Below are positions 1 through 64,000 of a DNA stretch of 64,000 nt, piece after piece. The notes beneath the pieces were generated by a model, which had not been told where the DNA came from, did not search any database, and was given only the letters and a program-made list of their open reading frames with translations. Both the position numbers and the translations under genes were made by a program. Origin of the DNA: Botryllus schlosseri (lineage: Eukaryota); assembly GCA_051294905.1 (NCBI GenBank), contig CM119371.1, positions 37,264,001-37,328,000 of the forward strand, in the 5' to 3' direction. The stretch's first letter is position 1, and each line of letters starts with the position of its first letter.

Positions 1-181
1 GCGTAGGCGCTTACTTTTTTTGGCTTTGGAGTTTATAAAGACATTAGACACACAAAGTAAATAGACCTTTTCCGAGTACTCAAGTAGGTTTTATCTACTC
101 GTCCTGGTAACTCAATTTGTTCGGTTGAAAGCACTTCCAATTCTGCTTGACAGTTTTTATGAAAAGCTACCTACTTTTACC

Positions 182-537
182 TGAGATTACCATGTACGTC
201 CTCCTTCAGGAGGATTTGTCCTCCTTTTCAAGGAAATTCCTCTTTTTCGACAATTTGTCCTCTTTTTACCTAAAAATAACAAAAAAGAACACGAATTACG
301 CGAAATGTTGGCCGAATGGAGGAGGAACGGGTAGTTCGGGCGGACTTACTTTATTTTTAGTCAACTCGGCTAATATGAGCTATAAACAGGTCTTTCGGGA
401 GGAGAGTCGAAAAAATAACTTTTTGTTAGTTGACTTTATCTTGATAAATTTGAAAGTCACCCGTTTTCTCGTCCGCTAAAATAACCTTTTCAACCTGTGA
501 AATCTTCCTTTACGGATCTCAGAATATGGTTACCCTA
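182..537. mobile_element. hAT-type MITE family A (GTCCTC-rich)
   Basis: Degenerate TAGGGTTACCA-type TIRs, TSD CTTTTACC / CTTTTAAC. Confidence 0.8.
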
Positions 538-1352
538 CTTTTAACACGTACTATTGTGCGAAGTAAAATCAAGTTCTGGGGTATGCTTCATAATTTTGAT
601 GAGTCGGGAAGATTTAAAAATTTGGTAAAAGACTAAAAATATACGGAGTCACGACCATATCTTTTGTTTCCTGCTTGCGCACCTTTAAAAAACCTAGTTT
701 TGACGTGCCATTTTCCAGTCAAAAAACAATGGTTTTGATTCAGATTTGCGCAGACAATTTGTGTCGATCATCTCATCATTATGAGATCATACATGATCTG
801 ATTCGGTAATAGTGAAGGTTGGTGTCTGTAACAATCGCGACTGCGGATGATCTCTCTAAGCGCACGAATCCGCGCAAAATTAACGGATCAATTCGACGAG
901 ACAATCCTCATGAGAGGGCGCGCGAATCGAGATATTGGAGATGTCATGGCCACGCGCGAAATTGAGCCGGAATTTCGATCCGCTTATGTGAGATAATGTT
1001 TCGTAACAATGCGGACCGACTTTTGATTGTTGTATTAATTTCATAACATATTCTATTTGAATAAACTCATACTGAGACTCCAGACGATGATTTTACCAGA
1101 TTTGGATATGGATTTATGATTTTTGTAGTACTGGACTTACATTGGGATTTTACTCCTGCAGAAGTAAAAGTAACGCGTGATTGTATACTCACGTACAAGT
1201 ACATGTAAAAGTTTCCGAGACATCTTCAAAACTGCTACAAGCTCAAGTTGAAAAGTAAAGTTTTTAAAAGTGCTTTCTACTCTTTCAGAATCCAAAGCGT
1301 AAAAAGTTTGGCGTGTCTTGTTGACATCACCACTCTGATACAACAACATCAA

Positions 1353-1587
1353 GTTCGGCTTATATCAAATTATACTTCATCCTCATAAGCACGAGAATGG
1401 CAAATGTATGTACAGTTTGTACACCACGCTTGGCTCGTTCCGCGCTATACAATTCTGTAGCATTTTGAGAAAAACCAGAAAACAGATTATAATTGTAATT
1501 AGATTATAGAAACATTTCAAAAAATTCGATTACCATATTCTCTAATTAGTCAAATTGACAGTTAGATTTATTTAGTTGCCCAAGTCA
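1353..1587 (+). repeat. Dispersed repeat family C (unclassified)
   Basis: CGCGCTATACAATTCTGTAGCATTTT...AATTAGATT also seen at about 5380-5580, 21690-21918, 25700-25840 (-) and 43375-43540. Confidence 0.7.
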
Positions 1588-2381
1588 AGCAGAAGGGCTA
1601 GCACCGAATGTAATATTGATGTTACTTTTGAACAAGTTTCCGTCATTACCGGAATTTGATCAGAATCTAAAGTGCGTAACACCATTTAGATTCAAAAATA
1701 TGACATCCGCGCATCTGTGGCAGGAACGAGTCATCGTAAACGACCGGAGACTCCGGATTGCGGCTGAAACCGGAACCAGCAGTCTAGGATTGGCGACCGC
1801 GACATTGTAAACAAACACGAGCGGTACGTTGCGGTTTAGGCGCGCCTCAAACAAGACCAAATTATTTCTTTCATGTATCGACAACGGGTCGTTTGAATCT
1901 AATGTCGCGCGTCAAACAATACCGCCGATACTGGCATTGTCTTTGTGACAGCATAATGGATCTATCTCTCTTTGATGTGATGTGTGTCGAACAATTTTGT
2001 AGCGAAGGGCGAGTTCGTGGGATTTTCTAGAGACATTGTAGAGTTATGATTCATTTTACCGAAATGCGACAATAAATCTACTTTTCTTTCAAAATTCTAT
2101 TTTGCAAAGTGTGACTAACAATTTTTTCGCCATTTTTTCGTGAGTTCGTAGAATTTTCGCCGCGTTTTTTACAGCGATTGTAGACTGGCTTTTCATTCAA
2201 AATTACGTTTTTAAAATTCCACCGTCAAGGAAGACAAGCTGACTTTACTCAAGTTATGCGGTCGCCTACGTCTATTTAACAGAATTTCACACAATACTAC
2301 TTGCGGCCTAGACCGTGATGTAGAAGGTAGTTAGGGGATTGGTTTGCTACGCTTCTATCTCCACTGACTTACTACAAAAAG

Positions 2382-2729
2382 TAGGATAACCATGTATGTC
2401 TGCTTTTTTAAAGAAGTCGAAAGTGTCCTCGGAGGTCGCTCAAATGTCCTATTTTTTTGGAATTTGTCCTCTATTTAAAGAAAAAGTGGTAAAATACTTG
2501 CAAAAATGGGACTCCGGCGTACTGAACGGCAGGGTTGACTGAAAAAGAAACGAAAAATACGGCCCGACGGGTATTTCGTGAACGAGATCGATAAAATGAC
2601 CTTTTTTTTCAGTCAACCCAATACTACTCGAAATAATTTCCAAATCTCCCGTTTTGCCCTCCGGTATTATAGCTTTCATAATTTTAGAAAAGTGTCTCCT
2701 TTTTCATTTCTCAAAATATTGTAAACCTA
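2382..2729. mobile_element. hAT-type MITE family A
   Basis: TAGGATAACCAT...TTGTAAACCTA, TSD ACAAAAAG / ACTAAAAG. Confidence 0.8.
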
Positions 2730-3469
2730 ACTAAAAGATCTAACACATCGGGTCAAATATGCTGTTCTCTTGGTGCTTGAAGCAGTTTGACATGCATTGG
2801 AGATAAGTCACGTCCACTTGCACTCGGATGTAAAATTATGACGTCATGTCTACTTTCTAGCAATGCTGACTATTACAGTGACCAAATCTTCTTAAATTTC
2901 TATTAATTTTTACCATTAGAAATGAGTAACATCATAGTATCAATTTTCCGAAATAGTCCCTGTGTCTTGTTGGCAGAAAATATATAATATAAATATATAT
3001 GGATATATTACCGATTACTTTTCATAATATTCATAGTTCGGATGTGTTTTGGAAATCGAGGCCTCTGCTTGTACTAGAGAAGGTGTTTACGATGTTACCT
3101 CTTATGTTGTAAGTATAAATAATTTTTGTGTACAATTGAATGTTAAATTGATATTGGAATAAACCCAAATATTTTCGGTCGACACTCGTCATGGGTAATC
3201 GTCAACCACTAACCGAATATTCAAAAGAACATTATATATCAATATTCACATCAAATATTGACGTCAGAGCAGGCTTGTAATGACTCAAGTCATGACTCGA
3301 CTCGAGCGGCAATTTGTCGTTGGTTCGACTTGTCTTCAATCACGTTCCTAAAAAAAGATAATGACTCTACTCGACTCTAGTCAATTTCCGTATTGACTCG
3401 ACTTGTACTCGTGATATTACGCATGACTCGAACCAAGTCATTTGGCTCGAGACTCGGAGAACCAAAGTT

Positions 3470-3827
3470 GATCATCATCATCATTGGTTTATTAGCAATT
3501 TTATGAGTTTAATACACCACAAAAAATGCGATACAATGAAAAGACAGGAAGATGTCGAAGCGACAAGGAGTAGTCTATGGAATCTGACACCCACCTTGGC
3601 CTAGGCGATGTAAAGAGGAGGCATGCACACTGAATGAAAGTAAAGAAGATAGTATAGAAAAAGAATGCGACAAGAAATAGGGCGGCATGTCATGGGAATT
3701 TAAGACATTTCGTTGTAACTTCGAAGGATAGTTAGCTACCACATTATTGGTATTTCGTCTATCAGTACTGGCTACTGGTATTTGTAAAATAGGACCAGGA
3801 GCTCTGTAAAATGAGAAAGATTACTAC
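3470..3827 (-). mobile_element. Probable decayed 3' end of a LINE (L2/CR1-like)
   Basis: On - ends in a poly(A)-signal-like sequence plus (ATG)n tail, with a weak SFYRAP-like remnant upstream. Family assignment is tentative. Confidence 0.4.
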
Positions 3828-3838
3828 GTGGTGAATTG

Positions 3839-4379
3839 TTGTTGTTGTTCGATATTCATGGTGTTTCGACTACATTGGTCATTTTATACCAGGCCGTTAT
3901 TCTTTTTGTGATTCCATATTTACCTACTTGTAGCACGGACCACTTCTAGGCTTTTTTCAAAGACACCGCTTACGCGGAACACGTGGCGAGGAGGAGCCTG
4001 GATATACTTCCAATACTTAGGTAGGAGTTCTGGAGACGACCTCGGTCAGACTCGAACCCGCAACCCATTGGTGTCGCAGGTGTGGAACGTACCACCAGAG
4101 GTGGTCAGTAACGAAGTACTTCTACTTTTTGAAGTACTTGAAGTAGATTTTGCCTACTCGCACTACTTGATAAGTAATTATGATTTTAGATTACTTCTAC
4201 TTGACAGTTTTCAGTTTTTTAGGCAAAATATGAGTAAAATACTTACTTACTTACTAACTTGTGAGCCGCCTCTCCTACTTCCACTCGAGTAGAAATTCCG
4301 GCGTTACTTCTACTTCTATTTGTGCAGCGACGGTGACTACTTTGAGCACCTCTGCATACCACTACGCTATCTCGCGACG
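3839..4379 (-). mobile_element. tRNA-derived SINE (family 1), interrupted by a MITE
   Basis: On -: A box TAGCGTAGTGG, B box GGTTCGAGTC (about 4049-4058), (CAA)n tail, flanking GTGGTGAATTG / GCGGTGAACTG. Body aligns to 17394-17680. Confidence 0.85.
4096..4354. mobile_element. hAT-type MITE (CTACTT-rich) inserted in the SINE head
   Basis: TIR CAGAGGTGGTCA / TGAGCACCTCTG, TSD CGTACCAC / CATACCAC. A relative starts near 11932. Confidence 0.88.
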
Positions 4380-6053
4380 GCGGTGAACTGAAAATGACTC
4401 GACTTGACTCGAGTCAAAGCTATAAAAGTATAATTACCTTTTGAATTGGTTACAACCCTGCGTCAAAGGTATACAAAAGAGAATAATCGAGGGGAGCCTT
4501 CGGGTTTACTTCAATGTAAATATATCACTCACTTGTGTATTATAGTACAAAAATTGCGACCTCTAAATCAAAGACCAATCGCGCGATATAGCAAAGCTGT
4601 CAAACGTGGCAGGTAAGATCTATGTAGCGGTTGGAAACTTGAGCACGTTCGGCCGAATTCTGCGTTTGTGAATTGGCATCGATAAAATAAATCTCGACAG
4701 CTCGCAGATAACGGTGTTTACTGTTCGTTGTCTGGCATTGTTCGGGAATATTTGAGTGTTTGTGAGTTATTGGAACTTTCTGGGGGATCGAGATTCTTCT
4801 CTATAATGCCAGAGCATATTTTTGTTTGTAACATTGTTTTCGTGATGCCATAGCGTATTTTTGCGTTGCGATCCTGCTTGTAGTGCGGCCAACACCAAAG
4901 GGCCAAGTCATTTAACACAAAAGGAGCGGCTTATTATCGCTCATACCATCTCACGCGTCGCAATGTAGCAATTGTAGCAATTTTGAATCTGCGTATAGTT
5001 TGGAAGAAACATTTATTTGCGGAAGCCATTCTCGCTGTGTGGTCTTAATCTGCATTGTTCGCCGATAAATTTCAGGGATTCCCGCTACTGCACGTTTTGT
5101 GTTGTATATACCCGTGATTTATCAAATGTGAAGATATAGTGCTGTGATTGCGATTTTTTAAACGACGATTCTACAACAGTTGACATAGTATCGCGATGAG
5201 ATTGCTTCAATTTTATGTGTGAAATCGTCGTTAGAACATTTACCGCGTGAAATAACTCCCGCATCACAGTTGGACAACCGAAAAACTTTCCTTTTTTCCA
5301 AACTAGGTTGAAATTTAAACATCCAAATTCGCAAAAACTCGGAAATCGAATTCAATTCCTGATCAGAAAGAAATCAAAATCAGTTTATATCAAACAGAGT
5401 TAATTCTCATAAACATGACAATTCCGAATGTCTGAACACCAAGTGTGGTTCGTTTCGCGCTATACAGTTCTTTCGTAACATTTTCTGGATAACCAGAAAT
5501 TAGATTATAATCAAAATAAGAGCATAGAAACATTTCACAAATTGGATTAAAATTAGATTCGTCTTATTAGTTTAATCTGAAATTTTACCCTGTATCACGG
5601 TAACTGAATCTATTTCCGAAAATCGGTAGGCTACTTATTTGTAGTGTCATCAGCCATTTTGCGTTATATTACTTTCATAAAATAATTGAGTACTTTGACT
5701 AGTTTGGATACGTCTTCGAAATAGCTTTAATTGATTGGAAATTCACGGTGTCACTTCTACTTGAGTGGCTACGATGATTACGTTGACCGACTAAGTTATT
5801 TCGTAACAAACCTGCTCTTGTAGCTTATTTTTTCCGAATTTATTAATTCTAATTCGATATAATTTGGACACAACTGTGTAACTGTCATTTTGATTGTAAT
5901 CTAATTCGATAAAGCTGATAATTTTATACCTTTCCAACTCAGGCTGCGTCCGTGATTTGTCAAATGAGATGATGGTGCTTTGTCGGCTATTTTTGAAAAG
6001 AATATTCCACAAATTCGAGTCACTAAAGCAATAGTCGTTTCACTTAATGTAGA

Positions 6054-6744
6054 CACGGCCGAAATAGTACTTAGCCACGCCTCCCCTCAAACGATGGTCT
6101 TGGGCCTGCCATATGATAATAATCAAACTTGGGCCCCCTTCATGACGGGCGTTTTAGCCTCTAGCTAAAAAGCACGTTTTACTGTTACAGGGAGCATGTC
6201 TATGATGTTCCGTAGTCGCGCGAAGTGCGAGAAAATTTCATACTGAGGGTTGAATTATGTCTATAATACTGGTGATTGCATATATTGCTGATAATGTTTC
6301 ATCGTCTCCCAGTCCACGTGATTAGATTGACTGGTAGAGCTGATGGAGGGGAACAATTGGCTGTAGGCTATAAATATTGATGGTTTCGGCCAACATACGG
6401 ATGTATTTTTCGGCCAAGGCTTTTTTTGGTAACACACTTCACGAAGTCACATGTTGGCCGAAACTCTAGGAGTCTTTTTGTGTCGTGAAAAGGCAATGGC
6501 CGGCTCCGAAATGCCTATTTGTTTACATGAACGATATGCTTTTTGTTGGGGTCCTGCAGCTACCCATATCAAAAAGCAGACATTTATCGCGCGAAGCAAG
6601 CGCTAAGAAAAATTTTGATGTTGTACGAAATCTCCCACAAAATACTCTATAATTTATGTTGATTTGCGAAATAATTTTGGGCCCCCTTCGAGCTCGCCCC
6701 CCCGCCCCGATTGGGGGGTTTGGGATGCGTCAGTTACGGTCCTG
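6054..6744. mobile_element. Older relative of the 49362-50679 hAT element
   Basis: Right end nearly identical (ATAATTTTGGGCCCCCTTCGAGCTCGCCCCCCC...GTTACGGTCCTG), left end degenerate. Another partial copy at about 46833-47000. Confidence 0.75.
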
Positions 6745-7414
6745 GATGCTTCCTCTATATACCCCGAGATCAAACAAGTGTTCCCAATGACACCGATAAA
6801 TGTTTCCCATGAACATGTCGAAAAATTTATAACCGTCAAAATAAATTGCCTTTCGTATTGCGATTGGAGTTGTCGGTGCGGGATATTAAGGTTACGGGTG
6901 GGGGATATTAAGGCTGAGTCTTAGGGATATTAGGGTCGGAGGGGGTTAGGGTATCCCAAAGTTATGGGTTGTGGGTGAGGGATATCAGGGTTGTGGGTGA
7001 GAGGTATTGGGTTGTGGGTGAGGGATATTAGGGTTGTGGATGGGGGATATTAGGGCTGAAGGATGACAGATGTTCTGGTTGGGAGACGTTGGCGTTGGTT
7101 TGGGGATATTATCACCCCTGACCGTAATATCCTTCACGCCCAGCCCTAATGTCGCTAACTCCATCCCACCCAAACCCTAATATACGTCAGCCCCCAACCC
7201 TAATATCAGTCATTCCCCAACCCTAATAGTCGCCATTCTCCAAACCCTAATACCCATCATTCCCCAACCCTAATATCTGTAATCCCTCAACCACCCCCCA
7301 CCCGTACCGCTAATATCCTGCACCGACTAAACTAAATAATTTCTTTTGACTTGTGCATGGAAAACATTTATTGGTGTGACTTGTTTGATCTCGGGGGTAT
7401 ACCGACGAAGCGCC
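6745..7414. mobile_element. Foldback element whose arms contain GGGATATTAGGG / CCCTAATATC minisatellite units
   Basis: Imperfect inverted arms (TACCCCGAGATCAAACAAGT / ACTTGTTTGATCTCGGGGGTA), G-rich then C-rich arrays, flanking 8-mers CGGTCCTG / CGGTTCTG. Confidence 0.8.
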
Positions 7415-8272
7415 CGGTTCTGATTGTTCCTATGTTATGCTTTATACGGTGTTGATTACAAAGAGTATGGCGTCATGGCGAGGTCGTTCGAGGAACAAAA
7501 TCGAGAGAACACAGGAAGTTGGCGATTCGCCTTATTAATAATTGCTGGAACCGTTCACCATTTACCAGCTTTATTAAATCTAAATTGAAGGTTTTGTGCG
7601 TCATTCACCGGTTTGGGGAAATCTGATCCGTCAATCCAAAATGTACGCGTCAGGCGACCTTTTTGGGAAGATAAAATCAGCTTCACGAGACCTCCCGTCA
7701 AAGACGGGCTGTAGAGAGACTTTTCAAAGTACGCCGACTTGCAGACACTTAGTCGATTGGTTATGTTTTCAGATCACTGCCGTTTCTGCATCACAGATTT
7801 TAAAGCAAAACTGTGGTTGGAGTCAACTCGTTAAATCCATATCCAGAGATCAGTAATGCAGTAACCCAACTGTTTCCAATAAGTGCCTACTATCTCGTGG
7901 TTATGGTTTTAGACTGCTCCCACTCGTGGTTTACCAATTCTTTTAATCAAAACTACTTACTTACAAAAATAGAGGTAATGAAAATGTCATTCATGGTAAA
8001 TGTACCAAGGCGGTCAGCAATGGAGTACTTTTTGTCGAGAGCTCAAGAAGGATTTGCGTCCTTGGATTGATCACTCAAGTCGTAATTTTCTTGCGCTATT
8101 TTAATTCTTTCAGGCCAAACTGACTTTTTGACTGACTTGCCAAGAAATCGCGACCGTCACTTGTACCCAAGTAGGACTTTACGATATCGCTTTTATTTGA
8201 GTACCAAGGATGACCACTTTGACCATCTCTGACAATAATACAGACTTGCGTTTTTTCTACTTCCCTATTTAC

Positions 8273-8704
8273 TACGGTTGGTTACCATATGCCCTCCTTC
8301 AGAAGGATTTGTCCTCCTTTCTCAGGAAATCGAAAATTTCCTCAGAGGACGTTTAAGTGTCTTCTTTTTTGGGAATTCGCCCTCCTTTATAGCTGTGAAA
8401 GCCGGTCTAATGGACAGGCACAATTGAAAAAAACATAAATAACGCGAAATCTATAATGTGTGTATGTTCGAGTTCGGCAGCAGGACTGAAAAAGATGACC
8501 TTTTTTCTTTCTAGTCAACGCCACAGCAGTACTATTATAGAGTGGGTTATTCGGGAGTCGAGTCGGAAAAATAAACTTTTTTTAGTCAACAGAACAGGAT
8601 TTCCCGTAAAATTTCAGATCCAGCAGTTTTCTAGTCCGGTAATCTAACTTCTGTGATTTGTAAAAAGTGTCGTCTTTTCCAGATCCCAAAATATGGCAAC
8701 CCTA
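8273..8704. mobile_element. hAT-type MITE family A
   Basis: Right end ATATGGCAACCCTA, TSD CTATTTAC / TTATTTAC. Confidence 0.8.
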
Positions 8705-11300
8705 TTATTTACACATTTCAGACTACTTGCGATTATCATTCAAGCTTTTTATTCTTGTATGGAGAACTGCACTTATAATGCTTACTAATTTATTTGCATA
8801 AACATTTTTACATGTACCTTTAATTAGGTATAAAATTGCGAATAACTTCTACTTGTATTATATTACCAACGAGGTCTACTTAGACTAAATATGCTTCCTA
8901 CGCGGATTTGAGCCCGAATTTGTTTATCTTTGTTGGTAGACGTCTAAACTTTGGAGGCCTATCTCTAAATGTAGAGTATTGAAATTTTAGCCAAAAAAGA
9001 GTCCCCGAAAGTTTCAATATTTATTTTTTCGAAATTATTTAATGGCCGCGACTTCCTAAATCTATTTATTGCCGGGAAACGAAACCTTACCAACGCGTTT
9101 CACACAAAGCGGCGAAATGTAGGTAGTTTTAGAATCGGGTATTTATTTAGTTAGAAGGGGTTATTTAGACAATCGGGGGATATGAAATCATGGCTATTCG
9201 GTCACAATCGCGTTTTGGAATCTTCGTGACCGGATTCGAAATCTTGGCGGGCTTCGTGTTTGTTGTTTCAAGATCCAAATCTGGGAAGTCAGGCCTGAAA
9301 TGAATCGAGTGATCGACGATTGGGCGTAGACTATACTCGCTGCATTTAAAAGCAGACCAGGATCGCCAAAAACACGAACTCAGTTATCTCTTTGATCAGT
9401 GCTTCTCAACTTTGGCAGCTCGTTGATTGGTGAACTTTCAAAAAACTCAAAATCAACCCAAAATGTAACAAATGTATGCAACTCTTAACCAAATATTGTA
9501 ATCTTCAATGTAATGAGAACTACGCTGCCTTTAGATATGACTCGTGTTTAGATTTGACATGTAACAAGTCCTAAAGACGTTTTAGGATACTTCGAAGCAG
9601 TTTTGATACAACACTTGCTGCATTGTTACGTGCGTCGAAAGTAGACTCTCGATGTAATGAGAAATTTTCTGCAATGGCTTTTTGATGTAACACGTGTTAC
9701 GAGAGGTTGTATCGAAGTTTCTGTGAGGTGAAGTCCTGTTAAAAAAAACCACCAACACAATTTTTATTGTTTCCTTTCTTTTTAATGATATGCGACATTT
9801 TCTGTTTGATTGACTATATTTTATTGTCAAACTTCGATATACTGCACAGTCGAAATGCAAAGAATCGCTTTTTAAAAGCTTTCGCATAGACTTAAACGAG
9901 TTGTAGGCTAGTTGTCATCAGTTTTCTTGAATACTTGCTGCAATTTGATCATATTTGGTGATATGATGGCTGACAAACAATGTTGTTTTCAATTCTCGGC
10001 TTGTTGCTGACGATCAACCTTGACGAGTTTCAGCTGAAAATATTCCGGTTGTTTCAACAGGAATATATTATTTACTTATATATTGAAGTTGTGTACCCCT
10101 AAGAGTCCTTTGCAGCATTATAGCCAGACCCGACCGATTAGTATCGGTTCGCTGATAACATCGAGGGATGTCTTGAAGGGAATATCGGTGTCTTGAGTGA
10201 TTATTGCAAGTGGGCAAACCTTACTTGAGTGCTTCGAAGAAGCACTTGGTTACTGGTCGCCAGATGCAACTTAAGCTGGATAGCATAATTTTAAATATCG
10301 GCTTAATGTATATCGGGTTATCAGTAGATGAGCTTCCTTATCGATATCGGCTCAGAAACTCGATATCGGTCATTCTCTAATTGTAAAGTAGGATAGTTTG
10401 AAAGTATAGACAATGGAATCTATATTACAACGCGATACAGAAAATTACGTTCCAAATTTAGAAGTGGTTTTAAATTTGAATCTTCGTTTATTTAATTAAC
10501 TAGCTTCAACTTCATTTGCAACCGAGATAGCAAATTGCAATATCTTTCACAGACCGGCATGCTAATTGACACGCGTGAAAACCACTGCATTCGACCGTTT
10601 TATTAAAAACCAGTAGGATTTTAGCAATTCGTTCAACCTTTCAAATATGTTCACCTCGAATCGCAAATGTGACGAATGATTTTCAGTGAAATACCCGGAA
10701 ATCAGAGTTAAATGCATTCCGCTGAGGCCTAATTGAAGTTTTTAAAGTTCCATTGCTCGACCACAATATTGTTGTAAGATCTGATCGTTCATAAATCGCG
10801 ATATATCGCACCGAAACAGATACTCTGCCTCACTCGGTACGTCAGATAACGTTAAAGAGCCACGTGCCCGAACCCCTGCCTGAAATGGCAATCGAACGAT
10901 TGTGTCGAAACAGATGTCTCTTTAGAACGCACGCTTCAGATCTTGATCGATTTTATCGGAAGCGCGAGTTCAGGGGAAGGTCGAAAATATTTTATCGCGC
11001 TTTTAATAATTTCATGGACGGCGGAAATTTCAACGTTAGAAACCTCAAACTGCTTGTTTGTTTTAGAGATCTCACGCTGTTTCTAAACTGGTTGGGCTTT
11101 CTTCTGATAGCGAATCATCTAAGAAGGTTAGCTTAGAGTTGTAGATGGATTTCGTACTGTATGGAAAGTACTTTTGTGATGAGTTTGCATCACCTTAAAT
11201 TGCGCTAGTTAAGTCGCGATTACAACTTGGTTAAATATCCCCCGTCTAATGGTAACTGAAAATATTTTCGAAAACTGCACTTAATTGTAGTGACATAAGC

Positions 11301-11611
11301 TAGGGTTGCCATGCGTCCTCATTCAAGAAGATTTGTCCTTCTTTTTCAAGAAATCGGAAATGTCCTCGGAGGACGCCCAAACATTTGACAATTCGTCCTC
11401 ATTTATAGCTTTGACAGCCCAGTGATGGCACAAATATAACTAAAACAGGATATCGACGCAGCGCCGTCAAAAACAGACGTCTTCCGGAAGTAGATTTAAA
11501 GAAATGACCTTTTTCATTTTTTACTCAACACAAGAGTATGTATGTAATTTTCAAACTACCCGTTTCTCGTCCGATTTTATAAGTTTTGCTATTTGTAAAG
11601 AGTGTCCTCTT
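11301..11611. mobile_element. hAT-type MITE family A, right end truncated
   Basis: TAGGGTTGCCATGCGTCCTC start, same internal motifs. Confidence 0.75.
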
Positions 11612-13230
11612 TGTAACTTCTACTTTTTATTCAGTAGAAATCGACTCTGGCTACCCCCTGTTACGTGCTCACGTGCATATCTCAGCCAAACTAATTTGTA
11701 CTCAAGTGTCTCTTCGCTATTGTGTGAGTTAATCGACATCGCTGGTGATTTTAGTCTGAAGGGCCTTCAACAACGCAACACAAAAGGCTTCATTCACGTT
11801 CGACACTCGAAGATTCTAGTTTAATCTTGTAGCATCACACTGAGAAAGAGATTCGCTGCTGCAACGCTGAAATCGGGACGTTTCTAAATTGACGCGCGTC
11901 GTTGGGGACTGAGTAATCACGGGGATGCTCCCAGAGGTAGCCAGTAACGATGTACTCTACTTCTACTTCAAGCAAATTTTACCTACTTGCACTACTTTAT
12001 CAAGCGCGATGTTTTTAGGCTACTTCAATTTCTACTTCGGTTTTCAGTTTTCAATTGCATAAAACACTGTTGTTGGAATAAACCAGTCAATTTTCGGCTG
12101 ACACACTTCAACGGTAATCGTCAGCAACTAGTAGGTAATTCGAAAGTACTTCAAAAGATAAAAGTTGACGTCAAAGTTCATAAATGGAAATTTTTTATCA
12201 AAATACGCAAATCAAGTTTGTTTCAACAAAAGGAGCTCGAGCATCATCTAGATCTGTTCGACTCAATTATTAGAAATTTCATGCCTGTAACTCGGGTTGC
12301 ATTTAAAACAAACATATGTTTAAAACATGGACCTTGTTTAAAACATGTTTTTTTGTTCGTTTTTTTAGCCATGACGTCAAGAATCCTTAAATGTGACGTC
12401 ACAGTGGATTGACATTGACAATTGAAAATAAAGAGTAAATATGGCTCCTTTGACGAGAAAGGCTTCCGACCACTGTTATAAACGGACCAAAAATATCTTA
12501 TGCCAGGACTACATCGTTATGCAGTATATTCACGGTCGGCGGTCATCCAACCATCTGGTAAACGAGCTTAATAAGTGATGGCTGCTGTGATATGGGGTGA
12601 TTGTGGTTCGAAATCGTAATCGATTACATTGAAAAAGAAATCAAAGTCATCTTAACAGAAAAGATTGTTTTACAGATACAGTCGATTTCGCTTCATTTAG
12701 ATACCTTGGTTCCGATCACTTTTGTTCGAATTAAGCAGAAAATCAATTTCACGACTCATGGTCACGCATAAAGGCAGATAACGTGTTAAGAATACTGCAC
12801 TGTTGCGTAATAAATGAATTGCACCAGCGCTGCATTGCAGTAGCCTAACTGGCACTGGTCGCATAGAACACACAAGAGTTATACCTTCACAATTGCATCT
12901 CAATAAAAGCTACTACGCAGATGGCACGGCCTTATACAACTTCATTTTCGATTGACACTCCATTGGACAGCACTGGACCAGTACAAAACGCCAATCTAGT
13001 TTTTTTACGGTCAACTGCCTGCTGGTTTTTTGAGTAGGTCTAGTTTTAGTTGCGGATTTTGAAAAGAGAGTGGTTCTATTGTTCCAGTTGTAAATTTTTA
13101 AAAGTGAGTAGTTTTATCAGTAATGATTTTATTGTGGATTGTTACTTCATGGGTCGTCATTGCTTCACTGCGATCACACATTTTATGTTAAAACGAACGA
13201 AGTACTGTTTATTGTGTTGTAACATAGTAA

Positions 13231-14189
13231 AAGGGATGGTGCGAACCTCTGAAAGGTTCAGGTTCGTGTGAACGCGAACCTTTTTGAAAGGTTCTGTGTG
13301 AACGCGAACGTGAACCTCATGACGTCACGTGACGTCATATTGCTAATTCCAGCCCTATCTTTTAATGAAGTGATAGCCTATATTAATTTGCACGATACCT
13401 GGCGATGACTCGCGCCACATAATGCCACGATGCTGAAGTACATATTGGCGTTTTAAACGTCGCTAAATGTATCAACTGAGTCAATCAAATGATATAATAA
13501 TCCCATAAAATAAATATCTTCCGACGCTTTGCCGACAATTTCGACGAGGACTTGCCTGGGAATATAAGCTTACATCTTAAAAGTCTAGGCCAGACCAGAC
13601 AATGCATTCGGCGTCTGATCATTGCTACATTCATATTGAGCAGAGTGTAAAACAGGTTTCTATACTTGCTACTGATATTACCCCGCAAGTTATACAGCTG
13701 TAGCCAACACCTCAATCACACGGATTTGGTTTTAATAATACAGTAAACCTGCTATATTTGTTACATCAGAAAACGATATCAATCTCGTTTATTGGTTGGA
13801 TAAGCATCATTTGCTGACCACATGTAGTGTATTTCGCTCGTGATGTTGTGTGATTGCGGGTCAATACCACAGCAGAGAGTCACTAAATATTCACAACCGG
13901 AAAGCTGGATATTTCGAGCAAACTTTTGTAACAATTAAAGCAAGTAAAATTTTTGAGATTGTCAAGGGGCGTGCTCGTTTTGTGTTGATTTTTTTTCAGC
14001 CAGCATCATGCATAGAGTTGAAATGCAATAAATTCGAACCAAAGATGTAATAGTGACGTGAAAATTGTATTATATGAAAAAGGTTCACAGTGCAGAACCT
14101 ACCAAGGTTCTGTTGTGAACGCGAACCTCTAAATTTCCGAGGTTCACACACAGAACGCGAACGTGAACCTCACGTTCACACCATCCCTA
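13231..14189. mobile_element. hAT-type non-autonomous element with GAACGCGAACGTGAACC repeats
   Basis: Ends AGGGATGGTG / CACCATCCCTA, flanking ATAGTAA on both sides, colinear with 56169-57160. Confidence 0.88.
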
Positions 14190-15334
14190 ATAGTAATGAC
14201 AGGAATTGCAAACCTTTGCCAGAATTAAGCAAATAATCTTACGAACTAACGGGAGTTTTGCGAACAATTTTTGCTTTTGTTCTGTTCCCGAGCATGTTGC
14301 CTGAATAAAACGACCGTCCACGAAATCTCTCGGTTGCCAGAGGCCAAAGTGAATGTAATCGTGAATAATCTCAATTGGTTTTTCAAGGTTAACTTAATCG
14401 TAACCGAATACTGCAATATAGTAATGTTATTTGGGACTTCCCTAGTATAATCGCAATCGTAACCGCTCCTGTGTGGTTGTCTGTCGATTTTAAGGCGGGT
14501 GAGCATTTGATTAATAACAAACATTGTCATTCCACGTTAAAATTTTGGCATGGTGGGAATCTTTATAAATTCGGGGTCGATCTGGTCTGAAATGAGCGAC
14601 GCCATGAAGACGTGTCAACCAAATCTCGCTGCTAGAAGAGCTTGTTTATTTACGCTCTTCTCGCGGACCGTGTCAGTAGATCGGATATTTATGGAAAGGT
14701 CAAAGTTGGAACTTAAATCTAACAACTTTTGGTGATATGCTTACATATTCTCACATGTAGGGGTGTAACGTCATACTAGCGGCTCGGTACTCGTGACGTA
14801 TTCGGGCAAAGACTTAAAGTCTGCTGGGAATAGACTTTCGTGTCGCGAAAGTCAGACTATTTCCAAACAGGTTTCGAAATAGACTCATCGAATTGTTTAT
14901 TATCACGAACCAAATAGCACAGACAGCCGTTCCTCTACTAGCTGTCGGTTTGTTGTTACAACACAATCGGCTTCAGAAACGTGACAATCCGCACAGAAAG
15001 GGGCTGCGTTGCTTTTTCAGGGATTTACATCAAACTTTGTGTACCTAATCCGGATTTCGGAGAGTTTGAAGAAAATCGAAGGAGAAATCTGCACCGCACG
15101 TCCAGTTTCGTGGACTATTTTTTGTTATGCTGTTTACACGAAACACAATAGATTCTAAGCTTGCTGCGATCTAAACAGAGACGGGGAAAGTAGTCACTTC
15201 CTTAACTTTCACTTAATTACTAGTAGAAGTAAAGATTTTAAAAATACGTTCAAACTATTTGAAGTGGAAATGAGTAATGGAAGATCTAAAAAGTACGCAA
15301 GTAAGTAGTTTCAAAAGGTAGATTTGGTCTAGGG

Positions 15335-15761
15335 CAGTGGTTCCAAACCTTTTTGTCTTCATTCCCCACTTGAGATTTATTCAGAGCCTTCATTCCCCAC
15401 TACCCAAAACTTTCGTCATCACGGAGCAGCGACTAGATTTTTTGAGTATGCAAGACACACAACCACACCAATACGCACGACAATCGCCTTTAAATGTAAC
15501 GTAAAACGTATTGTGAACCGATACCGGTAACTCTAAAAATTCAGCGAAAGCGTTATATTATAGATAACTAACCTACGGAGTAGGCCGTAGGTTAGTTATC
15601 TATAGTTATATCACGCCATACTGCTCATACCCAATGTGTCTGTGACGCCATCATTGGTCATCCGGAGTAAAAAATATATAGTGTTTAACCAATGGGCCTA
15701 TTCCCCACCTGAAACCATGGAAATCCCCATCAGTGAATTCCCCACCGGTTGGGAACCACTG
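15335..15761. mobile_element. Charlie/Buster-like hAT MITE
   Basis: TIR CAGTGGTTCCAAACC / GGTTGGGAACCACTG, perfect TSD GTCTAGGG. Confidence 0.93.
15559..15604. mobile_element. 46-bp hairpin micro-element with 7-bp TSD
   Basis: Perfect 20-bp arms TATAGATAACTAACCTACGG, 6-nt loop, GTTATAT duplicated at 15552-15558 and 15605-15611. Confidence 0.8.
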
Positions 15762-16928
15762 GTCTAGGGGTCGTATACCCTCTGCAATCAATCGGAGGTG
15801 ACTACTGACTACTTTAAAAATTGTAAGATGCATGTTTTAGTACTACACAACGACACTACAGATAGGTGTAAGTGGTAGAAGATGTAACATCGTACGTTTC
15901 TACCTAAATATGTTGTGTCTAATCCGGATGTCGAAGGGTTTTAAGAAAATCGAAGGAGAAATCCTTGTTACCCGTCCAGTATCGTGAAGATTTTTTGTTC
16001 GGTTGTTTACACCAAACACAAAAGCTGAAAACTTCGAGAAACGGGTTCTGCGAATGGAAAGAGAGGTGATGAAAGTAGTCTGTTGTTTTTCAAGTAAAGT
16101 ACCGCTCAAAATGTTTACTCAATTTCAAGTACACGTCGCGATTTCTAAGACATGTCAAGTGGAAGTCAGAAACGAAGGTATGAAAATATTGAAAGGAATG
16201 GAATCAGAAATGGGTTGAAATGGCTATCGCTGCTACTCAAGTAACATTTCTATTCGATTACAAGTAGAAGTAGCGATACATGCCCAGACTGCTTCAACTA
16301 CTTTTTGAAAAGGAATGGTTTGAAAAGTACTGGAGTAAATACTTTCAAAATGCGGATTTGGTCGAGGGGTCGCATGCCTTCAGCAGTTAAACCTAGCTGA
16401 CTACTTTCCAAATTCCAAGATATGTCGTGTATGCATCCATATGAAGATTATGGTGCTTAGCAACTATGGCCTTTTGCACCAAACCTAAATGTTATAAGTC
16501 TATGAACTACTAGATTAAAGTTTCCTCTCGCTAACGAATACACAATCAATGACTGGTAAAATGGTATAGGGGTTACCGAGTATCAATATCAATAGGCATG
16601 TGGTTCCGTTCTGTTATATCCATTAAACAATTTCGCAGCCAGTTATTGCGAGTACATTGTAGCAAAATGCTCCACCGTTTCAGTCACGCCACATGTCGTA
16701 CAAAGAACGTGATACAAAGACCATATATCATTGTAATGCAACAAAATGACTAAAAGCACTACAAAATAAGTACAATCCTCCGAAACGTGACAATCCGCAC
16801 AAAAAGGACATACATGAATTTTCGAGTCTAATCCGCATTTAGAAGGGTAATTAAGAAATTTTGGAGTAGAAATCCTTACCGCCGGTTCAGTTTAGTAAAC
16901 GTATTTTATGCGGCTGTTTACATGAAAC

Positions 16929-17319
16929 CAGGGTTGCATTTAAAACAAAAATCAATTTAAAACAAACATGTTTAAAACAAGGCTCTTGTTTAAAACGTGT
17001 TTTTTTAAAAGCTATGACGTCACGAATATTCAATTGTGACGTCATATTGGATTGAGATTGACAATTAAGAATGTAGGGTAAATATAGCTCCTTGGACAAA
17101 ATATCTACGTACTATAGCGGTTGAACCGACTATTTTGAGGGTTCCAACCATCCCATATCGTATTCGTCGGCTATATCGGGTGGTAATCATCCGTAGGCTC
17201 ATACAACATGTTTTTGGAAAGTACTTACACAATTATGGCATAATTATACAACTTGAAAAAACGCAATTATTTTTTAAAAAGACCTTTGATCAAAACCATT
17301 TGTTTTAAATGCAACCCTA
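16929..17319. mobile_element. hAT-type MITE (TTTAAAACA-rich)
   Basis: TIR CAGGGTTGCATTTAAAAC / GTTTTAAATGCAACCCTA, flanks CATGAAAC / CACGACAC. Partial copy at about 12292-12460. Confidence 0.85.
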
Positions 17320-17393
17320 CACGACACACGAAAGTTGATAACATCGAGAAACAGATTCTGAACTTGATGCCACCGTCAAAGCAGTCAGTTGAC

Positions 17394-17680
17394 AGGTGGC
17401 GAGATAGCGCAGTGGTATAATCCGCGGCTGCAACACCAATGGGTCCGACCGAGGTCGACTTCCGAATTCCGATACCTAAGTGTTGGAGGTTTACCTAGGC
17501 TCCTCCTCGCCACCTCATCCGCGTCAGCGGTGTCTTACAAAAGCCTAGAGGTGGGCCGTGCTATAAGTCGGCAGTTACGGAAAATAAGTAGATTATCGGC
17601 CTGGTGTAAATGACCTTAGTAGTCGACAAACACCATAAATACCCCCCCAAAAAAATAAAAATAAAAATAAAAATAAAAAA
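17394..17680 (+). mobile_element. tRNA-derived SINE (family 1)
   Basis: A box TAGCGCAGTGG at 17405, B-box segment deleted relative to the 3839-4379 copy, (AAAAAT)n tail, perfect 12-bp TSD CAGTCAGTTGAC. Confidence 0.9.
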
Positions 17681-20595
17681 CAGTCAGTTGACGTAAAAGT
17701 TGATGTCACGCCGTGAATTTCTACTAAATTGCACGTAAAAGCAGCTATTTTGGAGACTTGTAAAAACTAATTCTAGTGGAAGTAGATAAAACATGGCTTG
17801 TAATTTCAAAAATTAGATTTGGTCGATGGTTCGCATACTCTAGGCGCGCAATCAGGACTGGGTACTTTTGAAATTAGAATATTCATATTCGCGACTAACG
17901 CAACACCACTACAAATGGGTGAAATCTACGAAAATATATTAAGTGACCGTAATGCTGGAGCTATTTCACACGTACAAAAACTATTTCACATATAAATATG
18001 ATGCAAACTCATCCTAAAATAAATCAAACCGAAATTAAAACCAACCAAATCTACAATCTCAAACTGTAAAAGCAAGTATTCTTGCTTGAAAAACCAATCA
18101 GTAGATGCGGCAGTAGCAAATATAGAAGGCACAAAAAGTGCTGAAGTAAATAGTTTCCAAAAGTAGGTGGGTCACACACTTTTAGCAGTTATCAGAGCTG
18201 GCTACTTTTGTAATCGCCATATTCACGCAAAATAACTATAAGACACCACAAAAAGTTAGAATATTCGCAATTATATTCATTTAACTCGACGCAGAGCCAT
18301 TTCCCACTCGTGGTACGACTCTTTCACTAGTAAAAGTGTCGTAAAATTATCTTAATACTAATATACGGTTGTCTAAATCCAATAGTGTAAAAGTAAGCGG
18401 TGCTCCTAAAAAATGAAATGTAGCAGTGAAAAAAAAACAGAGCCACTTAAGTGAGTATGAAGCAGGCAAAACCTTAAAACAATGGAGGTCAAATATTTTG
18501 AATGCGAAGAATTCAACCAACGAAAGTGACTTGATGTCAAAGCGAAAACGAAAAATGTTCTCGGCAAACTTACAACTTTCAAGACTACAAACGGCGGTGA
18601 TTATGAAAGGTACAATGGCGCAATAATCGCATCTACTTAACTAATCCTTGTGCACGTATCAATTGTGACGTACACGCCACCATTGATGATAAGATGCAAT
18701 AGAAACATTTGTTCCGCCGGGACAAGGCGGTCGATTTTTCACAGAACAGTCAATCAAATACAGTCTGAATACTTTCATTAGATGTGTAGATGTGTAGATG
18801 TACTCAACACTCATTTTGTTCGCATCTATTTTTGTTTGGTGATAAATAAAGATCATTGTAAGTCTCGAGTGACGAGTACACGTTAACCTAGTAATTTAGC
18901 GATGATGTTTCGAAAGTAGACAACCTCCTATTAAATGCAGGTGGCGATTAATTCATGGATTACTGGAATTAACTATTGGTAACGACCCTGGTAGCACTGC
19001 TGCAAATATGAGCATGGATTTGGATTGACAATTTGTGATTCTCTCAATTTTCATGTGACTTTTGAATAAATACAAACCATTACCGGATTTTGACATCTCC
19101 GTTACTTACTCAGGTCGTTATGATGTTGCCAGATTACTTCTACTTAGCCCAGAGAAGGAACGTTCCTTTCCAAGGATAAAACCTTTTAACTGACGCCAAC
19201 ATTAACGCCGACGTATTGGAGTTTTTACGGGAATCAAAGCGTCACTATCATTGTGTAACATTCACATTCTGAAAATTTGTTGAATCACATTTGTCAAAAT
19301 ATCTCAATTGCCGTGGTGCAAAAATCCTTTGATGCGAAAAGCACCACTAAATGTTTTTACACATAATAATAGTAATATTTATTACAATATTACATTTCTA
19401 CCCACTTGAAAATCACTACTGATATTGAGTATGACTTTGCGGAGTTTCTTCAATTTTTACTTGATTACCAACGACGAATACTTTGACCAACTATGGAAAT
19501 ATCCTTTGTCGGATTGTGCGTTTTGGTTTTTGACTTGAATCTGATCCGGAACCCGGAACAGGCTTTTGATTCGAAAGTATTAAATTCACTCATCTCTGCC
19601 CTGGTGGCTGCAAAGTTGTCTGCAATGATTTACTTTGCAATTTTTTGCAAAGCAAAGGTATGTCGTGACTGGCTATCCCACAATACGAATCACTATGCTC
19701 ATTTGCGTCTGCGCCATGTCTTGTAGCTCGTTACGGTGCATCAATTTTGTGACATCGAAATCTTTATTTCATCTGACCGTAGAGCACGGTTGAACTGCGG
19801 CTGACTTTCGACTTTTTTGTGTGATTCAGGCGCGAACCACCCGCACTGATCTCAGTTTACGAGGTCACGGCGAAGGTCGCGATCATCTGAGCCGCGCCAA
19901 ACTAAGTGACTTGAACTTTGTTCGTCTTGTTTTAAAGTCAGAAAATTGCCGCTTGGTCGGGATGTTTTCAAGTCGCGAATTGCGACCAGTCAAAGTGATC
20001 AGCGTTTGCACTCAGATGGGAGTGACGCGGTGAATTTCCACTCACGTGCAAGCGCGCATCACGATTTGCAAGAGATTTCTGAACTGCTTTACTTATTAGG
20101 AAATAGAAAATGAAAGGCCCGAGAGAGTTAGGCCTGGGCTCAATGATTCGAGTGCTTAAATCTGAATCTCGAAATAATTCGAATGATTCAAGTTGTGAGA
20201 GATTATTGTTTCGAGTAATGAAATTGCACGCGCTCCTTGCCACTAGGCGGTAATATACCAACAAAAACTATAGTTTCTATGTACTATTTTCAACTGTAGA
20301 AGCCTTGAAACTTCAATTAATGGTGTCGCAGCATACGAAATATGTAGTACAAATCTACGCATGATATTGAAAATGACATATCTGTAACGTCGTGATTAAC
20401 TCACAGCATCGTCTCAAAGTCCAATGAAGTATCATCGAAAATATGCCTCATTATCTTTAGCGTGATAGAGCTGATGGTATTAAATTATTGGTAAAGCATT
20501 AAAGGTAAAGTATTTGAACTTTCCACATACGAAGATACGAAAGTTCGCAGGTTTCGTAAAGTAGAGTTGGTCGAGTGTTAGCATACTAATAGGTA

Positions 20596-21107
20596 TAGAG
20601 CTGGGCAAAATCGAGTACCTGAGTGATTCGATTCTGAATCACGTATTACGCTTCAAATCGAGTATTCGAGTATCACTCATTATGACGTCATAACAGAATG
20701 TACCATGTCAAAGTTCAGATATGTTCCTTTTATGCCACCACAAAGAATATAGTACCTGTGATGCGTCACATTAAAGATATTTTGGTATTTTTTTATCATA
20801 CCGATTTTATTGCACTTCTTGACAATGTTGTGGGATGGTCATGACTTCGGAAATGTGTTATTTCCAGTAACGTGCGTAGCTTTGTACTATGTCTAGTATG
20901 CTGCGACTCGGCCAATCAAGGTTTCAAGGTTTGCTCAGTGGAAAATAGAATCAAAACTATAATTCTAGTTAGTAAATTTGACTTTCAGTTGCAAGGAGCG
21001 TATAATTTCAGTAGTCGAAAAAATCGTATTTTATTACTCGACTCGAATCATTAAAATTAATACTCGATTCAGATTCGAGTATACTCGAATCCTTGTGCAC
21101 AGCCCTA
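20596..21107. mobile_element. hAT-type MITE family B (TACTCGA-rich)
   Basis: TAGAGCTGGGCA / TGCACAGCCCTA, flanks CTAATAGG(TA) / CTCATAGG. Relatives near 30467, 31984, 39257 and 45570. Confidence 0.8.
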
Positions 21108-23073
21108 CTCATAGGTGACTACTGTCCAAATTGCAGACTGCATCTTGGTGAATCACGCGAAATGATCGATGAAATAAGCAGAAAATTGACGGGAAAGCGT
21201 TTAAGACACAAATTGCGACCTACTAACTATATGGAAGAACGATCTCTTGACTTCATGTCACGGAGATCATGGTTTCAGCAACACTCTCGGTTATATGCCT
21301 CATTTTCAATTTTTAGCGAAATGAACAGGAATCGTGTTTTTAATTGAGTTCGAGTGTGTGTCAATTTCTGGAATAGTCTTTGTTTGTTGTCAGAGTCGAC
21401 AATTTGTGTAAATTTCCAAATCGCGACGACATAATTACCGGCATCGATAATTGTACGGAGAGGTTTTAAGCGGTTCTAAATCTGACTTTGCCATTAGCGA
21501 CGCTTTGATGAGGCCGCGAAAAGTCGAGTGTTTCAATGCAGAGTCAGATAACTATAGTACTACAACTAAAAAACTTCAGACTTTCCATATTATAATAGAA
21601 ACTGAAATTATAGCCACACAATTATTTCTATACTATAGTAGTATTAGAATTATTGAATTCGCAAAAACAGCGATAATCAAACTCAATTCCTATCAAATCA
21701 GCGGTCATTCCCATAAGACAGACAACGGCAAATGTCAGTACAGCCGAGTCAGTATATCGAGCTTTGCTATACAGTTCTGCTGTAGCATTTTGAGGGAAAA
21801 CTGAAATTAGATTAGAATGAATATTAGCGCATAGAAGCATCTCACAAATTAGATTAGAATTACATTACCGGCATTTTCTATAATTATACAACTATAATTA
21901 TTTAGTTGTCCAAGTCTTGTTTCAATACAGGCGATTCCATGAGTATTGAGGTGATTCAATCTATTGCATTACACGCAGACTTTGTTTTACAACAAAAAAT
22001 AATTGACAAGAAGTATAATCAAAAGCAGATTCTCCTCTGGCTTTGCAAAAACCAAATCTTCATCTTTAGCGGTTCGCTGGACGCCAATTATTGTGCGATA
22101 ATGAATTAATGTGTGACCGCGTAAAGCGATCTGCTCTTGTCCGCGGTTCAAATTGCGCGCCCACAAAATACGGCTCTTAAATTTTTATCCCCTAAATTAC
22201 TTAATAAGTCAGGAGAATGTGAGTTTAACATTATCCAGTTGAAACACGGAGTTCAAGTTTCAGCGTCAAAATAAACGCGCAGAAATAGAAGCCGATTCGA
22301 AAATTTAACCATTCAAGAGTGGTAGGTTATCGCCGATATCTGCGCGTTGTGGCCAGAGTTCCGCATTTCTTATTCAGATCTAATTAAAATTAATTTTGTA
22401 TCGTGTCCATACCACAGTCTAAATCAGATAAATATCTTTAAATATGACGACATGGAAATTTAAAGTTAGAATTTTCAAGTCAAAATCTAAATTAATGGTC
22501 AAATTATCATAAAACCATGACCGACCCAAAAACCGCAAAAATCGGCAATTCGGCGCTCAGCAACTAGGGCCTTGTGCGCCGTGCCAGGTTGGGAGGGTTT
22601 ATGTGAGTCTATATTCCATTACATATAGTATCACAAACTCTTGAGTGTATCATCATAGGGTTGCTGAGTAAGGCATTGAGGTTCGACGAAAAATGTTGCA
22701 GATTAGAGACCACGTGTAGGTACAAACGCCAGCACTGCATGGTACGAACGGATCGTGCGGTTCGTAATCACCATCTGCGTTGGCCGGTAATGAATGCGCG
22801 TAGACACAACATGGCGCCGGCAGCCCTTTCAAATCAAACTTGCTTTTGACCTGCGCAGACTAGATCCAGGATGACGCTCCGTAATTATGGTCGTAATTGG
22901 ATGATTCGGGTGATGTTTTTGTTGGAAAGATTCCTGATTGCTTCAATATTGATTTCCAATTGGGTGATATGTTAATATTGAAATAAACCCGATTATCTTC
23001 GGCTGACACTCGTCGCGTGTAATCGCCAATGCCTGCAAAGTTATTTCAAAGTCTCTACTATTTTCTGGCGATT

Positions 23074-23107
23074 ACCCCTGAAGAGTGTTTGCCGAAAATA
23101 TTAGGAT
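23074..23107 (+). ncRNA. Minimal type I hammerhead ribozyme-like motif
   Basis: ACCC CUGAAGA GUGUUUGCC GAAA AUAU UA GGAU: intact core, palindromic helix III loop, one stem I mismatch. Confidence 0.55.
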
Positions 23108-26100
23108 TTATATTAATATCAATATAATATTTAATTGTATATTGCAGTTATGTACCTTCAACAGTCTCCTAGAATATTATCATGAATCTCAACTTTCTTG
23201 CCATGATATGCCAATTAGAATACAATTTTGTGTCTCAATTGCTAAATGCAACAAGTCGGGCGCTTAGAAAAATGAAACATCTAATTTTGAATGGACTCTG
23301 AAATTCTGCAACAATCAATATGTTCATATTTCCAAAATATTGAAGAATATCTGCAATATGAACATATTGTTTGTTACAATATCAAAGTTCAGTATTTGTA
23401 AAAGCCTGTTTTGAAATTAGGAACGTATTATTGCGTATCGTGTCGTAATACGTAGAAAACATAGTCTGATTTGGACTTATCTTACGTTTAAACGGTGCTA
23501 GGGTTGTGGTAGACTGTTTAAGTGGTAGCCTACAGCTCGTTCAAGACCAGTGCTGTTTGATAGGTAGGACGACTTGTTAAACAAAATTTGTTTCATGTCG
23601 AAAGTAAAATTTAACGAAATAATGCGAACAATCAAAATCGGGTTAGCGGTTTTTGACAGGACTTTGCCTGTAGCAGAAACCTCCACAGTATCACGTACTA
23701 CACGTGTGACATAAAGCAAATTTTCCCATTACATTGAAATGTACAATATTTTCTTTTGAGTTGGATACATCATCCGTACGTGCATTGCGGATTTATATTA
23801 ATTTTAAAGGTTCACCAGTCAGCTAAATTTACTTAGCAGTTATATCACTGTTACAATCTAAAAGACGGTTGGGAACAACTCCTCTACAGCATTCGTCGAA
23901 AGCGAATATGACATCGTGCACTTGCACCCCTGAAGTGTCTCGCTGCGAAAGACCGCGACGCTGACTATAGGCACTTAAGCCGACCGCAAATCGGTGGTTA
24001 GTGGCCGCGATATTAGTCACGTTCGAATGCCAGAAACTTTGAAGCAAATCTCTTCTGCGAATTGGTAGTAATCTTCCGATAAAAATCACGCCTTTGGAGG
24101 ACACAGAAGCAATATTTGTACGCGAGCAGCTTTTAAGCTGGACTACTTACTTTCTAGAATGTCGATTTCAAAATCAAAAAGTAGGTCGGGGATAAGTTTG
24201 CAGCTCTTTTACGCGGAAATAGTCATAAAAATCGCTTGAAAAAGCTTTTGTGTCAGCGTTACTGCATATATTTTCAAAGAAGCTTTAGTAATTTTACGCT
24301 TGTAACCAAGATACAATTTTCTAACGCATGAAGAAGCCACTGTCACTGCCATCATGCCACCTTAGATTAACTGCTTCAGGTATATGCCAACCCCTCGACA
24401 AATCTACATTTTAAAACTACTTCCAAACCTTTCACTGTCTACTTCCAATGAAGTAGCTTGGAATACTTGGCCTTTCGAAACAATTTTGACACAATTTTGG
24501 CTCTTTTTGACATGTCATAAAAAATCGCCATACTTATTAGGAACTCGCTACTCCTGCTTCTAATTCTGTATCTCATAGACGCTATTTCTACTTCACAATT
24601 TCCATTTTTGACCGGGAATGCCCATGCGTTTCAGAGCACACGAACAGATTTGGCACAGGCCTACTTGCACGACGTACTCAATCGGTATGGATTTAGATCA
24701 CTTCTACTTTACAGTCGTGGGTGCATTTGGGAAAACTAGGCATTCAATACCACTTTTCGACTTACTTCGAATTCAGTACTTCTGCTTGCAATTGAGTAGA
24801 AATTTACTACCTTACTGGTACTTAATTTAGTTTTCAGCGTTTTTCCAACATCTTTTGGGCCTAGAAGACTTATTTCGAAATCGGGAGTGGGAGCTTACGT
24901 TACTTTTAGTGTTAGTTGAATAGCACCGCTGAGTACTATGTCCACCTCTATAGACTTGCATGTGAAGCAATCAACATCTGTTCAAGTACTTCACGTTGTC
25001 CAATGCACGTTTCTGTACAAATAACATTCCCTATCGCCAGGTGGGTGTCCTATAGTCTATTTAGATACGTGATCAACAGAGACAAGCTAACATAGCGTCT
25101 TCGTAAACAAGTACGTCGGAATTCTAGGAAGATTTTAGTGTTTTGACCTGGTAATTCAGCGCTAAGCGACGTCGCCAAGCTTCTAATAGCTCGTCATTAA
25201 CGTTTAATTTATTTTTTCCCTCTAATTTGGAATAAGTGACAAAGTACCGCTCCACATCGCAGACTGTTGCGTCAGAATCATCATGCTGGTTACGACATTT
25301 GGCTTTGGAATATGTTTTGGCAACGTGACTAAGTTTAACCTGCGAGTAAGATGGTTCTAAAAGTCTAGTAGCGTCTGGAAAACATCACCTTTCGCGTGAT
25401 ATCAAAACACAATAATTACTGCATCGACTTGATTGCCGGCACGCAAGCTGCAATTAGGACGCGAAACCTATCGGGCGACCCACTTGTCACGTGCCTCGTA
25501 ACGACACTGTGACGCAACGGTGAGCATGGATCGTAAACAAACAACGCTGAATCATTGTCTAAAGGAGAAGTCGACAGTTCGGGATTTTTTGGATTAATCG
25601 TGAAGTGAAAATGATGAGAAAATATCATTTCTACTTAATTTCGGACGAAATCTTCCCGAATTTCAGACTGTCATCTTTTTGGGTCCACACTAGAGTGTAT
25701 TGCGACTGGTTTTCTTGAAAATGCTACAGGAGAATTGTATAGTGCGAAACGAGTCATGCTCTTGGTGTACAGAGATTTTCCATTCCCATGCTTATACGAG
25801 GATAAACTCTGATTTGATATGAACTGAACTTGATTTTTGCTTCATGTCCTTTTAATTTGGAATTTCCTTCAATTACCAAGTTTTCGCTAATTCAGTTACG
25901 CTAATTTTAATCCAAATTGAAACAAATGTGCAGCTGTCATTCTAGTTCTACTCTGATTTAAAAAAACGTAAAAACTTGTTGGTTGTCAAACTCTGCAAAT
26001 AATTTAATGACAAGTGTTGCAGCACATGGCAATCAGTAAATACGAGGGTTGTTTTAGGAAACACTTGAATCCGACATGCAATCGGAAGAATTAGACGATG

Positions 26101-26416
26101 ACTTTTGGCAACCGTTACTGTTACGCAACAGGCGTTAAAAAACTCGCGGAGAAGGGATCTTCAAATGAGTTCCGGGATCTCAAGAATAGTCTCAATTCGA
26201 AGCAAACGCAATACCAAGATTTTTGACTTAGTTAGTAGTAAAGGTGGAGGGATTTACAAGACGCGTAAAACTACTTCAAACGCAACGGCAAAGGAAAGGT
26301 CTAAAAGTGCTGAAAAAGTAGATTTGGTATATTTCTTTTAGTAGTTCATCGGACGTCAATACTATCGTAATTGCAAGATTTACCTTCGCAACAAGCGCAA
26401 AATCATGCATGAGGAT

Positions 26417-26939
26417 CAGGGTTGTAACCAAGTCACAAGGTCCAGAGTCTCAAGCCAATCTCTCTTTTATAGTTTTGACTTGAGTCAGGTCGAGTCATTT
26501 TCAATTCACCACCCAGTGAAGTCCAAGTCAGTGAGTACAGTGCCGACTCCGAGTCATAATGTTGTGATTGTAGTCCGTGTCCAAGTCATTGTGTTTACTT
26601 TTCAGTTTTGAGTTCAATCCGGTTCCAACCACGTTTTCAACTCTGATCGAGTGATATAGAATTCACAATATCGCAATTTTCTGGCTCTATTTTCCATGTA
26701 TGTTACAATGCGTTACGATGTTACAATAAAATGTCTGTCTTGCCCGTCCCAGTCCCGAGTTATATGACTTGTTTCGAGTCATGAACTCGAGTCAAGTCGA
26801 GTCAATACACAAATTGACCAGAGTCAAGTCGAGTCATTTTGCGCATGTAAAAACATAACTCGAGTCAAGTCGAGTGACCAAAAAATCGCGACTGGAGTCG
26901 GACTCGATTCGAGTCATGACTCGAGTCCTTACAACCGTG
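26417..26939. mobile_element. Uninterrupted relative of the 3270-4460 MITE, opposite orientation
   Basis: CAGGGTTGTAA...TTACAACCGTG with GAGTC arrays. TSD is degenerate. Confidence 0.8.
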
Positions 26940-28534
26940 GCAACGATACAAAGAGGTGCAATATTTCATGAAAACTTCTGACAAGAATACTCTCTACTAT
27001 TCAATATCAAAGGTGTAAGAAGTATGTAGTTTTGGCGACGAAATGATCAAGTAGAAGTGTAAGCAGAATAAAAACATAACCACCCCAGTAAGTATATAAA
27101 ACCTACTTGAGTACTCGTGAAACGGAGTACTTCGTTACTTGCCATCTATGGTCATGACTCATGTGGTTTTGGTCGCAATTGTTTCCAAAAAATCTCAGAA
27201 ACGGTCGGCCCGCGTCCCTTTATTACGCAGCTAAAGAGCGATTGTGGCGTACAATCGATTTCCGTATCAGCGACAATTACACATTCAGAGAGATCGCCGC
27301 TCGATACGTCACGCGCGGTAATTATTACCTCACTATCAGCCCGCGCGTAATTACTAACGATGGCAGGTGTAGAAAACCGAAATTGCGATCTTATTTCATT
27401 CCTAAAAATGTCTCTTTAACGATTGGTTTTGATAGAAATAAGCGATTCGCTGAATCTAGATTAAAACATTTTCGCAACACAACTTGATCAAGGCCGTGGG
27501 AAGCCAGCTGCCAGGCTTGGGAGCATCATTACAATAGCATCTTGAAATGCTACGCAGCTTGGCCCCGATACCTACGCTTTCTTCGAAGAGGTTTCAATAT
27601 TATGGCGGCTATTTCCTAACAAGTATTTCAGACCGACTGTACACTGGACGTCTGAAAACTGTATAGTGGAAGTAAAATCGAAAATATCTACAGAATTCCA
27701 AGTAGAAACAGTGATTTTCATGCAAGCATTCGCCATAAACACTAAAAACTGAGTAGTTGAAGTAGGCCTAAATCCTAACCACTCAAGTAAATAGCGCAAG
27801 TAAGCAAAAAGTGCTCGAGAATACTCTGAAAAGTAGTATATTCCAGGCCTAGTTTACTCGACACATACTCAACTCAGTCAGAACTAGACATTGCCACCCC
27901 AGTGTAATGTAAGTGTTCCTCGTCTAGGTTTGTCGCGAAAGAAGCAGAGGTAGTAGTCTAATGATTCAGCAAGTATTGCAAGTAGCATTTCAGGCCTAGT
28001 TATTCCTAAAATCATGACGAATCGGGAATGTGTGCAAGCAGGCAGAATGTACTCTTGTAATATGAAAAGTGCAAATGCTTTGTCACTGCCTACCCCTTGT
28101 TGTATTTAGAAACGTAGTTTCTGGAAGCCAACCCGAGCTATATTTTCAATATTTCATCAAATATTACAAACTCCACGAATGACTACACGACGACTCGAAT
28201 CCCGCGGGAATGGCGTTTGGAATGACGCGTCTGGAATGGTCGAAAATCTGCCAAGAGCCGTCTGGAGATATCGTATTTCGAAAATTCATCTATTTTTGGA
28301 TAGAAAATTGCCGGTTTGGTTACTGATATTTTCGAACGAATTAAATAGAGGTGATAAATGTTTTGCATCGCAGACTCTTCGCAGAGAAATTTTTCCCGAG
28401 TCTTTGGTTTGGCACGTTCTTGAGTCATGTGACATTAACTGCAAGTGGGTCGTACAAGAAGGTCGAGTAGAGTTTGTAAACTTGCAGTAATGGATCCAGT
28501 GGTTATGTTTTTAGGCTTCTCCAACTCATAAGTA

Positions 28535-29409
28535 TAGGGCGAATTTATTGACAAGTCAAATTAAGCCAAAATTTTGTCAAAATTGTAGCGTTAGGTCAAA
28601 AAATTGTCAAAATTGTTTACAAAGTCAAAGCCTTTTTGCAACCTGCATTTCGTTTGTATCGTAGATGTTTGCACTGTCGGTGAACTTATCATTTGACATT
28701 TTACAGCTTGTAGCCTACTTTATAGGCCTACCGTCGTAGACGGCCCATTGTCTGCTCGTTGTGAATCATAAACGGTCAAACGAAACAAATAGGTTGACAT
28801 GGTGTTGTGCTCAACGTACCGCATTATCCCAACTGAAGCAAAACCGCGTGGGCAGGGCATTGGTTCGTATTTCAAGAAGAGCATGATGAAATATTGTGAT
28901 GTAGACAACATCGTCAGAATGAAGCAACACGGTGTGTCACCAACAGTATACGCACAACTTCAGTGTTGCCAGCCAACAACTGCTGCTGTTGAACGTTCTT
29001 ATTCTCTATTCTTGGCAGCTACTTAGTAAGGTCAGACACTTCCTACCCGAGAATGTAGGAAAGTATCTTCCGTTGTACTACAACAAATTTTAATTATTTT
29101 TACCACAATGCGTGACGTAACTACTGGAATTTTTAATAGGTTCAGATTTCGGTAAAATAAAGTTTTTTCATGTAAAAGTTTGTCAGTTTTCAAGTCAAAA
29201 AAGCTTTTTCATGTCAAACTACTTCGTAACGACATACAGATCCAACCAAAAATGAAGTAGTACAATTCTAACATTATGTGGGAAAACACCCAATTTACAT
29301 ACATGATGTCAAAATTTGGTAAAAATCGAGTTCTTTAGGGTAAAAAATGTCTAAATTTTGATTTTTTCATATCAAAATCTTGCGTTTTTAGGTTATAAAA
29401 ATTGCGCTA
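28535..29409 (+). mobile_element. Internally deleted hAT-like element retaining a transposase C-terminal remnant (about 28830-29093)
   Basis: TAGGGCGAATTT / AAATTGCGCTA ends, CTCATAAG on both flanks. Remnant QCCQPTTAAVERSYS...RHFLPENVGKYL resembles the hAT dimerisation motif and is frameshifted. Confidence 0.8.
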
Positions 29410-32039
29410 CTCATAAGAGATTTCGAGACGAAATTACATTGCATTTGATATCGCAGATAGCAGCTACGGGATGTGCTTGTATCAGTGAAATAGTCAACAC
29501 GACCAGGTGAAATATCCCACGCCACGTATAATGTTTATTAAACATTTTTTTTGAAAATTGGGCATATTTGTAATGTTACTCGTCATTTTGCGTTATTCAT
29601 GAAGCTCTGAATTTCAGCAGTAGCGATATCCGAGTAAATCTTAAATAAGTTCTTGAAACTGTTTGCATGAGTAGTTTCCAGATATACATTAGATACATCT
29701 ACTTTCTCTTTAAGTAGTTTTAAGATGTTTTGGAAGTTGCTACTTCCACTAGAGTTAAGTAGGAATTGACAACACTACTTCGACTTCCCCAAATATCAAC
29801 GCTTTGACATCCTCTGGGCGTAAATGTGGGCGCAATGGTAGAGCCTAGAGATTAATAATGTTTGGGCCGTGTCTCTGGCTGCGAATATTATTTGTATCAC
29901 CAATTCGCCATTCACCAGCCATTACTATACTCAAAGTCTCGTTGCAGCGAATTCGCCGCAGCGTCACAATTTATTTATCACTGAGCACTTTGCCAACGGG
30001 TTTGGCCAATTTTCGATCATTCATTGACAGCAATGGATCCATTCAACCCCGGTGGGGTTGGCTACAGATTTTGGGATTAATTCATCAGACGGTAGCTCTA
30101 CCGGAAAATTGGATATTCGCTTCAACGATTGCCAATGACTTCAATTCAATTACATTTAGAATTCGTGACAAGTCCAATCGCTTACAAAACATGGTGACGC
30201 CTCTGTCAACAGCCTGCGCGATTGTTACGACACAACAGTCGATCAAACGCCGTTTTACAATTTCCTGTCTTCGATAAAAGCTTGTGTTTGCTGTGACCCA
30301 TAATCAATCTGTCGAAGTCAAATATTTGCGACGAATTGTGCCATCACAAGCCATAGGTTTTCATTTCCCTTGTTTGATAACAAACATTAACACCGAGGCT
30401 GAGGCAACGTCACCATAGGCTATTCTTTAGAGGTATCCTAGTTGTTTTCAAGGAGCTACTTTCGAGCAGGGCTGCGCGAAATAGAGTGCCCAAGTGATTA
30501 GGTTCCAATTCGGGTATTGCCTATGATGACGTTAATAATCAACTATAAAGGTAAAGAGTACCTTTTGTAGCCTATGTTACACGTATTCAGAATATAGTTC
30601 GTTGTTCATGATGTTTGGACTGCTATAGTCATTTACACCGGGCCGATATTTCGATCGTGATTCCTGATCTGCCGACTTTTAGCACGGTCCACTTTCGTTC
30701 TAGGATTTATTGTAAGACACAGCTTACGCGGATCATATGTATCCAATGTATTTTATAATTCTTGACCATGCGGACTAGACATCGCGCTTTGTGATAATGA
30801 CGATAGCCGAAAACTACTACCGGAATTGCCATTTCTTTGAATATATAGGCTTGTGTAATATGCTTGGTAATGCTCAATGCTGATTGTTGAGTTACGACCA
30901 ACCCAAGCTTCGAGCCTCCCGCAGTGTGAAGATAGTTTCGACTCGAAACATTACAATACATGCTTGGATTAGTGTATCGGAATCGTTGTTGTCAGCCCTA
31001 CTTGCCAAGTGCTCCATCCAACTGTAGATAGGTTTCAGTAGTCGACACAAACTTGCAATTTCGCGAAGTGCCTCCCGGTTGTTTTGAAGATGTGACTTGT
31101 CGGAAGTACAATTCTTGTTTATATTGGTTGGAGCTACCGAATAGCCGTACAGCATCCATGCATGCGTCTAACACTTGACGCAAAACTCATAGTTTCGTTC
31201 TTAACCATCAATGTATAGATTTAAGAGGCTAAATCTTTGTTCACTAGCCTACAAATCGCTTTTCGATGTCATTAGCGAACTCCAACGAAACTTTAGGAAG
31301 GCCATTACATCAATATCAAGATACCACAACATCGACTGGCATGTCGCGATTAACCTCCCAGACGCGTTTCGAATGATAACGAGCTAGAGACTGCTGTCTG
31401 TGACAAAATAATGATCGTGTTATTTGTTGATTGTGGCGTCAAACTTGTATTTAATGATCGCGGCCAACACGGGACTTGAGAAATGGAAAAGGCTGGGAAT
31501 ACTACGAATGGCTCACAGGCTGCTAGTTTGATTCGCAAAGCAAATAAACGGAATGTATGAGTAGCTTGTTAACTCGTTGCTTGGTAACAACATGGTTATA
31601 AGCCTGTGGTCTGGCACGAGGCTTAAATCGTCTTCGAATTATAACTGCATCTCATTGCATGGTCGAAAGACATTGAAATGTGGATGGCTGCTGTCGATTC
31701 TCCTGATATAGAGGCAGTCTATGTTTAGATGCCCAAGGCAGATTTACATTTTAGATCGAATATTCTTTTTGATTTAAATTTTTCGGCGGCCTAATGTTTC
31801 TTGTTTTCGCGTGGAAGTAGTCGAAATCTCGATAGCGATTTCACGCTCAGAGTAACAACAGCAGTGTGTTTGTCTGAGATATGCCAGATTCTGCTTCAGT
31901 AGCGAATTGCGTGTGAGGCTGAAACAGCCTAGGCACCGTAAGACAGTCAGATTTGGGAGTTTTAGCGCAAAGAAAGGTGATTAGTAGGACTGGGCAAAAT
32001 CGACTACCTCAGTGATTTGATTCTTACTCGAGTATTAGG

Positions 32040-32443
32040 TAGGTTTACCACACGTCCTCTTTTAAGAGGATTTGTCCTCTGTTTTGACTTTTTTGAAAGT
32101 GTCCTTGGAGGACGCCCTTTGGTCCTCTCTTTTGAGATTTTGTCCTCTTATTTGAGAATTTCGATCCAATGTACGGCCAAATTCGACTGAGATGCCGTAA
32201 ATCAGCACCGCAGTGACGCTCCGGCGGGTATTTCGGGAGCTGAGCCGGAGTGTTGTCCTTTTATTTAGTCAACCAACTGATAATGTGAAGGAAAAAAACA
32301 GTATTTTGGGCGCTGAGCGAGAAAGTTGAGCTGTTTTTTAGTCAACCGACTACGAAGTGGGAAAAATTTACCATATTTTCAGGATTTTCCTCCGATTTTG
32401 AAAAAGTGTCCTCTTTTCAGATTTCCAAAATATGGTAACCCTA
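32040..32443. mobile_element. hAT-type MITE family A nested in a family B copy (about 31984-32870)
   Basis: TAGGTTTACCA / TGGTAACCCTA, TSD GTATTAGG / CTATTAGG. Confidence 0.88.
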
Positions 32444-34002
32444 CTATTAGGTCTCTAGTTAAGCATTGCAGTATCACTCGTTTTAACATCATGGGAGCAC
32501 ATACGACGTAGAAGGTTAGATATGTACCTTCTATGAAATCACGAACACAATAACGCTACTTTTCAACCACATTTAAGATTTTATTTAGCATTTTTTCGGC
32601 AATACCGACTTGATTACACTTCGTGACAATGTTGCGGGTTGATCTCTGCTCTCCATTTATGTTATTTCCACTGATGTGAATAGCTTTGTGATGCGTGTTT
32701 CGTATGCTGTCATACGATCAATCCGGGTTTCAAGGCTTCAACCTTGAGAAAAAAGTATCGGGACTGTAATGCTACGTGAAAATATAACTCTTATTTCAAA
32801 GAGGGGTATTAGTTTAGGCAATGGGAAATAATGTTTAGGACTTGTTTCGGATTCGAGTACCCGGGCCTAACCGTTGCCAGTCCGGAAACACATGTGAATG
32901 AATAGTTACGTGAATGAATGGGATCATGAGTTGCGAAAGTGCGAATCGGTGAAAACTTAGCCATCGGAATCACTCTAATTTACGATCTCTGTTTCAAAAC
33001 ACTCTCCGATCTCAAGTGGCTTCAAGTCTGAACGCGCACGCTGAGTAAACACGACACTGCAAACTAGGCAGAGTCTTACACGCGTTACAGTCGCGAATCA
33101 AAGGCCTCACGCGAAGCAACAAGGTAGACTAACTCGTAGTCAGGCTTGTAGTGAGCCATGAGAATTGTGGTTACCTCCAAGGCCGCAGAAACATGAATTC
33201 TTCACGTCGTATTTAAAGATATCGGCAGAAAACAGACCTAGCAAAAAGCCGGCTTATCTTTCTGTGTTAGTTTTGCCAGCACGGTGCTATTGAGCCCATT
33301 CACACAAGTTTCAATTGTGACGCAAAAGACACATCCGTGTGTTAAATTCGCCGCGGCGAGAAAGTGGTTTTGCAGGAATTGGCCTAGGACTATAAGCCAG
33401 ATACAATGTTGGCACCCAGTAGACTTTCTAGTCGGTGCAAAGCTGCACCATGAATTGGCGACAGTGGTGGTAAAACTTTACATTGAAATTCAATACTGTA
33501 GTACGCATTACAATGGCGAACGGCTCTAGGTAAACTTCAGGCAATGGTTGCGAGCCAGATATGAATAACGCAGTGAGAACGCTAGCCTCAATTTGGCTTC
33601 CTAGTAGTTGCAACGGTCACGATCTCGCTAAGAGTCGGCTGCAGTGATAGCAATACTTAAAAGTGAAAATCAGTATCGGATTACGCATAACATCGGGAAC
33701 GGCTTTAGCGCCAATCTTTCCATGTTATTGAACCGATTTTGTCAAATATATCTCTGCGCGAAGATGGCATATTTGTATCTCAATGATAAGTGTTTTTGAC
33801 CCGTCTCCTAGCCAACATTCAAGTGCACCAGTCCAGGCATCCCACTGGTATATTTCGGAAAAACGGTGATGTGGCTGCTAAGAAACCCAGATAATCCCAG
33901 ATCCTATATTTCACCAAATTTCAATCAGATAGCCCTGAAATTGGAAAACGACACTCAAGAATTTCAGTCATACAATTAAATAATATATCTAGATCGAAAT
34001 AA

Positions 34003-34036
34003 ACCCGAATGTTTTCTGCTGACACTCGTCAGGGGT
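34003..34036 (-). ncRNA. Minimal type I hammerhead ribozyme-like motif
   Basis: RNA sense ACCC CUGACGA GUGUCAGCA GAAA ACAU UC GGGU: conserved boxes, UH site and 4-bp stem I. Confidence 0.6.
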
Positions 34037-35875
34037 AATAGTCGGTAACTAGTACATAATCGGAAAGTACAATGTGTATCGACAATGTGAATAATATCAA
34101 TGAGATATTATTCAATAGTATATTCAAGTTCTGCGCCTCCAAGAAGCTCTTACATTACAGTTAAGTCAACGTAGGAGTGAGTTTAAGTCTGTGATATTGA
34201 AGTTCCAATAGCAAGTTTGGAAGTTAAATTAAAAACGCGGGGACGCTAACACGGTATTGTGACGCGATAATTCTAGCAACTCTCCATTCACCCTTTTGGT
34301 CTCAAGAGCTTCTGACACAAAATCAACAAATCTGTTCCTAAATCCTGTCAAACAAGGATTTATCCGCCGATGAGAAGCGTCCTGTAGCTACGCGGGAGAA
34401 AGGGTGACTGCTGGCAACCGTTTGTGGGAATCAGCCTGGTTTGTTGTCACAAACGGCTGTATATCTCAGTGTATGTATTGTATAATTCACGGACCCAGCA
34501 TCCATCTACCGAACTAGGCGAGCTACAATCGATGGGGTGTCGGATTTCTGATAACAAAACCATTCTTAGAAACCAGTCTTTTTATGACGCGGGTCAGTCT
34601 GACAATAGGCGAGGTCAGTGAAGTACCAGGAAGCATCATTGTCGATTAGTTCGCAGAAAACAAGTTTGTGGAAAGGCCAGGCGAATATATAACTGAGCTG
34701 GTTCAGAGAATAAGTTTTTGAGTCGGATATATTTGATGCTATTGGTTGCCGATCATCTCTCAGTATAAGACATAAACAGCTAGGCTAGAATAACAGATCG
34801 AATGCTAGACAGAAGACCAGTTTGTGGAAGGCATGTCGACTATACAACGGTGCAGGTTCATATTTAGATATATTTCAGGCCGATGTCGCGTGCCGATCAT
34901 CTCACAGTATAGGACATAACAGCTAGAATAACAGATCAAATGTTTGCAAATTACATCCAAAATACATGTGCGGTCGTATCAAGATCGGTTTGTTGATTGC
35001 GTAAAGTCACGACCAAGCGTCGACAACAAACAGCCCTCAATACTATCTATCGATTCGAAACTGTGTTTTGAAGGCGAATCTTGTAAATTTGTATGGAAAG
35101 TCCGCAGATTAGCGATGTCCCATTTCGCCACGGAAACGTAACTTTTCGATTTCATCTCGGCGGTAGATTTTTCCTGTGTTTATTTTGCTGAAGCGTGCGT
35201 CTGAGGTGTAAGGCTGCATTTCGACTCGATGCGCGAAGTATATTCGAAGGAGTAACGCCCCGCAAGCAAGGGTGATCAAATTAGTCAACGAAAACGAAAT
35301 TAGTCATCGAAAAAAGTAGATGTAACTTCGTGAATTTATACTCAAGTACAAGTAGAAGCATGGATTTCCCTTCAGAAAAAGGAAGCCTTCTAATCCTAAT
35401 TTAACCTAAAAATATGAAGTAGTATTAGAAGTATTGCGAAGTCATAAGCATCTGAGTGAGTAGTTCAAGTGTAGGGAAACCTACTTGATTATCACGGCAA
35501 GTAGTACTTCGCTACTGATCACCGCAGTCTGAGGCCATTGCAACAAAGTAGGCCGAGAAAATAAAACTGTTTTTGGCAGCTCTCAAATATAAGGACCGCG
35601 TTTTCCATTTGTAATATCGACAGGTGTTGTGCAGCTTGCGATCCCAGCCGAGATTTGTCGAAATTTTTCAAACGAAACGAAAGCGTCCAGTTTTCGGCCC
35701 GTTGTCAGCGTTTATTGGTTTCGTGAATCCATGAAAATGAGTTTAGAAAGTTCTACGTTTTGAAGTCGTTTCATGTACCAGCAATGAGATCTAATCTACC
35801 GAGAGGCAGGACATTGTTTCTGGCATTCCAAGCCTGCTGTCGATGTCGGTGATTCAGCCTCGGAAGCAGATCTTC

Positions 35876-35883
35876 TATAAATA
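35876..35883 (+). promoter_or_regulatory. Candidate TATA box for the 36849 gene
   Basis: TATAAATA in a CpG-rich patch about 1 kb upstream of the ATG, with ATTGG about 160 bp further upstream. No transcript evidence. Confidence 0.3.
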
Positions 35884-36848
35884 ACCCGCGGCCTTCTTTG
35901 CGAGAACTGGCGATAAAACTGCGTCGCGCGAACCACCAGCTTCAGAATCGAGAGTGGACGCCTTCGCGGAGACAGCTCGCAAGTAGCGGACGTATCATCG
36001 AACGTAGAGTTGTTTGCAAGGCTTTCTGCAGTCGCGAGTTCAATAGAGATGCTCATGTTCAGTGAAGTTGGTGTTCATAGATCCATATTACAAATCTATG
36101 CGAATGGTAGTGCCTAACTTAACATATAGCTTCCAGAACTACATCCATTTCAGTATAGTTCGTTAAACTTGAAGACTCTTCATGTGTCCCTTATCAATAT
36201 AGTTAACAACCCAACTATAACAAGTATATAAGCAGGGATTCAAAGTCTCAAGTTTGCATAGGTGACGGGCATCTTGAATATAGCTTTCAATGATACATTG
36301 TTTGCGTGTTGTATAATATATCAAACTTGAAGACTTTTCTTACGCGACTTAACGAGAGTCAACGGCTCAACGCCGCAATAACAAGCATAGAAACAGAGAT
36401 CCCAATGTCAAACTATGAGGTATCGGTAGCGCTCACTATAGCGCTAAATTATTCACTTTAATGTTAACGTGATGCCCGAACCCCAAATTATCTCGCGTCA
36501 CAACGATCGCGCGATGTTTCGGTGTAAGGACTCAATTGCTACCTTGCCATAGCCTGGCGTTTCGATATGAGAGTGAGATGTATGTCCTAAATATTTTGCT
36601 GGACCGATACTTTACTGCTAAGTTCCAAGATCTTACCCTTCTGTGCTGTTTTTTGCTGCTAAATTGGTGTTCTCTATGCATCATTCTTCATTTTGCCGGT
36701 GCAAAGCCGCAGTCTACGTGCTAGAACCTGTCTGCTGTCGCGAATGCTAATCAAAATTGTTTTTCTTTTAATAGACGACATAAATAGCTCGTTAACGTAT
36801 AAGCGTTCCAAAGTGTCATTATTATCATATCGCGATTGTGACCGCACT

Positions 36849-37997
36849 ATGCATCATCAAGCGCAACAATCGTACGCAGTCATGCAGAACAAGAGCCTTA
36901 TCTACGGAGACCCGTGTGAAAGCGGCTACTCAACGACGACTTCTAGCGAGGAAGGAACCCTGCAGAGAGGATTCACGAAAAAGCAAAATGGTGGATTTGA
37001 GAGCGAGTCCTTTCTCAACAACCCGAAATTTCTCGAGATGGTGTCCAGATCGAAGGAATGTGACTACACTTACAGCCCTGCGTCGTCGCACGGATCAGCA
37101 GACTCGCCGTTGGCTTTCGGCATTCCAGACCACATTCCTACTACGATAGACGGATTACGCCACGCTGATGATATCACGAGTGTTGATGACGTCAACGTAG
37201 CCGCGTTACAAAAGTTTAAAGACAATTTGGAGAATATCAGAACCTACCAAACAGCAAAACCACAGAAACCAGCTTTTAGTTATTATGACCCCTTGCACAT
37301 TGCCGATGTGACGCAGGGTAAAACCGCAAAGTCTGCGTCACCTTCTTCAAGCAATGGCAGTCCCAAAAAACCGATTCCGATGAGAAGATCCCAAAACAAG
37401 CATAGGGGTCCCATAAATTTCTCTTCAGAAGCACCTAAGAACGTTGAAACGTCAATTAAATCAATCTCGCCCGCGGCAGATCATAAATCAGCGTTCGTTG
37501 TGGTGAAACCACGTGTTATTCATCGGCCTAGTCCAACAGAAAGTCAATTAACTTACCAGCACACTTGCAGTCACGATACGTGCGATAAAACAAATCCTTT
37601 GCCTGCAGCGAGGTCCCGAAAACCACAGAGGCCTGCCTCTCTCGAGATTCAGTCCCCAACAGAACGTATTCCGACTCTGAGTCCCATAGACGGCGGTATC
37701 GTGTACATTCCAGCGCAAATCGATGAGAACGGAATCGCCAGACCTGTGGCGAGCCTCGGTTCGAAACGGGAAAGCCGAGTTTGTGCTCGAAACAAGAAGA
37801 ATTCGAACCGAACCGAGGTCGCCGGTGACGAAGCGGCTCGGTTGCGGGAATATCTCGAAAAAGCGGAAGCCAAAGACTTGAAATACGCTCTGGAAAAACT
37901 TTTGAAGTCGCAAGACCCGAACTCTATTGAAGCGATGACAAAACTTTTTCCGACGACTCGAAAGCCAGAAGCGTCTCACTGTCTCCGATGCCACAAG
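36849..37997 (+). CDS. Coding exon 1 of a 477-aa uncharacterised protein (Ser/Pro-rich N-terminus, start of Cys/His-rich domain)
   Basis: Longest ORF in the window. ATG at 36849 follows an acceptor-like TTTTCTTTTAATAG ending 36774. Exon ends ...HCLRCHK at donor AAG|GTAACT (phase 0). Confidence 0.9.
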
Positions 37998-38277
37998 GTA
38001 ACTACATTCATCAATACTTTTTTTGTTCAAAATTACGATTATTCTCTATTTGAATTCCGGCACTAAACGAATAATTAGACACTGCATTCAATGATTATGA
38101 TATTTTATCAATCTCGATGTTCAATCACGATTATTCGATTGCGATTATCGATCATTTTGCTGTAAATTCGAGATCTAAACAGGTAAACAGGTTGAACATT
38201 GACCGATTACGATTTTTACCCTAGTTTCGATCATATCGTCGTAAATTCTGGTTCTAAACTTGCTATTATTTTGTCAG

Positions 38278-38449
38278 GACTTCAACCCCAACGAACCGGG
38301 CCGATGCATTCTCCCACATCCCGAGAAAATGGTTACCAAAGTCTCTCAAGACGCGATCGGAGCCGACTTTGTGTGCGGCTGTTGCGACGCCAGATTCCGA
38401 CTCATCCAGATGGACTTTTACGAGGAATCGACAAACGCGTTTTTGACAG
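38278..38449 (+). CDS. Coding exon 2 of the same gene
   Basis: Acceptor TTTTGTCAG|GAC and donor CAG|GTAAAC (phase 1). Reads DFNPNEPGRCILPHPEKMVTKVSQDAIGADFVCGCCDARFRLIQMDFYEESTNAFLT in frame with exon 1. Confidence 0.88.
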
Positions 38450-38806
38450 GTAAACAGATTTCCTGCTCTGACCTTGAGAAATAGAACTCGGTATCTAATT
38501 GCCAATTCGAAATTCGGGCCAGAACAAAATCTGGTTCGGGTACCCCCAAAATCCTCCTGATTTTAAATATTCCGGTAAAAAAAATCCTGCAAAATGTTGC
38601 CAATATCGCATATTTTAGTGGGAAATCATAGAAAATTATGCAATTTCACATATTTTGGTAGGAAATCCAACAAAAATCATGATAGTTTAGTATTTTTGTG
38701 GTTGTAAAATAATGGAATTTTAAAATATTTCTGCTCCAATACCATTCTAAAACCCGTGTTTTTAAAGCAGTCCGGCTCCAGTACTAAATTAGCCTCTTAC
38801 TTTCAG

Positions 38807-38919
38807 GACATTGCTTCAGCGGCTCACACACAACCGACCCGAGCGACGTCGACTACAGATCAAAGCGATGTGCCGCCAAATCCTGCGTGGATTCAGGATG
38901 CGTCGAGTTGTACGTCTAG
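38807..38919 (+). CDS. Final coding exon 3 of the same gene
   Basis: Acceptor TACTTTCAG|GA matches phase 1. Reads GHCFSGSHTTDPSDVDYRSKRCAAKSCVDSGCVELYV*. Total CDS 1149+172+113=1434 nt. Confidence 0.85.
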
Positions 38920-39784
38920 ATACGACTGTGCGCCACTTCAAACTTCCAAAGTCAACTACGACAAAAACAATGAGATGACAAAACGGAAACTGATTTCCGT
39001 CGACAATCGAGACACTGTCACGCGGCAATCTGGGATTCTTCATGACGTCACGCTATTTAATGACGCAATGACTCTGTCGGTCGTAGAGCTACATTCCTTG
39101 ATTGCCTTTTCATTCCTTTATCTTATTCTTAAACTTGATTTTAAATAGTTTCCTTTTTATCAAATCATCCTAATTTATCATGCAATACAATGAAAATCAC
39201 GAGAGATTTTGCAGTCTTTTTGATGAAGGTCAGCATTCAGCATAGTCGCATTTCACTAGGGTCGGGCAGAACGATTTTGGTGCTCGCATTAAAATCGAAT
39301 ATCAATTGTGATGATTCGAGATAAGTAGTGAGATTCGATTCTAAAAGAGTACAGAAAATATACGACATGATTCCGAGGATAATATTTTATCAACGAAAAA
39401 TATAGCTTCAAGACTGCATTGCCAACGTTAGAGCCTTGGAACCTGATCCAGCCACAGTTTAGCATTGAAACACGTGTGAGAGACAGATAGACAGACAGAA
39501 GTTTGTTTCCACAATAAGATATTATAATTCAGTGACGAACTAGCCAACCATCAATACGACCGTTAGGTGATCGAGTCGTCGTATACAGGCCGATATGTTA
39601 TAAACATAGACTTATGTGGTAAAACGTTTAATGCAATAATATGCACGATAATATATATGAATGTAATATGCATCATATACGGATATATCATATATCCTAA
39701 ATTAATTTGTTAATCGGGCCAGTCAGTAGCATACATAGCAACATTATTGAGCGTAATATGATGTACTTATAGGCAAAGTATACT

Positions 39785-40156
39785 CAAATTTGAGTCAATT
39801 CCGACTTGTAGAAGCGGAGTTATTCGAGTTTTTCGTTGATAATTCTTGGATTATCCTTGATCCGTGGATTATCAACGAAAAACTCAAATAGTTCTGCTTC
39901 TACTAGTCGGAATTGACTCAAATTTGATTTGCATCGTCTTTGAAGACAACTCAACAATTTCATGGGGTTGAGAGAAAAATTTGAGAATTTTTTTTTAATT
40001 TTTAATAATAAATTAAAAATTTCAATTCAAGATTGCACGGCCTTTACTGGTTGGAATTGAGTCAAATTTGGTGTGCATCGATTTCTTGGACAACCTGACG
40101 ATTTAGTCATTAGGCGAGTGAGATTTGGAAAAAAAAGTTTTTTTTGAACAACCCTA
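39785..40156. mobile_element. Left-truncated copy of the same palindromic MITE
   Basis: Same centre (TTTTCGTTGATAAT...ATTATCAACGAAAA) and right end GAACAACCCTA. Confidence 0.85.
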
Positions 40157-42361
40157 GCTCAAGTGTTAACATGCTCACGTGTAGCCATGCTGAATTGTCG
40201 TCATGCCGATGAGTCCCAATGCTGATGTGTCACCATGCTTATTTGACCCCATGCTCATGAGCATAGGCGCCGACTTTTATTTTTGCATGGAGTGGCGGCA
40301 GGCGCGTAGTCAGGTGGGTGTCGAAACCCCTTCCTCTTAAAACGCAAAACCCCGTCCTTTTGAGTTGACCATTCTTACTCTAATGTTTAGTTACAATTCA
40401 ACAAGTCGTGTTATCAGTGTTGGGAGGGCAAATTAACGAGATTCGTCTGTGCACGCATATCGCATCGCACAATGCAACGCGACGCGATATCCCGCTGAAA
40501 TGATTGCGAAAGTAGGTCATTGATTGCCGCGAGCTCGGCATTCGTCGCTGGACTGAGCAGTAACATGGCGCGACAATTCTGGGACACGAAAGACGGGCAA
40601 GACTGATGATTACAAACGCGCGCAGCCGATCAGTAATTCTCCCTTACCGCCAACGCAATGGTTTTTACTTAGTATCTGAGTAGCTCACATCGCGACAAGT
40701 GGTTGCTGATTAAAACATCGATTTTGACTGAATTGCTGCATTTCCCGATTTACGTTCGCAAAGCATAACTGGATTAATATTATGGGCACTGGAATAAATT
40801 CCAACTAGCTGGCACACACCATAAAACACTGTTTAACTTGCGCTCCGAGAATATTTATCACAAAAATGGTACACTAAATATTTTAAACGCGGCTTGCGGC
40901 CGTCATTGATGCAAATAATGCACTTTAATTTGTAGAAGGTGAACGGATATTTGGTGCTTCTCAGAGCGCGCGATGAAATCTACGTTTCTAACGATGACGT
41001 CGAATTTGTGTATCTAATAAGGATCGTTAGTTTGCTGAAATCAGCATCAGTTCACTGTGCAAAATACATAGTAGTGATCAATTTTATCGGACTGTACAAT
41101 CGGCCGGCAAGGTTGCGCCGATTACGAAATTGCAGACATGCCGCAAACATGCAATAATTACAATTACAGGGTGCGCTAGTCATACCTAAATACCCAGATT
41201 TGACATTGGCAACGAGCACAATTTGTTCAGTCGCGGGCATAAGTTTTAATCAAAAAGATGTATAAACACAAACAATATTACACTCAGAGATTGGTACTGT
41301 TTGGCGAAATTGTTTCTGCGGGTGGTAGTAGGCCTGCATGCGGACGCGATTAATCAAACCACCGCCGATAGTGCACAAGCACATGAGATATCGATGACCC
41401 ATTTCGCATACAAATGATTCTCGCTAATTTGCAGTACGCAGCATCGATAATACGAATTAGTGAATTGGCATTTCAAAGGGACTGGATTTCTAGTTTTAAA
41501 TGAGAAACTCACTGGCTGCGCACCTAGGGTTTTGATACCGACAACGCGCTGGTTAAGATTAGTCAGGGGCCTACGGCATACGTGAGTCCCGATCAGCCAG
41601 TCGAATTTGATCGTGAAATGGTGCGATTTTAATTGTGTTATTGCAGCAAGAGCAAATATGGCGCATGCCGCAACCTTATCAATAGAAATACAAATCCCGA
41701 TGGTTTGAAATCGATCCCCGACATGGCTGCGCCCGATAGAGTCCGTCCAGCGAAGTTGGTTGGAACATAGAAGGCTCCCGCTCAAACTAATTGAGTAAAT
41801 TCAGAAATTCCGCCACCGAGGATCTCTGGTTGCATCAATATTTGACAGCATAATTCAACGCCGTGCATTGCACAATGCGCAGTAAGAATAACAAATCAAC
41901 GTGAATTCGCTCGTCCAGTAGAGAGAGCTGGTGTTTCTCAGAGCACGCGTGTCGAAATCGACGTCGTAAACGAGGTAGCTTCGATTGTGTGATTACTAAT
42001 CACGGATTACAATTTATTGGGGCGTTTTAAGCACTAGTTTAAGCTGCGTATTCAATTATTCGCGCGCGTATCGGTTAATAGTAAATAGTTGGCATTTACG
42101 CGACAATCACAGAACCGCTAATTGACAACACAGACGGCGGACGTTTAAGCATTTTGTATGGGGTGGCCGCCACCCCATAATTATGTCAAGTCGCCGCCTC
42201 GTAACTCCGCGCCTATGCTCATGAGTACCCATGCGCATGAGTCCCTTTGCTCAGCCGTCGTTATGATTAAAAGACGCCGTGTGTAAGTGTCGCATGCCTA
42301 TGTGTGACTACACTCATGTGTCCCAATGCTACTGTGTCGCATGCGCATTTTTCCACGAACC
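40157..42361. repeat. Degenerate 16-bp tandem array (ATGCTCATGTGTCCCC-like) split by the 40262-42217 insertion
   Basis: Units continue in register on both sides of the insertion (40157-40261 and 42218-42350). Confidence 0.75.
40262..42217. mobile_element. 1.96-kb non-autonomous hAT-type element
   Basis: TIR CATAGGCGCCGACTT / AACTCCGCGCCTATG, TSD CTCATGAG, CpG-rich interior with no convincing ORF. Confidence 0.85.
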
Positions 42362-42452
42362 CTCTGAGATGAGTCGTTTTGTCATGTTACGATGGCGCCA
42401 TCTTGAGGTTAAAAATATTTGCCGCAAAGTGAAAATTGGATCTTAGGTTCAG

Positions 42453-42681
42453 AAAATCAAGAATCAAAATCAAAGAAAAACAGAGACAAGGCAAGGTCAT
42501 CTAGTCTGCACAACTATCATTTTCTTGTCCATGCTATCCGTGGATGCAGACTGTGCATTGTAGAGCGCCTATCGGGATAGCCACGGATGTCAGTTTATGA
42601 AGTCTTTAGTCTGACCAGGCCCGGGATTGAACCCACGACCTACCGATCAAGCCGGACGCATCACTATCTCCGCTATGTCGC
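42453..42681 (-). mobile_element. tRNA-derived SINE (family 2), possibly with a Meta-type central domain
   Basis: On -: tRNA-like head, B box GGGTTCAATCCC (42623-42634), then GGTCAGACTAAAGACTT..., and a (TTGATT)-type tail. Confidence 0.7.
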
Positions 42682-44827
42682 TCGATAAAAATCTTAGCCA
42701 CAGCGTCCTGGATTTCGTAACAGTCATGGCAATTGTCTTTGTTCAGCAATTTCAGCATCGGAGCCAGTTCCGACAACTATGGAGTGCACGTATCCGGATA
42801 CTCGTGGAATACAACCCGCGATGCTCTTTCATATCAAAACAATCGATACTTCACAACGAAAGGCGGGTTTTGCAGAAGATAATGAAATGTAGGACGGTCT
42901 TCAAAATACGTTGACATTGAGACACGTCTCGCAGTTTATTTTTCAGATACTTTTCACATTTTGAATGAGCCATCTAGTTTAAAAATTTCTGTATATCTCT
43001 GTTCAATTCTCTTCTGAATTAAACGGACTGATTTCAACACATACGGTTTGCGAAATAAAGAAAATGAAGCTGACATCTTCAGCGTCGATTTGCATTTGCC
43101 TTTGCATCTCTCTGATTATAACTACCGTGTTTCTTAGGTGACTAAATAGGAAATGTAAAATAGCATATTCTATACCTTATAAAAATAAAATGTGTCGTCA
43201 TGTTGTTAATGCACAGTGCACACATGCCGTTTCTTACAAATTCGACCAGAAGTATTCCGTGCCAAGTATACTACACTGTATACGGAGAGTTAGACAATTA
43301 GAGAGTTTTTAGCCATTTCAAATTAGACTAGTTATATAGTGATCTAAGCTACACAGTTTTTTCAAAAATTAATTTCAGTTTATATCAAATCAGAGCTTGG
43401 CCTCAAAAGCATGCCGAACACACCGAGCGTGGCTAGATTCGCATATATACATTTAGCAAATTAAATAGGAATTATTAGACCATCAACATTTCGGTATATT
43501 TATTTTACTTAGATGACTAGAATTATCTAGTTACTCACATCCGACTAAACGTGTGCGCGCAGCCTCTTATAATTGCGTGCTATTCGAAGCTATTCGAAAG
43601 ACAGCTAGCCTGGATTCTCAGTATATAATACTATCCGCTAGGTGGCGCTGTTGGATTAAATCCAGCACGGCCTTGTTCGCGAATTATATACAAAGCCTTC
43701 GACCGCATGCAAACTAAATTCCACGACCTCATTTTCACTCTTTGACTTGGACATGATAAACGTCATGTCAGGAATTGAGGATCACATTGCCAACGCGAAG
43801 CCCGAGACCAGTGGTTCTCAAAATTTTCAGCCTTTCGGCAGATGGATATTATAGCAGTCCGGTGTTCTTGAGCTCTGTCAACGTTTACTTACACCTTATT
43901 TTCCATAGTCTGTGTAGCGGTCGCTGCAAGGACTTGTTGCAAGACACGCTGGTATAGTGCTTGATTGGAGTCGACGGTACAGCTACAGTTCCTGTTGTAC
44001 GCACTAATCGACTGACTAATGACTACTCTGAGTACTCTTGCAATCCTGATCACACACGCAGATCCAAGGAGCTTTCTTTAATAGCACAGAACAGCCAAAT
44101 AGTAGTAATTAGTGGTCAGAAACATGTAGATTTACCAGGTCCAAATGATACTGTGGTACAATAAGAAATAGAGAAAGATAAATGAAGCCAATTGTCCATC
44201 TTACGACTGAAGCGCGAGCGCGCCAACCTCAATATGCGAGCTTTGAGAACACGTGCCTCGCAGACTGCCTGAGCCGTCACGGTTGTGGTTCGGAGCGCGG
44301 CGTATTTATGCTATCGCGCATGACGGAATTGGCATCCTGCTGGGACAGCTGTTAAGTCTGTATTCAGTCTTTTTTAGCGATTGGAAGGGTCAGTGAATTT
44401 GGTTATTTAGCAGGAAGCGCACTGGTTCAACAGTCAGTGTTGGGAACAAGTCACTATTTTCGAGTCATAAATCTTATTGAGTCATTTGAAATTTTTACTC
44501 GAGTCAAGTCTAGTCTACTTCTCAAATTACGATGTATGATTTAAGTCATTGCATTATTCTGCAAGAAGTTTGAAGTACATATTGAATCGATATTTATTCC
44601 CAGTCGAGAAAATTATATAGAATTACTCACACACTGAAAATGCAGTCGCTCTCACATACGTAAAACTGCCTAACTACGTTGGTAACTGGATAAACGCAGC
44701 GAATAATTGGAGGATGGAATTGGAAACCTCATTAAGTTGAATCGAGTTGATATGATATAATGCGAAACCTACTTACACACACATAACATAAAAATCAGGC
44801 TTGCGCCAATTTATATAAGCTTATTAG

Positions 44828-45177
44828 TAGGATTTTCCATACGTTCTCCTGTGGGAGGATTTGTCCGCCTTTTTTAGGAACTTGAAAATGTCATCTGAGG
44901 ATGTCTAGCCTAAATGTCCCCATTCTTGGCAATTCATCCTTCGTTATCGCTAGGGTGATGAACCTGAACAGATTCAACTGAAAATCGGCATAAATGACCT
45001 GAAATAGGTAATGCAGACGTTCGAGCGAGTCAGTTGGGAGTCGCATGAGAGTGATGACCTTTCTTTTAGTCAACTCAACAAAATTCACAGTAAATATTGC
45101 AAAATCGGCTCTTTTCCGCTTCGATCAACAGGCTTTTATGATTTGGTAAAAGTGACTAGTCGAGTTGGGTATCCCTA
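44828..45177. mobile_element. hAT-type MITE family A, degenerate
   Basis: Shares GGAGGATTTGTCC and TTTTAGTCAACTC motifs, worn termini. Confidence 0.65.
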
Positions 45178-46312
45178 ATTATAACGTTCATTAGTATAAA
45201 ATAGATTATGCCGATTCCACATGACATTGAAGATGATTCGGTGTTTTCCGACCAGACAGATTTCATTACACTTTGTGACAAATGAAAATGCTGTAGGTCG
45301 ATGACGACTTCAAGAATGTGTCCTTTCCGCAAACGTACATGGCGTTGTGCTACATGTCTACTATGCTATCATACGGCCAATTGATGTTTAAAGTCATTCA
45401 CAGTGGAAAACAGTATCGAAACTGTTATTATCGTTGATAAATTACCTCTTGGGGGCATGGAGCGTATATAATTGCAGTCGCCGAAATACATCATTCCAAA
45501 CTAATATACTCGGATAATCAGAATGAATACCCGATTCAATCTCGATTACTCGAATCATTGTGTCCAGCACCACTTACGGCTGTGAGAATTGTTTTTCAAG
45601 ATTTCGCACGCGCATGATAAATACCATGTTTCAGGGAACATAATCCACGCGCGTGCCTTTCCAAAACACTTCCAAAACAGATTTATTTTGATTTAGTAGT
45701 GACAAAAAACAATGAAATAAAACACAAGACCCAGGACAATTAACCTCCCCGTATATCCAATCGTAGACGTGAATTTGGGACGTATACATCGGGCTCAAAC
45801 CAGGTGGTATGAGCTCGTACCCAATGGTTGTCATAACAACCTTGATTTAATCCAGAACATAGCGTGTAAACTTATTGTATCGGACATTAGTCGAGTGGTC
45901 CTAGCGCGCGATTCAAGCGTGAAATATTTCCAATAGTAAGGTCCCAACCCGAAAAGATCGACCGGTCGTCGACCTCCGTTGTGCATTAAAAAAAAAACAG
46001 TCCTTGAAATGTGTGTGGGGGAGGGGGGCGCTAGACCTAAGCAATTTTTGAAAATGGGGCGCTGGAGGAAAAAGATCAAGAACCACTGGTTTAAACAATG
46101 CATTGCATCCATGGTTACTGATTTACTCAATAGTAAGGGCCCTAAGCTTTAAACCAGTGTTATTTTGTTCATTTAATGCTAATTTGTTAGCATATCTACT
46201 GTTTTGTCACTAACCTCGTGTGGCAACACTAGTTGAGAATCATATTTCGCTCGAAATCCACGAAGTCTATGACCAGTGATCGTCAACATTTTAACTTGCG
46301 ACAAAGGAGTTA

Positions 46313-46471
46313 AATTGCGCTTCTGGCCTCGGAGGAGGATGGTGGTGTGGCGACTACACCAACAACAATCTGAATGGAAACTTCAACAAAACAGGCGAGA
46401 AGGAAATTTGGTGGGATGATCCCTTTATCCTCCTGCGCTTCTCGGAGATGAAGTTTCGCACAAGATTATGA
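46313..46471 (+). pseudogene. Orphan C-terminal fragment of a fibrinogen-related domain (FReD; ficolin/tenascin-like)
   Basis: Translates NCASGLGGGWWCGDYTNNNLNGNFNKTGEKEIWWDDPFILLRFSEMKFRTRL*, matching NCA..GGWW..C..NLNG..GI.W..SEMK. The conserved Tyr/Cys and Gly positions are altered, AATAAA follows about 20 bp downstream, and the 5' side abuts a transposon-like end near 46274. Confidence 0.8.
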
Positions 46472-48044
46472 AAAGAATATTAATCTCAAAATAAAATGAA
46501 AAATAGCTGTATCCATGTATGTGTCTATGATGTATCCATAAAAGACTATTTTGGTAGTGGTTCCTCCATTCGCCTGTCTTTTCAATATATCACGATCTTG
46601 TGATTTGTTAATCTCCAGCGAAATCTCAATTAATCACGATGACATTAATTTTTTCTTAGAATTTTTCTTTGAAGACATATTAGAAGACAATATAACGATA
46701 TTGATGGGAAGGCCTCATGAGATAACAATTATAATTTTTAATGTGACGTCATTTCTGTCTTACGTCACAAAATAGTCATTGCTTAACCTTATAGCTGGCG
46801 ATTTATCGCACCTAACGATTTGTATTCTAGCCAGGGCCGTAACTGTTGCACTCCAAACCCTCAAATGGTGGGGGGGGGGGGGGCAAGCTAGAAGGTGGCC
46901 CGCCAACAATATTTCGTAAATCAACCCTTATAGAGTATATTTTTGAGATATTTATTTTACTAGAAAATGTTCTTCGCGCTCCGCGATTTAATGTCGCTAA
47001 ATATCTTTTTATATCCATATCCCTACCCCGACTCCACGAAGTATGCTACCAAAGAAAGACCACGGTCAACACTTTCTATCTAAATGTGTCTATTGTCCGT
47101 AGCCGCTCTGAATAGGTGTGAGGAATAGTACTGTCCTGCCAATCTTAGCCCCACATTATACAAATGCTACCGCGGAAAGCCACAGATGAAATGATGCGTA
47201 CACGAGGAAATCTCAATTTATGTTTGCGTGACACTAAAGAAGTTTTTCTTTTAGTTCAGTCCGGTACGTTTGGGCGACTCCAATATCCTTTAGGTCTATA
47301 GCAGACGGGATGTCACGAATTAATAACATGCAACAAAGTAATAATAACAACGGGCACGCCCAAATATGTTGGAATTGTTAACTACGTGCCGTAAATTTTC
47401 GCAGTCACCGGCTTCCTCAGCTCTACCGGTAAATCTGAACACGTGGTCTGAGAGAGGATCAAAAATGAATAGCTATATATTCAATTACCAATGTTATTGA
47501 GGAAATGCAGTCATGAATCAGAAGTTTGAATGATCACCCGATAGGGGTCCGAGACCCACGTTTGGGGGAAGGGCTGACGAATTGCTGTATCGATTCTGAT
47601 TCTGGCTACAGCCCACCATGGTGTCTAGATCAGAGGCCGGGAACCTTTTTCATCAAAAGAGTCATATTCATCAAAAGAGTCATAATTCGGAAAGAGCCAT
47701 ACAATGATTCAAATTGACGGTTACGTCACAATTGAAGATTTGTTGCGTCGTGGTGGCACTATAGAGTATGACTGGAGTGACGACTCGATTGTTCTCCCAT
47801 TGTTAGCCGGCAGAATGGTCACGGTCAGATGGATCCACCCAAAACAGGATAGCTCAGTGCTTGTTTCAATGGCGTTCAAGGCGATTCTTCGTGTATTTCT
47901 TGAAGTTGCGTCGGAATTAGTTAGACAGTTCAACATTTAGGTAGCGGTGGCGAGTCGTTATGACTAGTGAATAATACCGTGTAGCCTCTGTTATATTTTT
48001 CGCCAGATTTAGATCATATTTCGCCACGGATATAAATCGGTATC

Positions 48045-49099
48045 ATGACTGATTCAGCTGCATCACTTTGGGATGACTGGGAGGGACTGACTGAAATGGA
48101 AATTGAAGAATGTTTCGAAGGACTCGATAACTGGAAAGGTGTGATTTGTGAGGAATGCGAAGCATCCTTTCTGACTGTGAAAGCTCTGAAAAAAAATTAC
48201 AAAAATCATAAAGTTCCCACCAGTACTTGGGATATATCTGAGGATGCTGTAATTGCTGTTTTGAAGAGGGCTTGTGTAAATACCAAAAAATACTTTGAAT
48301 GCGCCCCATCATTCGAGGAACTAGACGTGACCAAAGCTGTTCCATTGGTGAAACAACTCCATTCTGAATATTGCAAACTTGGTGTTGACGGATTTTATCA
48401 ACATTATTCTAATATCTGTCACCAAGCTAACAAGTTGCTGGGTTTGCCGCAATTGCCAGCTTCAGCATCACTTTTGAAGATGTTTGATTCTCTCGTGTGC
48501 GGTAAAGAACAGGATCCAATCACAGAGATTGGAGGAGTCAACAGCAAGGAATCTGGTAAGTAAATAGCCTTTGATACTTTGCCTTTCCATGGAAAAACTT
48601 TGACATGTTTTTAGACATACTTGAATATATTGGTGGAGTGCTTTTGGGAGCCATTTCTAAGCAAGCTAACGAAGCAATTGCCACATGCCTAACATCTGCA
48701 GCGCCATCAGGAAACCTCATTAAAGTGATGCAGAAGAAAGTCGGTGGATTGAAGAGCCCGTCTGAACAGTTTCATGGCATGGTTCTCCGCTTTTATGTTA
48801 TCCACAGTAAAGAAATGGCAAAACCCCTGAAAAAGATCAATTTTTTCAGGGTACTTGACGCAATTCACTGTGATCCATTCTTTAACAAATTAATTCATAC
48901 TGTGTCACTTCAATCTGGCTCAGACCTAAATGAGGTTGAGGATGTCATGGACAAGGCAATGAGACACTTGAATAACATCTTGTCTCACAATTTTGCAAAG
49001 TTTGCATTGCATGAGAAGCAAAAAAAGTCCTCCAAATTTTCCAAAAGTTTGCGAGATGGCTTGAAAAAAAATGAACAATATGCTCTTTTAGTATGGTAG
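48045..49099 (+). CDS. Two-exon 331-aa gene inside the P-like element (48045-48555 + 48615-49099); degenerate C2H2-like finger plus a region resembling P-transposase C-termini
   Basis: A 59-bp GTAAGT...TTTTTAG phase-1 intron joins the 172-aa and 164-aa ORFs in frame (...KES-D-ILEYIGG...). Motifs: CEECEASFLTVKALKKNYKNH, LEYIGG...LI...GGLKSPS, basic tail KKSSKFSKSLRDGLKK. Confidence 0.75.
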
Positions 49100-49361
49100 T
49101 TTTTTCTCTCTGTGGCAAATGCTGCCTATCCACATTGAGGTTCCCTACCTAAAAAAGGAAACCAATGCGTTGGTCGAAACCTTGACGTGGTGCATTGGCT
49201 TACTACTAATGTCGACCGGCAGATGTCTTCCTGTGTTCTTGGCAATGACAACGAGTTCCCTTCAAGTGCGATTTTGCACACTTTCAAGGAGTAAGCTCTG
49301 GCTATTGTGAGTCGAGCTCAAGCAGAACATTAACATTACACAAGGCTCTTGTTCTAGTCAT

Positions 49362-50679
49362 CAGGGCCGTAACAGCACTTTGTCAGCCCCCCCCCAAACG
49401 TTGGTCATGGGCCCCTCATAGGGTGATAAACCGAACTTCTAGGGGGCTTCGCCCCCCAGACCGCCCATTGGCTATACGCTGTGTACCGCTACTCATCATC
49501 TGTGTTCACCGTCCGTTTAGTGGGGCAGCTTTGGACGTCCGCAGGCGCGAAGCGCAAAAAATTTCAAAATTCATGATTTAATCGGTCAATATGATCGGGA
49601 ATTGAATATATATTATTATCAATTTTTATCCTCTCTCTGCCCACGTAATCAGATTTAACGGTAGACCTGAGTGAGGTGTGTTTGAAATGGTAGGACCCCT
49701 CAATAATAATTGAACATCTTCGGGCGTATACCCGTTCGCAGGAACGAAACAGCACTTGGCCAGGCCCCCCCCAATAAAACTTGGGTCTTGGGCTCCCATA
49801 GGGTGATAAACCGCCCCCCCCATCACGTTGTTCGCTTTTGTCACGAAATAAGGGCCACAGTTTAGTGAGGTAGCGCGAGGCGCGAAAATATTCGATAATT
49901 CATGATAAAATCGGTCAATAATATTGGGAATTGCATATATATTATTGCTATCAATTTTTTGTTCTCTCTGTTCACGTTGTCAGATTTACCGGTAGAGCTG
50001 AATGAGGTGGCTTGGAAACTGTAGGGCCCGTAAATAATAATTAAACATATTCGGGCGGGCAGCCCCGTTGGTATGACCTCGTTTCATGATGTCATTTCGT
50101 GATCTCCTGTCCGTTATATCAAAAAATACAGAATCGCCCAAATGTACTAGAACTAGACTAACGATGCACGCGATCTCAAATTGGTATTTCTTTACGGGCA
50201 TACAATCTTTCCCTGCGGAGTGGTATTTGTCTTCTGAGGTTCAGATTGCCAAGACAGGAACATTCGGCGCCAGTCATTAAGGCGCCTATGGAAAATTAAA
50301 CCTATATGCATTTTGCATATATAACGAAGTTTTTGGTCAGCGTAAGCGGGCAGTCCTTTTTGGCCCAGGTTTTCTCGCTGCCGGTCGTTCTGGCACACTT
50401 CTTGGAGTCGCATGTTACATGTTCTAAAACTTTAAATGTCTCGCCGATATGTCCATTTCGACAAATCTTGCGTATTTTGTCTTAGGGAAGAGTAGGCTAC
50501 CAAATAACTAAGAAAGTTGGCAACTTGAAATCACACGCAGCGCGAAAAATTTTTGAAAAAGTTGCATAAATTTTTGAAAAATACTCAATAATTTATGCTA
50601 ATTCGCGAAATAATTTTGGGCCCCCTTCGAGCTCGCCCCCCCCAAGTGGGGGGCTTGGGGTGCGGCAGTTACGGTCCTG
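49362..50679. mobile_element. Non-autonomous hAT-type element nested in the P-like element
   Basis: TIR CAGGGCCGTAAC / GTTACGGTCCTG, perfect 8-bp TSD CTAGTCAT, internal duplication of about 330 bp. Confidence 0.92.
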
Positions 50680-51393
50680 CTAGTCATACTCAAGTTTCTG
50701 CGGTTATCGGACAGGCATTATATAAGACTACAAGACAGTTGCAATATTATTTGTTATATTCATACTCGAGTTTCTGCAGTTAATATAGGACATATTTTCA
50801 ATCAACTATATTGTGAATTGCATATCGGGATAGTTCAAGATCTTTCCACTTGTTCACTTTGTAGTATTCTTCAGTCTTTCTTTCCATGAGTTCATCTCAC
50901 AATAGCCAATGCACACGAACCAGATATTCTATACCTTCTATCATTATATTCATATACGTAGCAAACTCTACAAAGGATCAAAGCCACAATATCACATCAA
51001 TCTCGTGAGAAATGTAACATAGGCTACACAGTATTATTCACTAGTCATAACGACTCGCCACCGCTACCTAAATGTTGAACTGTCTAACTAATTCCGACGC
51101 AACTTCAAGAAATACACGACGAATCGCCTTGAACGCCATTGAAACAAGCACTGAGCTATCCTGTTTTGGGTGGATCCATCTGACCGTGACCATTCTGCCG
51201 GCTAACAATGGGAGAACAATCGAGTCGTCACTCCAGTCATACTCTATAGTGGCACCAAATCGAAGTTCACTTCATGTGATTCGTCGTGTGCGTCATATTT
51301 CTGTTTATACGCGGATATGATGTTATAACCGCCCGCACAATTCAACCGGATGCCCGACGTTTGAGCGTGCAACATGCATTGAGCATTGGACAA

Positions 51394-52012
51394 TAGGGCT
51401 GTTCAAAAATAACTTTTTTTTCCGGATTCCAGCCATTCAGTGATTAAATCGTCAGGTTACCTTAAAAAACGCTGCACACCAAATTTGGTTCAATTCTAAC
51501 AAGTATAGGGCTCCGCGGATCCAATTAAAATTTTTAATTTAAACAGGAAAATTGAAAAAAAAATTTTTTCAAATTTTTCTGTCAACCCCATGAAATTGTT
51601 GAGCTGTCTTCAGAGACGATGCAAATAAAATTTGACTCAATTCGGACTAGTAGAAGTGGAGTTATTGGAGTTTTTCGTTGATAATTCTCCAATTATCCTT
51701 GATTGGTGGATAATCCGAGAATTATCAACGAAAAACTCAAATAACTCCGTTTCTACTGGTTGGAATTGACTCAAATTTCATTTGCATGGTCTTTGAAGAC
51801 ATCTCAACATTTTCATGGGGTTGAGAGAAAAATTTGAAATTTTTTTTTTTTTAATTTTACGTATTAAATTAAAAATTTTAATTGGCTCTGCGGACGCTTA
51901 GACATGTTCGAATTGAACCAAATTTGGTGTGCAGCCTTTGTTGTGGCAACCTGACAATTTAATCAGTGAATGGCTGGAATCAGGAAAAAAAAGTTATTTT
52001 TGAACAGCCCTA
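51394..52012. mobile_element. 619-bp whole-length palindromic (foldback) MITE
   Basis: Ends TAGGGCTGTTCAAAAATAAC / GTTATTTTTGAACAGCCCTA. Arms pair imperfectly to a 9-nt loop centred at 51703. Perfect TSD TTGGACAA. Confidence 0.93.
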
Positions 52013-55000
52013 TTGGACAATTTAGCTTAGTTAGTCATACAGGCGTCGCCATGTCTGCTTTTCTATCTGTTTAACCAACGCATTGTGAAATCCAAGATTT
52101 CAAGTCGTGCAATAGTGGGTACAGCGAATTATGATATTGGATAAAATATTGACAGCAACTTTGTTTTTGCCATTGCGTAAAGTTCGTATCGAACTTGACG
52201 GATTAGATTTGTCCGATATTTCCACTGAATAACGTGAAGGTGGCATATTTGCGCTATTATCGAAACATCTATTGTACTACATTGGACTGATAATAATGAG
52301 CAATTATCAGCAGCAAATATTTGATAGACATTTCAAGATTTTTAGTCTCTGAGCTCCTACATCATTCCCAGGGTTCGTCACTGTTTTAACCTCATGAACT
52401 TGTCTCGTCTACCACAAGAATAATTACGCCACAGTCGTTATGAAAATTCAATAAGAGCTTGAGTCAATTTTGATAAATGCGATGGGAATAATGTGTAAAA
52501 TTATCAAAGTTATCAAGTCATCGAAGAGCCATATTTTATCAGTAGAAGAGCCATATATTGCTCGCGAGTCATAGGTTCCCGACCTCAGGGCTGAACATTG
52601 TTTCTAATCATTCGTGTTTAGCGTCTTAAAGGGGCAATTGATTTGCTTGTATAGCAGGTATTGCACTGAATTAACAATAAATTGAGGTGTTTAGCAAAAT
52701 TCCGAATCGAGTTATTTTATGGCATACTTTAAATCCGCACGTAACCTGCTCTTGCTAATTAAATGAATAGATCACGGTCTTTCAAAACCTCACTACATTG
52801 TGGAAGTCCTTCATCGCTATTATTGGTAGCCCGGTATAGAACCACTGCCTTACATTTTATATTACTAGCTGAAGTGGCTAGTATCAAAGTACATCTGCGG
52901 AAATAGAAGGAAAATCATGCGGCCGTCGACACTTAATTCGATTAGGATGTGTTAGCGGCCGTCAATATGCCAATTTAATTTACCAATTGACTCCCAAAAT
53001 TTTGATAGGGGATTAAAAACAATTGGCCCAGCCAAAGATGTAGCACAACATTAATAACTGCCTTAAGTTTTTGAAGACACCCGGTGCATAAACTCTGCCC
53101 GTGAATCTGATCACATGAGCTGAGAAAGAATAATTATGAATAATGAATGAATGAATGCACTCGAGTAAATTTGCCTCTAGCTAGAGTGGGGGTGGGCGAT
53201 TCGCCCTCCAGTTAGTTCATTACGACTATGCACTGGAATGCGGCCGTAGGCTACATATATAAGTAATCGATTGAAGCAAAAAGGTTGGTTATCCCTGCTT
53301 TAGTTACTGAAAAATGTTGTCAGGTATCGTGCGCAGCTCATAGTTCAAAATAGAATGCAAGTGATAATTATGATTTTTTGTTGTATTTGTAATTCCTAAA
53401 TAAAGCATTATTTTTTTTGTGGTAACTATACCCATCATCTATGTTCGAGAGCACAGCGTTGTACTTACTTGAAGTTATCAAATTGTGGCCGTTAAACTGC
53501 GTTACCTATTATTAGCCTACCTCAATATTGAAGTAACGCGGCCCGCGGCCTTTACAAATTTTGAAAAGTGGCCCGTGACCCGTTTTGAGTTGGCAACACC
53601 TGCTGTAGGCCGACAACAATGTCTGTGATAGAGAGATAAACGTTTTAGGGTACTGACATGTCTCACAGCGTTCTTTACAGAATTGTCAATTGCGTTACAA
53701 ACTGTTTGCTTATTGTATTTATAAAGCCAGATTACTCAGATTACAAAAAACATGGCTATATCGAAATCGAAAATCAAATCGCATTAAACCGCGCCTAGCG
53801 AGAAGAAAATTTCAAGAATAATTCCAACCTCTCATTAATTAGGGAGTAAATTCGTAAACTCAATTTGCATATTAACGGCCACCAAATCCTAATCGAATCA
53901 AGTGTCGACGGCCACATAATTTTCATTCTACTGCTGCAGTTTCTCCAGCCGTCGACTAAAGAATCGATATTGGGGTTATCTAGACACGGTACTTGCTGGA
54001 AAACTATCTCCTCGTAAAGCTTGGTCTTTTGGGGAGCCCAAAGTCGTTTTGTAAGTGTCTCGGACCTGGCAGTTGTCGGCCAGACTTACACGCTAAGGCA
54101 ATATGCCCAATTGCCCATGCCCATTCATATCAGAAATTTTTTCCTTCAGGGAATGATATTATCATCGTCCAAGCCGTATCAGCTGGTGAGGGATAGTGAT
54201 ACTGGGCACAGGAGAATAGCTTACTTCGAGCATCAACAAGATTATGTTTAAACCGAAAGAAATTTCAGCACTTCAAAATGATTTACTTCAAGCTTTCTTT
54301 CGAAATTTCAAACCCGGTCGCGGGCAGCTAAATATAACCTCACAGGTCGCGTGCGAGTGACCTCTGCGTTGCACGAAAGTTTTGAGCAAATTCTTTGAGA
54401 TATTTCATCTATTATGACTTGATCACCGTAAAATAATTGTAGTATTATTATTTAATACAAAGTATTGCCAGATATTGTATTTGTAGTTGAAGTATAATAT
54501 TAATTCTTATGTGTACCGCGCTTAACTGAAATAATTACAATGCTCTAGATTTCAAATTGCTATGTATTTTTCAACAGCAGTGTTCTCAATTTTCCAGGTT
54601 CTGAAAATTGGAGGAAGAATCGCTATGAAGCAGGGAATACACGATCCGTAAACGCGTCCGACTGTTTCTCTCCTCAAAGAAATAAAGAGCAGAAAGAGCA
54701 CGAATGTGAAAAGTCGCGTCCGTTCGCGTATTTCCATCGTCAGGCGCTATGTAGTAGACGGGAAAACTATTGTGGGGTTTGGTTAGCGCTTATCTAAGGT
54801 TTCACTGGTTAAATTCGGCGCTCTATTTGCTAAATGTCGCGGTAAAATAGCGGTAGTGTCATCAGGTATCAATATTGACGATTAAAAGACCATTTGTTTG
54901 TGGTCATGGATTTGTTCGGCCTGTATGCAGTACTTTCTGATGGTAACTTGCTGGGCTTGTTTTCTCTAACTCCTCATGATAGTTATATTGCTTCTAGTAA

Positions 55001-56168
55001 GACTGTCGCTTCTAATGCTTCATCTTATCATTCCTACGAAGGTTTCGCTCGCTCGCTTGACAATGTTTTTTCTCTCTGCACCAAATACTGCTAGGTCAAA
55101 TACTTCCCAGGCTGAGTGTCACTGCAGCCTAAGAAATTGTGCACTAATCACTCAGGCAGTATTCAGACACTTGTAAATTTCTATCACTACATCCATGAAA
55201 TCTTGCATCAGCCTCTATTATTTTGAATTTCGTTATATCCCAATTCAATTGAATTCAAGAGCTGATTGTGTCATCTATTAAATAGGATTATTTTGATATC
55301 CTGTATCTAACATGTATCAATTTTTCATCGGAAGCTACATTTTTGTAACCCATTGCAGCGATATTATCCACTCAGCTATGTTTTTAATTCTCATTTCAAT
55401 GTATTATTGGTCATCTTGCTTCTTAAAGACTGTCAATTCTAATAATTTGGTTTTGTCCACATCAGTACCTCCACTCAAATGTTTGTTCTCTGTACGTAAT
55501 ATTGTTAAGTCTTCAGTTTTTCCGGCCGAGTATCACTCCACTTTCAAGACTTGAGTATCTCTCCAACCTAAACAAAGTGCAGTTTGCTATACCTGATAGA
55601 TAAATGCTTCAGTCACGAAAGCCATGCAATCCGCTTACCTCAGCTTCTACTTTCGTACTTTTTATTATTATATTAAAATTTGGGTGCTCTTGGTTCGGTC
55701 TATTGACTATAGTCAACTTTTGATGTGCCGTATCCTAATATGTATCATTTTTTGCATTGTAAGCTGCATTTTGTCATAGTAACTCCAATATTTTATATTT
55801 GCCTACACTTAATGTTATTTTATAAATCATTGCAGTGACATATTATCCACTGAGCTATGTTTCTCAATCCTCATTTTAATGTATTGTTAGATATCTTGCC
55901 TTTTTTAGAATGTCAATTCTAATTTGCTTTTGCTCATTGTAGTGATTTTTTTATAATACAAGGTGATGGGTAGTGGATACCATTGCACATGCGTCGGCAG
56001 CTATTATGATCAGGTATACCTAAATAGGTGAAGCAGGAAGGGGTGTGTCAGGGTGGTCTTTTAACCAGCGGATCTACATCCCGCGCGATGTGGAGAAAAT
56101 GGTATCTACAATATAAAAGTACGTAGATAAGCTGTTGAATTGAGTCGACATAAAATCGCCCTTCCGAC

Positions 56169-57160
56169 TAGGGACGGTGCGATAACCTCTGGAAAGTTCC
56201 GGTTCGTGTGAACGCGAACCTTTTTGAAAGGTTCTGTGTGAACGCGAACGTGAACCTCATGACGTCTCGTGACGTCATACTGCCAATTCCAACTCATACA
56301 TTTTAGTGAATTGATAGCCTTGCGATACCTAGTGACGACGCGGGCCACATTATAAGGTCACAATGCATAAATACATATAGTAACGTTTTAAACGTCTACA
56401 GATGTATCAACTGGGGCAATCAATTGATATAATCATCCCAGAAAATCAATATTTTCTGTCGCTTTGAGAGCAATTTCGACGAGGACTTGCAAGGGAATAT
56501 AAGCTTACGCCTTAACGGTCTAGGCCAGACTGGACAATGTATTCGGCGTCCGAGTATGGCTACGTTGATATTGAGCAGAGTGTAAAACGGGTTTCTACAC
56601 TTGCTACCGATATTATCGCAATAACAAGTTATACAGCAGTAGCCAATACCCCACTCGCACGAATTTGGTTTTTATGATAAAATAAACATGAAATCAATGT
56701 TGGCCCCGTACGCTTGCTAGATTTTTTACATCAGACATCGATATTAATTTCATTGATTGGTTGTATAAGCATCATTCGCTGACTACCGAAATGCAGTGTA
56801 TTTCGCTCTTGATGTTGAGTGATTGCGGGTCAAGCTCGCAGCAGAGAGTGACCAAATATTCACAAACGGAATGCTAGATATTTCGAGCAAACAAAGCAAG
56901 TAAAATTTTTGAGATGGTCAAGGTTCATGCTCGTTTAATGTTTTTTTATGCTGCCAGCGCCAAGCATAGTGTGGCCCGCAGTTGAAATGCAATAACTTTT
57001 AACCAAATATGTTTTAATGAAGTGAAAACTGTAATATATGAAAAAGGTTGACAGTGCAGAACCTATCAAGGTTCGTTTGTGAACGTGAACCTCTAAATTT
57101 CTGCGGTTCACAGCTCACACACTGAACGCGAACGTGAACCTCACGTTCACACCATCCCTA
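56169..57160. mobile_element. Second copy of the 13231-14189 element
   Basis: TAGGGACGGTG / CACCATCCCTA, flanks CTTCCGAC / CTTTCTAC. Confidence 0.88.
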
Positions 57161-58107
57161 CTTTCTACCGACCTACCGGGCTCACATATCTACCAAATCA
57201 GAACATCTTTTCTGCATCTCTGGTCTATAAATTGATTGCTGGGGTGATGTTTGAAAGTGTGAATAAATAGTTTGCTGTGTTTTGTCTGTTAATTGCGTAA
57301 ACTCCATGTAACATCATTTTAAGGAATAATACTCACTGCACCATAGCATAGAAAGCAAACACTAGCGAAAAATATCATTTTCCGCGGCGCACAAGGCCGG
57401 AAACGGCGACAAGCACAACTCAAAATTCAACATTACCAATATTAATTATAACGATAATAGCAATAATGTAATGAATAAGCAATTCCTAGGAAAAGTGTTT
57501 TGACATCACTGATATGAATCATTAATTTTGAAAGGTATTAAAATTCATCGCATCTGACATTCAAGAGTAACACGCTGGTTTACGGTACTGATTTCTAACT
57601 GCGCTGTGGCGCCAAAATCGATCATAAGTGACGACGAGTGTTGTTCTTCATAATCGCACAGGCAGACTGATCTGGAAGTGTTTATTGTCAAAACTTGGGG
57701 GTTCCTAACCATTTCTACACCGTTGCCCCGTTTGAAAATTTTTGTAAGTATGTGACTCCTCATTCATTTCAACTTTCAACCTAAAATAATTTAGAAACGG
57801 AAGGATATTTCAATTTACCAACCTGGTTCATAAAGTTATCGACTGATAAAATGATGTGAATAGAACACACAATGAACATAATTGTAAAAGTATATTAAGT
57901 ATTTGTTCCATATTGAGTCAATGTGATGGTTAAGCTTGTTTTGCTCTGACAATGCCCTAATAGCTGGTTTGATAATTGGTAACTTATTGCTGTACACGAT
58001 TCGGATTTTAGAAGGCTTTCTGTGTCGTGAAAACGGTCGTATCACCAGGGCAGATATTCGCAAAAGAGTGTGTGATTACATCGTATCCGGAGTTGTCCGG
58101 ATAGTCT

Positions 58108-58408
58108 TCACTCGAAATTCTCTTCGCAAACCTCGCACAGATATCGACGACGACGCGTAAGTGATGACAGATCGCATTGTACGAAGAGCAGCTTTGAGAT
58201 ATCTTCGGCGTCTACACGCCCACAAACCTCATCGCCCATGGTTAATCCTTCCTGATCTAACTCCGCAGTAAATCCGGCACCAGACGGGTCGGTGTCTTCA
58301 GAAGATCCGACGAACTCCATGGACACGACACCCGACGGTGGATTTGCCTGTCCTTTCACCCCAATCCAGAAGGTCATGCCAGTGGTGCCGATATCCCGCA
58401 TCGTTTCG
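58108..58408 (-). CDS. Last coding exon of the C-type lectin-like domain gene
   Basis: Acceptor TATTCCAG|C matches phase 2. Reads ETMRDIGTTGMTFWIGVK...EVCGRV...VQCDLSSLTRRRRYLCEVCEENFE*, with the WIG motif and C...C...YLCE ending of a CTLD. Confidence 0.85.
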
Positions 58409-58486
58409 CTGGAATATTACATGAAAGCGTTTGAGGAATGAACCTTATTGTAACAAACTACCTAACGCAGCGCAGCATAGTGCCAA

Positions 58487-59333
58487 TGTGGCAGCCGTGC
58501 TCTATACTGCCCCTTACGTCAGTTGTAGTATTATCGCATCGTGCTTTCACTTCCTCTTTTGCCTCTGGCCGCTTCGGCGGCCAGACGTATAATAAAAGCT
58601 CTGCAGCAGTTGTTGAATCGTGTGTGATCAACTACAGACGGAGGTCTGCTACAATGGCGAGCACGCTAAAAACGTTACTTCATTAATTTGGCTGCAAGTC
58701 TGAAGATTCCTGGACAGTAACGGTATGCTGAAAGTTGGCGGAAATTCGATTACGGCATTGGCTATTTGAACCGATTGAAGAAGCAGTTTTGCATCGATAT
58801 GAGAAGTTTGAAGACTTGACTGATGGCTTCACTTCGTAATGACTGTTTCACTGGCGGAACTGATGTGAGCGCGCGTGGAGGGGATGGAGCTTGTGACTCT
58901 CCCGGTCCGATGTCATGAAGAGGGGATGGAGCATGTGACTCTCCCGTTGATGTGGCGCGGCGTTGTTAGGGTTTTAGTTTAGGGAATTGTTCACTGATGT
59001 TAGTTTAGGGTTAGTGTTCTGCTAATGTGATGCGGTCATGCGGATGTTTGCGATTTTGTTGGTGATTTTGAACTTGTCGGTTTTGATGTTGATGTTGCTG
59101 TTTTTTTTTTTATTGTAGTTTGTGAGAGTGCTTTTATAGGCACTTCTCAAGTTTGATGGGGAATAGTGTGGCAGCCGTGCTCTATTCTGCCCCTTACGTC
59201 AGTTGTAGTATTATCGCATCGTGCTTTCACTTCCTCTTTTGCCTCTGGCCGCTTCGGCGGCCAGACGTATAATAAAAGCTCTGCAGCAGTTGTTGAATCG
59301 TGTGTGATCAACTACAGACGGAGGTCTGCTACA
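58487..59333 (+). mobile_element. Miniature non-coding LTR retroelement (TRIM-like), 847 bp
   Basis: 167-bp direct repeats 58487-58653 and 59167-59333 (TGTGGCAG...CTGCTACA, one difference seen, contain AATAAA). PBS-like TGGCGAGCACG one base after the 5' LTR, purine tract GATGGGGAATAG before the 3' LTR, 4-bp TSD CCAA. Confidence 0.92.
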
Positions 59334-59407
59334 CCAACACCAGAGTTGCAATGACTCTAGTCAACAGTTTCTGCTGAATCGACTTGACACGAGTCAGTTC
59401 CATGACT

Positions 59408-60322
59408 CAGTGTTGGGATGACTCGAGTCACCTTTTTCGCATGACTTGACTTGACTCGAGTCACTTTGCTAAAATGACTTGACTTGACTTGACTCGGCGT
59501 ATCAGAAATATGGATTGACTCGTGACTCGGAGCAAAATTCACGAGTCAATTTCAAGTTATCAAGAAATCGATGTCGATAACAATCACTGTATCTTGCATA
59601 TGTTCGGATTGTTCGCGAAACGCTGGTGTAACCCGAGAGAGCGACCAATCATTCAATGATCGTGGGTTTCACTGAGCCTGGATTGTTATCTCACAAATAA
59701 ATTGACCGCAAACGAAGTGATCGATGCTTACAGCTTACGCTGTCGTAACTCTGGTATTAAAGTAATAAAATGGCAAAATGTCTAAATGTCTATTTCCGTT
59801 CTCTGTTCTTACCTTAACCAATAAACTTATTGTTTTATTGAAATTGAATTCGAATATAGTTTATTTAGTCATCAACCATTGGCGCAAGCTCGAATTGTAT
59901 CATGTATATTTGTATATGGGTAATGTATTGCATATTATCAATTCGTTTCTCTATTCTCTATTTTGACTGGTAACTATAAACTGTGGCTAAACAATTACGT
60001 AGTTTACCAGTTCTACGTATATGTGAGTGATACAGCGCCTTCTTGCGTGTATATCCAACTCTATATTCGTTCATCGGTTCGGAAACAATGACCACTCAAA
60101 CTGTATTTCAGAGAGCTAGGAAATTGCAATGACGTAGTCATGCCTCATACATACTTCAAAAAGGCAACTTGACTTGAAATGTGACTTGAATCGTGACTTG
60201 ACTTGACTTGACTTGACTCGAGTCACCTGCAAAAATCGATTGACTTGACTTGACTTGAGTCAAAATGTGCAATGACTCGAAATGACTCGTGACTCGAAGG
60301 TAGTGACTTGATCCCAAAACTG
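59408..60322. mobile_element. hAT-type MITE with GACTT/GACTCGAGTC subterminal arrays
   Basis: TIR CAGTGTTGGGAT / ATCCCAAAACTG, perfect TSD CCATGACT. Inserted into an older GACTCG-rich element starting at 59341. Confidence 0.93.
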
Positions 60323-61016
60323 CCATGACTAGAGTAGGCTAAAAGACTCGACTCGCTTTTTGAATTGACTCGACATAGTCATATGACTCGAGACAATTCG
60401 GGCCAAAAGCTATCGTTTATCTGTTCGAATGCAACTAGATGCAAGTATGAAAAAAAGTGCATGTAAGTAAAAAAGTAAGTAGCCTATTATGCACCTTATT
60501 TTTCCAAAAACACTGAAAACTTTGAAGTACAGTGGCAGTAAATCTTTACAGACCAACACTGGTTACGGCTGGGACATATGAATAGTATGTATAATCGGTC
60601 GTGGTGTGGCAGGGGCTCTTATCGTGCGGTGGCGTGTCATATGGAAAACCCGCGTTGGCAAGTTGTACTTTCAGACCCCCCTGCTGCGTTGGCATGTCAA
60701 CAATAACCGTGCACGCAAACTAACATTTCAAAAAGGTGTTAAATATTTGTAAACTCCTACGATCGCTCACAAGATAACACCTCAGACATAGTCATCTCTC
60801 GTGACTTGGTGTCATAGGCATAGCGATCACTCGCACAGTAATATTTAGGGATTTAGTTGTCACAGAATCCGCTTTCACTGGAAGAATAATAAGTATAATA
60901 GGTAACGAATAACAGAACCGCCACCGGCGGGGACTTGAATACCAACAAATTGTCACTTATTTCCGTCCTAACCCTAATCCTTTGTGAGGTTACCGCATAT
61001 TCAAATAGGTGTGAAA

Positions 61017-61936
61017 CAGTGTTGGGATCAAGTCACTACCTTCGAGTCACGAGTCATTTCGAGTCATTGCACATTTTGACTCGAGTCAAGTCAAGTCAAT
61101 CGATTTTCAAAGGTGACTCGAGTCAAGTCAAGTCAATCGATTTTTGGCGGTGACTCGAGTCAAGTCGAGTCAAGTCAAGTCACGAGTCAAGTCACAATTC
61201 AAGTCAAGTTGCCTTTTTCAAGTATGGGGCATGATAAGGTCATTGCATTTTGCTAGCTGTCTGAAATGCAGATTGGGTGGTCATTGATTTTGAACCGATG
61301 AACGAATATAGAGTTAAATATACACGTAAGAAAGCGCTGTATCGCTCACATATACGTAGAACTGCTTAACCACAGTATATAGTTACGAGCCAAAATAGAG
61401 AATAGATGCGAATTGATAGGAAGCAATACATTACCCATTTGTAAATCAATATGATACAACTCGACTCTGCGCCAATGGTTGAGGACAATATAAACTATAT
61501 TCGAATTCAATTTCAATAAAACAAGAAGTTTGGTTAAGGTAAAACAGAGATAAATTACTTTACCATACTAGTTTACGACAACGTAGCTGTAAGCTTCGAT
61601 CACTTCGTTTGCGATCAATTTATTTGTGAGGCAATGGAGGCACAGTAAAACGCACGATCATTAAATGATTGGTCGATCTCACGGTTACACCAGCGTTTCG
61701 ATAACAATCCGAACATATGCAAGATTCAGTGATTTTTATCGACATCGATTTCTTGATGACTTGAAATTGACTCGTGAATTTTGCTCCGAGTCACGAGTCA
61801 ATCCATATTTCTGATACGCCGAGTCAAGTCAAGTCAAGTCATTTTAGCAAAGTGACTCGAGTCAAGTCAAGTCATTCGAAAAAGGTGACTCGAGTCTGAC
61901 TCGAGTCAAGTCATGACTCGAGTCATCCCAACACTG
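61017..61936. mobile_element. Second copy of the same MITE in opposite orientation
   Basis: TIR CAGTGTTGGGAT / ATCCCAACACTG, perfect TSD GTGTGAAA, interior is reverse-complement similar to 59408-60322. Confidence 0.93.
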
Positions 61937-62892
61937 GTGTGAAATAATTGTAAAATCCTGCGATCGCTCCCAAGATAACACCTCAGACATAGCCATCTCT
62001 CGTGGTAATATTTTGGTAATTAGTTTGTCGCAGACGGTGATTCGAAAACCAACAATATGACACTTTCTGGCGATTGCTATATGTTTTCACACCTCTGGAA
62101 TAGAGGTTGACTTTAGTTGTGTGATAAGAATCATGAGAATACTCTATCAATGTGCTAATTCGCCAACTTGAAATCCGAATATGTTAATTTACCGCCTTGA
62201 TATTAAGATAATATTATTTCAGATCCATCAAATAGATTTTCTTACTTGTCTGTTTGATTATTCACATATTGATTTGAAACACGCAAACTCATGAATTCCT
62301 ACAACTTTATTAGCAAGCCAGTTATTTATTCGTAGTTGGAAATGTTATCGTTAAAGTACATCTTACCATACTCAAAAGAATCATTCACAACAACATTAAC
62401 CAGAGTTAAAAATCTAGTTTTCACTTACTTGATTATATCATTACAACTTGCAAACGTGAATTAATTCATCCTGGTTGTATTCATATGACCGGTAATTTTT
62501 ATTCAACTGTAAAAGTCGTTACTATTCTATAACACAAAGTAATTACTACTCGGTGCATACGACGAGATTTGAATACTCAGTCAATGATAGCAATTCCCAC
62601 CAGTGAATCCGCATGTTATAATGTAAGACATCTGGATGTGAGAAACTCTTCACGGTCGTAGTTATTACCACATTGATTTACTAACTTATCCGACTTACTC
62701 AAAGAAAAGTAGACACGATTTCGCTAATATACACAATCATTACAACTGTCAACTATATTAATTAATCTCGGTCGTATTCACATATCACAGACCTGTGTTT
62801 TTATTTCACCTGTAAAATGTAATTGAAATCATAAGATAATCGAAGTAAAATGCTCATTGCGAACGTGCATATCAAAATCAAAAGAAGCTCAC

Positions 62893-63053
62893 CCTCTTTG
62901 ACCAGCCGTATTGGAGAATGCGGTCGTTGCGAGTCTACCACCTTCTATCAGGCTTCCACATTCAGCTTGGGCGTCGTTCCAATTTTTAATATCAAGGGGC
63001 AGAAAGTAGTAGCAGTCATCTGGACCCTCCTGCCTCCAACCGGCCAACGGGTT
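62893..63053 (-). CDS. Penultimate exon of a C-type lectin-like domain gene (N-terminal half of CTLD); earlier exons not found in the window
   Basis: Minus-strand acceptor TTTCTTTAG|AAC and donor GG|GTGAGC (phase 2). Reads NPLAGWRQEGPDDCYYFLPLDIKNWNDAQAECGSLIEGGRLATTAFSNTAGQR, the typical GW..CY.F...W.DA..C..G.LA pattern. Not in the ORF track. Confidence 0.85.
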
Positions 63054-63232
63054 CTAAAGAAAACAGATCGCTCAATGTCAATGGATACGAAAGCCATAAA
63101 TTGACAACGAATGCGATTTGTAGGAAGGTTAGTTTTCTAGGTACGGTTCTACTTCGATTAATTCGCTCAACTAGACTGCGCGCGTCAAGATATCTGCTAT
63201 CGGTCGGTGTGTTTGGAAATAATATCCTAGAC

Positions 63233-63480
63233 CAGTGGTCGGGAACCTTTTTCGTCCGAAGAGCCATTTTGGCCCAATTTTTTCCATTTTAACTCCCAAA
63301 GAGCCATATATGTCAATCAACTGTTACGTCACGATTTAAAATTTGTGACGTCATCGTAGCACTTATACAATCTCACTACAGGGCATTCATCGTGTTGCCT
63401 CCTTTTTTCTGTAAAAACTCGTACTAATCATGCTGGTATAACCTTATTCGAGCATGCAAACCTTGAGTTACGAGAACGTA
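63233..63480. mobile_element. Left part of a Charlie-like MITE related to 47631-52588
   Basis: CAGTGGTCGGGAACCTTTT after TCCTAGAC, GAGCCAT motifs. Right boundary not located. Confidence 0.65.
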
Positions 63481-64000
63481 GCTTCGTAGTGATGCTCCTA
63501 TTAAATGCGAGAACCCGTGGTCACATGCGTAAGTGTAGCCAAACATGGTCACTACAGCAGTATATACCCAATGTAAGGAGCGTTACATCAGTGAGGCAAT
63601 TCGTCACCTGTCGCCAGGATGAGTGAGCGAAAATTGTGAAACCTTCAATTGCCATTGGTATTTTTTATCGATATTCATGAATGACTGAATTTTGAACATT
63701 TTCCTCCCTAAATTAGGAAATTTGCATATTTCTCATTCGAAAATAAAGCCTGAAACGATAGGCTATGCACAGACGGGCCAAGCTTCACCATTAGTACCGC
63801 AATTCATCGTAAATAGCTTAGAATTTATAATAACTGATGTTACTTGAATGTAAGATGGTCGCACTGATTCCGAATATCTAAATACTGCTCGACTTTTCAA
63901 TTCTCAAAGTGTAAGGCGGGAACATGTAACGTTGCGCCACACGCCTACATTATGTCGCTGGTACTACAAAACGACTTACCTATCAAGAACGTGGATAGTA

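Follow-up and report, generated by a model that had tools for sequence, protein, structure and literature searches.

Dispersed ascidian repeats as probable Penelope-like insertions carrying a predicted pseudoknotted type I hammerhead

Six related 34-nt motifs lie on both strands of the 64,000-nucleotide stretch of ascidian DNA analysed here (the window), raising the question of which element left them there and what RNA fold they encode. The original prediction had described them as about six copies of a minimal hammerhead ribozyme of Penelope or retrozyme type; all six were found in the window sequence with coordinates and strands correct, and a fuzzy search (up to 5 mismatches in 20 nt) returned the same six and none further in the window. 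Pairwise identity among the copies is 59-76% over the 54 nt compared. A profile of the copies added two pieces, one at 4499-4546 (+) that corresponds to the 3' half only (E 6.7e-6) and the other, at 34092-34152, an inverted arm (E 5.8e-11), against a best score of E 2.4 in the reversed window. The repeat proved much longer than the motif, at 100-135 bp per arm. As argued below, the repeats are probably short, old, 5'-truncated insertions of the pseudo-LTR (pLTR) of an endonuclease-bearing Penelope-like element (PLE), with a predicted pseudoknotted type I hammerhead inside (Table 1). The source may have been either an element of full length or a short non-autonomous derivative.

Structure of the insertions

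The copies are arranged head to head with variable arm lengths, one arm stopping after about 7-8 codons and the opposite arm extending a further ~32 nt, as the PLE tail. Each arm would be ordered as a short piece of 3'-UTR, the hammerhead, a 14-nt leader and the first ORF codons. An inverted, 5'-truncated partner is clear in two of the five insertions (22952-23172 and 33970-34153), weak in two and unclear in one, and the head-to-head junctions vary among copies in comparisons with reads and contigs. The tail is limited to one arm in three of five insertions, neither arm being clearly tailed in the other two; it is one-sided as well in L021, one of the metagenome relatives described below, and a one-arm tail of 30-40 bp has been described for PLEs in the available text of PMC8557442. 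Signs of target-site duplication are weak in the window: with hand-chosen boundaries, p was about 0.04, 0.04 and 0.11, and the first two values belong to flank matches of 6/6 nt at the 22952-23172 pair and 7/8 nt at insertion 5.

Translated, the tail gives the opening ~18 codons of a PLE reverse-transcriptase ORF. In a ranking of 3938 fragments by an N-terminal profile of 82 PLE proteins, which excluded window sequences, the tail at 34108-34149 came first (E 0.061). Three window tails align from residue 2 of proteins P0089, P0065, P0072 and P0067, so that the ATG of the family would be Met1 of these proteins. The tail alignment score of 110 was reached by none of 500 controls, the best of which scored 109; among 116 proteins scanned over their whole length, only 24 had the best tail position within their first 30 residues. 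PLE coding in the window amounts to about 18 codons, with no full ORF of reverse transcriptase plus GIY-YIG endonuclease. As the original prediction noted, no reverse transcriptase partner is visible: none of 246 frames of at least 60 aa holds a reverse transcriptase or GIY-YIG remnant, and tblastn likewise found none in the window; nor did an autonomous partner of the family come to light. The search that had been proposed for tandem copies and adjoining RT/GIY-YIG ORFs was empty within the window, but the tail itself holds an ORF start. Together, the head-to-head variable arms, the one-sided tail of ~32 nt and the ORF start in that tail support the Penelope origin that had been suggested.

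Similarities to canonical endonuclease-bearing PLEs, as far as these are described in the accessible portions of PMC8557442 and PMC11167929, include the 5' truncation, the adjacent inverted truncated copy, the tail of 30-40 bp at one end and a hammerhead adjoining the ORF start, whereas the window lacks a coding body. The predicted cut lies 14 nt before the start codon here and 19-22 nt before it in the relatives L016, L019 and L021, in contrast to the Anolis PLE, in which the cut falls 26 nt after the start codon (PMC11167929).

Other features of the window were noted in passing. The region 23311..23411 includes a frame of 18 codons beginning with ATG (23358-23411), together with a short inverted partner; the N-terminus profile placed it fourth of 3938 (E 2.9), and DNA profiles gave E 0.15 and 3.9. 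An Atlas search with the ORF at 48575-49096 gave no match above 0.79. The window is also rich in fold-back elements, and its Rfam matches of miRNA type are fold-back repeats.

Table 1. Positions of the insertions and of their predicted elements in the window
Feature	Position	Strand	Remarks
Insertion 1, sense arm	3128..3231	-	Motif 3163-3196, C3 mutated; short arm, no tail
Insertion 1, inverted remnant (weak)	about 3233-3261		
Seventh fragment	4499..4546	+	nhmmer E 2.8e-5 and 6.7e-6; starts at about U16.1/cleavage site; no catalytic boxes
Insertion 2, inverted short arm (weak)	about 9939-9966		
Insertion 2, sense arm with tail	9981..10113	+	Motif 10016-10049, C3 mutated; tail score p about 0.006
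Insertion 3, sense arm	12044..12150	-	Motif 12082-12115; C3, A9 and U16.1 mutated; no tail
Head-to-head pair, left arm	22952..23036	-	Motif 22987-23020; C3, U4 and A15.1 mutated; no tail
Head-to-head pair, right arm with tail	23037..23172	+	Motif 23074-23107, core letters complete (alone of the six copies), stem I 3/4 pairs; tail p about 0.004
Head-to-head pair, right arm, start-codon position	23118-23120		Mutated
Possible head-to-head remnant of a related PLE without hammerhead (weak)	23311..23411		
Insertion 5, sense arm	33970..34088	-	Motif 34003-34036; G10.1-C11.1 broken; no tail
Insertion 5, PLE start-codon position	33990..33992	-	14 nt past predicted cut; mutated here, ATG in family majority
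Insertion 5, predicted cut	between 34007 and 34006	-	
Insertion 5, loop II, predicted partner of 34041..34046	34018-34023	-	GUCAGC
Insertion 5, predicted pseudoknot 5' strand	34041..34046	-	Family majority GCUGAC
Insertion 5, inverted arm with ~32-nt tail	34092..34153	+	Reads as N-terminal codons of PLE ORF

The hammerhead and its predicted pseudoknot

As the original prediction stated, the window copies have core mutations: five of the six are broken in the core or in the helix II pair, so that CUGANGA, GAAA and UH, in order and with G10.1-C11.1, are complete in one of six. Position C3 reads C in two copies, T in two, A in one and G in one, being absent from four of six, and the catalytic positions are kept no better than their neighbours within the window (88% versus 84%). 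The window copies appear to be decaying passively, and most of them are unlikely to cut.

The family beyond the window was examined in public reads and contigs mapped at a threshold of 80% likeness. The interval 33750-34349 received 5733 contig pieces from run X2, 1019 raw RNA reads from X14 and 974 from X18, most of them on the two arms; summed contig depth does not equal copy number and was not so used. These thousands of related pieces agree with the claim that the repeat is spread through the genome. Their majority letters restore the hammerhead core together with an ATG 14 nt past the predicted cut. C11.1 is restored in 93% of X2 depth and in 672/777 and 500/568 RNA reads, loop III at 98%, and positions 34044 and 34046 of the predicted pseudoknot 5' strand in 96-97% of contig depth; at the two mutated positions of the ATG (33992 and 33990), the family letters account for 90% and 61%. 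C3 rests on the reads, with no alternative letter at 34032 among the rows listed (40 of 100). The consensus with both catalytic boxes therefore stands for the family majority in reads, but not for the window, where C3 is not the majority letter. The same flank was found in run X6 ('organism B') with 5 differences in about 220 nt, and because the difference is so small X6 is not treated as an independent taxon.

The family majority, with CUGANGA, GAAA and UH in order and G10.1-C11.1, is predicted to form a type I hammerhead having a 4-bp stem I and the single G10.1-C11.1 pair as helix II, with no extra nucleotide after A9. The 7-nt loop II would form 6-7 bp with the bases immediately preceding stem I on its 5' side; stem III with its loop would be a self-complementary 6 nt. 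Covariation supports this fold. The 6-mer is fully self-complementary in three of six copies and in the family majority, and in copy 3163 the putative pseudoknot has 7/7 pairs, one of them changed on both sides. The type I hammerhead with short stem III that had been proposed is thus supported; three features had escaped the earlier reading, namely the pairing of loop II with the 5' flank, a tail confined to one arm and an ORF start within it. A loose hammerhead descriptor finds about 1.2 sites per shuffled 64 kb, and because this corresponds to about 0.002 per repeat-sized stretch, the fit of the family consensus is unlikely to be due to chance. With E values up to 10 allowed, Rfam gave no hammerhead family for the window or for the relatives L016, L017, L019 and L021.

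Other pairings and boxes were also considered. Against the predicted fold, the nested minimum-energy structure of the six-copy consensus, computed with a program that cannot score pseudoknots, consists of three small hairpins, and the box that comes first in the catalytic core is buried in them (pair probability about 0.85). The window consensus favours a hairpin between the first box and loop II, but this hairpin is unconserved, none of its five pairs being changed on both sides. A second CUGACGA box 10 nt upstream of the core was rejected as the catalytic box, since it has no G10.1, offers a poor stem I and is replaced in L016, L019 and L021.

Relatives were sought with a descriptor that left the pseudoknot positions free; the core letters were imposed by the pattern, so the core of the relatives is no evidence. 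Fifteen metagenome matches were obtained, and a perfect 6-bp partner in register was present in five from four loci (L016, L017, L019 and L021), that is, in five of the seven metagenome matches having a 7-nt loop, with pseudoknot letters that differ from those of the window family. A palindromic loop III, again of other letters, is found in four of these five. The remaining 10 of 15, with at most 4 complementary letters at scattered places, were taken as chance matches; a covariance model gave at most 17 bits for the 8 of 10 listed, compared with 53-64 bits for its own building sequences, which match by construction. None of 73 prokaryotic matches reached 5 Watson-Crick pseudoknot pairs, and 10 earlier prokaryotic matches, without the layout of stem III and cleavage site, were likewise rejected as chance. 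Viral contigs gave 0, 0, 0 and 1 matches, the one being without the pseudoknot, and no P0009 relative; the 24-letter family motif itself had no metagenome match.

A PLE ORF is tied to three of the four loci. In L019 the motif lies about 70 nt past the stop of an ORF that is 85% identical to the 825-aa reverse transcriptase P0009, and an ORF start follows the motif; L016 and L021 contain pieces of the same P0009-like ORF. The L019 family has an ORF of reverse transcriptase plus putative GIY-YIG endonuclease, for which Pfam gave RVT_1 only, the endonuclease being called from motifs by eye. L021 is a young head-to-head pair with a 10-nt flanking duplication; L017 is the closest relative, and no PLE ORF was found there. 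Across 10 distinct rows, aligned by hand with the pseudoknot as anchor, both-side changes occur in 4/6 pseudoknot, 2/4 stem I and 2/3 palindrome pairs, and the covariation score was reached by none of 500 shuffles. These counts overstate independent events, since the rows come from approximately three families that are independent of one another: that of the window, L017, and L016/L019/L021. In stem I, 90% of cells are paired, but for the metagenome rows the search pattern itself prescribed three of the four pairs.

Lunse, Weinberg and Breaker reportedly mention, for hammerheads generally, a pseudoknot that joins loop II to the nucleotides preceding stem I, and the window architecture may already figure in their alignments. 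In the literature searched, with the Lunse variants compared via citing papers only, there was no account of a pseudoknotted hammerhead with 1-bp helix II in PLEs or ascidians. The PLE hammerheads of Cervera and De la Pena (2014) have a long helix II and an extra nucleotide after A9, and helix II is shorter than 3 bp in none of the 56 motifs of Fig. S3 (PMC4209133); the original prediction's statement that a 1-bp helix II is the established PLE architecture is thus unsupported. As they appear in that figure and the accompanying text, the minimal PLE motifs share with the window family the type I topology, short stem I, CUGANGA and GAAA boxes, G10.1-C11.1 and palindromic short helix III, as well as the occurrence of mostly solo truncated copies and of opposite-strand pairs 100-700 bp apart. 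They differ in a helix II of at least 3 bp and the usual extra nucleotide, and the predicted pairing of loop II with the 5' flank distinguishes the window family. The short-stem-III PLE hammerheads of Lunse, Weinberg and Breaker (RNA Biol 14:1499), described in PMC6765202 and PMC6466107 as cleaving as dimers, are similar in PLE association, diminished stem III and palindromic loop. Perreault et al. (2011) reported pseudoknots in all three hammerhead types as needed for fast cleavage, including a fast type II metagenome hammerhead with 1-bp stem II and a 6-bp pseudoknot (available text of PMC3088659). The window family resembles these motifs in having a predicted Watson-Crick pseudoknot in place of a loop-loop contact; the 1-bp example is type II, from a metagenome, with a normal stem III, whereas the window family appears to be type I, probably dimer-type, in an animal retroelement.

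Alternative readings of the repeats

The closest alternative retains the PLE origin and supposes that the motif does not cut, the helix of 5' flank and loop II being a plain hairpin acting as a signal for protein binding or reverse transcription, with the hammerhead letters vestigial. Nested folds of L019, L021 and copies 3163 and 23074 indeed place the catalytic box in the loop of the 5'-flank helix, reads do not pile up at the predicted cut site, and, in the part of PMC11167929 available, insertion of the Anolis PLE in vitro needs no cleavage and RNA-seq is without cut ends. However, stem I and the stem III palindrome also covary between families, which a simple hairpin would not need, the family majority retains the core letters checked, and the fast type II example (PMC3088659) has the same combination of 1-bp stem II and 6-bp pseudoknot. 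This reading is considered improbable.

A non-LTR retrozyme, in which a short non-coding unit is copied in tandem via circular RNA and the window copies are solo monomers, is rated very improbable, even though the unit is short, non-coding and in high copy number with no partner ORF nearby. Retrozymes resemble the window family in being short non-coding repeats with a type I hammerhead and kinship to PLE pLTRs (PMC7229834; bioRxiv 10.64898/2026.07.22.740005, both in excerpt); they are said to derive from such pLTRs and often to be monomeric (bioRxiv 10.64898/2026.07.22.740005), and one X6 contig has a go-back joint of 76 nt. However, as these sources describe them, retrozymes form head-to-tail arrays with canonical helices and, where studied, abundant circular RNA, none of which was seen here. 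The pairs are inverted, not direct; the 20 Tandem Repeats Finder rows of the window contain no tandem array of the unit; and neither X14 nor X18 shows a go-back joint among 15 of 16 joints listed, although library selection could remove circles. RNA reads number only about 1000 per 10-13 million, and a tail on one arm that contains an ORF start is typical of a PLE insertion. The retrozyme part of the original prediction is not supported, given the lack of tandem copies in the window and of go-back joints among those listed for the RNA runs. That the hammerhead is a chance likeness in the inverted repeats of a MITE or DNA-transposon end is scarcely credible; the DNA-transposon end had been named beforehand as the refuting case. 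Inverted repeats do bound the insertions, the window has many fold-back elements and Rfam gives no hammerhead match; against this, arm lengths and junctions differ between copies, there being no fixed symmetric terminal inverted repeats, the two ends are unlike with the ~32-nt tail on one, the tail matches PLE N-termini in register, and L019 has the same RNA fold after a PLE ORF. The variable arms, one-sided tail and N-terminus match exclude this case.

Possible cleavage and significance

With insertion of a Penelope-like pLTR as the favoured origin, the family motif would be expected to self-cleave after C17, probably as a dimer. The putative pseudoknot would stand in for the usual loop-loop contact and hold stems I and II parallel; in the active dimer, two motifs (in tandem pLTRs or in two RNAs) would swap the palindromic stem III, perhaps aided by the element's own protein. 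A cut after C17 would give an RNA beginning 14 nt before the AUG. In two RNA runs, read to 6% and 13%, read ends did not accumulate at the predicted cut or elsewhere; the libraries look unstranded, and standard libraries are uninformative on cut ends. For 22000-24000 no RNA run was listed as containing the sequence, which carries no information on expression.

A broader proposal, which we regard as rather doubtful, is that these elements represent a PLE clade with an undescribed hammerhead sub-type (1-bp helix II, full pseudoknot of loop II with the 5' flank, dimer-type stem III), missed by Rfam and by helix-II-dependent descriptors, in which a cut 14-22 nt before the start codon creates or licenses a translated RNA. 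A similar role in translated RNA has been put forward for RNA-virus hammerheads of type I with a short helix II (PMC13725137). The same fold might account for some of the 'core-only' PLE cases of Craig et al. 2021, because their spacer range of 7-17 nt covers the 9 nt found here.

Since PLE hammerheads are well known and those in the window are fossils, there is nothing unusual in the basic finding, and the variant is of modest weight. The role of PLE hammerheads has been called unresolved in the literature; the minimal PLE motifs published so far are poor at cleaving, and no tertiary contact has been recognised in them. The window family brings together a candidate tertiary contact and a predicted cut just ahead of a start codon, and provides a small construct with natural compensatory mutants for asking how PLE hammerheads function. 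Because the covarying fold escapes standard models, hammerheads have probably been undercounted in genomes rich in PLEs.

Insertion layout and Penelope-like ends

All six hammerhead-type motifs of the original prediction, named here by start and strand as 3163(-), 10016(+), 12082(-), 22987(-), 23074(+) and 34003(-), were found where claimed. They are 59-76% alike across 54 nt and are the best-preserved portion of arms of 100-135 bp. Profile search of the window added an inverted arm at 34092-34152 and a 3'-half fragment at 4499-4546. The fragment starts only a few letters from the predicted cleavage site, like a copy of cleaved RNA (a single case).

The insertions are arranged head-to-head: 22987 is paired with 23074, copy 34003 is partnered by an inverted arm (34092-34153), and in reads the junction positions vary among other copies. 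One arm carries a tail, an extension of about 32 nt absent from the other arm, in three of five insertions. The window insertions share two traits described for Penelope-like elements (PLEs) in PMC8557442: a neighbouring copy, inverted and 5'-truncated, and a 30-40 bp tail confined to one end. The three tails have one common open frame. With an N-terminus profile built from 82 full-length PLE proteins, tail 34108-34149 ranked first of 3938 window fragments (E 0.061, modest), and jointly the tails align from residue 2 of several PLE proteins, in the neighbourhood of an ILKFC-like motif; none of 500 controls reached the score of this alignment, the best being one point short. The codon aligned with Met1 is mutated in the window copies and is ATG in the read majority (positions 33992 and 33990), 14 nt downstream of the predicted cut after C17. 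The one-sided tail, the in-register match to PLE N-termini and the ATG at the Met1 position together exclude a MITE. Flanking duplications of 6-8 nt in two insertions are weakly supported.

A retrozyme origin, also proposed originally, is not borne out, the window having no tandem array of the unit. As stated at the outset, no reverse transcriptase partner is visible in the window: remnants of reverse transcriptase (RT) or endonuclease were found in 0 of 246 frames of at least 60 aa. A small inverted pair at 23311-23411 may be a sister-family remnant that lacks the hammerhead; the frame that opens its right arm is ATG-initiated and similar to a PLE N-terminus.

A probable pseudoknotted fold and the decay of its copies

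The spacer from A9 to G12 is nine letters, comprising G10.1, a 7-nt loop and C11.1, and six or seven of the loop II letters are complementary to a stretch 10 to 4 nt upstream of stem I. In copy 3163 all seven pairs of this pseudoknot are intact, one being changed on both sides. A descriptor that placed no constraint on the 5' flank or on loops II and III gave 15 metagenome matches in 14 loci. Five of these, from four loci, show an unbroken 6-bp pairing in register, spelled with different letters, and loop III is palindromic in four of the five; the remaining ten have at most four complementary letters, in scattered places. A comparable descriptor had 73 prokaryotic matches, none with at least five Watson-Crick pseudoknot pairs. 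In an alignment of 11 rows (10 distinct), changes on both sides were seen in 4/6 pseudoknot, 2/4 stem I and 2/3 palindrome pairs, and in no pair of the competing hairpin. The distinct rows represent only about three independent families, so this covariation is evidence of a strong kind in small number.

A 1-bp helix II had been taken as established minimal PLE architecture; this does not hold, as helix II has at least 3 bp in all 56 motifs in Fig. S3 of the PMC4209133 supplement, and the window family departs from that published consensus. Rfam has no matching model for the motif in the window or in loci L016, L017, L019 and L021, metagenome loci with a related motif. No description of the pseudoknotted 1-bp-helix-II architecture in PLEs was found in the literature searched, Lunse et al. 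lying outside it. Such pseudoknots, for hammerheads at large, are reportedly mentioned in the abstract of Lunse et al., and the variant may therefore already be in print.

The core mutations suspected in several copies were confirmed: only 23074 has complete core letters, G10.1-C11.1 is broken in 34003, and C3 is absent in four copies. In the window copies, catalytic positions show no stronger conservation than those next to them (88% versus 84%), as passive decay predicts. Of four runs aligned to 33750-34349 at an 80% likeness threshold, two contributed contig pieces (5733 and 1170) and two raw RNA reads (1019 and 974), the bulk of this material falling on the two arms of the 34003 insertion. 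Their majority restores in copy 34003 both C11.1 (93%) and the palindromic loop III (98%), and corrects the letters 5' of stem I to GCUGAC (96-97%). Mapping is biased toward the reference, yet majority differences within the core were picked up at two places; C3 and other core positions had no alternative letter among the 40/100 rows listed. Thousands of matching pieces imply a large family, read depth being no measure of copy number. The RNA reads, on both strands, showed no end pile-up over this interval.

Other features of the window

The inverted-repeat element holds two consecutive frames (175 and 174 aa, 48036-49099) that have no Pfam or Atlas assignment; some short motifs in them may resemble the C-terminal part of P-element-type transposases. 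The palindrome and its shorter relative give rise to miRNA-type Rfam matches, and the nested fold-back is built on a short ACTCGAGTCA-type repeat family scattered across the window. The host exon has no Pfam family; the only named protein related to it, at 29% identity, is an uncharacterised one of Styela clava, which points to an ascidian host.

Coordinates of other features in the window
Feature	Position	Description
Inverted-repeat element	47751-51257	3.5 kb; 270-nt inverted repeats, 96% complementary
Near-perfect palindrome	51385-52021	637 nt; 314-nt arms, 87%
Shorter fold-back copy	39784-40156	related to the palindrome
Nested fold-back	59420-61933	about 2.5 kb; arms 83-97% complementary
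Two tandem arrays	6869-7059 and 7147-7292	22-23 nt; related units, opposite orientation, facing
Dispersed repeat, two copies	13244-14148 and 56184-57112	about 900 nt; blocks 84-94% identical
Long host coding exon	36663-38066	467 aa stop to stop; only long exon in window

Metagenome relatives and proposed cleavage

L019 has the motif about 70 nt downstream of the stop codon of an ORF that shares 85% identity with P0009, a protein of 825 aa that has an RT domain and whose C-terminal region, judged by eye, appears to be a GIY-YIG endonuclease; the first residues of the ORF come after the motif, 19 nt beyond the predicted cut. Absence of a zinc-finger linker ahead of this putative endonuclease in P0009 suggests the Penelope/Poseidon clade (compare PMC8557442). 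Pieces of the P0009-like ORF also occur in L016 and L021, and by sequence these relatives tie the pseudoknotted fold to PLEs. Of the four loci, L017 most resembles the window family (79% over 47 nt), and a search there for a PLE ORF found none. In L021 a young pair of head-to-head copies, tailed on one side and flanked by a 10-nt duplication, sits in a gene with a DUF4371 match. Both pseudoknotted hammerheads of the pair are intact (L021:609-1000), and the insertion site, duplicated on either side, is splice-donor-like; as a test construct this insertion would serve better than those in the window.

In the parent-element RNA, the pseudoknot would align stems I and II in parallel, an arrangement demonstrated in a type II hammerhead whose stem II is 1 bp and whose pseudoknot is 6 bp (PMC3088659). 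Through an exchange of their palindromic stem III, two motifs would make up an active dimer, a behaviour reported in PLE hammerheads (PMC4209133 and PMC6765202). For the window consensus as a monomer, the predicted fold is three hairpins in which the first catalytic box is buried; low monomer activity would be in keeping with this, and so would protein-assisted cleavage, which is described for an Anolis element (PMC11167929). Cleavage would leave an RNA beginning 14 nt ahead of the AUG. About 7-8 codons remain in the short arm, and the long arm extends some 32 nt further; these ends match the two internal reverse-transcription start sites described in the Anolis paper (PMC11167929).

The hammerhead-type motif was correctly spotted and is real. 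It works like and belongs with PLE hammerheads, its catalysis being predicted, and is a variant of that known kind, sitting in fossil PLE ends. It is improbable that it represents an overlooked hammerhead sub-type that cuts just upstream of the start codon to license translation.

Follow-up and report, generated by a model that had tools for sequence, protein, structure and literature searches.

A probable P-type transposon of Botryllus schlosseri carrying a stand-alone gene related to the C-terminal domain of P transposase

Element boundaries and target site

The element occupies positions 47760–51248 of the window, the 64-kb stretch of DNA that was analysed. The preliminary description placed a transposon here, and the terminal inverted repeats (TIRs), the target-site duplication (TSD) and a paralogous site without the insertion, also within the window, bear it out. 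The left TIR (47760–47987, plus strand) and the right TIR (51021–51248, minus strand), both located by arm alignment and a repeat finder, are 228 bp long and differ by 2 mismatches in 228 bp, as had been estimated. Mismatches grow inward, to 5 in 240 bp and 11 in 261 bp, with a degenerate extension of the left arm to about 48020, and the repeat finder returns arms of 270 nt at 96% (47751–48020 and 50988–51257).

The sequence GTGGCAC lies immediately outside each arm, at 47753–47759 on the left and 51249–51255 on the right (both plus strand). The insertion hit an old repeat, an empty paralogue of which aligns at 63227–63443 (plus strand). This paralogue matches the left flank of the element (47625–47759) and runs on into the right flank (to 51330), with one GTAGCAC at 63356–63362 where the left GTGGCAC of the element stands. 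The quasi-palindromic 7-bp duplication first proposed is thus present on both sides, but its length is unproven: the palindromic insertion site leaves this single copy compatible with duplication lengths of 1, 3, 5 and 7 bp alike, giving the termini CACTATAG, ACTATAG (with GGC as the duplication), CTATAG and TATAG, respectively. A length of 7 bp is the most parsimonious and the most likely, and 5 bp is also possible. The main contig of run X6 stops at 51249, 1 base past the 7-bp terminus, which fits either a 5-bp duplication or an invariant first G. Contig 16 of run X12 leaves the window sequence after 51250, which speaks against a CAC..GTG end and a 1-bp duplication.

The termini of the element are TA..TA (or CT..AG). 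The ends of P and Galileo are CA..TG, and such termini are absent here: the 7-bp reading ends in TATAG, and CAC..GTG requires the 1-bp duplication that the X12 contig contradicts. Membership of CACTA/EnSpm, with its TSD of 2–3 bp, was considered and rejected, as the CACTATAG end permits a duplication of 1 bp only and the same contig diverges from it.

Internal organization

A non-coding element of 1,318 bp, missing from the preliminary description, is nested at 49362–50679, as seen in the alignment and the read-depth table. It has short TIRs, CAGGGCCGTAAC and CAGGACCGTAAC, is flanked by an 8-bp duplication, CTAGTCAT, at 49354–49361 and 50680–50687, and is composed of very high-copy repeats according to the depth table; from the length of its duplication we take it to be hAT-like. 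Since contigs of three other runs cross both junctions, extending 25–33 letters into the insert at each, the insert is older than the spread of the family.

The stretch between the insert and the right TIR (50688–51020) is internal family sequence with no recognizable frame, and no transposase remnant was found in it by frame search or Pfam. Family sequence outside the TIRs, the gene and the nested insert amounts to only about 560 bp. The two exons and 15 other frames of the element gave no Pfam match to a THAP, Tnp_P_element or catalytic-core family, in agreement with the initial view that no THAP domain or catalytic core is recognizable. The element is without a core transposase gene, and the missing P-type transposase, with its THAP domain and GTP-binding RNase-H (DDE) core, is what would be expected of a non-autonomous copy.

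The two-exon gene

The gene is read on the plus strand. According to alignments and a model, exon 1 (48045–48555) encodes an acidic N-terminal segment (10 Asp or Glu in 30 residues), a C2H2 zinc finger and a helical domain. Exon 2 (48615–49099) encodes, by profile and fold, a homologue of the C-terminal domain (CTD) of P transposase that ends in a basic helix. Between them homology predicts a 59-nt GT-AG intron of phase 1 (48556–48614, plus strand), the excision of which gives a single frame of 331 aa; both this frame and the YIGG..LI..GGL..PS segment noted at the outset are present. When dinucleotide-block shuffles were allowed any GT-AG intron of 50–80 nt, none of 300 reached 331 codons (mean 123, maximum 217).

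Comparison with relatives suggests that the intron is spliced. In the family profile, which covers nine single-frame homologues, exon 1 stops at position 137 and exon 2 begins at position 138. The exon-1 profile aligns with the intronless family over 96 columns that run as far as the junction (E=6.2e-5), and in a 79%-identical relative of exon 1, which retains the frame, the finger and the donor site, the similarity ends exactly at the splice donor. Of the contigs that span the intron, the two longest, from X17 (48175–48718) and X12 (48375–48837), retain it unspliced. The spliced joint 48555/48615 is absent from the 15 rows listed, out of 279, for four runs, rows that were crowded by nested repeats; the four runs were used as contigs, and the RNA label of X6 and X17 is a guess.

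The finger, at codons 35–55 (48147–48209, plus strand), was located by alignment with relatives and read contigs. It had been called degenerate, which holds for the window copy, where the first His is replaced by Asn, but not for its relatives: P0053, P0054 and the majority of contigs in all four runs have His at this position and a canonical finger. The helical domain of exon 1 is common to the intronless homologues, and its best fold matches, within the full-length homologue model, reach Z≤6.5, with no clear match. The acidic helix, the finger and the helical domain have no counterpart in the matched P structure.

Homology of exon 2 to the P transposase C-terminal domain

By family profile and modelled fold, exon 2 is the CTD of P transposase. 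Family profile A1 matches PDB chain 6p5a_B at E=2.9e-4 (next match 0.57), and profile A2 matches the CTD of the same chain at E=2e-4. Pfam Tnp_P_element_C is found at E<=1 in 9 of the 19 family members (best 3.5e-5), the window's exon not being one of them, and the exon sequence alone gave nothing significant against PDB and Pfam, the P CTD being unmatched. The exon-2 model ranks 6p5a_B first of 48,161 chains (Z 9.8, rmsd 2.5, 106 aligned) and the full-length model of a homologue also ranks it first (Z 9.7, rmsd 2.7, with 114 of 118 residues aligned and the runner-up at Z 7.0), Z values near 10 being common for helical proteins in this fold-comparison tool. Exon 2 corresponds to about residues 625–734 of 6p5a_B, the CTD itself covering about residues 617–734. 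In Foldseek, the exon-2 model gave nothing at E≤0.001, with 6p5a_B third at E=0.72, and in the ESM Atlas the best score with exon 2 was an uninformative 0.83. The affinity to the P superfamily, originally proposed from the long TIRs, the TSD and a C-terminal motif, is upheld by the profile and Pfam matches and by the rank of 6p5a_B with both models.

A stand-alone protein family

All 19 homologues found among 1.84 billion representatives, searched with no length limit, are 91–312 aa long, a result that may be biased to short proteins by prokaryote-style gene calling, which may cut eukaryotic contigs at introns. Nine of them are single-frame proteins of 277–312 aa with a conserved N-terminus of their own, starting with their own Met. 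In Ciona intestinalis, one homologue has a RefSeq gene entry with isoforms; its protein has an aberrant C-terminus. Two homologue clusters hold 10–11 members on long contigs, and the lengths in one, 64–311 aa, are those expected of decaying transposon copies. Contigs of the homologue clusters P0008 and P0034 reach 1.4 and 2.2 Mb, respectively. A search by word index, with exon 2 as the query against proteins of 283–2000 aa, matched 0 of 690 candidates, which is weak evidence. On these sequence comparisons, the CTD gene belongs to a stand-alone family and is not a truncation. The TIR pattern had one match in metagenome contigs, a 20-mer that occurs by chance in the ATP-synthase operon of a bacterium, and none in viral contigs or prokaryote genomes. 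No relative of the element was recovered from these collections.

Age and selection

The window copy differs from the majority sequence by four amino-acid changes and two silent ones among the nine coding rows listed, in agreement with the neutral expectation of 0.21 for the silent share. In simulations with 7–15 random changes, the frame was still free of stops 46–69% of the time. Since the TIR arms differ by less than 1%, youth suffices to account for the open frame, and since the window copy has derived substitutions, including the loss of the finger histidine, its frame is open from youth and not from selection. The earlier idea that selection retained the gene is unsupported, since the ratio of the derived amino-acid changes in this copy looks neutral, and the individual copies are in neutral decay. 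Mobility is indicated by the empty paralogue and by the read depth in run X1, which is 9,479–13,608 over the gene but 169 and 236 in the neighbouring bins of the flank, figures that do not represent copy number; the depth ratio of TIR to interior is inconsistent from run to run. One-base deletions in the gene, seen in run X1 only, were discounted as likely read errors.

Origin of the element

The element is probably a P-type cut-and-paste transposon, young, non-autonomous and present in many copies, that derives from a two-gene 'split' P element and is mobilized in trans. Its ancestor would have had the THAP/RNase-H core on one gene and the CTD on a second. The family ancestor would have lost the core gene and gained the hAT-like insert, after which the family would have spread with its TIRs, mobilized by a core transposase whose gene lies elsewhere. 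What the element still encodes may be the CTD subunit of that transposase; its acidic helix and helical domain could dock on the core, standing in for a covalent linker, while the C2H2 finger of this lineage could supply an extra DNA contact. In the Drosophila transpososome, as described in the available part of PMC7776569, the all-helical CTD touches both transposon and target DNA, with a basic helix aimed at the target. The accessory gene proposed at the outset is not unrelated to the transposase, and its product would be better named a detached CTD subunit of that enzyme than a regulator of another kind.

A bolder reading takes P transposase to be a two-subunit enzyme split over TIR-bounded elements, with the CTD gene on one and the core gene on another, that complement each other in trans like the segments of a virus. 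The element would then be a working helper segment, or a regulator that acts by titration, under family-level selection, and the finger could steer targeting. The family did multiply with its gene open and with no space for a core gene, the majority allele retains a canonical finger, and the 79%-identical exon 1 retains its frame, finger and donor; this reading is nonetheless unlikely, as the coding changes match the neutral share, random changes often leave the frame intact and the similarity of the TIR arms makes youth sufficient. It is likewise unlikely that the element belongs to another DDE superfamily that shares the domain with P, for example an Academ-like or unclassified one, in which the CTD-like gene would come second and the true TSD would be 5 or 3 bp. 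The terminus is ambiguous, the main X6 contig stops 1 base past its 7-bp reading, and with the homologue P0013, 20 of 30 ESM Atlas matches, at 0.90–0.91, are clusters with 21–28% DUF6589 members, which is a lead only. However, the P CTD is the sole match in PDB and Pfam, and the X12 contig speaks against a CAC..GTG end. The TSDs given in the available part of PMC10045372 are 9–10 bp for AcademH, 3–4 bp for AcademX and 6 bp with TA..TA ends for IS3EU; the outer ends of the present element show no 9–10-bp duplication, no 6-bp duplication with a TA terminus, and a 4-bp one only as TATA at an inner position.

A domesticated host gene that arose from a P CTD and was caught as Pack-type cargo between the TIRs of an unrelated MITE would be in keeping with the stand-alone annotated homologue in Ciona, the intron, and the start of the gene just inside the TIR. 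This origin is quite improbable: the homologue clusters are multi-copy with broken members, the Ciona protein is aberrant at its C-terminus, and a P-derived gene within an element that has a duplication of the P/Galileo type would be a coincidence. The least probable origin, largely refuted, is an ordinary one-gene P transposase cut down to its 3′ end, which the preliminary description had allowed for. Although exon 2 resembles the final domain of P transposase and no other part of it, exon 1 has its counterpart in the N-terminal half of homologous stand-alone proteins that start with their own Met, no homologue is longer than 312 aa, and the full-length homologue model matches the P structure at residues 123–269 only, with the core chain absent among the best 50 matches listed.

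Comparison with known systems

The element, read as a derivative of a split P element, has its closest structural reference in Drosophila P (PDB 6P5A/6PE2), whose 87-kDa transposase has a CTD homologous to exon 2 in profile and fold. In Drosophila P, however, the CTD ends one chain of six domains, whereas here a gene of its own, of 331 aa, encodes it together with separate N-terminal domains, and the 31-bp TIRs and 8-bp TSD of Drosophila P contrast with 228 bp and most likely 7 bp in the window element. Non-autonomous, deleted P copies can still encode a protein, such as KP of 207 aa (PMC7776569, available part). What KP and the 66-kDa repressor retain is the THAP part at the N-terminus and not the CTD, while the window element keeps the CTD.

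Palindromic TSDs of 7 bp are the norm for Galileo and 1360 in the portions available of PMC4168063 and PMC3698922, and the former gives Galileo a TSD consensus of GTANTAC, a palindrome reaching past the TSD, and many non-autonomous copies with nested transposable elements, the last two having counterparts here. Long TIRs and, on the most likely reading, a 7-bp palindromic TSD are the likeness to Galileo, GTGGCAC, with GTAGCAC in the empty paralogue, sharing GT..AC at this one site. The name Galileo-type, used earlier, expresses a resemblance in TIR length and probable TSD and nothing closer. Galileo has one intronless transposase gene (PMC3698922, available part), and the same portions of PMC4168063 and PMC3698922 mention no separate CTD gene, whereas the window element has one.

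In the solved P transpososome, the last basic residues of the CTD are unresolved and the role of the CTD in isolation is untested, according to the available part of PMC7776569. With a CTD protein that occurs naturally on its own and is conserved, this role becomes testable separately from the core; if the proposed origin is true, such a protein could provide a modular targeting subunit for transposon tools. As a decaying derivative, the window element contributes a clade with a C2H2 finger and an intron, and a mobile family with the CTD only, more than proof of mechanism. A literature search found no printed description, and work on the Ciona P element and on AcademH could bear on novelty.

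PIF/Harbinger, RAG1L/RAG2L transposons and En/Spm encode between their TIRs a second protein that is not catalytic but helps the transposase. To our knowledge, these second proteins are unrelated to any domain of a one-chain transposase in their own superfamily, whereas the second protein here would be a detached CTD. If this is true, P joins the superfamilies that have two-gene members.

The C-terminal domain as a separate protein

The element at 47760–51248 carries a predicted two-exon gene for a protein of 331 residues, and the homology of the second exon to the C-terminal domain (CTD) of P transposase is solid when all the evidence is combined. Single-sequence searches with the exons, of Pfam and the PDB among others, gave no informative match. 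An exhaustive phmmer search with exon 2 against 1.84 billion representatives gave 19 matches, all 91–312 residues long, one of which is identical to the window sequence. Nine of the 19 are single-frame homologues of 277–312 residues with a conserved layout, in which an acidic helix, a variable linker and a small helical domain form the N-terminal part, while the C-terminal part consists of EY[IL]GG..G.LI..ME...G.L.YPSE.. and a basic LR..LK end. One homologue comes from Ciona intestinalis, where it is listed as a RefSeq gene.

The profile of the 19 sequences has a sole match, the CTD in chain 6p5a_B of Drosophila P transposase (E=2.9e-4; the next is 0.57), and Pfam Tnp_P_element_C is matched by nine of the 19 members (best 3.5e-5). 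The same chain ranks first among 48,161 with the exon-2 model (pLDDT 90.9; Z 9.8, rmsd 2.5, 106 aligned) and first again with a full-length homologue model (Z 9.7, 114 of 118 residues; next 7.0), a Z near 10 being unexceptional among helical proteins and the models resting on the same alignments. Foldseek places 6p5a_B only third (E=0.72). The CTD as a stand-alone protein is a claim that holds when tested. The preliminary description of the gene as not a transposase is partly supported: neither it nor any of the 15 other frames of the element matches a transposase family in Pfam, but exon 2 is homologous to the P CTD.

Gene structure and selection

Between the TIR arms, the two-exon frame (48045–48555 and 48615–49099) is followed by a spacer of 262 bp, a nested element of 1,318 bp (49362–50679) with its own short TIRs and 8-bp duplication CTAGTCAT, and about 330 bp that lead to the right arm. 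None of 300 shuffles gave a spliced frame comparable to 331 codons (maximum 217). Homology supports the canonical intron proposed earlier: on a profile of 12 intronless homologues, the last part of exon 1 covers positions 81–137 and exon 2 takes over at 138. The match of the exon-1 profile (E=6.2e-5, 96 columns) reaches the junction, and similarity to a 79%-identical relative stops exactly at the donor. Splicing itself was not seen: the joint 48555/48615 is absent from the 15 best of 279 rows of sequencing-run contigs, and contigs across the predicted intron are unspliced, the RNA status of those runs being a guess. In a tree of 20 rows, two of them partial, the six exon-2-only frames, including that of the window, form one branch (99/99). 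Three of the other five start abruptly 6–15 residues ahead of the motif, as would be expected from an intron common to the branch. Weak alignments (0.9 and 6.7 bits) place exon 1 residues about 66–87 and 115–135 on one and the same part of the family profile, which may reflect an old internal duplication.

The finger, described as degenerate, is so in the window copy, where one of its residues is Asn; this residue is His in the majority of contigs in all four runs, and a complete CxxC..HxxxH finger is present in the relatives P0053 (95%; Pfam E=8.4e-5) and P0054 (79%; 9.8e-4). Since none of the intronless homologues has it, the finger was added in the lineage of the window element. The open frame of the window copy is a sign of youth and not of retention by selection, because the window copy differs from the majority at four amino-acid-changing and two silent sites among nine coding rows of a table with 183 further rows, compatible with a neutral silent share of 0.21, and because 46–69% of frames with 7–15 random changes remain stop-free. 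Conservation in the wider family (24–46% identity, common layout) shows long-term selection in the parent lineage.

Depth in run X1 is 9,479–13,608 in gene bins versus 169 and 236 in neighboring flank bins, and in X6 131–382 versus 7–19, values that are not copy numbers according to the tool's own warning. Contigs covering the element carry many partial-frequency variants; with the depth, these indicate perhaps tens of copies. In X6, X12 and X17 the main contigs cross both edges of the nested insert and continue inside it for 25–33 letters, of which only one passes the bridging mark of 31 letters. Most copies probably share the insert, and the family would thus have spread after becoming non-autonomous. 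The nested element is non-coding, with very high-copy repeats and internal duplications of 330–380 bp; a related end begins at 46832.

Boundaries and surroundings

The element is real, and its reported position is borne out by TIR arms at 47760–47987 and 51021–51248, which mismatch at two of 228 positions. Their similarity falls off inwards (5/240, then 11/261 mismatches). Both ends are bordered by GTGGCAC. Because the target is palindromic, the boundary is not fixable from one copy, and duplications of 1, 3, 5 and 7 bp are each compatible with it. The 7-bp reading is the simplest, since by our own reckoning it requires three chance matches, against four for 5 bp, five for 3 bp and six for 1 bp. 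A CAC..GTG (CACTA-like) end is disfavored by one X12 contig, which tracks the right arm up to 51250 and then diverges. The main X6 contig ends at 51249, as it would if the first G of the target were invariant or if the duplication measured 5 bp. Insertion is demonstrated within the window by an empty paralogue at 63227–63443, an older repeat that aligns to the left flank, across a single GTAGCAC, and on into the right flank. The interrupted repeat is MITE-like (47625–47759 and 51249–51330).

An almost fully palindromic MITE lies at 51394–52012 (314-nt arms, 87%, 8-bp duplication TTGGACAA), with a relative at 39786–40156. Long inverted-repeat elements occur at 59420–60322/61017–61896, 20129–20522/20710–21107 and 52895–53009/53828–53939, a dispersed 1-kb repeat (79%) at 13232–14189/56170–57160, and a direct repeat of 167 bp (99%) at 58487–58653/59167–59333. 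An open frame of 467 codons on the plus strand (36663–38066), which has no Pfam match, is probably a host exon.

Proposed origin and alternatives

According to the accessible text of PMC7776569, the CTD in the P transpososome is attached via a disordered linker to the RNase-H domain, is located between RNase H and the other subunit's GTP-binding domain, and touches both transposon and target DNA, its basic helix reaching to the target. A domain so flexibly tethered and working across subunits could turn into a separate polypeptide. The protein family of the window element is probably such a detached CTD subunit, which would dock through its acidic helix and helical domain onto a CTD-less core, the element itself being a deletion derivative of a two-gene element, mobilized in trans. 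Six scans of metagenome contigs, viral contigs and prokaryote genomes gave no relative.

A segmented system, in which a CTD-only helper is kept by selection, is unlikely, the open frame of the window copy being explained by youth. No more likely is a non-P superfamily that shares a CTD-like domain, to which the ambiguous terminus and a weak DUF6589 lead nevertheless point. Neighbors of the homologue P0013 in the ESM Atlas are clusters with DUF6589 in 21–28% of their members (score 0.90–0.91), and a link of the CTD-like domain to another transposon group is possible. A domesticated gene captured between TIRs fits worse and is quite improbable, while truncation of an ordinary transposase, also a worse fit, is very improbable.

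Comparison with known systems

Non-autonomous P/Galileo elements have long TIRs, a 7-bp palindromic duplication and nested TEs, as far as the accessible text of PMC4168063 and PMC3698922 describes them. The window element resembles them in its long TIRs, its nested element and, on the simplest reading, its 7-bp palindromic duplication. It cannot be classified as Galileo. P elements end in CA..TG, from which its ends differ, and it has no core gene; the case for placing it in P therefore depends on the CTD and the duplication. Literature listings, the opening lines of abstracts and the accessible text of PMC7776569, PMC4168063, PMC3698922, PMC10045372, PMC10799480 and PMC10824691 yielded no published account of a P CTD that is encoded by a separate gene. 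The known protein-coding deletion derivatives of P, KP and the 66-kDa repressor, retain the THAP end in the account of PMC7776569, as far as accessible; in the window element it is the other end that persists, in the form of a separate gene.
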